A DNA stretch of 64,000 nt from the NCBI GenBank assembly GCA_036172245.1, contig JAYWIR010000081.1:124001-188000 (forward strand), given 5' to 3'. Numbering within the stretch: position 1 is the first letter of the stretch; each line of letters opens with the position of its first letter. This document shows, piece after piece, positions 1 through 64,000 of the stretch. Source of the stretch: Raillietiella orientalis (lineage: Eukaryota). Made by a program: the position numbers and the translations under genes. The notes beneath the pieces were generated by a model that saw only the letters and a list, made by a program, of their open reading frames with translations, was not told the origin of the DNA and ran no database searches.

Positions 1-3000
1 AACTTGCAGCTGCTTTCGCTGCGGCAAAGTAGGACATCAAGTCCGAAACTGCCCTCAGCCGGAGGTGTGCTCCTTCTGCAAGAAACACGGACATGTAAAA
101 TGGAGCTGTCCGGAGTTTGAAAACTGCAGAAGGATTCGAGGTCTCTCTTCCGTGAGAGAGAGAAATATCAAGGAGGCCGAATAGCCTCAAAAGGCAGGAA
201 GGCCGAAGAAGGTGAAAGAAGCCGTCCCGTTGTCGGCGGGCGCCTTCATAAAGGTGGGAAGGAAGGGAAAGAGGAGGATGCTCGTCAAGGAGCAAGCAAC
301 TCCTCAAATCCTGGAAGCAGCAGAGCAGGAAGGCGAGAAGATGGAGGTAGCGCAGGAAGGCGCGAAGGAAGAGAGACAGGAAGCCACTAAAGTGTCGCAG
401 GAGGCTCTGCAGACCACGGAGGAGTTAACAACACTGGCGGAGGAGATCATGGAGGTGCAGAGCGGTCCTCAGCAAGAGAAAATCTTGCAGAAGATCTGCA
501 CTGCACAAGAGAACATCAACCAGGTGGTGGAGGTCGCTGAACGCGAGAAGTTAGGGAACAGCTTCTCGACGTGAAGGCGAATTTCTGCGCCAAGGTCGAG
601 ATTGAGGCGCTATCGCGAAAACTGATCGCGCGGGCCGAACACTCGACGGAGGAGGCGGAAGTAACCGACCTCACAGGTACGGTGAGTGACGCCGGCAGCG
701 AGAAGCCCGCTGCTTCTTCATTGTCTGGAAGAGCACGCTCTCTCAGACAGAAGAAGCTCAGGAAGGCCAAAAAATAGGTCTTCCCCTTTTATGGCCTCTT
801 CCCTATCCACCGCCAGGAAGATGAACATCGCCTTCTGGAACGTAAACGGTGTGGTCGACCAGGGAAAAAGAAGAAGGATTGTGCGGACCATCGCACAACA
901 AGACATCGTGTGCCTGCAGGAGACCCACAGGATGGGTCTCGAGATCAGCCAGCGAATGGAACGGCGATTCAACGGGCAGATGTACGTCAGCAAAGGAGAA
1001 CGGAACACGAAGGGTGTGGAGGTGCTACTAAAGAACTACTTAGCCCGCACTATTCTGGAAGTGTTCTGTCCCCAACCCGTACGAACCATCGGCGTGCGAC
1101 TGGCCTGGACCGCAACTGTTCACCTTATCCTGGTGAACGTGTACGGCTTGCACAGACTAAAACATCGTTGTGCGGAGGCGCTGCATGCAACACTCCTGCA
1201 AAAGGTCGCCCTTAAGGACGTCGTTATTGTTGCTGGCGATCTCAACATCTTGGATGAGATCATTCATTCAGAAGACGCCAGAGGAAGGACGGCGTATCAA
1301 CGGCTATCCGACGAGTTCGGACTGGTCTGGCGAACAGCAAGCCACAAGCCGATCGATCACGTCCTGCACAGCACCGAACTTAAGAACCGCATCCAGGAAT
1401 TTCGCGACACTATGACTACGGTGTCCGATCACCCCCTGGTGCGGTTTCCCCTAAGAACGGAGAATCCTCGGCGGAGACAAGGCACCAGGGCAGCGCTCTT
1501 CAGCATGCCTGCCTGGTTCGAAACCCTTTTCTGACATCAGGCTGTCCTGGAGGCAATTCTGAAAGCAACAACAATCCGAAGAGTCGCCGACTGGGACAGC
1601 CTGAAACACAGGATACACCTGTTTGCGAACATGCAGGATACACCTCGCGATTGAGGCAAGAGGCGTACCGGGAGCTGAACATCCAAGATCGCTCCCTCTC
1701 AAAGTACTTCGATCAGTACTAGAGTCGGTACGTCCTCAATAACATAAAAGGGGAAGTAGGCGTGCTGGAGAAGAGAAATCTGGCAACAGATATCTTCTGC
1801 ATCCAGTACGACGGCCAAAAGCGACAGTCGTCTGAGGACATCGTGGATGCCTTTCACAGTGATTACACGAAACACTTCGGGCGACAACAGCTGTGTCGCT
1901 CTAGTCAACAGGGCTTCTTGAGCTATCTCGAGAAGAGGACCGACGACCTCCAGCGGAACAGACTGGAGGAGGAGTTCTCCGAAGAAGAGGTGAAGACTGC
2001 GTTTGGGCAACTTCGCAAGGACGTGGCAGAGCGCCCTGACAGTGTACCCATCACGCACTATCAGCGGTACCTGCACGCCTACCTGCGCTTGTTCCACCAG
2101 TTGACCTTCTGCATCCGGGAAGAAGAGAGACTACCTCATTCCTTGCACGAGAGTCGGATGAGATTGCTGCAGAAAGGAGGCGACTCTACCCAGATCGCCC
2201 AATAGATGCCAATCTAGATCCTAAACTCCGATGCCAAGTGGTTGGCGAAGATCTGGTCCAACCGCTTAGGCAAGGTCATGTCGAGGCTGATCTCTCCGGT
2301 CCAGACATGTGCAGTCCCGGGACGACACATGTCGGACAATGTCAAGTGTGACCAGGCAACTGTTGTACTCAGTCGATACGTCGGCGAGAACCTGGTGCTG
2401 GTGTTCACTGACATCGAGAAGGCTTTCGACTCCAGCGACCACGGGATGCTGCTGAATGTTCTGGAGAAGCTAGGACTTCCGGAACACTTCAGCAGCTTCG
2501 TGAGGGCAGTACTCCAGAACCAGTACTGCCGGATCAAGATCAACGGCCAGGAGACGGCAGCAATCAGGATGGAACGAGGAGTCCGACAGGGCGACTCTCT
2601 AAGTCCGATGCTGTTCGTCATCTATATGGAGGCGTTGTCGTCCTTTATCGAGAAGAGCGGACGACTAAGCGGGATTACCATCGATAGCCAGCGTCTTACC
2701 CATCTGGCATACGCCGATGATCTACTCTTCTTCATCAGGGGAGAGAAAAATCAACGTGCGTTTCTGGATGTGGTGGACCTGATGGAACAGGGCTTGGGCT
2801 TAAAAATCAATTCCCAGAAGAGCCAGTTCTTGCCCGTCGGAGTACTGGATCTCTCCACTCTAACGGGTAGTGGATTCCGTACGGTGGACACGGCCAAGAA
2901 CCTGGGAGTCTACATCGGCGACGGCTCTGCGTCGAAGCTGCTGTGAAAGGAAATCCTGGGGAAAACGGCCAAGGAAGCAGCCAAGTACACCCGAACGGAC

Positions 3001-4431
3001 CTTGGGATGAAGCGAAAGGCCAACATATGGAACGGAGTACTCCTTCCGAAAGTGCTTTTCGGGGCGGCCTCCGCGAGGATGAACAAGGTCACTACTAGGG
3101 AGTTCGACAAGGTGCAAAGAAAAACACTCTGGGGCCACTATCGCCCAAGAGTAAGATTGAAACCCCTGCGTCGTCCCAGGGAAGAAGGCGGTTCCGGGAT
3201 GAAGTCGCTTGCACATTCCATGGAAATCATGGATACGCGACACATCCTGGACATTGCCACTTACTGGGATGACTGGCCGTATGCGGCGCACAGGGCCTAC
3301 GCGTTGTTGCTTAACAGCTCGAAAGGCCTGATGACTGCGCTGCTAGGCAAAGTAGGGGAATGGATAACAATCGACCCGACCTGGAGGAGGAAGCAACGGC
3401 TGGTGCGGAAGCACCAAATCAAGATCGTGCCGCGAAGCATGGAACTCTGGCAGGACGAGTCCATCCTGGTGATCCCTTGGTTGCTTCCTGTCCCGCCGGA
3501 CACGAGAAGCTGGATCTACCAGCGGTCCAGAGTTACCCTAATGCAAATCCAGGAGTGGAGGCGAGGAGGCTACCTACATCAAACACATATACTTCGGTAT
3601 ACAGAGATGATGTTAGGAAGGTTTACCCACAGGACCCGCGAAGTGTGGTTCAACCACAACGATTTCGCATGGTCGAGGGTAACCAGAACAAACCTCCGAA
3701 GGCTTATCCAAGAAAACGACCGTGACACCAGTGCCCTCCAGGAAGCCACCGATAGCTACGGGAGTGAACGGTTTAACCTGTTAGCGATCGGCACGACGCT
3801 CTGGAGGAGTGACCTACCGCCGGGCACCCAGGATGACCTCCTGATGTTTTATCACGGAGGAATCCAGAGTGGGTCCCGATTGCAGCACTTCACAGGAAGA
3901 CGGGAAGTCCGAGACTGCGCAGCATGTGGAAACGACGACACGAGACTTCACGTCTTGACGTGTCCCACACTGCTGCATGACTGGCTGATCCTGAAAAGGA
4001 TCATAGGACTCACCAACAAGTCCGTTATGGAGATCCTCGCCGGGATGTTTCATGGGGATGGTAATGTTCCCTGTTACAATCCCATGGTGAGGACGACCTT
4101 AGCCCTCTTCATCAACGCCATACTTGTGCGGTGGTGAAAAATGAGGAAAGCCAGGAGAGTCGCACCACCGATGGAGATCCAACAAGGGCTCTTGAAGAGG
4201 GAAATCGGCATCACGAACTGCGGCAAGATCCACGCCTGGACGTACCGATTCATCCTGAAGAGGATTTAGGACGACGCCCGGGACCATCCAGCTGGAATTC
4301 CCCCCTGAAAAGCAGAGCTCTAGTGCAACCCCAGGACCCCCAAGTGCAAAAGGTTTGTATTGAGTGAATGAGAGTGCGAATGTAAATTTTGTATTTTTGT
4401 AGAAAAATAAACTTACCCCACCCCTTGTGGG
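1..4431 (+). mobile_element. Non-LTR retrotransposon family A (L1/Tx1-like, divergent from the other families); 5' part outside the window
   Basis: Charged ORF1 tail to ~777, then decayed APE-RT-zinc finger ORF2, T-rich 3' UTR, AATAAA at ~4406 followed by a CCCAC-N5-GTGGG hairpin; abuts a minus-strand ORF1. Confidence 0.9.
791..4308 (+). pseudogene. Family A ORF2 (APE endonuclease + RT + zinc finger), disrupted
   Basis: WNVNG, LQETH, NVYG, GDLN, IDH, SDH; RT motifs DIEKAFD, GVRQGDSLSP, YADD; CAAC...H...C; split across ORFs 686-1534, 1762-2205, 2242-2946 and 3007-4137 by stops and frameshifts. Confidence 0.92.
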
Positions 4432-5805
4432 ACTTGGAGAAACCTGCCGAGTCGGCGATGGGGCGACTGCATGCAGCGTGCTTTTGCTCGTCGCGACGCT
4501 GCTTTTTACGGCTTTCGTAGCCTTTGCAGTGGGGCCTGCGCTGCAGTGGGGCTGTCCGGAACTCGGAAGGGACAACGGAACGGGGCAAGAAGTCTTCGCA
4601 CTGTTGCGATCTTCCTGTTTTCCTACCTTTCCCTCCAGGGTGTTACGGAGATTTCCTTGTTCCAGGCTCGGAAAGGTGCCTGCGAGTTCGGCAGAGAGTG
4701 AAGGCACGGCACGCGTCAAACCCTCGCTCCCCTTTTTAATTGGCTTCCCCGCCGCGACTTTCCCCTTTCGGGGCGTTGCGTGCGGGGATGCTTTCTTTTT
4801 ATCCGCGGATCGCTTGTGGTTTTTTTCGAGTTTTTGCGGACGACGTTTTTTATTTGCCGCTGCGGCTTTTCGTGCAGTGGTCTCTTGAACCCGACGAATT
4901 TCCGCTGCGGCTCTTTTTCTTGCAAGTACCGGGCACTTTTTGATTTCGTGCCCGGAATCTTTGCAATAGCGGCATCTTGGAGAGGGGCACTCTTTAATTC
5001 GGTGCCCCTCCTTGCCGCACTGCTCGCACGCGCGAGTCTGGCCTATGAACCACAGGTGAACGACCGTGCCGTTCACTTGCAGCTGCTCAGGCACAACACG
5101 CCTGTTCGCGACGGTGATCCGCGCGGAAGCTTGTCCAATGTGGACAGAGGGGAAATTCTTTAGAGGATTTGGCCTCCTCCACAGAGCGTGCACGGCGGCG
5201 AACATCGCCAGCACACTTACGACATCGCGGTCGGAGATTTCCGGTTCGATGTCGCACAATTGAACGACAAAGGAGTCGTCCATCGCGGTAGGTAGGACTT
5301 CCTTGCCATTGATGGTCAACAACGTACGGAGAAGGCGCTGCACAAGTGCTGCGTTCTTGCACCGAATCTTCGTATATTCCATTCTGCCAGCAGGCATTAT
5401 GGCAAGGACTTCCTCCTCGCGAACGCCTATCCGGACGAGCTCATCATTGAGCTCACGACCGATTCTCCCGTTAAGTGGCCCACTGACCTTATAACGGAGT
5501 GCAGGCATGTATCCTGATGACACATATGCCTGGAACTCTGCATCGCAGAGTCCTGGTCTTTGGGAGGTAACAGCGGCGTAACTCCGCACCGGAAGCGAGG
5601 AAACCATTACGGAGGATGCGGCCACTTCAAGTGCAGCTGAAGTGCATCCAGTGGCTTGCTCCTCTACACTATCCTGTTTACTGGCCATGTTGCACTATGC
5701 TCTTGGCAGATTGCACAGGAACACACAAGTGCGAGCAAAAACGCAGGCACAAAGTTGCCCGATCGTTGGCGCGGATAGACGCGGAAACACGTCTGCACTG
5801 TACGA
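4432..5805 (-). mobile_element. Family B1 element: 5' UTR and ORF1 (start 5688), interrupted by family A
   Basis: ORF 4099-5688 has CEQCGKEGHRIKEC and CRYCKDSGHEIKKC knuckles; 5' motif AGACGTGTTT at ~5785-5794. Confidence 0.9.
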
Positions 5806-8800
5806 GCGCAAGAGATCGAACGGATCTCGGGTGGGCGGCTGTTGTGGCGTTGCGGCACCGCGAAATCAAGCGGTGTCGCCTTCCTGTTTCGGCCAGCCAT
5901 CGAGACCGCAATAAAGGACGTTCGGTTCGATGACGCAGGTCGCGTCGGTCAGCTGACTCTCAGCTGGTCCGACTCTATCGACCTGGTCGTCACCAACCTA
6001 TACGCTCCTAGCGGAAACAGCGCGTTGAGGGCGAAGGCAAGAAGGGAATTCTACCTTGCCCTGAGACGCGATTGGCTGACCGATGCAGGAGTTCGCAAAG
6101 CGCACCTGATCGCAGGTGATTTCAACCTGCGCCTGCTTTCAGGTGCGCCGGATACACTGAACGACCGCGTCAACGAGTTGTGCGCAGAAATGAACACGCG
6201 CAACTTGTTGGCCGGGGACACGGCCATGGAAAGCAACATCGATCACGCGTACCTTGATCAGCACCTATGCTCTCGGGTGGGTAGGCGCGGCAAGGTACCA
6301 TCCGAGCTGTCGGACCATGTTCGGATCATGTTCGAAGTGCGTCCGGGCGACAAGGGCTCCCCCTTGTCAGCGTGGCGACTGCCAGGGGACTGGCTGAAGT
6401 TTTCCGACGCGGCGGAGCACCTCCGCGCGTTTATTCGGAGCTTTAGGATGCAGACACTTCAGGACTGGGACCGCTTCAAGCGGTCGGTCCAGGAGTTCTG
6501 CGACCAGTTCCCTCTGCATCGCCTACCTGCGGGATTTGGGGAGGGGCCGCGTAACGAAAGGCGCTATCTTCAGGCCCTACTTTACGCGAGAACCCCCGAC
6601 ATGCGCAGGTTAGCAGACTATCGAGCGGGAGCCGAGAGGCAAGCCTGGCAATCCGGGTCGGCCAGCTTGCTGGACGACCAAGGCCGGGAGCACTCGGTTC
6701 CCGCTCAGAAACGCGGGATAGTGAGGAAATTTTACTCCTCCCTGTACGCCAGGGCGCCTCCGGAGCAGGCTGTCTCACGACTCCTGCTTCCGGAAGGTGC
6801 TCCCGGAATCGGGAAGGAGGAGAAAAGGAATCTCGACGAGCCTTTTACGATGGGCGAGATCATCTCAGCCATCGGAAAGCTCAAGAGGCGAAAGGCTCCA
6901 GGGGAGGACGACATGCCTGCGGAGTTCTATCAAACCTTCGCGACCGAGCTTACTCCTCTGGTACATCAGCTCACCTTGCTGATCCGCGAAACAGGTGACG
7001 TTCCCACTTCGTTTCGTTCAGCAAAGGTGCGGATCCTCCCTAAGGGAGGAGACCTTAGGAGCATGAACAACTGGCGTCCCATCACAATAGTGAATACGGA
7101 CGCCAAGTTGCTAGCAGAGCTGTGGGCAGAGCGCCTGGGACGGGTCGCCAACATCTTCATCAGCTCGGAACAGACGTATGCTGTTCTTGGGCGAAGTATG
7201 GAGGCGAACCTGTTCCACGCTTCAACATGGTTAGAGCTCCAACAAGGAAGGAGCATAATAAGCAACCGGAATTCCGGTGCGTCCGTCGGTGGGGGACGGG
7301 ATGGTCGGGATGGGAGAGGAGCCCTCGCGGTCGCAGTCGATTTGCATAAAGCATTCGATTGCGTCCACCAGAATCTCCTTTTGGAGCTTCTGGAACGCTT
7401 GGGCTTCCCGGCCTCTTTGCTGGCCTACCTGCGCTCCAGCTGGCGCGACGCGCTTATTAATGTTTTTTTTAGTGGATCCACCGTGTACGGTGTACCGGTG
7501 CGACGCGGAATACGGCAGGGAGACAGCCTCAGCCCCTTGCTCTTCAGCGCCCATTTCGAATTGGTGCTGAGAGCGTACAGGGAGACTCTGGCGCACCTGC
7601 CGTGCGAATGTCCCGGTACTCCTGCGGTTTCGGCGTACGCTGACGACCGTCTGCTGCTGCTGCCTATGTTCACCCCGGCAGCGGCGGTCGAGGAGTTCTT
7701 CGACCGGCTGAGTCGGGGAACTGGACTGACGATGAACAGGGCGAAGTCGTCCGTAATGCCAGTCGGAGCGGCGTGGGCAGGGCAGCAGGACTAAGTCCGT
7801 TTGGGAATCCCCACGGTGAGGTACTTCAAGTACCTTGGTGTGCCGTTGGGGGACTACTCCCCTGCGGAAGCGTGGTCCGGCTGCCTTCAGAAGGCTCAGT
7901 CGGCGATCGGCCCGTTCCAGGACGGCAGGTTCTACCTGCAGGAACGGGCCGCGGCGCGGAACGCGTTTGCGGCCCCCCTCCTTCGCCCCTTGCTTTTTGT
8001 TTCCCCCCCTCAGCGGAGTCTAAGAAGAGGACGAAGGACCTTCTGAGGATCGCCCTTTGGGGCAGAGGGAGGCCCCGAGTCGGTCTTTCGGACTTGTGCG
8101 CTTCTCGTCTGGATGGTGGTCTGGGCCTCCTGACGTTGGAGCGGCTGGAGCTACAGCTCCAGTTCCGAGTTTTTGCCTTTATGGCAGAAAATTGGTGCAC
8201 CCCTTGGTGCCTCCGTGCAGGTCTCCTGGTCGAGCGGGCCACCGGCAATGCGGGACTCTCGTCCTATGTTGAACTCTGAGGCCCCATCTGCCACTGCGGA
8301 CTTTAACTTCGGAGGGCGGCCAAGCTCGAGAAGAACAACTCGGCGCGGATCCTCGTACGCCATGCGAACGGTCCTAACTGGTTGCAGGAAACCGTCCGCA
8401 CGTGGGCGATGATTCAGGAGCAGAGCCCGCAACACGAGCGAATAGCTCTGTTCGGGCCGCATGCCCGCCGCACGCTCCGAGAAAGCATCGAGAATCCCCG
8501 AAGGAGAGCGTGGGCACAAAGAACCTCCCTTGTTGCGATACTGCCTACCCTACGGGAACATCTGGGCAGCGACGTGGCGGCACAATGGGAGGTTACTGCC
8601 AAGATCGCCAGCAGGGCAAAGAAGATCAAGGATTGGAGAACGGGTCAGCTCACCAACGCTGCGACCCCGAGGACCCCCGCAAATGGACTCTTGCGCTGGG
8701 AAGAGCTACTGGATGTTCCAGAGGAACATCTCGAGTGGCCCCCGGTGCTCATGGACTCGCGCACCCTCCTCATGAAGTGGCAACATTCGGCACTGCTGGT

Positions 8801-9446
8801 GTTGCATTGGGGGCTTCCTTGCAACGCCCGCCGACACCACTGGACGCGGGGGGGTGTCAACCCTAATTGTGTCAGGTGCGGGGAGAGGGAATACCTCCCC
8901 CACCTGTTAGTGGGTTGTGTTGCCCTCCTTCCTTTGTGGGAACGCTTTGCCGCAGCCCTGGGGATCCCCGGAAGCAACCCCAGAGACGCTTTGCGCCCCC
9001 TCTTCGTCCGTGACGCAATGCCTCCAGCGGCCTCGCTTGCAGCCCTGTGCTGCCTACGCGGGATCGTCGTGGCATGGAGCAAAGCGACGGTAGGATCCAG
9101 CGACAGGGATGCCAACGTGTATGCCGCCCGTTTCCTCATGATGGCGACGCGATGGCCTCATCTGGACCCACACAAGCAGAAACAGATTGCCGACATCCTC
9201 CAGAGGATGACGGACCCTCCCAGCAGACTGTGATCCCTTCCTGCTCCCTTCCTGATTTTTGATTATTTTTTGTTTTCTTTTTGTTTCGTTCCCCCTCCCT
9301 TCTGCTGCCGAGGTCGACCGCGCCGGTCTGCGCACCGGTAGCCCGGCAAGCTATATCTTTCCAGGGCGAGGCTGGACTACTGGTCCAGTCACAGATTGTA
9401 TAGGTTTCTTCGTGAGAATAAACGTCATGGCGCACCCGGGTTTCAA
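5806..9446 (+). mobile_element. Family J element: ORF2 (APE from EIERISGG, RT, zinc finger; ends 9233) plus 3' UTR; 5' part displaced by the B1 insertion
   Basis: 650-aa ORF 5842-7794 with NLYAP, GDFN, SDH, KAPGED, WRPIT, DLHKAFD, RQGDSLSP, YADD; CVRCG...HLL..C in ORF 8382-9233; AATAAA 9417 plus degenerate terminal hairpin. Confidence 0.93.
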
Positions 9447-9789
9447 TGGAGATTCCGGAGCGTGACGCCTCTCAGGTATTCGCGAAGGTGTTCCTTCGCA
9501 CCTGAGAGTCGCGTCCAGTCCCCCGGCAGACGCCAATCCATGGATGGCGGTCCTTTGTCGCGATGCCGCATGTCGAAAATTAACCGGGAATGGTCCGCCA
9601 ACGTCGACGCAACCCTCCCCCGTTTGCCGACCCGTGAACACAGGTCAGCGTCGAGGAAGACGTGGTCGATGCTGCGGACCATTCCCCTCTTACCCGCGAA
9701 CAAGTTGCGCGCACGCATGGCGGCGCACAACTCGTTCATCGCGTTCTCTTGTGTTTCTGGCTCAATTGTTAGCAGACGGAGATTGAAAT
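9447..9789 (-). mobile_element. Family E APE fragment, the downstream continuation of the element at 25065-27264
   Basis: FNLRLL...IDHVFLD...ADH; joins in frame to VRKAHLITVD at 25065-25100 across the TSD GATTGAAAT. Confidence 0.88.
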
Positions 9790-11986
9790 TTATCACGCGG
9801 TCACGCCGGGGCGTTTAATAATAAGAATAAACTGGTCAGGGACAATGTCCCCAACCAACAGAACGACAGAGAACATAGAAAAATTACCGGCACGCAGGCC
9901 TGGTAAACAGACCGCTCGCAGCGTGGGAGGAATGAGGGGAAACAAACAAAGATCAAAACCTGGAGGGAAGGGTAACGGGTTTTTGGTTAGGCTCCGTACT
10001 GACGGGAATTTAAACGAGGAGCATCTAAAATGTTCCGGAGCCTATGGAGACGCGGATGTAAAAAGAAAATACAAAATTAGTTTATGGAAGGTAGGGCAAT
10101 GATCACCGGGTTGGCGGCCCTTAAGGGTGTGTAAACCGGCGGCGTATAACGGCGAGATTCCTTTTTGTCTCCTCTGTCAAATGAGACCATCTAGCGGATG
10201 CTCTCATGTAGAAGGATGCTTTGCTGATTTCCTCTTGGTGCTGTCCGCTGATTACTAACGCCTGGCGGACGGAAACTATCGCGCGTATGCAACCGATGGT
10301 TGCAATCCTTGCGCTTAGTGACAGCCCGCTCGGCGTGAAGAATCGTCGCAGCAAGTCTCTTGCGGTGTCCACGCGATGCACTAGTGCTGTTGCCAGCCTA
10401 CGTCACAGTCCTTGTAGGACACCGCAGTCCAGAAGTAGGTGCGGAATCGACTCCGTCGATCCGCACCGAACGCAGTTCGCAGACGCAAGTCCCCTGGAGT
10501 CACGATGCCAACGCTCTTTGCACTGAAAACCCCAGTGAAAAAAAAAGCTGCACGGCTTGTTTCCAAGCAAGGAACAGCAGCGAACTGTCAATACACTGTT
10601 GAGGGACTACAAGTTCTTCGGGGGTTACAGCAAGTTCTTCTGCCCACCGGAGTAGACGCTTTACAGTAACACGAGGAGTGGCGGCGTCCGATAACTCACT
10701 CGTCTTCCAGGTAACAAGGAGTTTGGTTTTTCCCGCTATCGTGCAGGAAACCTCCCGCCTCGCCGGTTTGCAATTTTTGTTTCCTGCTCTGAGGGCAGAC
10801 AGCGCTGCGGCAAGAGGCGTGGCAGCCAGGGTATAAAACTTCACCTCGTCCTGCAGTACTTCTTCGAAGGATCGTAGAAAAAATTAGCGCAGGGGGCGAA
10901 GATCTTCAGAGCGTATTCCTTGGAACGCCGCCCAGGATTCAAAAGACTTCAGCCGCCAAGCTTCAAAGTTAGGCAGGAGATCCACGACCGAGCTTCCAGA
11001 AGTGCGGTCAACTGCCGCAATGGAAACCCGAAACCCCGCTTCCTGTATTGAGTGCCCTGCAAAAGCGAGAGAAATCCTCCGCTGCGGGCGGATCTCCGAA
11101 GGAGAATGCGGGCTGGCACACACAAGGGGGATGTCCATAGCTGGGCACACAGTGCCAGCAGTCCGAACTGCACCTGCAGTTCGATTCGTTCCATTGTCAA
11201 GATATTCAAACCAGCATCCCGACGCGGAGCTAACAAATCTTTAAGGCGGATCCTGGATCTTGCCGGACCCCAGAGAGCGTTCCTGAGCAGGCGTTGAGCC
11301 CTCTCTTTCGCCGCATAGGGGGGGTCCAAAACAAAAAACAGGGGACGGAGGAGCGGGGCCACAAAGGTGTTCCCAATAGTCGCCCGTTCCTGCAAGGTAA
11401 ACTTGCCGTTAAAGAACGGGCTGATGGCCAACTCTGCTTTCTGAAGACAGTCCGCCCACGCTTCGGCTGCGCCGTAAGCGCCCAACGGAACGCCAAGGTG
11501 CTTAACGTACCCGCCCTTGGGGATCCCCAGGCGGATCCAGTCGGACTGCCCCTTCCACGACGTACCCACATGAACGACCACGCTCTTCTCTCTGTTCACG
11601 CTCACGCCCGCTCCCCGACGAATCAGGTCGAAGAAATCCTCGACACTGGACGCCGGCGTGGACATGGGGAGCAGAAGAAGCAGGTCATCAGCGTAGGCGG
11701 CCACGGCAGGCGTTCCCGGGCAGGAGCTTGGCAAGTGAGACAGCGTCAGCCTATATGCTCTTAGCACCCACTCAAAGAAGATGCTGAAGGGCAACGGGAT
11801 TAAGCTGTCGCCCTGTCGGATGCCCCTAGGAACGGGAATACCATACACGCGGCAGCCGCTGAAAGTAATGCAGGTTAGCGCATGGCGCAATCACGCGCGC
11901 AAATACAGCACGAGTTGCGCGGGGAACCCAAGGCGTTCCATGAGCTCCAAAAGCAGCTTCTGGTTCACGCAGTCGAACGCCTTGTG

Positions 11987-14900
11987 CGCTCTTGGGTGGA
12001 CGTGTTTCCTCGGTGCTCCTCGTGCCAGGAAGTCTCCCCCAGTGCAAGCGTCGTGTGGTTCGGTTTTCGATCAGGCTGCGATGACTGACGCGACCACCAG
12101 GGATGGCCAGGGGGCAGCGGCAACGCCGCCCCCAGAGGCGATGGAGAGCCAGGGGGCGGCGGCAACGTCGCCCCCAGAGGCGATGGAGGTGGGGGCATCC
12201 GCCCTCACAGAATCGGTCCCCGCTGCAGCGCGGGCGTGGAGCGCCGTTGTGTCGGCGCCATCGCCTGCATCCGCGGCGGAATTGTCGGCCTATGTAGAGA
12301 AGGGGTACAACCCCTTATTGTTCTACAAGGTAGGCAATTTATATTCTTTAGAGAGCGCGCGCGCCTTCTCGAAGGGCATGCGCGCTCTCGATGTGAAAGA
12401 GGAGGAGCTCAGCGCTATGACCATCCGCAGCGGTGGTCAGTACGTTGAGGTCATCTGCAAACATGCAGAGCTGGCCCAACGACTGCTTAAAACCCCCGTT
12501 GTGATGGGGATGCGCAGGCTTCTCTCCACTACGGCGGACCGCAGCATGGTGGTCCACCTGTTAGGCGTGACCGCGCGAATGCGCAAAGAAAAGGTTCGCG
12601 CCGCTTTGGAACAGTTTGGAACGGTCCACGCGCAGTGGACGAAAAGTAGTCCTTTCGTGGACTACACGGGGCTGCAACACGGCCTCACTGCTGCGCGCCT
12701 GACCGTTCGGGAGGGCTGCACTCTTCCCCACAAACTGGTGTTCTAAGGCGAAACCGTCGACCTCTGGTATGTGGGGAAGCCGAAATACTGTGGCTTCTGC
12801 AATACGTCGGGCCACCTTAAAAAGAGGTGTCCCAATGTGCAGTGCCAAGTATGCGGCACAATGGGCCACACGAGAGAGGTGTGCCCAAAAGCAGCAGTGC
12901 GGGGTGTTTCCAAGAGAAACCTTAAAAAACGCGCCCGGCTTCTGCAGAAAAGACTGGCGGCGAAAGCTGCCGCGAAGGCTGTGCCACCCGCGCATAAGGC
13001 CCAGGCCGCACCCGAGAGCCCGGCGAACTACGCCGAACAAGTCGAGAAAACAATCCAGGAGCCTGAGTGGCGGGTGGCTACGGCCAAAAAATCAAAGAAG
13101 GAGAGGAGGATGGAGAAAAAACCCGCGTATCGCCAGAAAAAACAGCAGGCAAGCGAGCAAATTAAAGAACGCAGCGTTGTCGTCGAGCGTATTTCCGACC
13201 GCTGCCGGAAAGAACTCGCCGCTTCCGACGACCACCCCTCTGTTGAGACAGTCAACAGCGAGGGGAGCGAGCCGGCGGCGGCGTCCGTCATCGACACCAC
13301 CATCGATGACGTAGCCTTCGATCGAGCCGCGGATTAGCTGGCAGCCTCGTTGCAGCCAGAACCCTCATAGGCTTTCAAGAAGGCCGTAAGGCGTCCGGCC
13401 TCCCCTCAGGAGTCCCCCACTTCCGACCCCGAAGTGGACGCCGGAAGCGCAACCTCCGTTTCCACGGCACCGCGCAAGAAGGCTGGACGTAAGTCCACAA
13501 AGCCAAGGAAGCTCGTCTCCCCGTCGAAGGGGAAGAGATGGCTTCCGCAAGCGAGGGTGCCATGAGGGTGGGAAACTCTCGTGACCCGTCGCCCGAGAGA
13601 CTCAAACGCGGGGACACGGAGGGGATAGAGGGAGTGGAGGCCGAACAGGTGCCTCAGGTGCCTGAGAAGGCCGAAACCCCCATGGACATCCCGCCAGCCT
13701 CGCAAGAGGAGGGCTCCCCCACACCTTAATCTTCCCAGCAGTAATGCCGGGAATCTCCTTCCGCCGTCGTCTGCGCATCGCCGTTTGGAACGTTAACTGC
13801 ATGACAGACGCCAGCAGGAGAAGAGACATGGCCGCCCTTCTGGAGTCCTACGACCTTGCGCTGCTGCAGGAGATCCACGTGATCTCTGCAGAACAAACGC
13901 AATAGATCGAACGGATCTCCGGAGGGCGGCTATGGTACAGGTGTGGGAGAGCGAAAAGTTGCGGTGTCGCCTACCTGCTTCGGCCAGCCGTCGAGGCCGC
14001 GGCTCGGAACGTGCGGTTCGACGATCACTGTCGTTGTCGGCCAGCTGACTCTCAGGTGGTCCGACTCGATCGATCTGATCGTCACGAACGTGTACGCACC
14101 GAGCGGCAAGGACCTGATGAACAGGAGGGCGAGGAAAGAGTTTTTCCTTGCCTTCCGTGGAGACTGGCTGACCGAAGCAGGCGTGCGGAATGCCCATCTG
14201 GTTGCAGGCGATTTCAACGTTCGCCTGAAACCAGATGAGCAGAATCCCGAGCGTGACCTGGTCAACGAGGTGTGCATGGCGGTGCACACCTGTAATCTGT
14301 TGGCCAGTGCACCGGGGATGGAAGACAGCATTGATCACGTGTTCCTTGACGAGCACCTGTGCCCTCGCGTGGGCAGGCGCGGCAAGTTACCGTGCGAGCT
14401 GTCCGACCATCGCCCGCTAGTCCTCGAAATCCATCCACGCGACAGGGGCGCCCCCTTGTCAGCGTGGCGTCTCCCAGGGGACTGGCTGAAGCTCCCAGAC
14501 GCGGCGGAACATCTCCGCACGTTCATACGGAGCTTCAGTCTGCGGATACTCCAGGATTGGGACCGCTTCGAAGTGAGTGGTTACAGTAACAATCTCCGAA
14601 AAGAAGAATAAGATAGTAGAGTGGAAGACGGGCCTGTTAACAGACGCTGCGACCCTGAGTACGCCTCCCAATGGACTTCTGCGCTCGGGAGCGCTGCTCG
14701 ATGTTCCCATTGAACATCTCAAGTAGCCCCCGGGGCTCATGAACACTTCCGCCCTCCCCTTAAAATGGCAGGAGTCGGCTCTCTTGTTGCAGCACTGGGG
14801 ACTCCCCTGCAACGCCCGCCGACACCACTGGACCTGGGGAGCGGTAGACCCCAATTGCGTCAGGTGTGGGGAACGGGAGTCCCTCCCCCACCTGCTAGTG

Positions 14901-15439
14901 GATTGTGTTGCTTTTCGGCCCCTTTGGTTCCGCTTTGCCGCGGCCATCGGAATCCTCTGCGGCAACCCCAGGGACGCAGTGAGAGCCCTCTTCGTTGCCG
15001 AAGCCCTTCGGCCAGCGGCCTCCTTAGCAGCTTTGTGCTGCCTACGCGGGATCGTCACCGCTTGGAGCAAGGCTACTGGAGGACAACGCGACCAGGGTGC
15101 CATCCAGCCAGCCTCCCAGTTTCTGAGGAGGGCGTCCCGATGGCCCCACCTGGATCCACGAATACAGAAGGAGCTTGCAGGCATCCTGAAAAGGATGCAA
15201 CGGCCCCACCAGCAACTGTGATTTCTTCCCTCACCCTCCCAACTTTTCTTTTGTTTTTTGTTTTGTTTTTTGTTTTTCCCCCTTACCCCTGCTGCCGTGG
15301 TGGACCGTACCGGTCCGCGAACCGGTAACCCGGCAGGCTCTGTGTTTCTTTGTGCGTGGCTGGAGCAATGGTCCAGCCACCGCACGTCTCTGTAGAAGTT
15401 TATTTTACAATAAACGCCCCGGCGAAATCCGGGTGAAAA
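11987..15439 (+). mobile_element. Family C element with both ends intact and the RT deleted internally (junction ~14571)
   Basis: Perfect 14-bp TSD TCGAACGCCTTGTG at 11973-11986 and 15440-15453; ORF1 from 12081 (CGFCNTSGHLKKRC, CQVCGTMGHTREVC); APE 13744-14571; zinc-finger tail to 15221; AATAAA 15409 plus hairpin. Confidence 0.95.
12107..12190 (+). repeat. Two 42-bp tandem units in the family C ORF1 N-terminus (QGAAAT(P/S)PPEAME)
   Basis: ccagggggc(a/g)gcggcaacg(c/t)cgcccccagaggcgatggag occurs twice; related units in the C copies near 36930, 37816 and 62200. Confidence 0.85.
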
Positions 15440-18400
15440 TCGAACGCCTTGTGGAGATCGACCGCGACCGCCAAGGCACCTTGCGTTCCCTCCTGCAGTT
15501 GGCGCCTGATCTTCTTGCCTGCGGCAGTGAGTCTCGCAGCAGCCTGGCTTTGATGCGCCACAAATTCCTGCAGCTGCATTCATGTACGCGCGAAAAGGAT
15601 GTTCGCCCCCATGGATCGTCCCGGAACCGCGTAAGTTTGTTCCGGGCTAACACAGATTCCGCGATACTTCCTAACCGCGCGACTCACAGCTTGGAAAACA
15701 ACTTGACGTCCGAGTTCACCAAGGTGATCGGACGCCAGTTGTTAAGTTGGCGCAAGTCTCCGCCTTTCGGCAGGAGACGCACCTTTGCTGAGCGGAAGGA
15801 ATCCGGGACATTCCCGGATTCACTCATCAGCGTCGCGAGTTTCAGCATCAAGGGAATGAGCTCCACTGCAAAGCACTGATAAAACTCTGCAGGGAGCCCA
15901 TCCTCGTCTGGCGCTTTTCGTCTCTTCAGCCCAGCGATGGTGGACGAATATTCATCCGCCGTGAAGGGCTCGTCGAGACGTTCGTTTTCCTCCTCGCCGA
16001 CAACACGAGCATCCTGAGACAGGAGTATCATAGAAAGAATATCCTCCGTCGGGGATTTCGCGTACAGCGAGGAGTAGTAGCGTCTCACAATGCGGCGTAC
16101 TTCGGCTGGGGCCGAACATTCCTGGCCCTTGTCGTCCAACAGGCATGCTGCTACGGACTGCCAGACCTGGCGCTCGGCCCTCGCCTTGTACTCTGCGAGA
16201 CGCCCGACATCCGCGCGTCTCGAATACGTGCGGGCCTGCAGAAAGTCTCTACTGTTGGCCACGCTCTCACCGAAACCGCGTGGAAGCCGTTGCAAGGGGA
16301 ATTGGCAACAGAACTCGCGAACAGATCTTTTGAGATCGTACCAGTCCGCAAGTTCCTGAATGGCAAAGCCCCGGAGGTATCCACGTAGATGCTCCGCAGC
16401 CTCCGGTTGGCTAAGCCAATCCTCCTGCATCCTCCAGCTTTGCAACGGAGGCCCCCTGCCTGGCGGAAGGATCTCAAACTTCAACCTGTGGTGGTCAGAA
16501 AGCTCAGTCAACAATCTTCCTCTCCTACCCAAACGCGAATGCAGGTTTTCATCGAGGAAAACGTGATCGAGCGATCTTTCCATTCCAGGTTCGCTGACCA
16601 TCATGTTGGCGGCGTGCACGGACGCGCACATCTCGATGGGCAGCGCGCGCTCCCTCGGGCGGCTCCAATCGTCCAAGAGCAGGCGGACGTTGAAGTCCCC
16701 AGCGACGAGGTGCGCCACTTGGAAGCCAGTGTTGTTGAGCCACTGGCTCTGCACCTCACCAAAGAAAGCTACTCTTTCTTCGAGGTAGCGAGAGCCACTC
16801 GGCGCGTAGACGTTCGTAACGAAGAGATCGATGGACTCGGACCATTTGATGACAAGCTGGCATATCCGTCCGTTGTCATCGAAACGAACACTACGCACCG
16901 CTTCCGCCATTTTTCCTCTTACGAGGAACGCGACGCCGCACGTTTGTGCGCCGCCGCACCGCCAATGTTGCGTTCCGCCTGCGCGCTCCTCGATTTCGGC
17001 TGCCTGCTCGTCGCAGATTACGTGAATCTCCTGCAGCAGCGCGAGGTCGAAGGGGCGCAGGGCGTTGGCTACTAATCGCCTCTTCTCGTCGTTCTGCAGT
17101 CCGTTCACGTTCCAACACGTTACGGACGGACGACGAGAAGACGCGATTCCCCGCATTACTGCTGGGCAGGTGGCAGCTTTTTGCTCGCTTTATCCGGCGA
17201 GCAGACGGCGAGCAGCACGACTGGCTGGAGGGGACGGTCGCCACCGTCCTTTGTCGTGCTGCATGCATGTAATGCTTCCACGCCAGGCTTAACCCCGTCG
17301 GGTTTCGTGGAGACATCGCGTTGCTTCTTGGCGAGCGTTACCTGGCTACCCACTTTCGATCGACGCGCAGACGCTTTTGAACGAGTTGTCCTCGTCTCGG
17401 TGATCGGAAGGGCATCCATTTCGGAGTCCGACCGGCGCATGTTCGATCGGGTTTCGGCCTTCTGCGAAGCAGTAACAGGTTCTGCTTTATTGACAGCTGT
17501 CCTGTTTTCGTTTTCCGTCACCAGAGCATAGCTTCTGGTGACGGCTGCTTTCCCGGCGCGCGCGTTTTCAGCGTGCTCACGCGCAGTTGCACGAGGGACC
17601 TTTGCTGAAGTCTTCTTTACTTCATTACGGTTCCACACTTCGAGCAAATGGAGATTGTGCTCCATGGCCATCTTTGAAGCCATCCGCGTCTTTGGACGGG
17701 AGCACTTTCGATGGCTCCGACACGCTCGTCATAGACGCTGCCTTCGGAAGGGCTTTTAATCCCTTCGTTGGCATGGCATCCGCGCCAGTCGAGAGCTTGC
17801 TCTCCGACTGCGACGGCATGAGATTTTTCTCCGCTTTCGCGGTGTTGGATCGCGACGCGGATTTTTTTTTGCCGACTTTCGAAGTCGACACGGCACAACC
17901 CTTCTTAGCCGATTTGGGCTTCTCAGCCACTGCAGGAGGTGAAGGAATGGATCTGACGGTACTGGAAGTGTCCTTACCGCCGTTGTCCATTGGCGTCCCC
18001 GCCGGTTGCTCGAACTCCGAGAGAGCCGGGCGTGCTTGGGAAGGACAGCTATTGCGCCTAGGGGGACCTACCATTGCCCCGGATTCCCCGCACCCTTTCT
18101 TTTGCGGCTCCCCTGCCGCGAGAGAGGGTGCGCAGGGCTTCGCGTGCGAGGTTTCCTGCTGCTTTGGGGCGACATTCCGCCTCGCGTTTTTACCGAATTT
18201 CTGCCGTGGGGTCTCCAGGTTTTGCGCAGATTTTTTCTTTTTATTCGCGCTTTGTTTTCTAGGATGGAGCTCCGCGGCTGCCTTTTTTCGCAAAAGATCC
18301 GGGCAATTTTTCAATTGGTGCCCGGATACTTTGCAATAACGGCATTTTCCAGAGGGGCATTTATCCAAACAATGCCTTTCCTTCCCGCATTGCTCGCACG

Positions 18401-19157
18401 TTCTTACTTTGCCCACAAACCACAGGTGAACGACCGTGTCTTTTGCTTGTAGTTTGGTGGGCAGCAGACGGCGGTCCGGCATTGTAAGCCGGACTCCAGC
18501 GACTCCGCTGTGTATGGACGGGAAGTCCTTGAGGTTGCTACGCACCCTCCACAGCGCATGGACCGTGGCGAATTTCGCCAACGCGTTCCGAATGTCAATA
18601 TCGGTGATTTCCGACTCGATGTCGAAAATCTCCGCCACAAATGAGTCGTCCATGGCGGCCGGGAAGACCTTCTGGCCACGGATAGCCAACGGGGTGCGCA
18701 GCAAGCGTTGCACAAGTGCAGCGTCTTTGCAACGCACCTTGAAATAGCCCATGTCTTTTACAGGCATAATGGCGAGGAGGTCCTCCTCCCGCCCGCCAAC
18801 ACGGGTCAGTTCATCGTTGAACTGATTCCCGTCGCGCGCAGAAAGAAAACCACTCACCTTATATCGAAGAGTGGGTCTATAGCCTTGGGCTACGTATGCC
18901 CGCAACTCCGACTCGTCGAGTGGTTTCCCTTTGACGGCTGCTGTGGCAGCAACGTCAGCAAAACTCCTCTCCATTGGCGAGAAAGACGAAGTGGAGGCGG
19001 CCGTCGGCTCCGCGATTGCAGATCCGGATGCTGTTCCTCCAACTTCAGTAGCTTCAAGTTGGGTCGACATCGTCGTCAAAATGTACGACGCCAAGATGAA
19101 GCGGATGAAAGCACGGAGACGAGAGCGAAGAAAAACACTTCCGCACTCGATTGAAAT

Positions 19158-22100
19158 TTATCACCCGGTCACGCCGGGGCGTTTATTAATAATAATAAAC
19201 TGGTGAGGGACAATGTCCCCAACCAAGAGAACGACAGAGAACATAGAAAAATTACCGGCACGCAGGCCTTGTAAACAAACCGCTCGCAGCGTGGGGGGAA
19301 TGAGGGGAAACAAACAAAAATCAAAAACTGGACTGAAGGGTAACGGGTTTTTGGTTAGGCTCCGTACTCAAGGGGATTTATACGATGAGCACCTAAAATG
19401 TTCCGGAGCCTATGGGGACGCGGGTGTAAAAAGAAAATACAAATTTAGTTTATGGAGGGTAGGGCAATGATCACCGGGTTGGCCGCTGATGAGGGTGTGT
19501 AAACCGGCGGTGTATTGCGGCGAGATTCCTCTTTGTCTCCTCTGTCAAATGAGGCCATCTAGCGGATGCTCCCATGTAGAAGGATGCTTTGCTGATTACC
19601 TCTTGGTGCTGTCCGTTGATTGCCAACGCCTGGCGGACGGAAACTATCGCGCGTATGCAACCGATGGCTGCAATCCTTGCGCTTAGTGAAAGCCCGCTCG
19701 GCGTGAAGAATCGTCGCAGCAAGTCTCTTGCGGGGTCCACGGGATGCAATAGTGCTGTAGCCAGCCTACGCCACAGTCCTTGTAGGACACTGCATTCCAG
19801 AAGTAGGTGCGGAATCGACTCCGTCGATCCGCACCGAACGCAGTTCGCAGACGCAAGTCCCCCGGATTCACGATGCCAACGCTCGTTGCACTGGAAACCC
19901 CAGTGAACGAAAAGCAGCACGGCTTGATTTCAAGCAAGGGGGAGCGGCGAACTGTCCATACACTGTGAAGGGACTACAAGTTCTTCGGGGGTGACAGCCA
20001 GTTCTTCTGCCCACCGGAGGAGTCCCTTTGTAGTAGCACGAGGAGTGGCGGCGTCCGCCAACTCACTTGTCTTCCAGGTGCCAAGGAGTTTGGTTCTTCC
20101 CGCTATCGTGCAGGAAACCTCCCACCTCGCCGGTTGGTAACTGTCGTTTCTTGCCCTGAGGGCAGACAGCGCTGCGGCAAGAGGCGTGCCAGCCAGGATA
20201 GAAAACATCACCTCGTCCTGCAGTACTTCTCCCAAGGATCGTGGAAAAAATTGGCGCAGGGTACGAAGATCTTCAGGGCGTATTCCTTGGAACGCCGCCC
20301 AGGATTCAACAGACTCCTGCCGCCAAGCTTCAAAGTTCATTGGGCGGCAGGAGATCCAAGAGTGTGCTTCCAGAAGTGCGGTCAACTGCCGCAATGGAAA
20401 CCCGAAACCCCGCTTCCTGTATTGAGTGCCCGGCAGAAGCGAGAGAAATCCTCCGCTGCCGGCGCATCTCCGCAGGAGAATGCGAGCTGGCACACACAGG
20501 GGGGATGTCCATAGCTGGGCACACAGTGCCAGCAGACGGAACTGCACCTGCAGTCCGATTCGCTCCATTGTCAGGATACCCAAACCAGCATCCCGACGCG
20601 GAGCTGACAAATCTTTAAGGCGGATCCTGGATCTCGCCGGACCCCAGAGAGCGTTCCTGAGCAGGCGCTTAGCCCGCTGTTTAGCCGCATAGGGGGGGTT
20701 CAAAACAAAAAACAGGGGACGGAGGAGGGGGGACACAAAGGTGTTCCAAATAGTCGCCCGTTCCTGCAAGGTAAACTTGCCGTTAAAGAACGGGCTGATG
20801 GCCAACTCTGCTTTCTGAAGACAGTCCGCCCACGCTTCGGCTGCGCCGAAAGCGCCCAACTGAACGCCAAGGTACTTAAAGTACCCGCCCGTGGGGATCC
20901 CCAGGCGGATCCAGTCGGACTGCCCCTCCCACGACGTACCCACAGGAACGACCACGCTCTGCTCTCTGTTCACGCTCACGCCCGCTCCCCGACGAATCAG
21001 GTCGAAGAAATCCTCGACACTGGACGCCGGGGTGGACATGGGGAGCAGAAGAAGCAGGTCATCAGCGTAGGCGGCCACGGCAGGCGTTCCCAGGCAGGAG
21101 ATTGGCAAGTGAGACAGCGTCAGCCTGTATGCTCTTAGCACCAACTCAAAGAAGATGCTGAAGAGCAACGGGCTTAAGCTGTCGCCCTGTCGGATGCCCC
21201 TACGAACGGGAATACCATACACGCGGCAGCCGCTAAAAGTGATGCAGGTTAGCGCGTGGCGCCAGCACGCGCGCAAATACAGCAGGAGTTGCGCCGGGAA
21301 CCCAAGGCGTTTCATAAGCTCCAAAAGCAGCTTCTGGTTTACGCAGTCGAACGCCTTGTGGAGATCGACTGCGACTGCCAAGGCACCTGGCGTTCCCTCC
21401 TGCCGTCGGCGCCTGTTCCTTTTGCCTGCGGCAGTGACTTTCGCAGCAGCCTGGCTTTGCTGCGCCAGGACTTCCTGCAGCTGCATCCATGTACGCGCGA
21501 AAAGGATGTTCGCTTCCATGGATCGTCCCGGAACCGCGTAGGTTTGTTCCGGGCTCACCACAGATTCCGCGATTCTTCCTAACCGCGCGACCCACAGCTT
21601 GGAAAACAACTTGACGTCCGAGTTCACCAAGGTGATCGGACGCCAGTTGTTAAGTTGGCGCAAGTCTCCGCCTTTCTGCAGGAGACGCACCTTCGCTGAG
21701 CGGAAGGAATCAGGGACATTCCCGGATTCACTCATCAGCGTCGCGAGTTTCAGCATCAAGGGAATGAGCTCCACTGCAAAGCACTGATAAAACTCTGCAG
21801 GGAGCCCATCCTCGTCTGGCGCCTTTCATCTCTTCAGCCCAGCGATGGCGGACGAAAATATATCCGCCGTGAAGGGCTCGTCGAGACGTTCGCGTTCCTC
21901 CTCGCCGACAACACGAGCATCCTGAGACAGGAGTATCTCAGAAAGAATATCCTCCGTCGGGGATTCCGCGTACAGCGAGGAGTAGTAGCGTCTCACAATG
22001 CGGCGTACTCCGGCTGGGGCCGAACATTCCTGGCCCTTGTCGTCCAACAGGCATGCTGCTCCGGACTGCCAGACCTGGCGCTCGGCCCTCGCCTTGTACT

Positions 22101-25064
22101 CTGCGAGACGCCCGACATCCGCGCGTCTCGAATACGTGCGGGCATGCAGAAAGTCTCTACTGTTGGCCACGCCCTCACCGAAACCGCGTGGAAGCCGGTG
22201 CAAGGGGAATTGGCAACAGAACTCGCGAACAGATCTTTTGAGATCGTACCAGTCCGCAAGTTCCTGAATGGCAAAGCCCCGGAGGTATCCACGTAGATGC
22301 TCCGCAGCATCCGGTTGGCTAAGCCAATCCTCCTGCATCCTCCAGCTTTGCAACGGAGGCCCCCTGCCTGGCGGAAGGATCTCAAACTCCAACCTGTGGT
22401 GGTCAGAAAGCTCAGTCAACAATCTTCCTCTCCTACCCACACGCGAATGCAGGTTTTCATCGAGGAAAACGTGATCGAGCGATCTTATCATTCCATGTTC
22501 GCTGACCATCAAGTTGGCGGCGTGCACGGACGCGCACATCTCGATGGGCAGCGCGCGCTCCCTCGGGCGGCTCCAATCGTCCAAGAGCAGGCGGACGTTG
22601 AAGTCCCCAGAGACGAGGTGCGCCACTTGGAAGCCGGAGTTGTTGAGCCACTGGCTCTGCACCTCACCAAAGAAAGCTACTCTTTCTTCGAGGTAGCGAG
22701 AGCCACTCGGCGCGTAGACGTTCGTAACGAAGAGATCGATGGACTCAAACCACTTGATGACAAGCTGGCATATCCGTCCGTTGTCATCGAAACGAACACT
22801 ACGCACCGCTTCCGCCATTTTTCCTCTTACGAGGAACGCGACGCCGCACGTTTGTGCGCCGCCGCACCGCCAATGTTGCGTTCCGCCTGCGCGCTCCTCG
22901 ATTTCGGCTGCCTGCTCGTCGCAGATTACGTGAATCTCCTGCAGCAGCGCGAGGTCGAAGGGGCGCAAAGCGTTGGCTACTAATCGCCTCTTCTCGTCGT
23001 TCTGCAGTCCGTTCACGTTCCAACACGTTACGGACGGACGACGAGAAGACGCGATTCCCCGCATTACTGCTGGGAAGGTGGCAGCTTTTTGCTCGCTTTA
23101 TCCGGCGAGCAGACGGCGAGCAGCACGACTGGCTGGAGGGGACGGTCGGCACCGTCCTATGTCGTGCTGCATGCATGTAATGCTTCCACGCCAGGCTTAA
23201 CCCCGTCGGGTTTCGTGGAGACATCGCGTTGCTTCTTGGCGAGCGTTACCTGGCTGCCTACTTTTGATCGGCGCGCAGACGCTTTTGAACGAGTTGTCCT
23301 CGTCTCGGTGATCGGAAGGGCATCCATTTCGGAGTCCGACCGGCGTATGTTCGATCGGGTTTCGGCCTTCTGCGAAGCAGTAACAGGTTCTGCTTTATTG
23401 ACAGCTGTCCTGTTTTCGTTTTTCGTCACCAGAGCATAGCTTCTTGTTACGGCTGCTTTCCCGGCGCGCGCGTTTTCAGCGTGCTCACGCGCAGTTGCAC
23501 GAGGGACCTTTGCTGAAGTCTTCTTTACTTCATTACGGTTCCACACTTCGCGTGGCGCCGCAAATGGAGATTGTGCTCCATGGCCATCTTTGAAGCCATC
23601 CGCGTCTTTAGACGGGAGCACTTTCGATGGCTCCAACACGCTCGTCATGGACGCTGCCTTCAGAAGGGCTTTTAATCCCTTCGTTGGCATGGCATCCGCG
23701 CCAGTCGAGAGCTTGCTCTCCGACTGCGACGGCGTGAGATTGTTCTCCGCTTTCGCGGTGTTGGATCGCGACGCGGATTTTTTTTTGCCGACTTTCGAAG
23801 TCGACACGGCACAACCCTTCTTAGCCGATTTGGGCTTCTCAGCCACTGCAGGAGGTGAAGGAATGGATCTGACGGTACTGGAAGTGTCCGTACCGCCGTT
23901 GTCCATTGACGTCCCCGCCGGTTGCTCGAACTCCGAAAGAGCCGGGCGTGCTTGGGAAGGACAGCTATTGCGCCTAGGGGGACTTACCATTGCCCCGGAT
24001 TCCCCGCACCGTTTCTTTTGCGGCTCCCCTGCCGCGAGAGGGGGTGCGCAGGGCTTCGCGTGCGAGGTTTCCTGCTGCTTTGGGGCGACATTCCGCCTCG
24101 CGTTTTTACCGAATTTCTGCCGTGGGGTCTCCAGGTTTTTCGGAGATTTTTTCTTTTTATTCGCGCATTGTTTTCTAGGATGGAGCTCCGCGGCTGCCTT
24201 TTTTCGCAAAAGATCCGGGCAATTTTTCAATTGGTGCCCGGATACTTTGCAATAACGGCATTTTCCAGAGGGGCATTTATCCAAACAATGCCTTTCCTTC
24301 CCGCCTTTCTCGCACGTTCTTACTTTGCCCACGAACCACAGGTGAACGACCGTGTCTTTCCCTTGTAGTTTGGTGGGCAGCAGACCGCGGTCCGGCATTG
24401 TAAGCCGGACTCCAGCGACTCCGCTGTGTATGGACGGGAAGTCCTTGAGGTTGCTACGCACCCTCCACAGCGCATGGATCGTGGCGAATTTCGCCAACGC
24501 GTTCCGAATGTCAATATCGGAGATTTCCGACTCGATGTCGAAAATCTCCGCCACAGATGAGTCGTCCATGGTGGCCGGGAAGACCTTCTGGCCACGGATA
24601 GCCAACGGGGTGCGCAGCAAGCGTTGCACAAGTGCAGCGTCTTTGCAACGCACCTTGAAATAGCCCATGTCTTTTACAGGCATAATGGCGAGGAGGTCCT
24701 CCTCCCGCCCGCCAACACGGGTCAGTTCATCGTTGAACTGATTCCCGTCGCGCGCAGAAAGAAAACCACTCACCTTATATCGGAGAGCAGGTCTATAGCC
24801 TTGGGCTACGTATGCCCGCAACTCCGACTCGTCGAGTGGTTTCCCTTTGACGGCTGCTGTGGCAGCAACGTCAGCAAAACTCCTCTCCATTGGCGAGAAA
24901 GACTAAGTGGAGGCGGCCGTCGGCTCCGCGATTGCAGATCCGGATGCTGTTCCTCCAACTTCAGTAGCTTCAAGTTGGGTCGACATCGTCGTCAAAATGT
25001 ACGACGCCAAGGTGAAGCGGATGAAAGCACGGGGACGAGAGCGAAGAAAAACACGTCCGCACTC
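19158..25064 (-). mobile_element. Family B full-length element, copy 2, head-to-tail with copy 1; only a few disabling stops
   Basis: ORF1 ~24986-23064 (577-aa piece); ORF2 pieces 23064-21826, 21774-19930 and 19920-19471 with APE, KAFD, YADD and CVRCG; GATTGAAAT at 19149-19157 and 25065-25073. Confidence 0.95.
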
Positions 25065-27264
25065 GATTGAAATCTACCGTTATCAGGTGAGCTTTCCGCA
25101 CGCTCGTGTCCGCCAGCCAGACGTGCTTCAGGGATTCCAGCAGCCTGGTGCGATCGCTGTATCCCTGTTTCCCTCTGGGTCGTACACATTCGTGAGGATC
25201 AATTTTATCGACTTGGACCAGCTGAGAATCAGGCGACCGACCCGACCGTCGTCATCGAAGCGCACGCCCTTCACGGCAGCATGGATGGCCGGCTTCACGA
25301 AGAACGCGACCCTGCAGGTGTTGCGGAGGCCGCACCGCCAATACAACCGACCTTCCGCGATCGTCTCGATCTTCTGGGCGGCTGCCGCGGTGATCACGTG
25401 GATCTCCTGCAGCAGGGCGAGGTCGAGCTCACGCAGGCTGTCAGCCGTATCTCGCCTGTTACCGTCGTCGCGCAGCCCGTTGACGTTCCAACAGGCGGCA
25501 AGAATCCGACGGCGACTGGCGATCCCAGGTGTTACTCCTGGGAAGATGGCGATGCGGCGTCCGCCACCTGCTGGTGCGGGACGCTAGGTGGAGGAGGAGG
25601 GTCAGGCGCTGCGTGCACCTGGTCCCCCTCCTCCATGGGTAACGGCGCGTCGAGCGGGTCACTTTCAGGTGGGGTCGCGCCTACCTGTTGGCCCTCCTCC
25701 ATGGGGGCGGGCTGTTCAGGCTCGGCGACTGCAGGGAGGACTTCGCCCCCCTGCTCACCCTCGTCCATGGGGGTGGCGAGCTCGACGGCTTCCGAGCGTG
25801 GGAGTTCCCCTTCCGGGATTCCCACGCTACCGCTAGCTTCCTGCTTCTCCTCCTCGCTGGTGGAGGGGAGGCGCCTCCTGGGTTTCTGGGACTAGCGTCC
25901 CGACTTCCTGGGGGGTGCCTCCGAGGAGGAGGATGCAATTCCGGCTCCCAGGTCCGACTCACCTGTGGGTTCTTTTTCGCGGGAGCCGGCCTTCACACGG
26001 CCTTGCCTGAGGAATTCTCACGCTCCGCCAGCGTGGCCGCGAGCTCCTCCGCCGCCTTGGCGAACGCGGCGTGCTCGGTGTCCACCGGCGCGTCGCGCGG
26101 CTCACCCTCTGTTTGCACAGAGGGTTCTCCATCGCGAACTTCGTGCGCGACGGAAACGGCGAGAGGAGGCTCGTCGCCGCGGGTGGCATCTTCCGGAACG
26201 ACGATACGTTTTAGTGCCTTACATGTTGCCAGCCCTCTTCACCTTCGGCCTCTTGGGAAGGTTTATCCTCCGTCTATTCTTTTGCAGGTTGAGGATCTGG
26301 CAGCTTCAGCCGGCCAGCGTCCGCCTTAGGTTTTTTGACCTTTAGTGCGCGTTTCCCCTGCGCCTTTTTCGCGGCAGGAGGAACCGGGGAGGAGCGTTTT
26401 GGGCACACAGGTCGAACGTGGTCCTTCTCCCCGCACATTTGGCATTGGATGTTAGGACACCTCTCGCGAAGGTGTCCTACGGTATCGCAGTAGCCGCAAT
26501 ACCGGGGCTTTCCCACGTACCAGAGGTCCACGCTCTCTTGCGCGACCTCCAGCTTGTGAAGAAGTCCACAGTCCTTACTCACGGTTACCCGCGCTGCAGC
26601 CTGGCCTCCGAAATACCTATTGAAGTCTTCAAAGATTGTTGGCTTAGGCCACAGCGCGTGCACCTCGCCGAACTTTTGTAGTTCTTGTGCTACCGCAGAG
26701 CGAGTGATACGGCTCGTTATTCCAGTGAGATGGACCACCACGGAGCGGTCCATCGTCACCGGCAAGATCTTGCGGCCTTCGACGTTCAACGGGTTGGTGA
26801 TCAGAGTCTGAGCCAAGGTGATCTCCTTGCACACCACCTCGACTCGCTGACCTCTGCTGAGAACGCACAAACCGTCAAGGTCATGTTCTCTTACTCCGTT
26901 GTTTTGCAGCGCTTTCGAAAACGCGCGTGCCGTTTAACCGTCAAATAAGGGGCCTACCTGGTACACCAAGCTGGGCTTGTACCCAGCTGCCCGGTAGGCC
27001 GCCATCTCGGCCACGGTTTCCGCGCTCGGCGCGGCCACCATGGCGCTCCAGCTCCTCGCCGTGGGCGGCAAGGCCGTTTCCGGGACGCAAGCCCCTGATT
27101 CTGTAGGCTGTGGGGTTGGGCAGGTATACCCTACGCCTACCTTCATCGTGGTGTCCTCAGGCATCGCTACCATCGGACACCAAAGATGTTCCACACCAAA
27201 CAACACAAGAAAAAAACCGCTTCCTGTCGACTCACTCGGGAGCGAAGGAAACCCACGTCCACTC
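25065..27264 (-). mobile_element. Family E element: 5' UTR, ORF1 and start of the APE
   Basis: CGYCDTVGHLRERC and CQMCGEKDHVRPVC knuckles; PM(E/D)EG repeats in the ORF1 tail; WNVNG, LQEIH; 5' motif GGACGTG at 27254-27260. Confidence 0.9.
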
Positions 27265-30097
27265 GCCAAGGGATTCGGCGAAAGGCGGAGGAACGACCGG
27301 GCATACCACCACGCCCGTCTTTACTCTAGGACTCCCGACGTTCGACGCCTGGCGGAGTATAAAGGTACGGCTGAGCGACAGACCTGGCAATCCGGGTGGG
27401 CCAGCTTGCTAGACGCCCAAGGCCAGATATGCTCAGCTCTGGCGAGAATAAATTGCATCCTGCGGGTCTATCACTCCTCCTTGTACGAGCGTAAAACAAC
27501 AGAGCGCGCCGTGACGCAGCGCTTGCTGCCGCGAGGCGCCTTCGCGCTAGAGGAGTAGCAGACACATCAACTCGAGGAGCATTTCTCTATGGCGGAGATC
27601 GTCTCCGTCATCGAAAAGCTCCGAAAGAGGAAAGCACTAGGAGAAGACGGTCTGCCCGCGGACTTCTACCAAGGCTTCGTGGCGGAGCTGGCCCCTTTGG
27701 TGCATTGGCTTTGCATGCTGATCCGAGAACAAGGGGATGTCCTCAAATCGTTCCGGTCAGCTAGAGTACGGCTCCTGCCGAAAGGAGGAGACAATCGCAA
27801 CGTAGGCAACTGGCGTCCCATCACAGTAGTGAATGCAAATGCGAAGCTGCTTGCCAAGCTTTGGGCTGAGCGACTGGCACGGATGGCGGAATCCGTAGTG
27901 AGTCCGGAGCAGACATACGCTGTTCCCCGACGAAGCATGGAGGCCAACATGTTCCTCGCCAGTACATGGTGGCAGTTGCAACAAAGCGAAGACCAAGGAG
28001 GTCAAGAGAATCCTGGATTCTCCTCTGACCGGGGAGGGGACGCTCTTCATGGAAGATCCGCGCGCAATGCCCTCGCGGTCGCAGTCGATCTCCGTAAAGC
28101 GTTCGATTGCGTCGACCGGGAACTCCTTCTGGAGCTCCTGGAACGCTTAAGATTCCCGGCCGTCTTCCGGGCTTACCTGCGCTCCTGCTGCGCTCCGCTC
28201 TAATAAACATCTCTTTTAGCGGCCGGCACGCGTACGGCGTGCCTGTTCGGCGTGGCATAAGGTAGGGTGACAGTCTGAGCCCCATGCCCTTCAGCATCTA
28301 CTTCGAGCTGGTGCTGAGGGCATACAGGGAGACTCTGGCAACCCTGCCAAGCTCGTGTCCCGGCTCGCCTGCCGTGTCGGCCTACGCCGACGACCTCCTG
28401 CTCCTGCTCCTAGGGTCCACCCGGCGTCGGCGCTAAAAGATTTCTTTGAGTTGCTGCGCCGCGGGACGTGCTCGAGGTGAACAGTGAGAAATCTTCCATC
28501 GTTCCAACATCACCAGTACTTTTAAACAATAGGGTATGGGCCGGACGGCCGCACTGGATCCGCTTGGGGATCCCCACGGGCAGGTGCTTCAAGTACCTTG
28601 GCGTTCCGTTGGGGGACTTCCGCGTTGCAGAAGCCTGGTCCGACCGTCTCCAAAAGGTGGAGTTTGCGATCGGCCCGTTCCGGAACGGCAGGTTTTACTT
28701 GCAGGAGCAAGCCGCGGTGTGGAACGCGTTCGCGGCCCCCCTGCTTCGCCCCTTACTTTTTGTTCGCCCCGCCGCTCTCATCATACAGAGACTAACCAAA
28801 GCCCTCTCGAGGACTTCCCTTTGGGGCACAGCGAGGTCGCGAGTCCGATGGAAAGACTCGTGCGCTCCACGCAGGGATGGTGGCTTAAGCCTCCTTACGT
28901 TGGAGCGCATCGAACTGCAAACAACACTTCGGAAGATAGCCCTTGCGGCTAGCTTATGGATGACGCCATGGTGCGTTCCGGCACGGCTCCTCGCCAGAAG
29001 AGCGACCGGCTGCGAAAACTTGTCCTCGATCCTCGTGCCTATGAGCGCATCATCTCCAACTGTGGCCCCGATTTGCGCTAGATGGTCGCCCTGATGAGGG
29101 AGAATTCCTTGATCTCCTGCCTCTTCGCGAACTGTACTGCCTGGCTCCAGGAGTCAGCTTCCGCGCGGGCCAAGATCAACGGCACGAGCGACGCGGAATA
29201 CAACTGCCTACGACGAAGACCGTACGCTCGAAAGCCGCTGCAGGATATTATCAACACGCCCCGGAAGTTTCTATGAGCTCCTTTCAGCCCCCTTGCCCCC
29301 GTTCTGTCCTCCCTAAAAAACACTAGGAGCAGCAACCAGCGGGCATCGTGTGAAGTGTCCTGCCTCATCCGAGGCTCAAAAGAACCTTTAAAGGCGTGGA
29401 CGACTCGGGAGCTCACGGACGGTGCCACCCCGAGCGTCCCTCCTCACGGACTTGCGCGCTGGGAAGTGCTCCTCGCGATACCTCCGGAGGAGGTGAAGTG
29501 GCCCCCAACGTGTTGGGATTGCGGCACACTTCCGTTGAAGTGGCAGGAGATGGCGTTGCTATTTCTGCACTGGGGACTGTTAAGCAAAGCACGCCTGTCT
29601 CACTGGACACTGGGAAATGTGGATGCCCGTTGTGTCCATTGCGGAGAAAGAGAAACCTTCCCGCATCTCACCCTCGAGCGTGTTGCCTTGGATGGACTCT
29701 GGAGTAGAATCGCCCCAATCCTCCATCTTCCTGTAGGCAACCCTAATGAAATTTACCGTCGCCTCTTTCTGCGAGACGGCGTGCGCCCCGCTGCGTCTCT
29801 AGCAGTCCTCTGCTGCGTGCGCGGCATTGTGCAAAGGTGGCACGCCAGAAGAAGAGGCTCAAGATGCAGGGACGCCATCTACTGGACGACGATCGCTTTA
29901 GAGACAACGACAAGGTGGCGTCTACCTTTCACACTAAAAACCGAACTTGACTGCATCCTCAACAGGATGCCGAGGACCGACCCAGGCGCCCAGTGATCCC
30001 TTCCCTGATCCCCCTTCTCCCCATATAACTATTTCCCTCCCCGTTATCTCTCTTAATGTTTGTTTCTGTTCTAGTTTTCCCTTCCCATGCGCCTCCG
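27265..30097 (+). mobile_element. Family I element (copy K): decayed ORF2 from GFGE to the C-terminus; 3' UTR truncated
   Basis: KALGEDG, WRPIT, DLRKAFD, YADD, CVHCG; protein and 3' UTR closely match 42071-45000. Confidence 0.9.
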
Positions 30098-32699
30098 CCA
30101 TCAACAGGCTGAAGAACAGGAAGACACCAGAGGAGGAAGGCCTGCCCGCGGAGTTTTACAAACACTTCGCGCCAGAGCTGGCCTCCCTGGTGCTCAGGTT
30201 AAGTACGCTGATCCACGAACACGGCGAAGTTTTCGCCTCGTTCCGGTCAGCATAAGTACGTCTCCTGCCGATGTCAGGAGACTTACGCAACATTAGGAAC
30301 TGGCGTCCCATCGCAGTAGTGAATGCGGACGCAAAGTTGTATGCCAAGTTGTTGGCTGAGCGCTTGGGGCGGGTGGCCGCTTCCGTGATCAGTCCGGAGC
30401 AGACCTATACTGTTCCCTGACGAACCATGGAGTCAAACCTGCTTCTCGCCAGCACATGGTGGCAGTTGCGACAACGCTTTGGCCAGGAAGGTCAAGGGAG
30501 TCTTGTGCTCCCCTCTAACCAGGAAAATCGGATAGAGGGTGGCAGTGACTCGGCGGGAGCCTTTGCAGTCGCGGACGACTTGCGCAAAGCATTCGACTGC
30601 GTCGATTAGGAACTGCTTTTGGAGCTCCTGGAACGCATGGGTTTCCCGGCCGTGCTCCAGTCCTACCTGCGCTCCTGCTGGCGCAACGCGTCAATTAATA
30701 TTGGTTTCAGCGGCCGGCACGTGTACGGTGTGCCAGTCCGCCGCGGTATCCGGCAGGGTGACAGCCTGAGCCCCTTGCTCTTCAGCATCTACTTCGAGTT
30801 GGTGCTGAGGGCATACAGGGTAACTCTGGCAACCCTGCCGAGCTCGTGTGCCGGCACGCCTGCCGTGTCGGCCTAGGCAGACGATCTTCTGCTGCTGCTT
30901 CCCGGGTCCACCCCGGCGAGTGCACTCGAGGACTTCTTCGAGTTGCTGCGCCAAGGGACGGGCCTGGAGGTGAACAGGGCGAAGTCGTCCATGGTCTTCG
31001 TCGGTTTGGCGTGGGCTGGACGGTCGGACTGGATCCGCTTGGGGATCCCCACGGGCAGGTGCTTCAAGTAGCTCATCGTACCGTTGGGGGACTTCTGCGC
31101 AGCAGAAGCCTGGTCCGACCGTCTCCAAAAGGCAGCGTTGGCGATCGGTCCGTTCCAAGAAGGCAAGTTCTACTTGGAGGAACGGGCCGCGGTGTGGAAC
31201 GCGTTTGCGGATCCCCTCCTTCGCCTTCTACTTTTTGTTTGCCGCGCCCCTTATTTTATTAGGAAACGAGCAGCGGGTCTACTGAGTACAGTTCTTTGGG
31301 GCAAAAAGAGGTCCCGTGTGAGGCTCAGAGACTTGTTCGCTCCACGTAAGGACGGTGGACTTGGCGTACTTGCGCTGGAGCGCATGAAACTACAACTTAG
31401 ATTCAGGACTCTCGCCCATGCGGCAAAATTGTGGGACACGCCTTGGTGCGTTCCAGCACGCCTCCTGGCCCAACGAGCCTGCGGATTCGACGGACTTTTG
31501 TCGTTTCTGTCTGCGCGCGCCTGCAGAAGACCATACTGTGGCTCTATGCTGCGACGCATCTTCGTTGCGGTTCGGGAGAACGCCTGGATCTCCTGCCTCC
31601 CAGGGCACTACTCCGCCTGGTTGCACGAGTCAGTTTCCACCTGGGAAAAGATCCACGTTCCGGCGGGCACAAGGAACACTTGTATGAAAAGGCACGCCTG
31701 CTGGTTGCTGCAGGAGATCGTGCAGTCCCACGACAAGCTTCTGTGGGCCTTGATAACCCCCTTCGCTTCAGTGCTGCCCTTTTTTGTGAATGCCAGGGAC
31801 AGTAGCGAGCAGGGGAAATGGACCGTTTCCTGCACTATAGGCGGCAGGACACAATCGATAAAGGCGTGGACATCTCGGCAGCTAGCTGACGCTGCGACGC
31901 CGAGTGTCCCGCCCAACGGAATTCGACTCTGGGGTTAGCTACTCGGACTATCTTCGGAGGAGATGAAGTGGCCCCTAGCGTCCTGGAACAGTGCATCCCT
32001 CCCCCTGAAATGGCAGGATGTGGCGTTGCTTTTTGTACTCTGGAGATTACCATTCAAAGCACGTCTGCACCACACAACCCGGGGGGCTGTGGATCCCAAT
32101 TGGTACCGGTGTGGGGAAAAAGAAACATTCCTCCACCTTGTCCTTGAGTTTAGCGCCCTCTGCCCTTTGTGTGATCGTCCCGGGGCGATCCTGGACTTGC
32201 GCGGATGCGGCCCAAAGGACGTTTTCAGGCGCCTCTTCTGTAGTGACGCCTTGTCCCCGCCTGCTAGTGTAGCAGTCCTCTGCTGCATCAGAGGAATAGT
32301 GGCGGCTTGGAACGCCAGCAGAAGAAGGCGTCAGCCAGCCGGCAACGCGTTACACTGGACTCGCCTTTTCGCGCGCAGTGTCTGCAAGTGGCGCCACTTG
32401 GGCGCTGAAAGGACTCAGCTTGTGCGGATCCTGAATAGGATCTAGAGGACCTTTCCACGCGCACCGTGATCCCTTCCCGGTCCTCCCACCCCTACAACAT
32501 TTGTTCCCCCCCCAATTTAAACTTTTTGTTTCTTTTTGTTTTTTTTTATTTCTTATCCCCGCGCATCGGAAGGATCTCTCCGGCATGGAGCTTATAACCA
32601 GGAAGCTGTTTTGGAGTGGTAAACCTTCGAGTTCGCCACGCGATATTTCATGTATTTTTATTTCAAGGAAATAAATGCTTCGGCACACCCGGGTGTGAA
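30098..32699 (+). mobile_element. Family F element, 3' part (decayed RT, zinc finger, 3' UTR)
   Basis: Colinear with 46423-49030 on the minus strand; AATAAA 32670 and terminal CCGGGTGTGAA. Confidence 0.9.
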
Positions 32700-33287
32700 T
32701 CGCTCCCCTACCTCTTAGTTGATTGCTTTGCCGTCCTCATTCTTTGGGATCGTCTCAAATCGGCCCTTGGTTTACCGGATGGTGGCAACGTCAGTTGCGT
32801 TTAAGGTCTCTTCTTGGTGCGGGACGCTCTCAGTCCAGTGCTGCCTGAACTGCGGCGCCGCAGTTCAGGCAGCACTTTGCTGCATTCTTGGTATCGTGGT
32901 GGCCTGGAGTGATGCCGAAGATGAAGATTACATCGTGAGGGACGTCATCGAATATGCTGTTGGCTTGCTGCAGAGAGCTACATGATGGCTCTGTCTGGGA
33001 AAAATGAAAATAGAACTCGAAGGCATCCTGCAAAGGATGAGTTTTCCAAGCAGTTGCTGTGATCCCTTCCCGGTCCTCCTAACTTCTTTTTTTTTCTCTC
33101 TCTCTCTTTTTATTTTATTTCTGTTTTCTCCTATATCCCCCTTCACTGCCGAGAAGAGCCACACCGAGGTGCGTCCTGGTGACTTGCCCGTTCCGGTATT
33201 GCGTGGCCGTCAGTAAGGCCCAGTACCACGTTCTGTATTGACTGTAGAAATCTTTTTTAATAAACGTTCCGGCGTACCCGGGTGGAA
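32700..33287 (+). mobile_element. Family L 3' terminal fragment (end of zinc finger plus 3' UTR)
   Basis: ESLPYLLVDC...AALCCILGIVVAW...GILQRM; T-rich UTR; AATAAA 33259 plus hairpin. Confidence 0.82.
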
Positions 33288-34555
33288 TCGAGGAATCCTA
33301 GAGGAAGTTGATGGAGGGGAAACTGGTCGCAGAACTCTCGGACTGAGCGTTTTATTTTGTCCCAGTCAGCGAGTGTGTGCAGTTCACTTCCACGCAGGAA
33401 TGCACGCATATGTTCGCGCGCTCCTGCGAGTCGCAACCAGTCCCCCGGCAGGCGCCACGTTTCGGAGGGTGGACTTCTGTCTCGCGGATAATTGGTGAAC
33501 ACTTGCCGAGGGTGATTGGGCAGATTCGACGCAAGTGCGCCTTGAGTCCTTACCCGCGTGCACAGATGGTTATCGAGGAACACGTTGTCGATTCTGCGTC
33601 TCACGTCGGCTTCCGCGGCCAACAAGTTACGCGCGTGCATTGATACACACAACTCGTTAACCAGTTGTGCTCTTATGTCGGGCGCTTCCGACCGCAGGCG
33701 GACGTTGAAGTCTCTTGCTATCAGGTGCTCCAGCAGCACGCCTGCTTTGGCCAACCTGTCTCGCCGCAGGGCTTCGAAGAACGCAGTGCGTTCTCCGCGC
33801 CTTTGGCTGCTGCAGGGCGCGTATACGTTCGTGACCACGAGGTCGATCGAGTCGGACCACTTGAGGACAAGTTGCCCAACTGGATCTTCCTCGTCGAACT
33901 GTACACTGAGCAGTTTCTTTGCGACGGCTGGCTTCAGCAGGAAGGCCAATCCGCGGGAGTGGTCTCCACCGGATCGCCAAAGTAGCCTTCCCCCTGTGAG
34001 CCTCTCGATCTCCTGGAATTGTTCTCCCCTGAGGGCGTGAACCTCTTGAAGGAGTGCCAGGTCGAATGATCGCAGGTTGTCCTCCACGCTACGCTTTTTT
34101 CTTTCTCTACGCAGCCCGTTGACATTCCAACAGGCTATACGCCGCTGCCGGTAAGAGTCGATTCGACGCATCAAGCTAATGACAGTGGTGGCGATTTTGT
34201 AGCCGCCTCCTGTTCGGGAGGCGGCTGGTCCATGTGCACATGCATGGACTGCGTTTCCGCAACGACCGGATCAACGGCAGCCGGACAGAAGTCGATCGGA
34301 AGATCGGACCGGGCGGTTTCCACGATGGGATCCCGCGACCTCGTGGACATCGTCTCCTCGCTACCCGACCGCATTTCCTCCTCCTCAGCCTGAGGAAGAG
34401 CGAAACGCATAGTGTTGCGGGACTCCCAACCCGCCTTTGTCTTCAAGAGGGCTGCAGGGGAAGCGTTGCCGGCTTATGCCTCGGGCTCGAACGTTTCCGC
34501 TCCTTTGGCTTCCGCCGGGCGTCTCACAGCCTTCTTGACAGCCTTGAGAATCTGC
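33288..34555 (-). mobile_element. Element fragment M: ORF1 tail and open APE domain (34171-33288)
   Basis: 305-aa ORF with WNVNG, LQEVH, NVYAP, RDFN, RIDN; TGATG stop-start at 34169-34173. Confidence 0.88.
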
Positions 34556-34603
34556 CTTCTTTCTAGATGAAGAAGGCCAGGAGCATTTATCGGCAGCGCA
34601 GGA

Positions 34604-36767
34604 TTATCACCTGGGTGAGCCGGGGCTGTTATTACTAAAATTTCTTAATTAGAAAAACTTCTATAATGAAGTCTTGATTTGTTAAATAAAGTGTGTTTTC
34701 TTTTTCTATCCTTTCTTCAGTCAGGAACCGTAGCCCGACTGTCTTGAAGCACTTGTTCTTACCGTCTCGAAGTCCGATAAGTTCCTCCACACTGGCGAAG
34801 GGGCGGGAAAAACAAAAATAAAGAAAAAAAAGGAAACGCTTAGGAGGTAATGTTCTTCGGAAGGGGGAAGAAATGGAAGAAATCACGGCACCCCGTGAGG
34901 AGGCCTCTGCATCCGGTCACGGTAGCGCACGAGTGCCTGTAAACGTTTTCCAAGTCGGCGCCAACGGCAGGCCTTCTCTAAGGAGATGATTGCCCAGTGG
35001 ATGGCATTCCGACTGGCATGTCCTCTCCTTGACGCGGTTTTCTTGTCCAGTATTCCGCGTTTGCAAAAGAGCACTGCGACACACGGAAGCTGGCAAGGCG
35101 TCCCGCATCACGAGTCAGAAGATGTTCTTCGGGTTGCCCCGGGGAATGTTCAAGATCGACGATAGTCGGTCAAACATATCGCTTAGGGCAACGCACTCAA
35201 TAATCAGATGAGGTAAGGTTTCTCTTTCCCCACAGTCTGTGCAATTAGCATCCACACTCTCCGATGTCCAGTGAGACAAGCGCGCTCTGCTTAAAAGTCC
35301 CCAATGGAGCAGAAGCAACGGCGTCTCCTGCCACTGCAGGGGAAAGGGTGCCGTTATCCCACGACGCCGGATGCCACTTCACCTTCTTCGGAGGTACTTC
35401 GAGCAGCGCGCTCCAGCGTGAAAGTCCCTTCGGCGGGACACTCGCGGTACTATCCTCTGCTCGTTCCCTGGATGTCCACGTCTTCAATAATTTTTTCCTG
35501 CCTCCGATGAGGCAGGACACTTCCCACGATGCCTCCTGCTGGCTGTTTCGAACTTCCCTTAGGGAGGGGAGCACTGGGGCGAGAGAGGTAAAGGAGGCCC
35601 ACAGACGCTTCCGTGGACTTTTGACGATCTCCTGCAGTGGCTTACCAGCGTGCCTGCCTCTCCGGAGGCAGCAGAAGTCCTCCTCGCTGGAGCCGTTGAT
35701 TTTAGCTAATACGGAAACCGATTCCTGGAGCCAGGTTGTCCAGTCCGCAGGGATGGAGAAGATCCACGGATTGTCTCTCAACAGGGCAACCAAGTCCCGC
35801 AGCTGAAAACCACAGAGGTTAAGGCTGCGGTCGTTGGCTACTAGAATTCAGGTCAATCCAAGGCAGCCGTTTGCCCTGTGAGGCAGGAGTCTTGATGGTG
35901 CACACAAAGGTGCGGTCCAGTACTTTGCCACAAGGGCAAGTTTACGGAATTGGAGCTGTCGCTCTATTCGCTCCAGCGTCAGGAGGCCAAGTCCACCATG
36001 CCTGCGTGAAGCGCACAGGTCTTTAAGATGGACGCGGGGTTTTTGATTGCCCCAGAGGGCTTTTCTAATGAGGCCCCTTGTCCTTATACGAATTTGGGGA
36101 GGGGTGAGGCATGCAAAAAGTAGGGGGCGGAAGACGGAAGCCGCAAAAGCGTTTCACACCACGGCTCGTTCCTGCAACTAAACTTGCCGTCCCGGAACGG
36201 GCCGATAGCCAACTCCACCTTTTGGAGATGCTCGGACCAGGCTTCTGCAGTGCAGAAGTCCCCCAACGGAACTCCAAGGTACTTGATGTACCTGCCCGTG
36301 GGGATCCCCAAGCGGATCCAGTCCGACCGTGCTGTTCGCGATGTGTCCGTTAGAAGTAACGACGACTTCGTCCTGTTTACCTCAAGGCCTGTCTCACGGT
36401 GCAGCTACTCAAAGAAATCCTGGAGCGCCGATGCCGGAGTGCACCCGGGAAGCAGGAGCAGAAGGTCGTCGGCATGAGCCGACACGGCAGGCGTGCCGGG
36501 ACATCCGCTCGGCTGGGTTGCCAAAGAATCCCTGTATGCCCTCAGGACAAACTCAAACTAGATGCTGAAGAGCAGAGGGCTCAGGCTGTCATCCTGCCGG
36601 ATGCCGCGACGAAGCGGCACGCCTTACAAGTGACGGCCGCTGAAATTGATGGTTATCAGTGCGAACAGCCAGCAGGAGCGTAGGTTTGTCATTAAGACGG
36701 CCGGAAATCCCTAGCGTTTCAGGATCAACAGGAGGAGCTCCTGGTCGACGCAATCCAAAGCCTTACC
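34604..36767 (-). mobile_element. Family G element, 3' part (RT from KALDCVDQ to the 3' end)
   Basis: RQDDSLSP, HADD, KYLGVP, CTDCG...HL..EC; terminal hairpin 34604-34633. Confidence 0.88.
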
Positions 36768-37681
36768 CCAGTAAGGGAGGAGGTCTTTTCTCGGTGCTTT
36801 TCATGCCGGGAACCGTCCCTACGTGTAAGCTTCTTGTGTGGTGGTAATCGATCATTCAGCAATGCATGACACGACCAACAGTGTGTGTCAGGGGGCGGTT
36901 GCAACGTCGCTTCCTGAAAAAATGGAGTGACAGGGGCGGCGGCAACGTCGCCTCTAGAGAAGTTTGAGTGCCAGGGGGCGGCGGCAACGTAGCCTTCAGT
37001 GGCAAAGGAGTTAGGGGCGTCCGCCCTTACACAACCGGTCATTGCTGCAGCGCGGGCGTGAGGCGCCGTCGTGTCGGCGCCATCGCCTGCAGCCGCGGCG
37101 GAATTACCTGCCTACGTAGAAGAGGGGTATAACCCATCGCTATTAGATTGTGTTGCCCTTCAGCCCCTTGGGTTCCGCTTTTCCGCGGCCATCGGTATCC
37201 CGTGCGGCAACCCCAGGTACGCACTAAAAGCCTTCTTTGTTGTTGACGCCCATGGGCTAGCCTCCTCGATAGCAGCCTTGTGCTGCCTTCGTGGAATCGT
37301 CGCCGCATGGAGCACGGCTACGTGAGGACCAAGCGATCAGGATGCCATCCATTGCGCCTCCCAAATCCCGAGGAGGGCGTCGCGATGGCTCCACCTGGAT
37401 GTTCACATCAAACAAGAGCTTGCCTGCATCCTGGGAGGAATGATGCGGCCCAGCAGCATCAGAGGTCCTTTCCCGTTCCCTCCGACCCTTTGTTTCTTTT
37501 TGTTTAGTTTTTTGTTTTTCCTCTTTCCCCCGCTGCCTTGGTGGACCGTACCGGTCTAGAAACCGGTAAATTGGCAGGCTCCGTTGTTCTTCCCTTCTGG
37601 CTGGAGCATCGCCACAGCCATAAATAATTTCATCATAAAGTTTATTTTTCAACAAACGACCCTGAGAAATCCGGGTGAAAA
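36768..37681 (+). mobile_element. Family C miniature or chimeric copy: 5' end joined at ~37143 to the 3' end
   Basis: 5' UTR and ORF1 start align with 11987-12320; remainder aligns with ~14895-15439 and ends in AAATCCGGGTGAAAA. Confidence 0.85.
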
Positions 37682-37695
37682 TCGAACGCCTAATA

Positions 37696-38886
37696 CGCTC
37701 GAGGGCGAAAGTGTTTTCTCGGTACTCCTCGTTCCAGAAAGTCTTCCCTAGTGCAAGCGTCGTGTGGCTCGGTGGTCGACCAGGCAGCGTTGCCTGACGG
37801 GAGTACCAAGAATGGCCAGGGGGCAGCGGCAACGCCGCCCCCAGAGTAGATGGAGAGAAAGGGGGCGGCGGCAACGTCACTTCTAGAGGTGATGGAGGTG
37901 AGGGCATCCGCCCCTACAGAGCCGGTCCCTGTTGCAGCGCGGCCGTGAAGCCCCGTCATGTCGGCGCCATCGCCTGCAGCCTCGGCGGAATTGTCTGTGG
38001 AGGTGAGGTATAACCCCTCATTGTTCTACAAGGTTAGCAATTTATATTCTTTAGAGAGCGCGCGCGCCTTCTCGAAGGGCATGCGTGCTCTCGATGCGAA
38101 AGTGGAGGAACTCAGCGCTATGACCATCCGAAGGGGGGGTCAGTACGTTTAGGTCATTTGCAAACAAGCAGAGCTAGCCCAACAACTGCTCAAAACCACC
38201 GATGTGATGGGGACGCGCAGCATCCTCCCCACTACAGTTGACCCCAGCATGGTGGTCCACCTGCTAAGAGTGACCGCGCGAATGCGCAAAGAACAAATTC
38301 GCGCCGCTTTCGAACAGTTTGGAACGGTCCACGCGCAGTGGAATAAAGTTAGTCCTCTCGAGGACTACACGGGGCTGCAACACGGCATCACACAAGCAAA
38401 CGTGACCGTTCGGGAGGGCTGCACCCTTCCCCACAAACTGGTAGTCGATGGCGAAACAGTCGACTTCTGGTTTGTGGGGAAGCTGAAATACTGCGGCTTC
38501 TGCAATACGTCGGGCCACCTCAAAAAGAGGTATCCCAATGTACAGTGCCAAGTATACGAAACAATGGGTCACATGAGGGAGGTCTGCCCAAAAACAGCAG
38601 TGCGGGTGGTTTCCAAAAGTAATCTGAAAAAACGCGCCCGGCTGCTGCAGAAAAAGCTGGCGGCGAAAGCTGCCGCGAAGGCTGTGCCAACCGCGCCCAA
38701 GGCCTAGTCCGCATCCGAGATCCCTGCGAACGACGCCGAACAAGTCGAAAGAACTAGTCAGCAGCCTGGGTAGCAGGTGGCAACGGCCAAAAAGACAAAA
38801 AAGGAGAGGAGATTGGAGAAAAAGCTCGCGTACCGCCAGAAAGAACAGCAGGCAAGCGAGCAGATTAAGGATTGCAGCGTTATCGT
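37696..38886 (+). mobile_element. Family C copy: 5' UTR and ORF1, interrupted by family D
   Basis: Colinear with 11987-13185; starts CGCTC; CGFCNTSGHLKKR knuckle. Confidence 0.9.
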
Positions 38887-41330
38887 TTATTCCCCGGTTA
38901 CGCCGGGACGTTTATACATTAAGTCAAGTGGGAGCTGTGTTCCCAGGCAAGGGGAACAGAAAATGGGAAGTAGATTTCCCGAAACGCAGGTCGGGCACAC
39001 TGAGACTTCGGAACGGGAGGGGGTGGGACAATAAATAAATAAATTGAGTGGGAGGGCGGGGACAGGGGTATGCAGTCTAACCGTTCCTGTTCTCAGAATC
39101 GGCGGTCAAAGCTACCGATCTCCGTCCTCACTTCTGTCCCAGGTGTGGCCACCCGGCAGGCATTTGCAGGTTGTAGGCTGCGCTGTCGGGAACCGATTTT
39201 GGGACTGCTCGCATTTGCACTACGTGGCGAACCCTGACAATGGCTCGGACGCAGCAGATGATTGCGACGACCGCTCGAACATAAAGACCGCCACGCGTGT
39301 AGAAGCGGCTCATCCAATCCAGTGCGGTGTGTCCAGGGTGCAGGAGCGCTGAAGACAGCCGCCGCCACAGCTCTTGGAGGGTATCGTACTCAAACAACAA
39401 ATGCGGAAGCAATTCCATCGCTCCGAAATTGGCACAGTTCGTGGACGCCACTTACCCGGAAATCAGGTGCGCCCCCTGGTTGCAGTACAAACCCTAATGC
39501 ACCAGCAGAAAAGCGTCCTGTTTCCACCGAAGGAGGAAGAGAATCGCGTCCAAACACACAGAATGGACCACAAGTTCATCGGTAGGCACTCCGAGGAGCT
39601 CACTGCACCGGAGAAGTCCCTTAGCCCGAAGGAAAGGTGTGGCAGCGTCTGCCACTTCGCGAGTCCGCCAGCCGCCCGGCAGTCGTGTTTCGCCTGCGAT
39701 TTCGCAAGCGATCTTCCTCCTCGCCGGCAGATCACTTTCGTCTCGCACCATGGGTGCACACAGTGCTTCGGCGAGTGGCGTAGCGGCTAGGGGTGTCCAC
39801 TGGTCCTGGTCTTCCAGCACCTCCCCCACTGGACAGCATGGGAAAGTTTCACGCAACGGAGTTCCAAACGGGACAAAACCTGTTGCGCTGCCCAGGACGA
39901 TAAGGCTTTCTGCCTCTAGACGTTGTAGCTCGTCAGCCGGCAGGAGATCCACTCATGCTTTCCCAGAAGCGTTGCAAGCTGCTTCAAAGGGTAGCCGAAT
40001 CCTCACTGGGCGCGCTCCGTGCGCAGATGCAACGAACGTAGTCCGTCGCCACCCGTGCAGCGCCGCAGCAGCAGCCGCGCTGGAGCACACCATGGCGTAG
40101 TCCAGAGCTGCGCACAAATTGCCAGCATGCCGAACTGCACTAGCAGTCCGATCCGCTCCAGCGTCAGCATACCCAATCCTGCATCCCGCCGAGGAGCCCC
40201 CAAGTCCTTCAGGCGTTTCCTAGACCTCGCCGGTCCTCATAGGGCGTTAAGCAACAGGCGTTGCTCCCGGCGCTTAGCCTAGTAAGAAGGGGGACAAACA
40301 AAAAAGAGGAAACGGAGCAGGGGGGCATCCAAAATGTTCCTCACGAAAGCCCGTTCCGACAGGAGAAACCTGCAGCCTTTGAACGAACCCAGAGCAGCCT
40401 CGGCCTTGTGAATGCAGTCCGAACACGCTTCTGCTAGACAGAAGGAGCCCAAGGAAACGCCGAGGTACTTCAAGCACCTGCCCGTGGTGATCCCAGGGCG
40501 GTTCCAGTCGGACTGCCCCTTCCACGAAAAGCCAACCGATACAACAGTCTATTTCGTCCTGTTGACGCTCAGGCCCGCTCACCGACGAATGACCTCGAAG
40601 AAGTCCTCGGGCCTGCACGCTGATGTGGACATTGCAGCAGGAAAAGAAGGTCATCAGCATAGGCGGCCACGGCCGGTGTTCCCGGGCAGGAGCACGGCAG
40701 GTTGGCCAGCGTCAGCCTGTACGCCCTCAGTACCAACTCAAAGAAGATCCCGAAGAGCAGGGGGCTTAAGCTGTTACCCTGCCTGATACCCCGCCGTATG
40801 GAAATGCCGTACACGTGGCGCCCGCTGAAAGAGATACACCATAATGCGTGGCGCCAGCAGGAACACAAGTAGGCGATGAGGTTCGTCGGGAGGACTAGTC
40901 GTCCCCGACGCTCCAGAAGGAGGTCCTGGTTTACGCTGTCGAACGCTTTGCAGAGATCGACGGCGACCGCTAAGGCTCCCAGCGTTCCATCGTGCCTTGA
41001 ACACCGCCGCTTACCTTTGGCAGCGGCGATTTCGGCTGCCTGGCTCTGCTGCGCCAAGCGCTGTTGCAACTCGCACCATGTTTATGCGAAGAAGAGATTC
41101 GCGTCCATGGACCGCTTTGGAACAGCATACGTCTGCTCCGGACTTCACAAGGACTCTGCGATTTTCCCAAGGCGCGCGACCCATAGTTTCAAGAACAGCT
41201 TGACGTCCGAATTCACCAAGGTGATGGGACGCCAGTTGCTAAGGTGGCGCGAATCTCCGCTTTTCGGCAGAGCCGCACCTTTGCTGAGCGGAAAGAAGCG
41301 GGAACATCTCCCGTCTCACGCATCAGCGAC
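38887..41330 (-). mobile_element. Family D element, 3' part (RT to 3' end), interrupted by family H
   Basis: DLCKAFD, RQGNSLSP, YADD, KYLG; terminal hairpin 38887-38916. Confidence 0.88.
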
Positions 41331-42070
41331 GGCCGCGTACGGACGTGCTTTTGCGCCGCTAAGAGGTAAATTGACTCTTGTGAGTTTTGGTTCTGCTGTG
41401 CTTCTGTGCTGCAATGGGAGCAAAGAAGAACATCAGCCGCAAGAAGGGAACGCCAACCGTTTCTGAGATGGCTGCTTCGGCTGCTAGCAAGGAGCCTCTG
41501 TCCTCGCCGACGGCGAGGACATTCGCCCAGGACGCTGCCCTTGCGGATACGATGGGACCTTCGCCCGACAGCTCTGAGCTTCAGGCGTATGTAGCAAATG
41601 GCTACCCGCTTGCACTGAGGTATAAGGTAAGTTTCCTTATGCCTGAGAGGGTTGGGCGCGAGTTTGGCCAGGAACTTCAACAAATTGGAGTTGAGAAAGG
41701 CCAACTGGAGTCCATCATGCCGATGAGTGGTTTCGGCTACTAAAAGGTGTCCAGTAAGGACGTTTTCCTTACGTAGCGTTTGCTGCACACGCCGCTGCTC
41801 ATTCGTGGGCAGGAAATACTCCCTGCCACAACGGACCAGTCGTTCGTTGTCCGGCTCACTGGAGTGTGTAAGGGCCTTTCGGACCGCCAGGTCGTGGAGT
41901 CTCTTGAAAAATTCGCTACTGTCCACGCGCTTTGGAGGCTGCCAAACCCTTCTGTAAAGTTCGACGACCACCACAGCGGGCTCGCGTAAGTGCGAGTGAC
42001 GATGACGGATCGCCGTGCTATTCCCACGCTACTGCAGGCGGATAGATTGACGGTCCGCCTGTGGTTTGCC
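41331..42070 (+). mobile_element. Family H element, 5' part (5' UTR and ORF1 up to LWFA)
   Basis: GGACGTGCTT at 41341; ELQAYVANGY..LRYKVS homologous to B/B1 ORF1; resumes at 56321. Confidence 0.88.
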
Positions 42071-45000
42071 ACCCGGATATGCGGGGCATTTATTATTCTA
42101 ATTTTTTACAAAAGATAGATAATAAAGTCTTTAAAAAGATGTTTTCTGTGGAAAAACGCTTGGTTCTCCCACCTTGCTCGACATGTCAGTTGCCGGTGCA
42201 TAGACCGGTTAGGTCCATTACTGAGGCGCATGGGAAGGGAAAACTAGAACAAAAACAAACATTAAGAGACATAACGGGGAGGGAAATAGTTATATGGGGA
42301 GGAGGGGGGGCAGGGAAGGGATTACTGGGCGCCTGGGCCGGTCCTTCGCATCCTGTTGAGGATGCAGTCAAGTTCGGTTTTTATTGTGAAAGGTAGACGC
42401 CACCTTGTCGCCGTCCCTAAAGAGATCGTCGTCCAGTGGATGGCGTCCCTGCATCTTGGGCCTCTTCTTCTAGCGTGCCACCTTTGCACAATGCCGCGCA
42501 CGCAGCAGAGGCTGCTAGAGACGCAGGGGAGCGCAGGCCGTCACGGAGAAAGAGGCGACGGTAAATTTCCTTAGGGTCGCCTATTGGTAGAAGGAGGATT
42601 GGGGCGATTCGACTCCAGAGTCCATCCAGGGCGACACATTCGAGGGTGAGATGCGGAAAGGTCTCTCTTTCTCCGCACTCGACACAGCGGGCATCCACAT
42701 TCCCCAGTGTCCAGTGAAACAGGCGTGCTCTGCTTAACAGTCCCCAGTGCAGAAATAGCAACGCCGTCTCCTGCCACTTCAACGGAAGTCTGCCGCAATC
42801 CCAACACCCTGGGGGCCACTTCACCTCCTCCGGAGGTATTGCGAGCAGCTCTCTCCAGCGCGCAAGTCCGTGAGGCGAAACGCTCGGAGTGGCAGCGTTA
42901 GTGAGCTCCCTAGTCGTCCACGCCTTTAAAGGTTTTTTCCTGCCTAGGAGGTGGCAGGACACTTCCCACGATGCCAGCTCGTTGCTGCTCCTAGTGTTTT
43001 TTAGGGAGGACAGAACGGGAGCAAGGGGGTTGAAAGAAGCCCACAGAAACTTCCGGGGCGTGTTGATAATATCCTGCAGCGACTGTCGAACGTAAGTTCC
43101 TCGTCGTAGGCAGTTGTATTCCGCCTCGCTTGTGCCGTTGATCCTAGCCCACGCAGGAGCTGACTCCTGAAGCCAGGCAGTACAGTTCGCGGGAAGGCAG
43201 AAGTTCCAGGTATTCTCCCTCATCAGGACGACCATCTGGCGCAAATCGGGGCCACAGTTGGAGAGGCTGCGCTGGAAGGCCACGAGGATCGAGGACAATC
43301 CTTCGCAGCCGGTCGCTCTTCTGGCGAGAAGCTGTGCCGGATCGCACCATGGCGTCATCCATAAGCTAGCCGCAAGGGCTAACTTTCGAATTGTTGTTTG
43401 AAGTTGGATGCGCTCCAACGTAAGGAGGCCCAAGCCAACAAACCTGCGTGGAGCGCACAAGTCTTTCAATCGGACTCGCGACCTCGCTGTGCTTTCAAGG
43501 GCAGTCCTCAAGAGAGCTTTGGTCCGTCTCTGTATGATGGGAGGGGCGGGGCAAACAAAAAGTAAGAGGCGAAGAAAAGGGGCCGCGAACGCGTTTTACA
43601 CCGCGGCCCGCTTCTGCAAGTAAAACTTGCCGTTCCGGAACGGGCCGATCGCCAACTCCACCTTTTGGAGACGGTCGGACCAGCCTTCTGCAACGTAGAA
43701 GTCCCCTAACGGAACGCCAAGGTACTTGAAGCACCTGCCCGTCGGGATTTCCAAGCGGATCCAGTACGGCCGTCCGGCCCACGCCGTATTGTTTAAAAGT
43801 AGTGGTGATGCTAAAACGATGGAAGATTTCTTTCTGTTCACCTCGAGGCCCGTCCCGCGGCGCAGCATCTCAAAGAAATCTTCGAGCGCCGACGCCGGGG
43901 TGGACACGGGGAGCAGGAGCAGAAGGTCATCGTCGTAGGCCGACACGAAAGGCGTGCCGGGACACGAGCTTGACAGGGTTGCCAGAGTCTCCCTGTATGC
44001 CCTCAGCACCAGCACGAAGTAGATGCTGAAGAGCATGGGGCTCAGACTGTCACCCTGCCTCATGCCACGCCGAAACAACACGCCGTACACGTTCCGGCCG
44101 CTAAAAGAGATGTTTATTAGAGCGAAGCGCCAGCAGGAGCGCAGGTAAGCCCGGAAGACGGCCGGAAATCCCAAGCGTTCCAGGAGCTCCAGAAGCAGTT
44201 CCTGGTGGACGCAATCGAACGCTTTACGCAGATCGACTGCGACCGCAAGGGCACCGGGCGCGGCTCTTCCATGAAGGGCGTCCCCTGCCTGGTCAGAGGA
44301 CAATCCAGGATTATCTTGACCTCCCTGGTCTTCGCTTTGTTGCAACTGCCACCATGCACTGGCGAGGAACAGGTTGGCCTGCATGCTTTGTCCGGGAACA
44401 GCATGTGTCTGCTCCGTACTCACCACGGATTGCGCCACCCGTCCCAGTCGCTCAACCCAAAGCTTGGCAAGCAACTTTGCATCCGCATTCACTACTGTGA
44501 TGGAACGCCAGTTGCCTTCGTTGCGATTGTCTCCTCCTTTCGGCAGGAGACGTACTCTAGCTGGCCGGAACGATTTGGGGACGTCCCATTGTTCTCGGAT
44601 CAGCATGCAAAGCCGATGCAACAGGGTGGCCAGATCCGCCACCAAGCCTTGGTAAAACTCCACGGGAAGACCGTCTTCTCCTAGTGCTTTCCTCTTTCGG
44701 AGCTTTCCGATGGCGGAGACGATCTCCGCCATCGAGAAAGGCTACTCGTGTTCATGTGTCTGCTCGTCCTGTAGCGCGGGGGCGCCTTGCGGCAGCGAGC
44801 GCTGCGCCACGGCGCGCTCTTTTGTTCTACGCGCGTACAAGGAGGAGAAATAGTCCCGCAGGATGCGGTTTATTCTGGCCGGATCTGAACATTCCTGGCC
44901 TCGGGCGTCCATTAAGCTGGCCGACCCGGATTGCCAGGTCTGTCGCTCAGCCCCAGCTGTATACTCCGTCAGGCGTCGAACGTCGGGAGTCCTAGAATAA

Positions 45001-46422
45001 AGACGGGCGTGGTGGTATGCCAGGTCGTTCCTCACCCTTCGCCGAAACATGGAGGGAGACGGTTTAAGGGAAACTGGTCGCAGAACTCGCGGACTGAGCT
45101 CTTCAAGTCGTCTCAGTCCGCGAGCGACTGCAGATGGGAGCCTTGCAGGAACGAGCGAAGATGTTGCGCTGCTCCTGCGAGGCAAAACCAGTCCCCTGGC
45201 AAACGCCACGCTGTGAAGGCTGGACCTCTACCGCTCGGTTGTGTTTCTACCACGAGCCGGCGATGGTCGGAATGTTCGGTTGGAACTGCTCCTCGATTTC
45301 CCACCCGCGAACAGAGGTGGTTGTCGAGGAACATGTGATCGATCCACGTCTTCGTCTTGGCGTCACCGGCGAACAAGTTGCGCGCGTGCGTGGCAGCGCA
45401 CATCTCGTTGACCAGCTGTGCGCGAATGTCGGGCGCACCTGCCAGCAGGCGCACGTTAAAGTCCCCGGAAATGAGGTGCGCCTTTCGCATGTCTGCTTCG
45501 GCCAGCCAATCTCCCCGCAGGCCTTCGAAGAACGCAGTGCGTTCCCCGCGCCTGTGTCTCGTGCCAAGCTCGTACACGTTGGTCACGACGAGGTCCATCG
45601 CGTCGGAGCACTTGGCAACGAGCTGCCCGATTTGACCTTCCCCGTCGAAGTGCACGTCGCGCAGCGCATTAACGACGGCTGGCTTCAGCATGAAAGCCAC
45701 ACCGCTGGTGCGGTCTCTCCCGTTCTTGTATATGAGCCGCCCGCCTGCGATCCGTTCGATTTCCTAAGCCTCCCCTGCATGGAGCACGTGCGTCTCCTGC
45801 AGAAGCGCCAGGTCGAAGTCCCGCAGGCTGGTGGCCACTTTTCTCCTGTTGCCGTTGTCGCGCAACCCGTTGACGTTCCAACAGTTTACGCGCAGTCGCC
45901 GGCAGGAGAAGAGTCCACGCGTTGGTGGGTTTATGGTGTTTGCTTACCGTCCTCCGCCTGCTGTTCAGCAGGCGGGTGTTGTGTGTCCATTGCGACGGGC
46001 TGTTCCGCGCAAGGAGGTGGTCCGTCGGTGGTTGTGGTGGTCGTTGGAGGATCTCGCTTGGCCAGGAACGCCTACGGCGAGGAGTCGCGAGACTTCGCGG
46101 ACATGGCCTCTCCGTCGTCGTAGTCCGACCGCATTTCCTCCTCCGCCGGTGGAGGTGCGGAGCGCCGCGGGTTGCCTACCTTGCGGCTCGCTTTGCGCTT
46201 CGGGAGAGCCACAGCCGGAGCGTTCCCGGCTTCGGCTTCGGACTCGGAAGTCTCCGATCCTTTCGCCTCAGCCGGACGCCTCAAGGCCATCTTCTCGGCC
46301 TTGGGAGGTTGCTGGAGTATGGCTGCCAACTCTTCCGCCGCCTTGTTGAAGTCCCGGTCGTGGCGGCTCACGCTGGGCTCGCGACTTTGTCGCGGCGTGG
46401 GCGTTCGCGCGGCGGCGGATTG
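42071..46422 (-). mobile_element. Family I element, 3' part (ORF1 tail, decayed ORF2, 3' UTR)
   Basis: WNVNG, GDFN, SDH, DLRKAFD, YDDD, CVECG; terminal hairpin 42071-42094; ORF1 continues at 55260-56320. Confidence 0.92.
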
Positions 46423-49400
46423 TTCACACCCGGATGTGCCGGGGCATTTATTTCTTAGAAATAAAATAACAGAAAAAATGTCGCGTGGCGAACCCGAAGG
46501 TTCACCACTCCAAAACAGCTTGCTGGTTACCGGCTCCGTGCCGGAGAGGTCCTTCCGATGCGCGGGGATGGGAAATAAAGAAAAACAAAAGGAAACAAAA
46601 AGTTCAAATGTGGGGGGGAACAAATGTTGTAGGGGTGGGAGGGCGGGGAAGGGATCACGGTGCGCGTGGAGAGGTCCTCTAGATCCTATTCAGGATCCGC
46701 ACAAGCTGAGTCCTTTCAGCGCCCAAGTGGCGCCACTTGCAGCCACTTCGCGCGAAAACGCGAGTCCAGTGTAAGGCGTTGCCGGTTGGCTGACGCCTTC
46801 TTCTGGTGGCGTTCCAAGCCGCCACTATTCCTCTGATGCAGTAGAGGACTGCTACACTAGCGGGCGGGGACAAGGCGTCACTGCAGAAGAGGCGCCTGAA
46901 AACGTCCTTTGGGCCGCATCCGCGCAAGTACAGGATCGGCGCGAGACGATCCCATAAAGGGCGGATGGCACTGCACTCGATGAGAAGGTGGGGGAAGGTC
47001 TCTTTTTCCCCGCACCGGTCACAATAAGGATCCACAGCCCCCCGGGTTGTGTGATGAAGGCGTGCTTTGAATGGAAGTCCCCAGAGGACCACAAGCAACG
47101 CCACATCCTGCCATTCCAGGGCGAGGGATGCACTGTTCCAGGACGCTGGGGGCCACTTCATCTCCTCCGGAGATAGTCCGAGTAGCTCGCCCCAGCGTCG
47201 AATTCCGTAGGGCGGGACACTCGGCGTCGCAGCGTCAGCTAGCTGCCGAGATGTCCACGCCTTTATCGATTGTGTCCTCCCGCCTATAGTGCAGGACACG
47301 GTCCATTTCCCCTGCTCGCTACTGTCCCTGGCATTCACAAGGAAGGGCAGCACTGGGGCGAGGGGGGTTATCAAGGCCCACAGAAGCTTGTCGTGGGACT
47401 GCACGATCTCCTGCTGCGTCCAGCGGGCGTGCCTTTTCATACAAGTGTTCCTTGTGCCCGCCGGAACGTGGATCTTTACCCAGGTGGAGACTGACTCGTG
47501 CAACCAGGCGGAGTAGTTCCCTGGGAGGCAGGAGATCCAGGCGTTCTCCCGAACCGCAACGAAGATGCGTCGCAGCATAGAGCCACAGTATGGTCTTCTG
47601 CAGACGCGCGCAGACAGAAACGACAAAAGTCCGTCGAATCCGCAGGCTCGTTGGGCCAGGAGGCGTGCTGGAACGTACCAAGGCGTGTCCCACAATTCTG
47701 CCGCAAGGGCGAGAGTCCTGAACCTAAGTTGTAGTTCTATGCGCTTCAGAGTAAGAACGCCTAGTCCTCCGTCCTTACGTGGAGCGCACAAGTCTTTGAG
47801 CCTCACACGGGACCTCCCTTTGCCCCAAAGGACTGTCCTCAGGAGGCCCGCTGCTCGTTTTCGGATAAAATAAGGGGCGGGGCAAACAAAAAGTAGGGGG
47901 CGAAGGAGGGGAGCCGCAAACGCGTTCCACAACGCGGCCCGTTCCTGCAAGTAGAACTTGCCTTCTTGGAACGGACCGATCGCCAACGCTGCCTTTTGGA
48001 GACGGTCGGACCAGACTTCTGCTGCGCAGAAGTCCCCCAACGGTACGCCGAGGTACTTGAAGCACCTGCCCGTGGGGATCCCCAAGCGGATCCAGTCCGA
48101 CCGTCCAGGCCACGCCGAACCGACGAAGACCATGGACGACTTCGCCCTGTTCACCTCCAGGCCCGTCCCGCGGCGCAGCAACTCGAAGAAGTCCTCGAGT
48201 GCACTCGCCGGGGTGGACTTGGGAAGCAGCAGCAGAAGATCGTCTGCATAGGCCGACACGGCAGGCGTGCCGGCACACGAGCTCGGCAGGGTTGCCAGAG
48301 TTACCCTGTATGCCCTCAGCACCAACTCGAAGTAGATGCTGAAGAGCAAGGGGCTCAGGCTGTCACCCTGGCGGATGCCGCGGCGTACGGGCACGCCGTA
48401 CACGTGCCGGCCGCTGAAACCGATATTGATTGACGCGTTGCGCCAGCAGGAGCGCAGGTAAGATTGAAGCACGGCAGGGAAACCCATGCGTTCCAGGAGC
48501 TCCAGAAGGAGATCCTGGTCGACGCAGTCGAATGCTTTGTGCAAATCGACCGCGACGGCAAAGGCTCCCGCCGAGTCCATCCCACCCTCTGCCCGATGTT
48601 CTTGGTCAGAGGGGGGCGCGAGGCTTTCTTGACCGTCCTGTGCAACGCGTTGTCGCAACTGCCACCATGAGCTAGCGAGGAGCAGGTTGGCCTCCATGGT
48701 TCGTCCGGGAACAGCATAGGTCTGCTCGGGACTAACCACGGAAGCGGCCACCCGCCCCAAACGCTCAGCCCACAACTTGGCATACAACTTTGCGTCCGCA
48801 TTCACTACTGTGATGGGACGCCAGTTGCCAATGTTGCGTAAGTCTTCTGACTTCGGCAGGAGACGTACTTTAGCTGACCGGAACGAGGCGGGAACTTCGC
48901 CGTGTTCGCGGATCAGCGCACTTAACCTGAGCACCAGGGTTTACAGCTCTGGCGCGAAGCGATGGTAAAACTCCGCGGGCAGGCCGTCCTTCCCTGGTGC
49001 CTTCCTTCTCTTGAGCCTGTTGATGGCGGAGATGATCTCCGCCATCGTGAACGGTTCCGCCAATCTGGAACGGTCCTCCTCCTTGAGCGCGGGAGCGCCA
49101 TCCGGCAGCAGGCGCTGCGCGAAATGGCGCTCAGGTGTTAGTGGCGCGTACAAGGAGGAATAAAACTCCCGCACGATGCGGCTTACCTGGGCTGGGCTGG
49201 AGCGTTCTTGGCCCTGATGATCCAGCAGGCAGGCCGAGCCTGGCTGCCAGGCCTGCCTCTACGCCTCAGCCTTGAATTCAGCCAGGCGACGGACGTCGGG
49301 ACGCCGGGAATAACGGCGCGCCTGGAGGTACGCCCGCTCGTTCCTGACACCCTCACCGAAGCCCGGCGGGAGACGTTCCAGCGGAAACTGGTCGCAAAAC

Positions 49401-51702
49401 TCACGGACTGAGCACTTCATTTCGTCCCAGTCCGCGAGCGTCTGAAGCTGGAATCCTCGCAGGAAACAGCGTAGATGTTCCGCCGCTCCTGCGAGGCGCA
49501 ACCAATCCCCTGGCAGGCGCCATGTTTTCAGGGGAGGGCCCTTATTGCGCGGATGTAACTCGAGCACGAGTTGTGGATTGTTGGCACAGCTCTGCCGGGA
49601 GCGTTCCTCGAGTTCCCACCCGCGTGCACAGGTGGTTGTCGAGGAACATGTGGGCAGATGTTCCGATCTCTCCCGGCATCGCCGGCCAACAAGTTGCGCG
49701 CATGCATGGCTGCGCACATCTCGTTGACCAGCTGTGCTCGTCCGCTGGGCGCACCTGCCAGCAGGCGGAGATTGAAATCGCCCGCAATGAGGTGCGCCCT
49801 TCGCACGCCTGCTTCGGCCAACCAGTCTCGCCGCAAGGTTTCGAAGAACGCAGTGCGTTACTCGGCCCTGTGGCTGCTCACCGGAGCGTACAGGTTCGTG
49901 ACTACGAGGTCGATCGAGTCGGACCACTTGAACACAAGCTGCCCAACTCGACCATCCCCGGCGAACCGTGCACTGCGCAGTGAGTTGTCGACGGTTGGCT
50001 TTAGCAGAAAGGCCACTCCGCAGGAGTTGTCCGTTCCGTTCCTCCACAGTAGCCGCCCTCCTGCGATTCTTTCGATTTCCTGGACATCTCCCGGTCGGAG
50101 AACGTGCGTCTCTTCCAGGAGCACCAGGTCGAAATCTCGCAGTATGGCGGCTACATCTCGCCTCTTTCCGTCGTCGCGCAACCCGTTGACATCATAACAG
50201 GTGATGCGCAAGCGGCGGCAGAAGGCGAGCCCACGCCCTGATGCGTTTATTGTGGGGTGGAGGCGGCCTCCTCCCTTGCAGGAGGCGGCTTGTTGGCGGC
50301 CGTGACGACGGTCGGCTGTTCACACGGGAGCACGTCGTCCACAGCGACTTCCATGGGGCTGGCTTCCGGGACACGGATCGGAGAGGGGTCGCGTGGCGCG
50401 ACGCACATTGCCTCCTCCTCCGTGCCCGAGGACATGGCCTCCTCTATCTGCGGAGAGGCGACCCGTCTCGGGCAACCGGTCTTCTTGCCAGCCTTTCTCT
50501 TCGGCACGGCTGCGGAAGTAGAACAACCGGCTTCGGTTTCGGACTCGGAATTTTCCGGGCCCTTCATCGTTGCCGGTCGTCTCAAGGCCTTCTTTTTCGG
50601 CCTTGGCAGGCTGCCGTAACATGGCTGCCAGCTCTTCCGCGGCCTGCGCAAAGGTCGCTTCCGTTATGCGCGCCGCCTCCTCGCTTTCCGCACCGACGCT
50701 TTGCGCAGGCGCGACAGGGGCGGCTTCATCGATCGGCGCGCAGACGTCCTTCGCTGGCAATGCCGGAACTGCATTGTCGTCAGCTCATGGTGACGTCACT
50801 GCGGGCACGACCGGCTCAGGAACGACGGTATCGATCGCCTTTACCGTTACTTTCTTTGCGGCTCTGGCGATCGAGACGCGTTCGATCTTTACCGTACAAG
50901 CGCGGACGACCGGTTTCTGCTTTTTCGGCGCCGCCTTGTTTATCTTTTTTGCCTCCTTCTTCTGGGGCTTCTTCCTTTCTACCTTCTGCCAACCTTCCTC
51001 GTTCTCGGCGCTTTCTCCAGCTGGTTGTTCGCTGGTGGATGGCTGAGCAGCGGGTTGGTCGGCAGGGCGGGATTCTGCCAGTTGTTGGCTTCGGTCCTTT
51101 TCCTTCGGCGTCTCTTCCTTCCTCGCGCCTGACGGAACGGACCTTTTTCGGTTGGGGCACATCCGCCTGATGTGCCCCTTCTCCCCACAGCCCAAGCACA
51201 CGATGTTGGGGCATTTCTTTTTTAAATGCCCCGACACCTGGCAAAAGCCGCAGTATACGGGTTTCCCCACATACCACAGGTCGATCTCCTCCTCCCCGAC
51301 CTGCAGTCTGTGGGGTAGCCCACCCTCGGCACGTACCGTCACGCGCGCAGCGGCGTAACCACTAAATGCCCTGGTGTAACCCAGTACATTAGGTTTTGCC
51401 CACAACGCGTGAACGGTCCCGAACTTCTCTAACGATTCTCGCACGGCGCTCTTTGCCATGCGCATCGTTATGCCGGTCAAATGCACCACGATCGAATTGT
51501 CGGCCGTGAACGGGAAGATCCTTCTCCCGTTCACAGTGACCGGCAGGCGGAGCAGCTGCTAAGCCATCCCTGCAGACTTGCAGTTCAGCTCAACCAGCTG
51601 CCCGCCACTCCTTACCGAAAGTCCGAGGACTTCGTCCTCCGGGACTTTTAATTTTTTAAACTCGGCCGCGAACGACCGCAAAACCGCGGGGGAGTACAGC
51701 TC
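46423..51702 (-). mobile_element. Family F element, near full length, 5'-truncated within ORF1
   Basis: ORF1 with CGFCQVSGHLKKKC and CLGCGEKGHIRRMC; APE 50211-49180 with stops and frameshifts; open RT region; terminal AATAAATGCCCCGGCACATCCGGGTGTGAA. Confidence 0.94.
46679..48934 (-). CDS. Open 751-aa RT + C-terminal zinc-finger portion of family F ORF2 (longest intact frame; upstream APE disrupted)
   Basis: WRPIT, DLHKAFD, GIRQGDSLSP, YADD, KYLG, CDRCG...HLLIEC with no internal stop. Confidence 0.85.
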   Translation of the reverse strand: MLRLSALIREHGEVPASFRSAKVRLLPKSEDLRNIGNWRPITVVNADAKLYAKLWAERLGRVAASVVSPEQTYAVPGRTMEANLLLASSWWQLRQRVAQDGQESLAPPSDQEHRAEGGMDSAGAFAVAVDLHKAFDCVDQDLLLELLERMGFPAVLQSYLRSCWRNASINIGFSGRHVYGVPVRRGIRQGDSLSPLLFSIYFELVLRAYRVTLATLPSSCAGTPAVSAYADDLLLLLPKSTPASALEDFFELLRRGTGLEVNRAKSSMVFVGSAWPGRSDWIRLGIPTGRCFKYLGVPLGDFCAAEVWSDRLQKAALAIGPFQEGKFYLQERAALWNAFAAPLLRPLLFVCPAPYFIRKRAAGLLRTVLWGKGRSRVRLKDLCAPRKDGGLGVLTLKRIELQLRFRTLALAAELWDTPWYVPARLLAQRACGFDGLLSFLSARVCRRPYCGSMLRRIFVAVRENAWISCLPGNYSAWLHESVSTWVKIHVPAGTRNTCMKRHARWTQQEIVQSHDKLLWALITPLAPVLPFLVNARDSSEQGKWTVSCTIGGRTQSIKAWTSRQLADAATPSVPPYGIRRWGELLGLSPEEMKWPPASWNSASLALEWQDVALLVVLWGLPFKARLHHTTRGAVDPYCDRCGEKETFPHLLIECSAIRPLWDRLAPILYLRGCGPKDVFRRLFCSDALSPPASVAVLYCIRGIVAAWNATRRRRQPTGNALHWTRVFARSGCKWRHLGAERTQLVRILNRI

Positions 51703-51989
51703 CAACTGGGAAATCAGTACCAGGACCTCGTCGGCATCCTGCAAAGGATGGAAGCTCCACGTAACGGGCAGTGATCCCTTCCCGGCCCTCCAATTGACAA
51801 GTGTTTGTACTTTTTGTTTAATTTTTCTTTTTGTTTTTTCCCCCAATCCCATCCGTTGCCGTGGAGTGTCAAGTAGGTCTAAGCACCGACCACCCGACAT
51901 CTCCAGAGAACTATTGGCCGCAGCGGGGCCTTGTACTGCGAAGACTGTTAGTTTTTTTTCATAAACGCCCCGGCTTGACCGGGTGAAAA
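51703..51989 (+). mobile_element. Family N 3' terminal fragment
   Basis: ...DLVGILQRME..stop, TGATCCCTTCCC, T-rich tract, ATAAACGCCCCGGCTTGACCGGGTGAAAA. Confidence 0.82.
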
Positions 51990-52708
51990 TGTCGAACTGT
52001 ACGTTGCGCAGCGCATTTTCGACGGCTGGCTTCAGCAGGAAGGCCACTCCACGGGAGTGATTCCCGACTAATCGGTAAAGTAGCCTCTCCCCTGTGATCC
52101 TCTCGATCTCCTGGACGTCCTCTCCTCTGAGCGCGTGCGTCTCCTGGAGAAGAGCCAGGTCGAAAGGTCGCAGGGTGTTGGCCACGCCGCGCCTCTTGCC
52201 TTGGTCACGCAGCCCGTTGACTTTCCAACAGGCTATGCGTAAGTGCCGGCAAGTGGCGATTCCACGCATCACTCTGTTGATGGTGGTGGCGATTTTGTTG
52301 CCGTCTCCTGTTCGGGAGGCGGATGGTCGTTGTCCTGGTCGGCGGGCATCGCTTCGGCTAAAGGTGTCTCGTCGGTTCCTGGACGTTGTACACCAGTATC
52401 CTCTGGCGAGGCCCTTTTTTCAACCGAGGAGTCGCGTGACCTCGCGGACATTGCCTCCTCGTTCTCTGAGGGCATTTCCTCCTCCACCTGAGGGGGAACG
52501 ACGCGCCCAGAGTTCTGGGACTTCCGCCCCGCCTTCCTTTTCGGGAGGGCAATGGAGGGAGCGCTTCCGGCTTCCGCTTCGGACTCGGGTGTTTCCGGGC
52601 CTTTGGCTTCCGCCGGCCGCCTCACCGCCTTCTTGACAGCCTTGAGGGGCTGCTTGAAGCTGGCCGACACTTCCTCCGCCGCCTGCGCGAAATTCTTTCC
52701 GTCGCTGG
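51990..52708 (-). mobile_element. Element fragment O: ORF1 tail and APE N-terminus
   Basis: WKVNG, LQETH, GVAFLL...VQFD; TGATG stop-start at 52267-52271. Confidence 0.85.
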
Positions 52709-53080
52709 GTGAGGTGGGGAGAAGAACCTAGAGTCACCCCCGAATTACTTGTAGTCCCTTCACAGTGTGTGGACAGTTCGCTGCTCCCCCTTGCTTGGAA
52801 ACAAGCCGTGTGGCTCTTCGTTCACTGGCGTTTTCAGTGTAACGAGCGATGGCATCGTGTTTCCGGGGGGACTTGCTTCTGGACTGCGGTGTCCCACAAG
52901 GTGACCCTGGCGGAGGCTGGCAACAGCACCATCGCACCCGGAGGATACCGCAAGATACCTTCTGCAACGGTTCTTTACGCCTATCGGGCTGTCTACAAGC
53001 CAAAGGATTGCTACCGTCGGTTACGTTCGCGCCATAGTTTCAGCCCGTCAGGCGCTGGTAATCAACGGGCAGCACGAAGT
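52709..53080 (+). mobile_element. Family B-like ORF2 C-terminal fragment with internal deletion
   Basis: VTPELLVVPSQCVDSSLLPLAWKQAV..VHW.FQCNERWHR matches the family B C-terminus. Confidence 0.8.
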
Positions 53081-53643
53081 TAACGAATTTGTTATGCCTT
53101 CACTACCTGCAGTTATATTTCCGCTTCTTGATGCTGGAAAATTGATGCATTTATTACGTTTCTAGACGATATATTGTTGCTCTAATGTATTTCTCTAAAA
53201 AAAGAGATTACTTCCTCTTCAACTACGTAATACCATTTAGTGTTTTTGCATTTCTCGACAGACATTTTGCGTGAGATAATGAAACCATGCTTTCCAAAAA
53301 GCAAATAGCTCTCTTAATTTTAGATTCTGAACAATATGATATCTGTTTTTTCCAAGCCATGATAGGATTCTGAAACCATTTTCTGCTTTCAATTTTTTGC
53401 TCCAATAAATCATCTGCAAACAATTAATGCACATAAGACTGGGTGGATTTTTGACCCGAGGAGAATAACACAGAGGGCGCTTAGTATGTTAAAAGGTAGA
53501 TGTGCTAAGCACAAAAAGCAATCGGAGGTTCATTTCAGTTAGGATATGCTGCTCATTACTCTTTAGTTTGCACTAACTGGCCGCTGCTATTCTGTCATAG
53601 AAACAGATTGGTTTGACTATTTAGACGAATTTTGTAGCAATTC

Positions 53644-53982
53644 ATGGATGAAAAGTCTGCGGGACGAGTACTGCATGCTAATGCCAGAACAACAGAGGCA
53701 ATGCGTAGAGAGATACGTAATTGTAAAGAGAGCACGATAAAAACAGCAAAAAGATTTCATGTTAACCCAAAAACCGTTACGAAATGTGAAAAAAGAGAAG
53801 ACACAAAAGATCTTTCGATGGGGCCGAAAAAGATCAAATCCACAGTACTTTCTGAAGCTGAAGAGGAGGCAATAGTTGCTTTCAGGAAAATTACAGAACT
53901 ACCTTTGGATGATGTATTCAGGAGACCATTCCTTCATTTGACGAAATCAAGCTCACATAGATGTTTGCAGCGCCCGCTATAA
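53644..53982 (+). pseudogene. IS481-family transposase N-terminal (HTH) fragment; DDE integrase core missing
   Basis: G.VLH.NA.TTEA.RR.I....ES....AKR...NPKTV.K..KR....DL..GP....STVLS..EE.AIVAFR..T.LPLDD...HLT.SS.HRCLQR follows the alphaproteobacterial IS481 transposase pattern as I recall it. Confidence 0.85.
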
Positions 53983-54009
53983 TTATGACTTCAGAATGCT
54001 CATTCTTCG

Positions 54010-54234
54010 TCAGTTGTACAAGGCTTGCCTTCGAGAACGAAAAGTTGTTTTTGTAACTTCTAGATTTTTATGTTTATCCGCGGGTTTTGCGTCTAAAAGA
54101 ATGGTCTGCGCAGCTGCGATTGTTCCTTCCTGATCTCTCGTAAAAGAAATAATAGCAGGGTGGTAAGATTTAGTGTCTAATGACCAATTCTTGGCAATCA
54201 ATCTAACATCACCATATAAATGAATCTTTGACAA
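54010..54234 (-). pseudogene. Fragment resembling the region just upstream of the toprim domain in conjugative Tra/primase proteins
   Basis: HPAIISFTRDQEGTIAAAQTILLD...ADK...EV.K.TF recalled as similar to Rickettsiales/Legionella Tra-toprim proteins; not verified by search. Confidence 0.5.
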
Positions 54235-55259
54235 ATCTATTTTTCCTTACAATCAGCAATCAGCACATTGATCAAAATTTCGATGTATTTCTAAACTGTA
54301 TCTATTTTTCAACGAAGGAAACGTTTCATACGAAACCCTACAGCTCACAATTTTGACTCTCTCGAATCTCTTGATACAATGATATTTGATTGATGTAAAA
54401 TCACAAACAAGATATTACAAAAATTTGTTTAAAACTCGTCGTTTCGTCGCATCTGAAGAAGTTGATGCTTTTGCATCCATAACAGCCGATCATCCCACCG
54501 AGAACCTTTACACTCTTTAGCTTGTTCTAACCATATTTCTGGACCTTTTTCCAGCTTTTCCTTAGTCCGGTAGCAGTATTTTTCCTTACTAGGATGATTA
54601 GCAACAATCTCAAGTATCGGATTTTGCCAATCTCTTCAGCTCTTTGAAACACTGAGTGATTTTCAAGACCTTCATTCAGTAAGCGGTCTTTCATGATAAC
54701 TGAGCCTGCCGATGCATCGTCTTAGCATCTTCTGGTACTCCCCGCTCTTTGATCGACCAGCATCCATTTCGCTCGTTTGATTGCCCAAGGCTGCAGCGGT
54801 CCCTACCGAAAACCCAGGGACGTGATCACCAGAGGATTCATCTTCTGCAAAGCCTTTAGCAGCGCTCAAGCCATGGATGATCACATTTTCTGGAGCAATA
54901 CTCACCGTGGCAATTTCGAAATATGAAAGTAAGATTAAAAAAGTACCCAAAAAATGTTCATCGAAGCAGCAATCCTGGCGCCTTAACGCGCAAATCACCC
55001 TTTTTGCTAAATTTCCTCAGCGCAAATTCAGCCATAATGACTGTAAATGTTGTACTTGTTGGCTCACCCTGGAGATAATTTTAAAGTATGTCGGTTGTTG
55101 ATGTTGGTAAGCAATTGGGATCTTTAGGTGGAGAAGGTGTCGCTTGTCTTCCAAAGAGATGGAACAAGTTTTGGTTGTTTTGCATTTTGGAACTATAAGA
55201 CTAGTATTTGGAAGTTCATAAAGCAATTGTGCAATTATTAGTGATTGAATAGAAGGAAT

Positions 55260-56320
55260 GCGACGGCGGATTGAACAGCTGGCGTGACGTCACATCGCAT
55301 CGATCCGTCAGCGGAACGAGTATCGATCGCCGGCACGCTTTTGATGGCCACGCTGCACGCTTTGATTGTTGGGCGTGGCGCTTCCTCCACCTTGCCTGTA
55401 ACACCTCTTTCGCCGGTGCGGGCGCGGTTTTTTTAATGATTTTTATTTTACCTGTGACCAGCTGCCAGCCTTCCTCGTCGACAGTCTTTTCTGGGAGCTT
55501 CTGCACCGAGTCCCTTTCCAGCTTCGCGACTTTGTCGGAGCCGACGGCTGATCCCCTTTTGTGAGGTTTCTTACTATTTTTGCCTTCCCTTCCTTCTTTT
55601 GCGGAAGTTCCGGCGTTGGAGCGACGTGCATCGGGCACACCACTTTGGTGTGGCCCTTCGCGCCGCACGTTGAGCAAAATGCGTCCAGGCAACGCTTTTT
55701 CAAATGCCCGAACGACTTACAGTTTCCACAAAATTTAGTTTTCCCCACAAACCAGATGTCGAGGAACTCGTCGCCAATTTGGAGCTTGTGGGGAAGCTGT
55801 ACGCTTTCTCGAAGCGTTACAGGCGCGCCTACTCGCCTACTTAATGCACCATTCACTCTGAAGGTGTTAGGCTTTCTCCACATAGCGAAAACGCTTGCGA
55901 ATTTTTCCAGTTTAGCGCGGATGGCCTTCTCATTCATCCGCACTGTTAACCCTGTTAGGTGGACCACAATGGAGTGGTCCACCGTGTGTGGGAGTAAATT
56001 CCTGCCCTCAAATTGTACGGGCGTGCAGAGCATCTTGTGGGTAAAAGCTGCATCCTTGCAGATGAGCTCCGCCAACTGCCCTCCGCTCCGTATTGACATT
56101 CAAAGAATTTCATGGTCGGAAATGCCCTTCTTTTTGATGGAATTGACGAACTTTTGCGCCCTTAAAGGTGAATATAAATTTCCTACCTTGTACAGGAGGG
56201 CCGGATTGTAGCCCTCCTGGATGTATAATTGGATTTTGGCGGCGACATCGGACGTTTCCGCCGCTGCCACCGCGCTCCACGCCCTAGCCGTAGTTACGGG
56301 TTCAGAAGTAGTGGTTAGAA
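55260..56320 (-). mobile_element. Family I element, 5' part (ORF1, slightly 5'-truncated)
   Basis: ARAWSAV..GYNP.LLYKVG; CGNCKSFGHLKKRC and CSTCGAKGHTKVVC; links to 46422 through GCG(A/G)CGGCGGATTG. Confidence 0.87.
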
Positions 56321-59300
56321 GTTAGCCGGGCAAACGCGTGTATGCGCCGAATGCGGGCAGGAGGGTCTCCTCATTACGAAGTGTCCCTAGAGCGCTTGCC
56401 GTTACTACCACGAGCACGGGCACACTGAAGGAACGTGCCCGCAGCTCCTTTTAAAAAACAAAAAGCGGAGGAACGAATCGCTTTCCGCATCGCGTAGTAA
56501 TCGCCGCGAATCGAAAGAAAGAAACATCAAATTTTCGAAAAGCGTTGCGAAAACCGCGACCACGCACGTGTAGAATACTGTTTTTCGACCCCACAAAGAA
56601 GGGGTGAATAACACAAAAAAACTCGTCGCGGCAAAGCCTCCGGCTTTCGACTCGAACGAAGCTCGCGAAGGATGCGACCTTTCTACGAGACCTCCCAGTC
56701 AATTGTTGAATGCAGGAGACATTGTGCCGAAGGTCAAAGAGCCTCCTACTGTCGGTATCACTACTGCGAAGCCTCGTATCAAGGCGTCGACGAGCGACGC
56801 GGAATGCGGTCCTTCGCTCGATACGGGAAAAACGCGCCCGCGGGCAAAGAACACCGAGCCATCTGAAGCTACCGCGGCAAAGGTGCCCCAAGTGCCGAGT
56901 GCCAGGCAAACCACCAGTCCTCGCGCACGGACGCAGCGCCTACTGCCGCCAAGGAAGAAACTGCTAGGGCGAGCACAACCACTACAGCAGTGCCCCGAAC
57001 GGTCGCAAAGCCAACGCGCGAACCCTCCGACCTGGAAGAGGCAGCGCCTCTAGCGATCGCTAAAGGAGTTGCTTACGCCTTCGTGCAGGCAGCACTCCAA
57101 GAGGCAGCGAAGGCAACGCCTCTTACATCCGTGGAAGCATTGCCATCTCAGGATGGCAAAGATAACTGCGGCGCGAAGGAAGAAGGCAGGATGCAGGTGA
57201 GAAAGATCATTAGAAATAAACCATCAAGGTCTTCGCAGCTCTGTGTGAAGGTGAGTGGGCGAAAGAAACCCGCGAAACCTTCTCAGAAAAAGATTGCGAT
57301 TCTTTGCTCCTGCGCACTCGTTCTCTCGCGGATGGAGCGGGAAGCTGCTGCTGCGGCTAAAAGGACGAAAGTCCCAGCCGCAGTTACAGAAAGCGCTAGG
57401 AAACAGGCAGCCAACCATTTCCCTGATTCCGGGAAACAGCAGCAGCGCCTGGAAAGTTCTCGACTGTCCGATTCTGATCCAATTTCCGACAGAAAGAGCA
57501 CACAGCGGGATAACCGCCCGAAACCGCGGAATCGCCTCCCGAAGACCCGCAAGCGCGTGGTTGTCGAAGAGGATCTTTTGCCGAGGAGCAAAGAGGAGGG
57601 GATGGACCTCACCTCAGAGCTACCGGCAACAAGCAAGGCGGCTTCGAATGGAGATGCCCCCTCTCCAAAATCTGCTGTTCTGTCTCGTGACCACTTACCG
57701 GACAAGGCGAGAAACCTGTGCTCACGTTCCCAGCCTTAATGCAGGAAGTCGCCTCTTTTCTTTGATTCAGCGTAGCCTGTTGGAACGTCAATGGACTGCG
57801 CAGAGACGGAAAGAGGCGCGAAGTGTCAGACACCCTGGGACATTTCGATTTCGCGATCCCTCAGGGGATGCATTACATCTCTGATGCGGAGGTTGCCGAA
57901 ATCAAACAGCGCGCGGCTGCCACCATGTACTGGCGAGAAGGTTCTGCACAATCGTGCGGAGTCGGTTTTCTCGTCAATAATAGGATGGTGGGAGCAATGC
58001 GCAGCGTTCGATTCGACCAGGAAGGGCGAATGGGCCAACTTGTACTCAAGTGGTCAGATTCATACGACCTCGTCGTAACGAACGTCTACGCGCCGAGCGG
58101 CTTTCATCGGCTTCTCGAAAGAATCGAGTTCTTCGACGTGCTGGAGAGTCAATGGCTCAGAAACTCCGGAGCCAGAGTGGCGCATCTCGTCGCAGGGGAC
58201 TTCAACGTCCACCAGCTTTCCAACGAGACGCGGTTCCTGGCGAAACGGTCGCGAGTGGAAGAGGTATGCGCGTCGGTGCACAGGCGTAACTTGGAAGCCG
58301 GCAGGCCTGGACTGGAAAGGTGCGTGGTTCACCTCTACCTCGCTGAGCACCTACTCTCGCCAGTGGGAAGGACAGGCAGGGTGCCGTCCACGTTATCGGA
58401 CCATGATAGGCTGGAGTTCGAGCTACTCCCGTTGGGCAAGGGACCTGCAAACAATGTAGGGAGAATGCCGGCGGATTGGCTGAGTCATTCGGAAGCGGCG
58501 GAGCATCTTCACTAGTTCCTCCGCGGCTTTGCCATCCGGGAACTCGCAGACTGGGACCATCTTAAAAGATCGGTTCCCGAGTTTTGCGACCGGTTCCCCC
58601 TGCACCTGCTACCACGCAGCTCCGGGGAAGGCGTGGCAAATAGCAGAGCATTTCTGCAGGCGCGCACCTTCTCGAGACGTGCGGAAGTCCGGCAACTCGC
58701 AGAGTACAAGGCGAGGGCCGAGCGCCAGGTCTGGCAGTCTGGAGAGGCTATTCTGCTCGACGACGAAGGCCGGGAATGCGCGGCTCCTGCCGAAGTGCGG
58801 CGAGCACCAAAGCGTCACTTCTCCTTGCTCTACGCTAATTCCCCGACGGAAGGTGTCCTCTCCGAACTACTTTTGCCGCGGGCTGTACATGGCATCGGCG
58901 AGGAGGAAAGCGCTCGTCTCGACGAGCCCTTCACGTTGGAGGAAGTTTCTTCCGCCATCGCAGGACTCAAGAGACGGAAGACGCCAAGTGAGGACGGACT
59001 GCCCGCGGAGTTCTATCCGAGCTTCGCGGCGGAACTCGCCCCACTGGTGCTTAGAATCTCGACGCTGATCAGGGTGACGGGCGATGTCCCCTCTTCCTTC
59101 CTCTCAGGGAGGGTGCGTCTCCTTCCGAAAGGAGGGGATCTGCGCCAACTCAACAACTGGTGTCCGATCACATTAGTGAATACGGACGTCAAGTTGTTTT
59201 CGATGCTGTGGGTCACGCGCTTAGGGAATGTCGCGGAGTTCGTGGTATGCCCGTAGCAGTCTTACGCTGTACCAGGTAGATCCATGGATGCGAACCTTCT

Positions 59301-61382
59301 TATCGCGCGCAACTAGTAGCAGCTTGAAGAGCCCTTTGCGGCGGATAGACGAACAGCGGCATGACCTTCTGCCGATTGCGTGCGCCAGTGCGGACGGACC
59401 GGAAAAGAAGCGGGAGCCTTGCCACTCGCAGTAGATTTGCACAAAGCATTCGACTGCGTAAACCAGGAACTCCTCTTGGAGCTCCTGGAGCGTCTTGGGC
59501 TTCCGAATCATCTTCTCCTGTACTTGCGCTCCTGCTAGCGCCACGCTATTATGAACTTGTATTTCAGTGGCACACGCGTGTACGGAGTGGCCGTGCGCAG
59601 AGGCATCAGATAGGGCGACAGCTTAAACCCGTTGCTCTTCAGCATCTACTTTGAGTTGGTGCTAGAAGCGTACAGGCTGACGCTGGTCGTCCTGCCCAGC
59701 GCCTCTCCGTGCACTCCGTCCGCGGCAGCATACGCCGACGACCTTCTGCTTGGGTTGCCCATGTCTACTCCGCCGGACTCGGTCCAAGACTTTTTCGAGC
59801 TGATCCGTCGTAAAGCGGGCATGATCGTTAACAGGGCGAAGTGCTCCGTCGTGCCGGTGGGTGCGTTGTGGGAGGGACAGGCCGACTGGATCCGCCTGGG
59901 GATCCCCACGGTCAGGTACTTCAAGTACCTTGGCGTACCGTTAGGCGACTTCTGCTCGTCTGAGTCGTCGTCGGCCTGTCTTCAAGAAGCAGAGATGGCT
60001 CTAGGCCCGTTCCTGGAAGGCAAGTTCGTCTTGCCGGAAAGGGCTTGCATTTGGAACACCTTCCTTGCCTCCCTCCTCCGCCCATTATTTTTTGTTTGCC
60101 CGCCTCCCTATGTGGTTAAACTCCGGGCGCAGCGTCTCCCACGTAAGGTCTTGTGGGGCTCTGCGCGATCCAGGGTTCGCCTCAAAGATTTGGTCGCGTC
60201 ATGCCAGGACTCAGGCCTGATCATCCTGACCATCCAGAAGATTGGACTGCAAGTGCAGTTCCGGCTTCTATCCCTATGTGGGAAATTGTGGTCTAGTCAC
60301 TGGTGTGCTCCGGATCGCCATATTCTCCAGCGATGTGTCGGCAGTGCAGGATTGCTTTCGTTGCTGCCGCGCAACCTTCGCCGGAGAACTGGATTTGGCT
60401 ACCCACTGAGGCACTTGTCCTCGTTGCTGTTAGCCCATTCCTGGATTTCGTGCCGCCCCTCCAATTGGAATGCTTGGCAGCAGGAAGCTCTGGAGCACTG
60501 GACGTCAACTTTGGATGTGCGCTCAGAGCAACTGCGACTTTTACAGGGCCTCTTAATCAAACCGCTAGGAGTGATCCTACAGAACTGGTCGCTCATCGCC
60601 GCAGCGCTGTCTGCTCTCAGGGCAAACAACGACAGTAGCCAACCGGCAAGGTGCGAGTTCTTCTGTAGCATTGCAGGAGTGGGAACACTGCTGAGCGTGT
60701 GCAGAACGAGCGTGTTGGTAGACGCTGCCACTCCTCGTTACCTGGCAAAGGGACTTCTTCGTTGGAGTGAGGTTCTTGGATTACTACCCGAAGATCTCGT
60801 TGTCCTTTCCTTGTGTGTGGACATCTCCGTGTTTCCGCTTCGATGGAAACAGGATGTTCTTCTTTTTCTGCACTAGGGATTCCAGTGCAATAAGCGTAGA
60901 AACTTGGTTAGAAGGGAAGTCGTCTCCCCGAACTGTCTCAGCTGGGGGGCGATAGAATCGCTTACGCACCTGCTCCTTGAGTGTAGTGACTTGCGGGAGT
61001 TATGGCGGAGACTTGCTTCGCAGCTTCGTCGTCCTCAGCACACTGCCACAGACTTGCTTCGACGCTTCTTCAGCAAAGACGGACTGGATAAAGGCGCTGT
61101 TATCGCAACAATCTCTTGTATCCGCGCCATCGTGATCGCCCGCCGTAAAGTAGAAGGCAGCTCGCAGCAAACGGACGCCGCCAGAATCGCTGCGCATCTT
61201 ATGGAAGCAGCTGTCAGGTGGCCTCATCTGCCCAGAAAAGTCACCAAGGAAGTCGCCATTGTCAAACAGCGCTTCTAGAAAGATTAGGAACATTTACCAC
61301 CAAAGATCCCTAACCTCACCCTCCACTGTTTTTTTTTTGTTTGTTCTCTTATGTTTTGTTTATTTTGTAACCCTCGCCCTCC
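56321..61382 (+). mobile_element. Family H element, 3' part (ORF1 knuckles, decayed ORF2 57739-61278, truncated 3' UTR)
   Basis: Resumes AGQTRVCAECG; TAATG 57737-57741; WNVNG, NVYAP, GDFN, SDH, DLHKAFD, YADD, KYLG. Confidence 0.92.
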
Positions 61383-62403
61383 GTACGGCCTAGGTCGTGG
61401 GCGCGGGTGGCACAGACTTCGCGGCAGCTTTCGCCGCCATCCTTTTCTGCAGAAGGCGGGCGCGTTTTTTAAGCTTTTTCTTGGAAACCACCCGCACTGC
61501 TGCTTTTGGGCACACCTTCCTCGTGTGACTTTTTGTGCCGCATACTTGGCAGTGCACGTTGGGACACCTCTTTTTGAGGTAGCCCGACGTATTGCAGAAG
61601 CCACAGTTTTCGGCTTCCCCACATACCAGAGGTCGACGGTTTCGCCTTGGACCACCAATTTGCGGGGAAGAGTGCAGCCCACCCGAACGGTCACGCGCGC
61701 AGCCATGACGCCTTGTTGCAGCCCCGTGTAGTCTTCGAAAAAACTAACTTTCGTCCACTGCGCGTGGACCGTTCCAAATTGTTCCAGAGCGGCGCGAAGC
61801 TGTTCTTCGCGCATTCGCGCGGTTACGCCTAACATGTGGACCACCATGCTGCGGTCCGCCGTAGTGGGGAGGAGCCTGCGCGTCCTCATCACAACGGGGT
61901 TTTAAGCAGTCGTTGGGCCAGCTCTGCATGTTTGCAGATGACCTCAACGTACTGACCTTCGCTTCGGATGGTCATAGCGCTGAGCTCCTCCTCTTTCGCA
62001 TCGAGAGCGCGCATGACCTTCGAAAAGGCGCGCTTCTCTCTAAAGAATAGAGATTGCCTACCTTGTAGAACAATGAGGGGTTATACCCCTACTCAACATA
62101 GGCCGACAATTCCGCCGCGGCTGCAGGCGATGGCGCCGACACAACGGCGCTCCACGCCCGTGCCGCAGCGGGGACCGATTCTGTGGGTCCGGATGCCCCA
62201 CCTCCATCGCCAGTGGGGGCGAAGTTGCCGCCGCCCCCTGGCTCTCCATCGCCTCTGGAGGCGGCGTTGCCTCTGTCCCCTGGCCATCCCTGGTGGTCTC
62301 GTCAGTCATCGCTTCCTGATCGACTACCGAACGACACGACGCTTGCACTGGGGGACACTTCCTGGCACGAGGAGCACCAAGAAAACACATCCACCCTGGA
62401 GCA
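61383..62403 (-). mobile_element. Family C copy: 5' UTR and ORF1; 3' part lost
   Basis: Colinear with 11987-13010; 5' end TGCTCCAGGGTGGATGTGTTT. Confidence 0.9.
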
Positions 62404-63458
62404 CGCAAGGCGGTCGACTTCGTGGACCAGGAGCTTTTGTTGGAGCTCCTGGGTCGCATGGGCTTCCCACCCTTCCTACTAACCTACCTTCGCTCTTGCT
62501 GGCGCAACGCTATAATCAACGTCTCTTTCAGTAGTTAACAAGTGTACGGCGTGCCGGTGCGACGGGGCATCAGGCAGGGCGATAGCCTTAGTCCCCTGCT
62601 CTTCAGCTCCTACTTCCAGTTTGTGCTGAGAGCATACAGGGTGACTTTGGCTGCTTTGCCGAGCTCGTGCCCCGGCACGCACGCCGTAGCGGCTTACGCC
62701 GATGATCTTCTGCTCCTTTGGCCCATGTTCGCCCCGGTAACCGCAGTCGAGGACTTCTTCGACCTGTTAAGTCGTGGGACTGGACTACGGGTAAATAAGG
62801 CAAGGTCATCGGTGGTAGCGGCTGGTGCGACGTGGGTCGGACGGCCTGACTGGATCCGTTTGTGGATCCCCATGGCGAGGTGCTTGAAGTTCCTTGGTGT
62901 GCCGTTGGGGGACTATTCCCCTTAGGAAGCGTGGTCGGGACGTCTCCGGAAAGTAGAGTTGGAGATCGTCCCGTTCTTGGAAGACAGGTTTCTCCTTCCG
63001 GAACGGTCCGCGGTGTGAAACGCGTTCGCGGCTTCCATCCTCCAGCCCCTGCTTTTTGTTTGCCCCGTCCCGCTGCAGTTGACGAAACGGACGAAGGACC
63101 TGCAAATGATCGCCCTTTGGGGAAGAGGGAGGCCCTGACTCCCGTTGATGAACTTGTGTGCTCCGCGTCGGGATGGCGGTCTCGGTCTCTTGACGCTGGA
63201 GAGAGTGGAGTCTCAGCTGCGATTACGTACCCTGGCCATCGCAGCGAAGTTATGGAGCACCCCTAGGTGCATTCAGACCCGCCTTCTAGCCAGCCGTGTG
63301 TCCCGCTGCGATGGACTCGCATCTTTTCTTCTGCGCCCAGGCCAGAAGATAAGAAGATGCGGCCTACAGCTCGGGCGCGTGGCAACATTGGTCAAGGAGA
63401 ACGTCTGGATGGCATGCAGTTCCGCCAACTCCTCCGCATGGCTGGAATAATCTGTCTG
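62404..63458 (+). mobile_element. Element fragment P: RT from RKAVDFVDQ onward
   Basis: GIRQGDSLSP, YADD, KFLGVP, DGGLG. Confidence 0.88.
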
Positions 63459-63519
63459 AATTAAAGTCCCCAGCGATCAGGTGTGCCTTCCGCACGTTCG
63501 TATCGGCCAGCCATTCGCG

Positions 63520-64000
63520 CTCTTTTGTCGTTCAATTGTGCGACATCGAACCGGAAATCTCCGACCGCGATGTTGTAAGCGTGCTGGCGAAGTTCGCCAA
63601 AGTGCACGCCCTGTAGAGGATGCCGAACCCTTTGAAGGATTCCTCCTTTGTCCACATCGGACAAGCCTCCGCTCGGATCACCGTCGCGAACAGGCGTGTT
63701 GTGCCTGAGCAGCTGCAGTTGAACGGCACGGTCGTTCATCTGTGATTTATAGACCAAACTCGCGCGTGCAAGCAGTGAGGCAAGAATGGGCTCCGAATTA
63801 AAGAGTGCCCCTCTCCTAGATGCCGTTATTGCAAAGATTCCGGGCACGAAATCAAAAAATGCTCGGTACTTGCACGAAAAAGAGCCGCATCGGAAATTCG
63901 TCGGGTTGAAGAGACCACTGCACGAAAAGCCGCAGCGGCAAATAAAAAAAGTCGTCGGCAAAAACTCGGAAAAAACAACGAGCGATCCACGGATGAAAAG
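63520..64000 (+). mobile_element. Family B1 ORF1 fragment, decayed, running off the window
   Basis: Reverse complement closely matches ~4795-5272 (FVVQLCDIEPEISDRDVVSVL...). Confidence 0.88.

Follow-up and report, generated by a model that had tools for sequence, protein, structure and literature searches.

Site-specific LINEs are known to insert into rDNA, telomeres, small RNA genes, microsatellites and one DNA transposon. The closest precedents for the element described here, termed family C, are Tx1L in Tx1D, R1 and the nests formed by Zepp. Tx1L and Tx2L from Xenopus laevis, members of the Tx1 clade, are described as sequence-specific APE LINEs that enter a different family of transposable elements (PMC6719617, citing Christensen et al. 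2000). Transposons are counted among LINE targets in the introduction of PMC4640811. For R1, TRAS and SART, the APE domain is read as the determinant of specificity, with precise junctions and staggered cuts (PMC1919474, PMC7265360), and Zepp and ZeppL of green algae are L1-type LINEs that build nests and tandem arrays by insertion into existing copies (PMC8226300, PMC3446292).

As far as these accounts go, family C resembles Tx1L in its type of target, being a probable sequence-specific APE LINE that lands in other transposable elements, but Tx1L enters one DNA-transposon family, Tx1D, whereas the C target is a catalytic coding motif of at least three LINE families, entered antisense. The APE domain, precise junctions and staggered cuts are shared with R1, TRAS and SART, although the targets described for these are host multicopy rDNA and telomeric repeats rather than other retrotransposons; unlike this R1-clade likeness, the best solved-structure match of the elements found here is L1 ORF2p. 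In nest architecture, the window (the whole 64-kb stretch of DNA analysed) is comparable to the clusters of Zepp and ZeppL in that it is a nest of L1-like LINEs. The descriptions cited for the algal elements contain no nucleotide-level target, whereas several families are entered here at a defined codon position. A literature search, outside the primary Zepp papers, found no LINE that targets the RT KAFD codons of other LINEs. Family C appears to use other LINEs as its landing pad, at the same nucleotide and in antisense in three sister families.

A tblastn map placed at least 15 LINE pieces from about 12 families in the window (GC content 55-60%), filling nearly all of it. As in a nested LINE cluster, L1-type LINEs lie inside one another and 3' parts stand in tandem; the nest is rearranged, with tandem and deleted copies, and contains the head-to-tail pairs B2-B and C2-C3. 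Other families of the nest have seemingly unrelated insertion places. A search against Rfam gave no matches.

Family C is an L1-like APE-type LINE that encodes an ORF1, the APE endonuclease and, at the C-terminus of ORF2, a zinc knuckle. Copy C1 (11987..15439, plus strand, 3453 bp) comprises, in order, a 5' UTR, an ORF1 with CCHC knuckles (CGFCNTSGHLKKRC and CQVCGTMGHTREVC in translation; one in-frame stop), the APE (ORF2 aa 8-283, B2 numbering), the zinc knuckle (aa 994-1054) and a 3' UTR with a terminal hairpin and a GAAAA tail, which ends in ...GGGTGAAAA at 15439. The ORF1 CCHC and ORF2 C-terminal knuckles, a target-site duplication, an A-rich 3' tail and the absence of LTRs are in keeping with a LINE. 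The APE segment (13883-14608) scored under the 24.5 cut-off of Pfam Exo_endo_phos (21.2 bits, E 2.7e-4), and a search with it against PDB sequences gave no hits; it carries the GDFN and SxDH motifs and aligns over ORF2 aa 8-283 with sister-family APEs that pass the Exo_endo_phos cut-off. No RT is present in C1, in which ORF2 jumps from aa 283 to aa 994, with about 2.1 kb missing relative to its relative C'. The remaining copies are C2 (36768..37681, plus strand), which is divergent and internally deleted, with C1 positions ~1-327 joined to 2908-3453; C3 (37696..38886, plus strand), which extends for 1.19 kb from its 5' end before the 3' end of LINE E, on the minus strand, truncates it; and C4 (61383..62403, minus strand), which comprises 1.02 kb from the 5' end, has 91% identity to C1 and stops at a rearrangement junction. 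Stops or frameshifts occur in all the C copies, so that every one is degenerate. Because C1, the only copy to span the region, lacks the RT, the deletion in C2 is larger still and C3 and C4 are truncated, the C copies seen here are RT-less derivatives.

The closest relative of C that bears an RT is C' (5791..9446, plus strand; 74% at the nucleotide level, 63% amino acid in the APE), with an RVT_1 domain (E 1.2e-17) and KAFD codons of its own at 7348-7359 (AAAGCATTCGAT). It lies outside KAFD sites; its 3' end falls at ORF2 aa 280 of element X, in antisense. Among solved structures, the best match to the RT of this clade was human L1 ORF2p (E 2.5e-20), with KAFD aligned to the EKAFD of L1, and the C-terminal CxxC...H...C region of sister family K aligns with the Cys-rich region of L1 ORF2p. 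Beyond the window, a protein search with C' ORF2 returned one close relative (P0001, 72%). Scans for C ORF1 gave 46 pattern matches in viral_contigs and 598 in metagenome_contigs, with no relatives in either set. An RT-profile scan of metagenome_contigs gave 166 relatives; the 80 of 166 that were kept are all 22-37% identical, and nearly all are uninterrupted across KAFD.

Reading and alignment of the window showed that each C 5' end is preceded, in one register, by a 14-mer. Since blastn of C1 against the window found no further C 5' or 3' ends, this holds for 4/4 5' ends, and 2/2 3' ends are directly followed by TCGAACGCCT. The 14-mer before C1 is TCGAACGCCTTGTG (11973..11986, plus strand), the antisense of the H-K-A-F-D codons of host B. 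Those before the other copies are TCCAAAGCCTTACC (36754..36767) for C2, in host G; TCGAACGCCTAATA (37682..37695, plus strand) for C3, between the C2 3' end at 37681 and the C3 5' end at 37696 of this head-to-tail pair; and TCGACCGCCTTGCG (62404..62417, minus strand) for C4, in host P. Read in antisense, the host 14-mers encode HKAFD (B), GKALD (G) and RKAVD (P), upstream of C/F-V-x-Q-x-LLLELL; in these elements, this is RT motif A. Its metal-binding Asp is presumably the first D of DLHKAFD, with the C cut falling in the codon of the second D. At all junctions, C is antisense to the KAFD-type codons. The sample comprises three host junctions and one head-to-tail junction in a single 64-kb nest.

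Both flanks are present for C1 only, where the 14-bp duplication is seen once: the right copy (15440..15453, plus strand), directly after the C1 3' end, is identical to the left one at 14/14 positions. R1 in 28S rDNA also gives a 14-bp duplication. Host B (9790..19148, minus strand), an L1-like LINE with a full 5' end, is split by C1 at ORF2 aa 580-584, and its ORFs are still open on either side (501 aa APE, 313 aa RT, 510 aa ORF1). Its paralogue B2 (19158..25064, minus strand) has an uninterrupted KAFD site, with TCGAACGCCTTGTG at 21347-21360, and is colinear with B in two alignment blocks (q525-4254 and q4241-6401) that overlap by exactly 14 nt; B2 is a paralogous empty site for the C1 insertion. 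B and B2 are near-identical neighbours. Among the contigs of DNA sequencing run X1 (share 0.19) over 9000-20000, none of the listed rows falls at 11987 or 15439, and there are 138 loose ends besides. Since 6/14 positions differ between the 14-mers flanking C2, the C2/C3 pair did not arise by simple re-insertion; C2 may be what a deletion involving two copies left behind. An earlier note on this DNA had proposed, from reading the letters, a one-register 14-mer of (H/R/G)-K-A-F-D-like antisense codons at the C 5' ends and a shared 3' flank. Both were borne out, the codons being (H/G/R)-K-A-(F/L/V)-D, as was its claim of precise antisense insertion at one KAFD nucleotide: in the window, this is seen in three host families and once beside an existing C, and is accompanied by the 14-bp duplication and by an empty site in a paralogue.

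We consider it likely that family C is a site-specific L1-like APE LINE whose target is the DNA for RT motif A (..K-A-F-D..) of sister LINEs, nicked on the host-sense strand at AAGGCGTTCGA^C. The following scheme is drawn from junction geometry and from established target-primed reverse transcription. The C endonuclease would nick the strand that is sense for the host, at the step from A to C/T within 5'-AAGGCGTTCGA^CTGCGT-3', and the freed 3'-OH would prime cDNA synthesis on the 3' end of C RNA, with its conserved hairpin and GAAAA. A second-strand cut 14 bp away would then give the 14-bp duplication, leaving C in antisense relative to the host and, in most cases, complete at its 5' end, and each such hit would split the host ORF2. 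As the duplication would regenerate the site, a later C could enter beside an earlier one, making head-to-tail pairs possible, and as families have the motif in common through its conservation, a single specificity could serve many hosts.

Other families in the nest raise a broader reading. Family B is a second family that behaves in the way C does: B2 and B stand head to tail in element X at its APE GDFN codons, family B having used this site twice, and the 9-mer ATTTCAATC is identical at all three B2/B junctions in X, where one copy restores the X frame. A 3' end at 51989 abuts TCGAAC at the V-Q-F-D codons of an APE. With its GGGTGAAAA tail, it could have been a C insertion outside KAFD, a reading that was rejected: its identity to C1 over 260 nt is 57%, whereas C1 and C2 share 72%, which places it in a different family. 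An ORF2 site near aa 302-306 is abutted by two unrelated families; X and I/K were considered as a single family using this site, and this was set aside (X APE 49% to K, I RT 93% to K). Tentatively, these elements could form a guild of related L1-like LINEs, each homing with single-nucleotide precision to catalytic-motif codons of LINE ORF2: C to KAFD in RT motif A, in antisense and duplicating 14 bp, and B to GDFN in the APE, in sense and duplicating 9 bp. For a B-like family, the site may be the border that precedes IERISGG in the APEs of C-type elements. If such a guild exists, mutual homing alone would build gene-free, possibly centromere-like LINE islands, and an arms race would be visible in synonymous codons.

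For family C itself, recognition of the site chiefly through RNA-DNA pairing is unlikely. Pairing at the target has been proposed for R1 and R2-type elements, and here read-through C transcripts with downstream UCGAACGCCU would anneal to the nicked KAFD strand, which would make the specificity self-perpetuating. Such pairing would suit the identical 10-mer after both C 3' ends, found although the 5' 14-mer at host G is TCCAAAGCCT. It would also suit the one 3' hairpin common to all families (5 invariant pairs, no covariation), through which C1, itself without an RT, could be served in trans by the RT of a sister element. However, a correctly placed nick would still be required first, and pairing leaves unexplained why the second cut falls at a fixed distance of 14 bp. 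We infer that the APE reads the site and that the host-sense strand is nicked first.

The exact 11-mer TCGAACGCCTT occurs three times in 64 kb, in the two B duplicates and in the empty paralogue B2, and the occupied sites have in common AAGGCnnTnGA^yT.CGT..ACCAG. The Lys codon is AAG at all occupied KAFD sites and AAA at 7/9 empty ones, a difference of the kind that an arms race within a guild would leave. It is improbable that C instead has a short cleavage preference (e.g. TTCGA), or follows a structural or chromatin hotspot, with the KAFD coincidence arising from weak preference and small numbers. Any insertion in this nest necessarily lands in some part of a LINE, and both the TCGAAC abutted by the other family at 51989 and the use of one site near aa 302-306 by two unrelated families would be in line with that account. 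TTCGA, however, occurs 159 times in the window (both strands) and GTTCGA 38 times, yet all C junctions fall at sites of the KAFD type, of which the window has 13, in the same orientation and register and with the longer consensus. Preference for a 5-mer thus fails to account for the pattern, and chance is excluded as its origin.

Host G (35380..36767, minus strand) comprises the RT from KALD onward (ORF2 aa 581-1040), with the 14-mer abutting the C2 5' end; host P (62404..63456, plus strand) comprises the RT from RKAVD onward (ORF2 aa 581-930), with the 14-mer abutting the C4 5' end. Host flanks (400 nt) are 63-68% identical among B, G and P at the nucleotide level and their RTs 50-53% at the amino acid level, whereas C1, C3 and C4 are 83-91% identical to one another (C2 stands at 68-72%); the insertions are therefore independent rather than one copied event. 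That one ancestral C insertion in one LINE was spread by segmental duplication or gene conversion is very improbable and is already largely refuted by these identities, since, for all the rearrangement, tandem and deleted copies of the window and the near identity of B and B2, sequence specific to each host reaches every junction, including the 14-mer and adjoining bases, and B2, the closest B paralogue, is empty. The earlier note had held that the three hosts are distinct families and that a single insertion copied by duplication would show the same host family on the flanks; the flanks in the window are from different families. The independent insertions thus share nucleotide and orientation in three host families and at a head-to-tail junction, as in a target-specific LINE.

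Any selective advantage of this targeting can be put forward conditionally. Selection of C to inactivate rivals, as the earlier note proposed, and a plain safe-haven strategy would fit the sequence equally well, and the motives are inseparable on this evidence, in which 9/13 KAFD-type sites are empty, including the B2 site identical to the occupied B site. If site-specific insertion by family C into RT motif A is correct, the coding sequence for the RT active site of other LINE families would be a new target class, and C would be a clear case of a transposon living on transposons. Such a target would be hard to mutate away, and all related families would carry it. The element would further provide, for study, a natural APE endonuclease that recognises a long site, as well as a testable route by which LINE-only nests, as in the algal Zepp clusters, could grow without hitting genes.

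Almost the whole of the 64-kb window, across most of which the GC content is 54–62%, consists of related LINEs nested within one another. Pfam matches to APE (Exo_endo_phos), RT (RVT_1), CCHC knuckles, and the zf-RVT knuckle were found in numerous open frames, on either strand. A tblastn map of the window, for which ORF1 and ORF2 of the nearly intact copy B2 (19158–25064, minus strand; KAFD at ORF2 amino acids 581–584, GDFN at amino acids 164–167) were used as queries, gave at least 15 LINE pieces from about a dozen families. The best solved-structure match to the RT of this clade is human L1 ORF2p (8sxt, E 2.5e-20), in which "avdlhkafd" of the nest RT pairs with L1 "sidaekafd" and the Cys-rich region at the C terminus aligns too. 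All 10 located LINE 3′ ends (9446, 9790, 15439, 19158, 33287, 37681, 38886, 42065, 46423, and 51989) carry a common terminal module, AATAAACGCCCCGGCG....CCGGGTGA(A)n, whose 5-bp stem is invariant and shows no covariation among the 10 ends; this module may be a shared RT recognition signal, which would permit trans-mobilisation of RT-less copies. The sole stretch without LINE matches (~52800–55600) has a lower GC content (0.445–0.49) and may represent the original DNA, free of LINEs, that the nest grew around.

When C1 was used to search the window by blastn, four copies of family C with a 5′ end (C1, 11987; C2, 36768; C3, 37696; C4, 62403 on the minus strand) and two with a 3′ end (C1, 15439; C2, 37681) were found. 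As claimed in the earlier note, all four 5′ ends are preceded by a KAFD-like antisense 14-mer, which on alignment lies in a single register throughout (TCGAACGCCTTGTG for C1, TCCAAAGCCTTACC for C2, TCGAACGCCTAATA for C3, and TCGACCGCCTTGCG for C4), and both 3′ ends are directly followed by the same sequence, TCGAACGCCT. Read antisense into the flank, the host junctions give HKAFDCVNQKLLLELM (family B, carrying C1), GKALDCVDQELLLL (G, carrying C2), and RKAVDFVDQELLLELL (P, carrying C4), which correspond to RT motif A of these LINEs. A perfect 14-bp duplication lies on both sides of C1. Positions q525–4254 of B2 align with 19160–15440 of host B (97%) and q4241–6401 with 11986–9832 (92.6%), the two halves of B overlapping on B2 by exactly 14 nt, so that the uninterrupted B2 represents a paralogous empty site. 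The window has just three exact copies of the 11-mer TCGAACGCCTT, two at B and one at B2. The fall in B/B2 identity between these two segments (15440–19160 and 9832–11986) occurs precisely at the C1 insertion point, and C1 possibly ends a gene-conversion tract between tandem neighbours.

A short cleavage preference is insufficient to account for these junctions, because TTCGA and GTTCGA occur 159 and 38 times in the window (both strands counted), whereas the four C junctions all fall at KAFD-type sites, of which there are 13, and all in the same orientation. Insertion of family C is probably site-specific, on a sample of three host junctions and one tandem junction from one nest, with both flanks present in one C copy. 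A 5′-truncated LINE 3′ end of the nest (51730–51989, plus strand) that shares the tail GGGTGAAAA with C was considered as a C copy away from KAFD, but over 260 nt it is only 57% identical to C1, compared with 72% for C1/C2 and 69% for C1 and C′ (5791–9446), the nearest relative of C; it was assigned to another family and is no counterexample. Its flank (51990–52003), TGTCGAACTGTACG, reads antisense as V-Q-F-D codons of the APE in another LINE, M, and has the TCGAAC core in common with the C target.

One ancestral C insertion that was duplicated, or spread by gene conversion, would give a shared junction but is excluded on sequence comparison, because the 400 nt of host flank adjoining the C 5′ ends are only 63% (B/G), 67% (B/P), and 68% (G/P) identical, whereas C1, C3, and C4 are 83–91% identical to one another over their first 400 nt (C2 68–72% to those); the RTs of B, G, and P (amino acids 585–920) are only 50–53% identical, as divergent as any families of the nest; and bases specific to each host reach up to the C junction itself. 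The hosts are therefore different families, as had been proposed, and their divergence disposes of the segmental duplication that the earlier note had named among the findings that would refute its reading.

Of the 13 KAFD-type sites, four are occupied (11973, 36754, 37682, and 62404) and nine are empty (2419, 7348, 21346, 28096, 30586, 40938, 44214, 48527, and 59443), including that of B2, which matches the occupied B site exactly. The Lys codon is AAG (AAGGC) in all occupied sites and AAA (AAAGC) in seven of the nine empty ones (Fisher p 0.021 including the spacer, 0.045 excluding it), a contrast that is suggestive, no more, of either a recognition base or synonymous escape. C′ lies away from KAFD, antisense in element X at ORF2 amino acid 280, and the insertion places of other families in the nest are seemingly unrelated.

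C1 has a 5′ UTR of ~95 nt and an ORF1 with a tandem repeat near its start (42 nt in C1), an RNA-binding-like middle, and two CCHC knuckles. The repeat is found in every C copy as ~2 to 2.8 units of 41–42 nt (12106–12188, 36885–36999, 37818–37897, and 62202–62284) and encodes (Q)GAAATPPPEAME-like units. The APE (ORF2 amino acids 8–283) is nearest to that of C′ (63% amino acid identity; hosts ~50%), after which C1 jumps to ORF2 amino acids 994–1054, containing the C-terminal knuckle, and then to the 3′ UTR, so that relative to C′ (74% at the nucleotide level) it is without ~2.1 kb of RT. C2 is more deleted still, C3 ends at 1.19 kb at a later insertion, and C4 ends at 1.02 kb at a rearrangement. 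Stops or frameshifts are present in all C copies of the window, among which no active or RT-bearing copy was found; through the shared 3′ module, C could be mobilised in trans.

The junction geometry suggests that the host-sense strand would be nicked in 5′-AAGGCGTTCGA^CTGCGT-3′; in the window, this strand reads ...GGCGTTCGA, followed by the cDNA start TTTTCACCC. The other strand would be cut second, 14 bp away, leaving C antisense to its host and complete at its 5′ end. The analogy of R1, TRAS, and Tx1L suggests that the C APE reads the site; guidance by read-through RNA, in which UCGAACGCCU would pair with the nicked strand, seems improbable. The duplication would restore the target site, and the head-to-tail pair C2–14-mer–C3 would be explained. 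With 6 of 14 positions different between the 14-mers flanking C2, however, a simple second hit does not account for the pair, and C2 may have arisen from two copies by deletion.

Precise insertion of C at the KAFD codons of different families stands, but the motive given in the earlier note, of a hyperparasite inactivating its competitors, exceeds the data. Every hit does split ORF2 at motif A, and open frames of 501, 313, and 510 amino acids remain in host B on both sides of C1, which means that C1 hit an element still fairly intact. The same pattern is predicted by a simple safe-haven strategy, in which landing in other transposons spares genes; for Tx1L in Tx1D, the standard example of a LINE that targets another transposon, this reading is the accepted one (PMC6719617). 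Target-specific LINEs are well known, with "transposons" among the targets listed in PMC4640811, and PMC8226300 and PMC3446292 describe nests built by Zepp and ZeppL L1 elements through insertion into existing copies. No nucleotide-level target is given in passages from 10.1101/2025.03.28.645958, 10.1101/2024.02.27.582245, 10.1101/2022.06.16.496473, and PMC10030371. A full-text literature search gave no description of a LINE whose target is an RT or APE coding motif in other LINEs, although earlier mention in primary Zepp work is possible, and C was classed as an APE LINE that is sequence-specific and has a target of a new type.

Other sites within ORF2 also appear to be re-used, each hint consisting of one or two junctions. 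B2 and B (9790–19148, minus strand) lie head to tail, in sense, in X exactly at its APE GDFN codons; the 9-mer ATTTCAATC is found at all three B/B2 junctions (25065–25073, 19149–19157, and 9781–9789), and the X frame is restored as VDFNLRLLTIE with one copy of it, so that one site appears to have been hit twice by family B. The X 5′ end (27262, minus strand) and the 3′ end of I (33287/33288, plus strand), a LINE of a different family, abut antisense the ORF2 linker site LP.GF (amino acids 302–306; LP|KGFGE in host H, LPLGFLD| in host J) in a register compatible with a 15-bp duplication, which could reflect a shared hotspot or coincidence. Element Y (minus strand, in C′) has its 5′ end (~5795–5800) 13 nt ahead of the IER codons of the C′ APE. 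In a contig from sequencing run X1, a B-type 3′ end meets a C1-like APE immediately ahead of the IER codons (window 13905). Both joints fit a third site-specific family whose target-site duplication is 13 bp. A second joint in X1, at 14212, falls within the GDFN codons of C1. Together, these junctions suggest that precise re-use of ORF2 sites may be common in this LINE clade.

Follow-up and report, generated by a model that had tools for sequence, protein, structure and literature searches.

A candidate LINE 5' transduction enclosing endosymbiont-like DNA in Raillietiella orientalis

LINEs can move the genomic DNA that flanks their source element, as in the 5' (and 3') transductions of human L1, and template switching by the reverse transcriptase (RT) gives rise to chimeric retrocopies of the U6/L1 type. 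Nuclear endosymbiont DNA, for its part, is usually regarded as a dead relic, to which nothing happens but erosion and interruption by host repeats. In Drosophila ananassae, host retrotransposons are reported to lie within the Wolbachia 'nuwt' (PMC4299567), and in Volvox a bacterial insert is reported to adjoin host multicopy sequences and a fragment of the Jordan transposon. Narrow full-text keyword searches retrieved no papers on LINE transduction of endosymbiont-derived DNA.

Here, we describe a locus of Raillietiella orientalis in which DNA of bacterial derivation lies, together with a LINE, inside one target-site duplication. All coordinates refer to the window, i.e. the whole stretch of 64,000 nt that was analysed from contig JAYWIR010000081.1 (window position 1 = contig 124,001), and the features are collected in Table 1.

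The duplication, the split host element and LINE F

The insert (8,837 nt, or 8.8 kb; GC content of 60% outside the island) is bounded by the pair of 14-mers that the earlier note had reported; their sequences are as given there (13/14 identical), and the likeness is absent from the adjoining 10 nt on both sides. With up to two mismatches allowed, the motif has only two sites in the whole window, namely the duplication pair; at least two approximate matches were also found in 24 of 100 shuffled controls, so that the motif count is by itself weak evidence. The position of the pair is stronger evidence than its count. The left boundary of the insert (46423) is the F 3' terminus, common to the second F copy, whose end is at 32699, the right boundary (55259) is the final base aligning to the bacterial genome G153, and both 14-mers sit exactly outside these boundaries, which were set without using the repeat. 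The analytical probability of at least 13/14 identity for a fixed pair of positions is 2e-7, and the empirical rate in this repeat-rich window is 32 in 4,997,747 random position pairs. A single duplication encloses the whole unit, flush with both boundaries. Neither Rfam families (46000-56500) nor tRNAs (52500-55500) were detected.

Table 1. Features of the composite insert and its flanks (window coordinates)
Feature	Position	Strand	Basis
Host LINE I, 3' part (ORF1-ORF2 linker, endonuclease, RT, 3' UTR)	42066-46422	-	second I copy; RVT_1
Target-site duplication, left copy	46409-46422	none	adjoins F 3' terminus
LINE F (5,277 bp)	46423-51699	-	RVT_1, zf-CCHC, second F copy
F 3' UTR	46423-46678	-	reading frames
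F RT	46679-48940	-	RVT_1, E 3.2e-23
F endonuclease	about 49528-50319	-	Exo_endo_phos, E 1.7e-4, below cut-off
F ORF1 with CCHC knuckles	50785-51558	-	zf-CCHC, E 4.3e-5
Scrap N: 3' UTR and intact 3' terminus of F-related LINE	51700-51990	+	inverted alignment to F 3' UTR
Scrap O: ORF1-ORF2 linker and first ~75 endonuclease codons of another LINE	51991-52691	-	F-strand; LINE likeness
B-like scrap: internal ORF2 C-terminal fragment	52713-53079	+	antisense to F; B copies
B/island junction, 4-5 bp microhomology (GAAG/T)	53076-53081	none	window vs B copies vs G153 dnaN
Bacterial-derived island (2,179 bp, 38.4% GC)	53081-55259	none	composition and homology
Putative dnaN (beta clamp) fragment	53082-53140	+	86% nt identity to G153:110859-110917, within 384-aa ORF
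IS481-family transposase, first ~92 codons only	53639-53973	+	NF033577, E 8.9e-9
TraI/DUF7146-like conjugation protein fragment (weak)	54010-54246	-	TIGR02760, E 2e-5; DUF7146, E 0.0028
phaC (PHA synthase) 3' end and ~220 bp downstream	54196-54600	-	TIGR01838, E 1.8e-8
AMP-binding enzyme gene: ~115 bp upstream and first ~50 codons	55035-55259	-	80% nt identity to G153:1083315-1083538
Target-site duplication, right copy	55260-55273	none	one mismatch to left copy
Host LINE I, 5' part (ORF1 with CCHC knuckles)	55260-56320	-	F ORF1 likeness

That the insert splits a LINE of family I, as had been proposed, is borne out by two flanks that follow F collinearly and share one frame at the repeat. The left flank shares 89-90% identity with the second I copy (27274-30095) and matches RVT_1 at E 3.4e-22; the right flank has 44% aa identity to F ORF1 over 211 residues (tblastx E 3.7e-61), its C-terminal end aligning to the end of F ORF1. 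Taking F as the measure, the right flank runs from 56222 to 55447 along F 51744 to 50971 and the left from 46350 to 45602 along F 50652 to 49918; the 14-mer is read in the same frame in both, and the halves abut in frame without overlap. The score of the left alignment (78) was reached by none of 500 shuffles and that of the right (47) by 17 of 500, the latter being moderately significant. On these alignments, the flanks are collinear, same-frame halves of a single minus-strand LINE. Its 3' terminus probably lies near 42066, by analogy with that of F; no target-site duplication of the host element that would define its 5' end was found upstream of I ORF1, and intact family I copies are absent from the window.

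LINE F is decayed (stops in frame and at least one frameshift) and has the hallmarks of an APE-type non-LTR retrotransposon: RT (RVT_1, 82.9 bits, cut-off 29.6), ORF1 with CCHC knuckles (zf-CCHC, 23.8 bits, cut-off 20.8) and an AP-like endonuclease whose frame is broken and whose score lies below the cut-off (Exo_endo_phos, 21.8 against 24.5 bits). The second F copy (30093-32699; 92% identity) has an identical 3' terminus and unrelated flanks, and the 3' boundary of the insert is a canonical LINE 3' terminus. Two earlier statements on F held in part. The insert does start with the F 3' terminus at 46423, but the terminal 'hairpin' has a stem of only 5 bp and an ordinary folding energy (z -1.1; 25 of 200 shuffles fold equally well). 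F, said to lack its own 5' end, ends at 51699 and is devoid of the conserved ORF1 N-terminal stretch that both I and the element at 11739-12746 possess; against the statement stands one contig of the public run X1, in which 12 nt of the duplication, together with an F 3' end, directly adjoin F base 51699, so that this F lineage may normally begin at 51699. Clusters pairing RVT_1 with zf-RVT occur in the Atlas and are a lead only.

The bacterial-derived island and the LINE scraps

The AT-rich island, for which a bacterial-like origin had been claimed, is matched in five segments by the Rickettsiales genome G153 (68-89% nt identity, E 5e-86 to 2.7e-10), with homology that reaches its last base; the matched segments fall on dnaN, the IS481 transposase, phaC with its downstream DNA and the AMP-binding gene. 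At E <= 1e-6, G153 was the sole match of 54196-55259 among 400 scored genomes of that order. By this homology the island is bacterial and comes from a Rickettsiales-like bacterium. Its genes are all truncated and scrambled, and their source loci in G153 lie 110 kb to 1,083 kb apart, which argues against contaminating bacterial contigs. As assembled, the island borders a LINE scrap on one side, the joint showing microhomology, and the duplication on the other.

The name dnaN stems from a reading of the G153 ORF and not from a family scan. The IS481 fragment shares 70-78% aa and at most 82% nt identity with IS copies of Rickettsiales, Holospora and a Cytophagales MAG; it scores 35.3 bits against a cut-off of 224, its homology stops near 53973, and it is a fragment rather than a complete IS481 element (full DDE transposase and inverted repeats). 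The TraI/DUF7146-like fragment was matched in 5 of 151 Rickettsiales-order genomes (best E 2.4e-7). For the phaC fragment, which is syntenic with G153 (68-89% nt identity; 70% aa identity to a 595-aa ORF, E 3e-20), the protein homologue search gave no match among longer proteins. The AMP-binding segment forms the 5' end of the insert unit: 19 of 30 aa match (E 4e-10) a G153 ORF that is itself AMP-binding (E 5.5e-59), and homology stops at 55259/55260. The possibility, raised in the earlier note, that 55100-55259 represents the F 5' UTR is excluded by the identity to G153 across this segment. The ORF at 54672-55016 (114 aa) was unsupported as a continuation of the AMP-binding gene (E 0.73) and was unmatched by protein in the plasmid collection, as was the island DNA; a Pfam scan of ten island ORFs gave sub-threshold matches only, and 53141-53638 and 54601-55034 yielded no gene assignment. 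The second low-GC stretch (34501-34950) proved to be LINE 3' UTR, not bacterial DNA.

Between F and the island lie, as claimed before, the scraps N, O and a B-like piece. N is antisense to F, with its 5' side cut by the F 5' end; it aligns inverted to the F 3' UTR, conserved blocks being present, and shows ~61% identity to 32988-33287 in an alignment that starts at 51699. O is 69-80% identical to 45644-46343 and 33893-34548, and the B-like scrap is 71-72% identical, in reverse orientation, to 10234-10648 and 19602-20015 (B copies that code on the minus strand), its end matching a point about 450 bp before the B 3' end. Altogether, 51700-55259 is contiguous with F, 5' of it and unrelated to it.

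The inner junctions set the F 5' end against an internal point of N (51699/51700), the intact N 3' terminus (its motif ends at 51990, and O homology begins at 51991) against the O endonuclease, and the 5'-truncated end of O against an internal point of B (~52700). Each of them joins the end of a younger element to a site within an older one, and we take them for the joints of an old nested array, B>O>N>F, with which the strand logic is consistent throughout. Since the far side of F carries none of the matching halves of N, O and B, and O has no 3' end here, formation of the nest in place was rejected; because of this, the nest would have been copied from elsewhere. Twin priming gives a more 5' segment of an element, not its 3' end. 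It was rejected as the source of N, which is only ~60% like the F 3' UTR and is a 3' end.

The window holds neither a second copy of any inner junction nor a donor-type second copy of the upstream flank plus F, and no proteins like the 286-aa ORF across the O/N/F joints were found at E <= 1e-5, hence no sibling copy by protein. A 24-mer across the B/island joint had 0 matches among metagenome contigs, and an 18-mer conserved with G153 was found at 11 metagenome loci, none alike beyond the 18-mer. Run X1, the only public run that was found, contains 0.11 of the sampled words, and mapping at 88% likeness yielded short contigs that leave the island and scraps almost uncovered, too sparsely to speak for or against the junctions; the X1 contig over 46158-46450 extends for only 28 nt on the F side, too short to count as bridging.

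Origin of the composite insert

We reason that the unit may have arisen when a read-through RNA of 8.8 kb was copied in a single event of target-primed reverse transcription, i.e. as a 5' transduction of 3,560 bp, a history to which we give about an even chance. At a donor locus elsewhere, Rickettsiales-like endosymbiont DNA would have integrated into an old B-family LINE through microhomology of a few bases and would have been fragmented and scrambled before copying; there, O would have inserted into B, N into O and F into N. An RNA starting in or upstream of the bacterial DNA would then have crossed what remained of B, O and N, and F itself, to the F 3' end. The LINE RT would have recognised this end and nicked a family I element in its ORF1-ORF2 linker, and target-primed reverse transcription of the whole 8,837-nt RNA would have produced the 14-bp duplication and a product with 3,560 bp transduced, of which 2,179 bp are bacterial-derived. 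As B and N are antisense, a transcribed genomic mosaic is simpler than serial switching between sense LINE RNAs. The model predicts a donor in which F is followed by the 5' part of N, and in which the last ~450 bp of B, as well as more bacterial DNA, lie beyond the island. The duplication, the F terminus, the in-frame host halves, the bacterial edge and the nest junctions agree in supporting the view of the earlier note that LINE machinery copied endosymbiont-like DNA. Counting against read-through are the absence from the window of a donor locus, of a second copy of any inner junction and of an intact I element, the moderate right-flank alignment, the junctions at ~53080 and 55259, known from the assembly alone, and the X1 joint at 51699: if this is the natural F 5' end, the F/N joint could equally be a template-switch point.

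Template switching, still a single LINE-mediated event inside one duplication, is a live rival, albeit an unlikely one. The RT would have copied the full F RNA to 51699, jumped to a second RNA made at an unrelated locus (the N-O-B-island mosaic) and gone on for 3.56 kb more, after which the cDNA would have been linked to the target. The independent F junction of X1 at the same base suggests a natural F RNA end, where switching is expected, and LINE chimeras with other RNAs are documented (PMC13174262); yet the X1 joint is one contig, placed at 88% likeness, a nested locus would have had to be read through at length to give the second template, and the joint would mimic a normal insertion (F end against internal N) by chance. 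What adjoins F on its 5' side is a mosaic that includes two LINE pieces in antisense and whose joints are of the nest type.

We deem it improbable that a plain F insertion was followed by end-joining capture of 3.56 kb (as DNA or cDNA) at the F 5' end, whether later or during joint resolution, between this end and the right repeat. Such an origin accords with an island in which at least five bacterial fragments are strung together in scrambled order, with the microhomology of the B/island joint (as in end-joining) and with X1, where F apparently has a 5' end adjoining the repeat directly, but it needs insertion precisely at the F/duplication border with the duplication kept whole, and the exact 3' terminus of N against O and the missing 3' end of O are signatures of older target-primed reverse transcription in genomic DNA, not of random fragments. 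Most improbable is a misassembly, in which a bacterial contig or unrelated repeats were wrongly joined, or a chance or homologous match of the 14-mers between different family I fragments: the region is extremely repeat-rich, with junctions taken from the assembly and a GC-rich, simple motif, but no misjoin would generate a 14-bp duplication that abuts both boundaries exactly (chance about 2e-7 to 6e-6), the I flanks are collinear and in frame, and the bacterial genes are truncated and scrambled, unlike those of a contaminant contig.

Returning to the read-through history, the AT-rich DNA, once the upstream region of a bacterial gene, could conceivably be more than a passenger and supply the transcription start of the composite mobile unit ending in F, which we regard as rather doubtful. 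If true, endosymbiont-derived DNA would be the working 5' part of a retrotransposing unit, amplified through RNA ('retro-LGT'), and a general route would exist for the expression and spread of transferred bacterial DNA in the eukaryotic germ line.

Comparison with known systems

An island inside a LINE duplication implies germ-line transcription of bacterial DNA (at least as read-through) and its duplication through an RNA intermediate. It offers a concrete mechanism for the copy-number growth and dispersal of transferred DNA by host mobile elements, and a possible route for placing such DNA beside host regulatory sequences. LINE transduction and nuclear endosymbiont DNA are both of known kinds.

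As in L1 5' transduction, one duplication surrounds the LINE and unrelated neighbour DNA of what would be its source element, the 3' edge is the element's terminus and the extra DNA lies 5' of the LINE on the same strand. The cargo differs in being long (3,560 bp) and a mosaic of three LINE scraps and bacterial-derived DNA; moreover, F lacks a poly(A) tail, its terminus being a short, conserved stem-loop motif, and the donor is here inferred. With the U6/L1-type chimeras, and those of PMC13174262, the locus shares a 5' partner and a LINE 3' partner inside one duplication, whereas its 5' partner is a nested genomic mosaic with antisense LINE pieces and not a discrete cellular RNA. The nuwt and Volvox integrants resemble it as AT-rich, pseudogenised DNA of alphaproteobacterial endosymbionts amid host repeats; there, however, host elements enter the bacterial sequence or the region is duplicated at the DNA level, while here the bacterial DNA is apparently the RNA-copied cargo of a LINE.

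The host LINE and the target-site duplication

Eukaryotic and with a GC content of 57%, the window consists almost entirely of decayed APE-type LINEs. Direct comparison bore out the pair of 14-mers claimed in the earlier note to flank the insert (46409-46422 and 55260-55273, identical at 13 of 14 positions), and the 10 bases beyond each of them, on either side, show no relation between the copies. The left 14-mer directly abuts the 3' terminus of element F at 46423, and the right one starts immediately after 55259, where alignment to a bacterial genome ends. Little weight can be given to the motif count: with up to 2 mismatches allowed, the motif occurs twice, but 24 of 100 shuffles have at least 2 occurrences as well. 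What matters is position: at least 13 of 14 identities are expected at 2e-7 for one fixed position pair, and they were found in 32 of 4,997,747 position pairs drawn at random from this repeat-rich window.

The reading of the flanks as one split family I LINE held: the halves are collinear, since the right half (56222 to 55447, minus strand) aligns to F ORF1 (51744 to 50971; 44% over 211 residues, E 3.7e-61) and the left half (46350 to 45602, same strand) to the linker and endonuclease of F (50652 to 49918). The break lies within the poorly conserved ORF1-ORF2 linker, and the 14-mer is read in an identical frame in both halves (...QSAVA / QSAAA...). Residues preceding the right 14-mer match the end of F ORF1 in an alignment with score 47 (reached by 17 of 500 shuffles), and those following the left 14-mer align some 20-30 residues further along F (score 78, reached by none of 500). 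A second member of the family, at 27274-30095, is 89-90% identical to the 3' part of I. As no intact family I ORF1 occurs within the window, the status of the 14-mer was judged by homology, which indicates that it is probably single-copy in an uninterrupted ORF1.

Two further arrangements were observed in the window. In a second I-F chimera (27274-32699), I copy 2 breaks off within its 3' UTR at 30095, some 157 bp short of the I terminus, and a 5'-truncated F copy 2 (30096-32699) follows without a gap on the same strand; the remaining I 3' UTR was not found after the F 3' end, and no clear duplication was seen there. This chimera may represent F carrying upstream DNA again, or template switching. 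Separately, two 661-bp stretches (18500-19160 and 24416-25076) are 98% identical, far closer than the window's other repeats and suggestive of a young element or a recent duplication event.

The bacterial-derived island

The island (53081-55259) has 38.4% GC, as against 59.7% in the remainder of the insert. Curated bacterial models matched fragments of an IS481 transposase (E 8.9e-9), the C-terminus of a class I PHA synthase (E 1.8e-8) and TraI (E 2e-5), with scores far under the full-length cut-offs, as expected for fragments. The IS481 fragment had 26 relatives among 156 candidate stretches from species-representative genomes, 25 of them with 49-84% best-segment amino acid identity (70-84% in 24) and coming from a Cytophagales MAG (7), Ca. 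Sarmatiella mevalonica (7), Holospora curviuscula (9), Ca. Cyrtobacter zanobii (1) and a Rickettsiales MAG (1); the 26th was a weak match in a Nitrospirales MAG. The taxa named first in this list are known as intracellular symbionts of protists; Cyrtobacter and Sarmatiella are both Rickettsiales. Near-identical IS481-family copies are common to unrelated intracellular bacteria (Rickettsiales, Holospora and the 1.06-Mb Cytophagales MAG), suggesting IS exchange among symbionts with common hosts.

The phaC fragment found matches in 78 of 151 genomes of the order of Cyrtobacter, by far the best (70% over 50 residues, E 3e-20; next best 52%) being in G153, a 1.59-Mb single-contig Rickettsiales genome whose DNA also aligns to the island in five places (see table). 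Four other genomes gave only noise against the island DNA and five more only the IS matches; for 54196-55259 at E<=1e-6, G153 stood alone among 400 scored genomes of the order (two candidates per genome; one genome left out). The matched loci lie at about 111, 270, 448 and 1,083 kb in G153 and are truncated and juxtaposed in the window. The stretches 53141-53638 and 54601-55034 yielded no assignment. At the left joint (53076-53081), GAAG(T) is common to B and dnaN, a microhomology of the kind seen in end-joining. At the right edge, homology to G153 stops exactly at 55259/55260; thus, bacterial-like DNA runs up to the duplication, as the earlier note had proposed, and the alternative that 55100-55259 is a normal F 5' UTR is removed. 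The window's only other low-GC stretch (34501-34950) is an A-rich LINE 3' UTR and not bacterial.

Element F and the putatively nested scraps

F is decayed, as in-frame stops and one or more frameshifts show, and its endonuclease fragment falls under the Pfam cut-off (E 1.7e-4). Copy 2 of F (30093-32699; 92% identical over 2,609 bp) has identical end bases against an unrelated flank, which establishes the insert edge at 46423 as the F 3' terminus. The 'terminal hairpin' ascribed to this end survived in part: F, I, N and B do have a terminal motif in common at their 3' ends, but the stem is only 5 bp long, of ordinary energy (z -1.1; 25 of 200 shuffles fold equally well) and not conserved in F copy 2 (z +0.7). 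The motif consists of an A-rich run, a short GC stem-loop and a few bases (46423-46462, 32660-32699, 51956-51990, 42066-42105 and 9781-9820), and suggests a common 3'-end recognition signal, with no poly(A) tail, for these LINEs. Within F, ORF1, linker and endonuclease start share one frame (49858-51558), the only in-frame stops between them being at 50785 and 50320; ORF1 and ORF2 of the family may lie in one frame, divided by a stop.

Features of the insert, with the Rickettsiales genome G153 as reference for the island
Feature	Position	Strand	Details
F	46423-51699	minus	RVT_1 E 3.2e-23; CCHC ORF1 E 4.3e-5
Scrap N	51700-51990	opposite to F	3' UTR of F-related LINE; intact terminus at 51990
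Scrap O	51991-52691	as F	another LINE: linker and first ~75 endonuclease codons
B-like scrap	52713-53079	opposite to F	internal ORF2 C-terminal fragment; stops ~450 bp before B 3' end
dnaN-like ORF	53082-53140		DNA match, 86%
IS481	53640-53963		DNA match, 82%
DNA downstream of phaC	54196-54295		73% over long alignment; 89% in core 54249-54295; syntenic with phaC match
phaC 3' end	54333-54600		68% over long alignment; 82% in core 54465-54600
AMP-binding enzyme gene, upstream region and first ~50 codons	55035-55259		80%

Between F and the island, the F 5' end lies in N, the N 3' end in O, and the 5'-truncated end of O in B (at about 52700). At each inner joint, the terminus of a putatively younger element meets the interior of an older one, and the strand logic at every joint fits a candidate nest B>O>N>F. 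Construction of the nest in place is ruled out, since nothing past the F 3' end supplies the other halves of N, O and B, and the 3' end of O is absent from this locus; judging from these joints, the nest was probably copied from elsewhere in one piece.

The claim that F lacks its own 5' end stood only partly. Upstream of 51699, F is without the conserved ORF1 N-terminal stretch carried by I and by the element at 11739-12746, but in one contig of the only public sequencing run found (X1) F ends at the same base and is followed at once by 12 nt of the duplication and then by an F 3' end (side 40, 88% likeness, which calls for caution). Since two different partners meet F at this base, 51699 would seem to be the regular 5' end of the lineage. 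The head-to-tail F-12 nt-F arrangement of the contig reflects either the same target hit twice or unequal exchange between duplications. Otherwise, X1 contained a fraction of 0.11 of the sampled words, in short contigs only, and its contig at the I/F joint reached 28 nt on the F side, as against a bridging threshold of 31. The B/island joint had no match in metagenome contigs, and a protein search found no sibling copies.

Origin of the insert and known systems

The simplest account, which we regard as evenly poised, is a single target-primed reverse transcription of an 8,837-nt RNA, i.e., a 5' transduction of 3,560 bp. At a nested donor locus, transcription would have begun in or beyond the bacterial DNA and run to the F 3' end, and the RNA would have been copied whole into I. 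Template switching, in which a complete F RNA would have been copied to its end before a read-through RNA from a separate mosaic locus took over as template, is favoured by the common end point at 51699 and disfavoured by the nest-like F/N joint; we hold it unlikely, though still worth weighing. That LINE machinery copied bacterial-derived DNA via RNA, by 5' transduction or by template switching, is quite probable when both are taken jointly. A later or DNA-level insertion would have to fall exactly at the border between F and the duplication, and seems very improbable; artefact or chance we would scarcely credit.

Transduction by LINEs is well known, as are chimeric retrocopies (for the latter, PMC13174262). 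Nuclear Rickettsiales DNA amid host repeats is likewise already known: a Wolbachia insert in D. ananassae contains host retrotransposons (PMC4299567), and in Volvox carteri host multicopy DNA and a transposon fragment adjoin rickettsial gene-like sequences (PMC4324946). Narrow keyword searches of the literature found no report of endosymbiont-derived DNA as LINE cargo; the present case is a single locus, and it gives a testable prediction for the structure of the donor locus.
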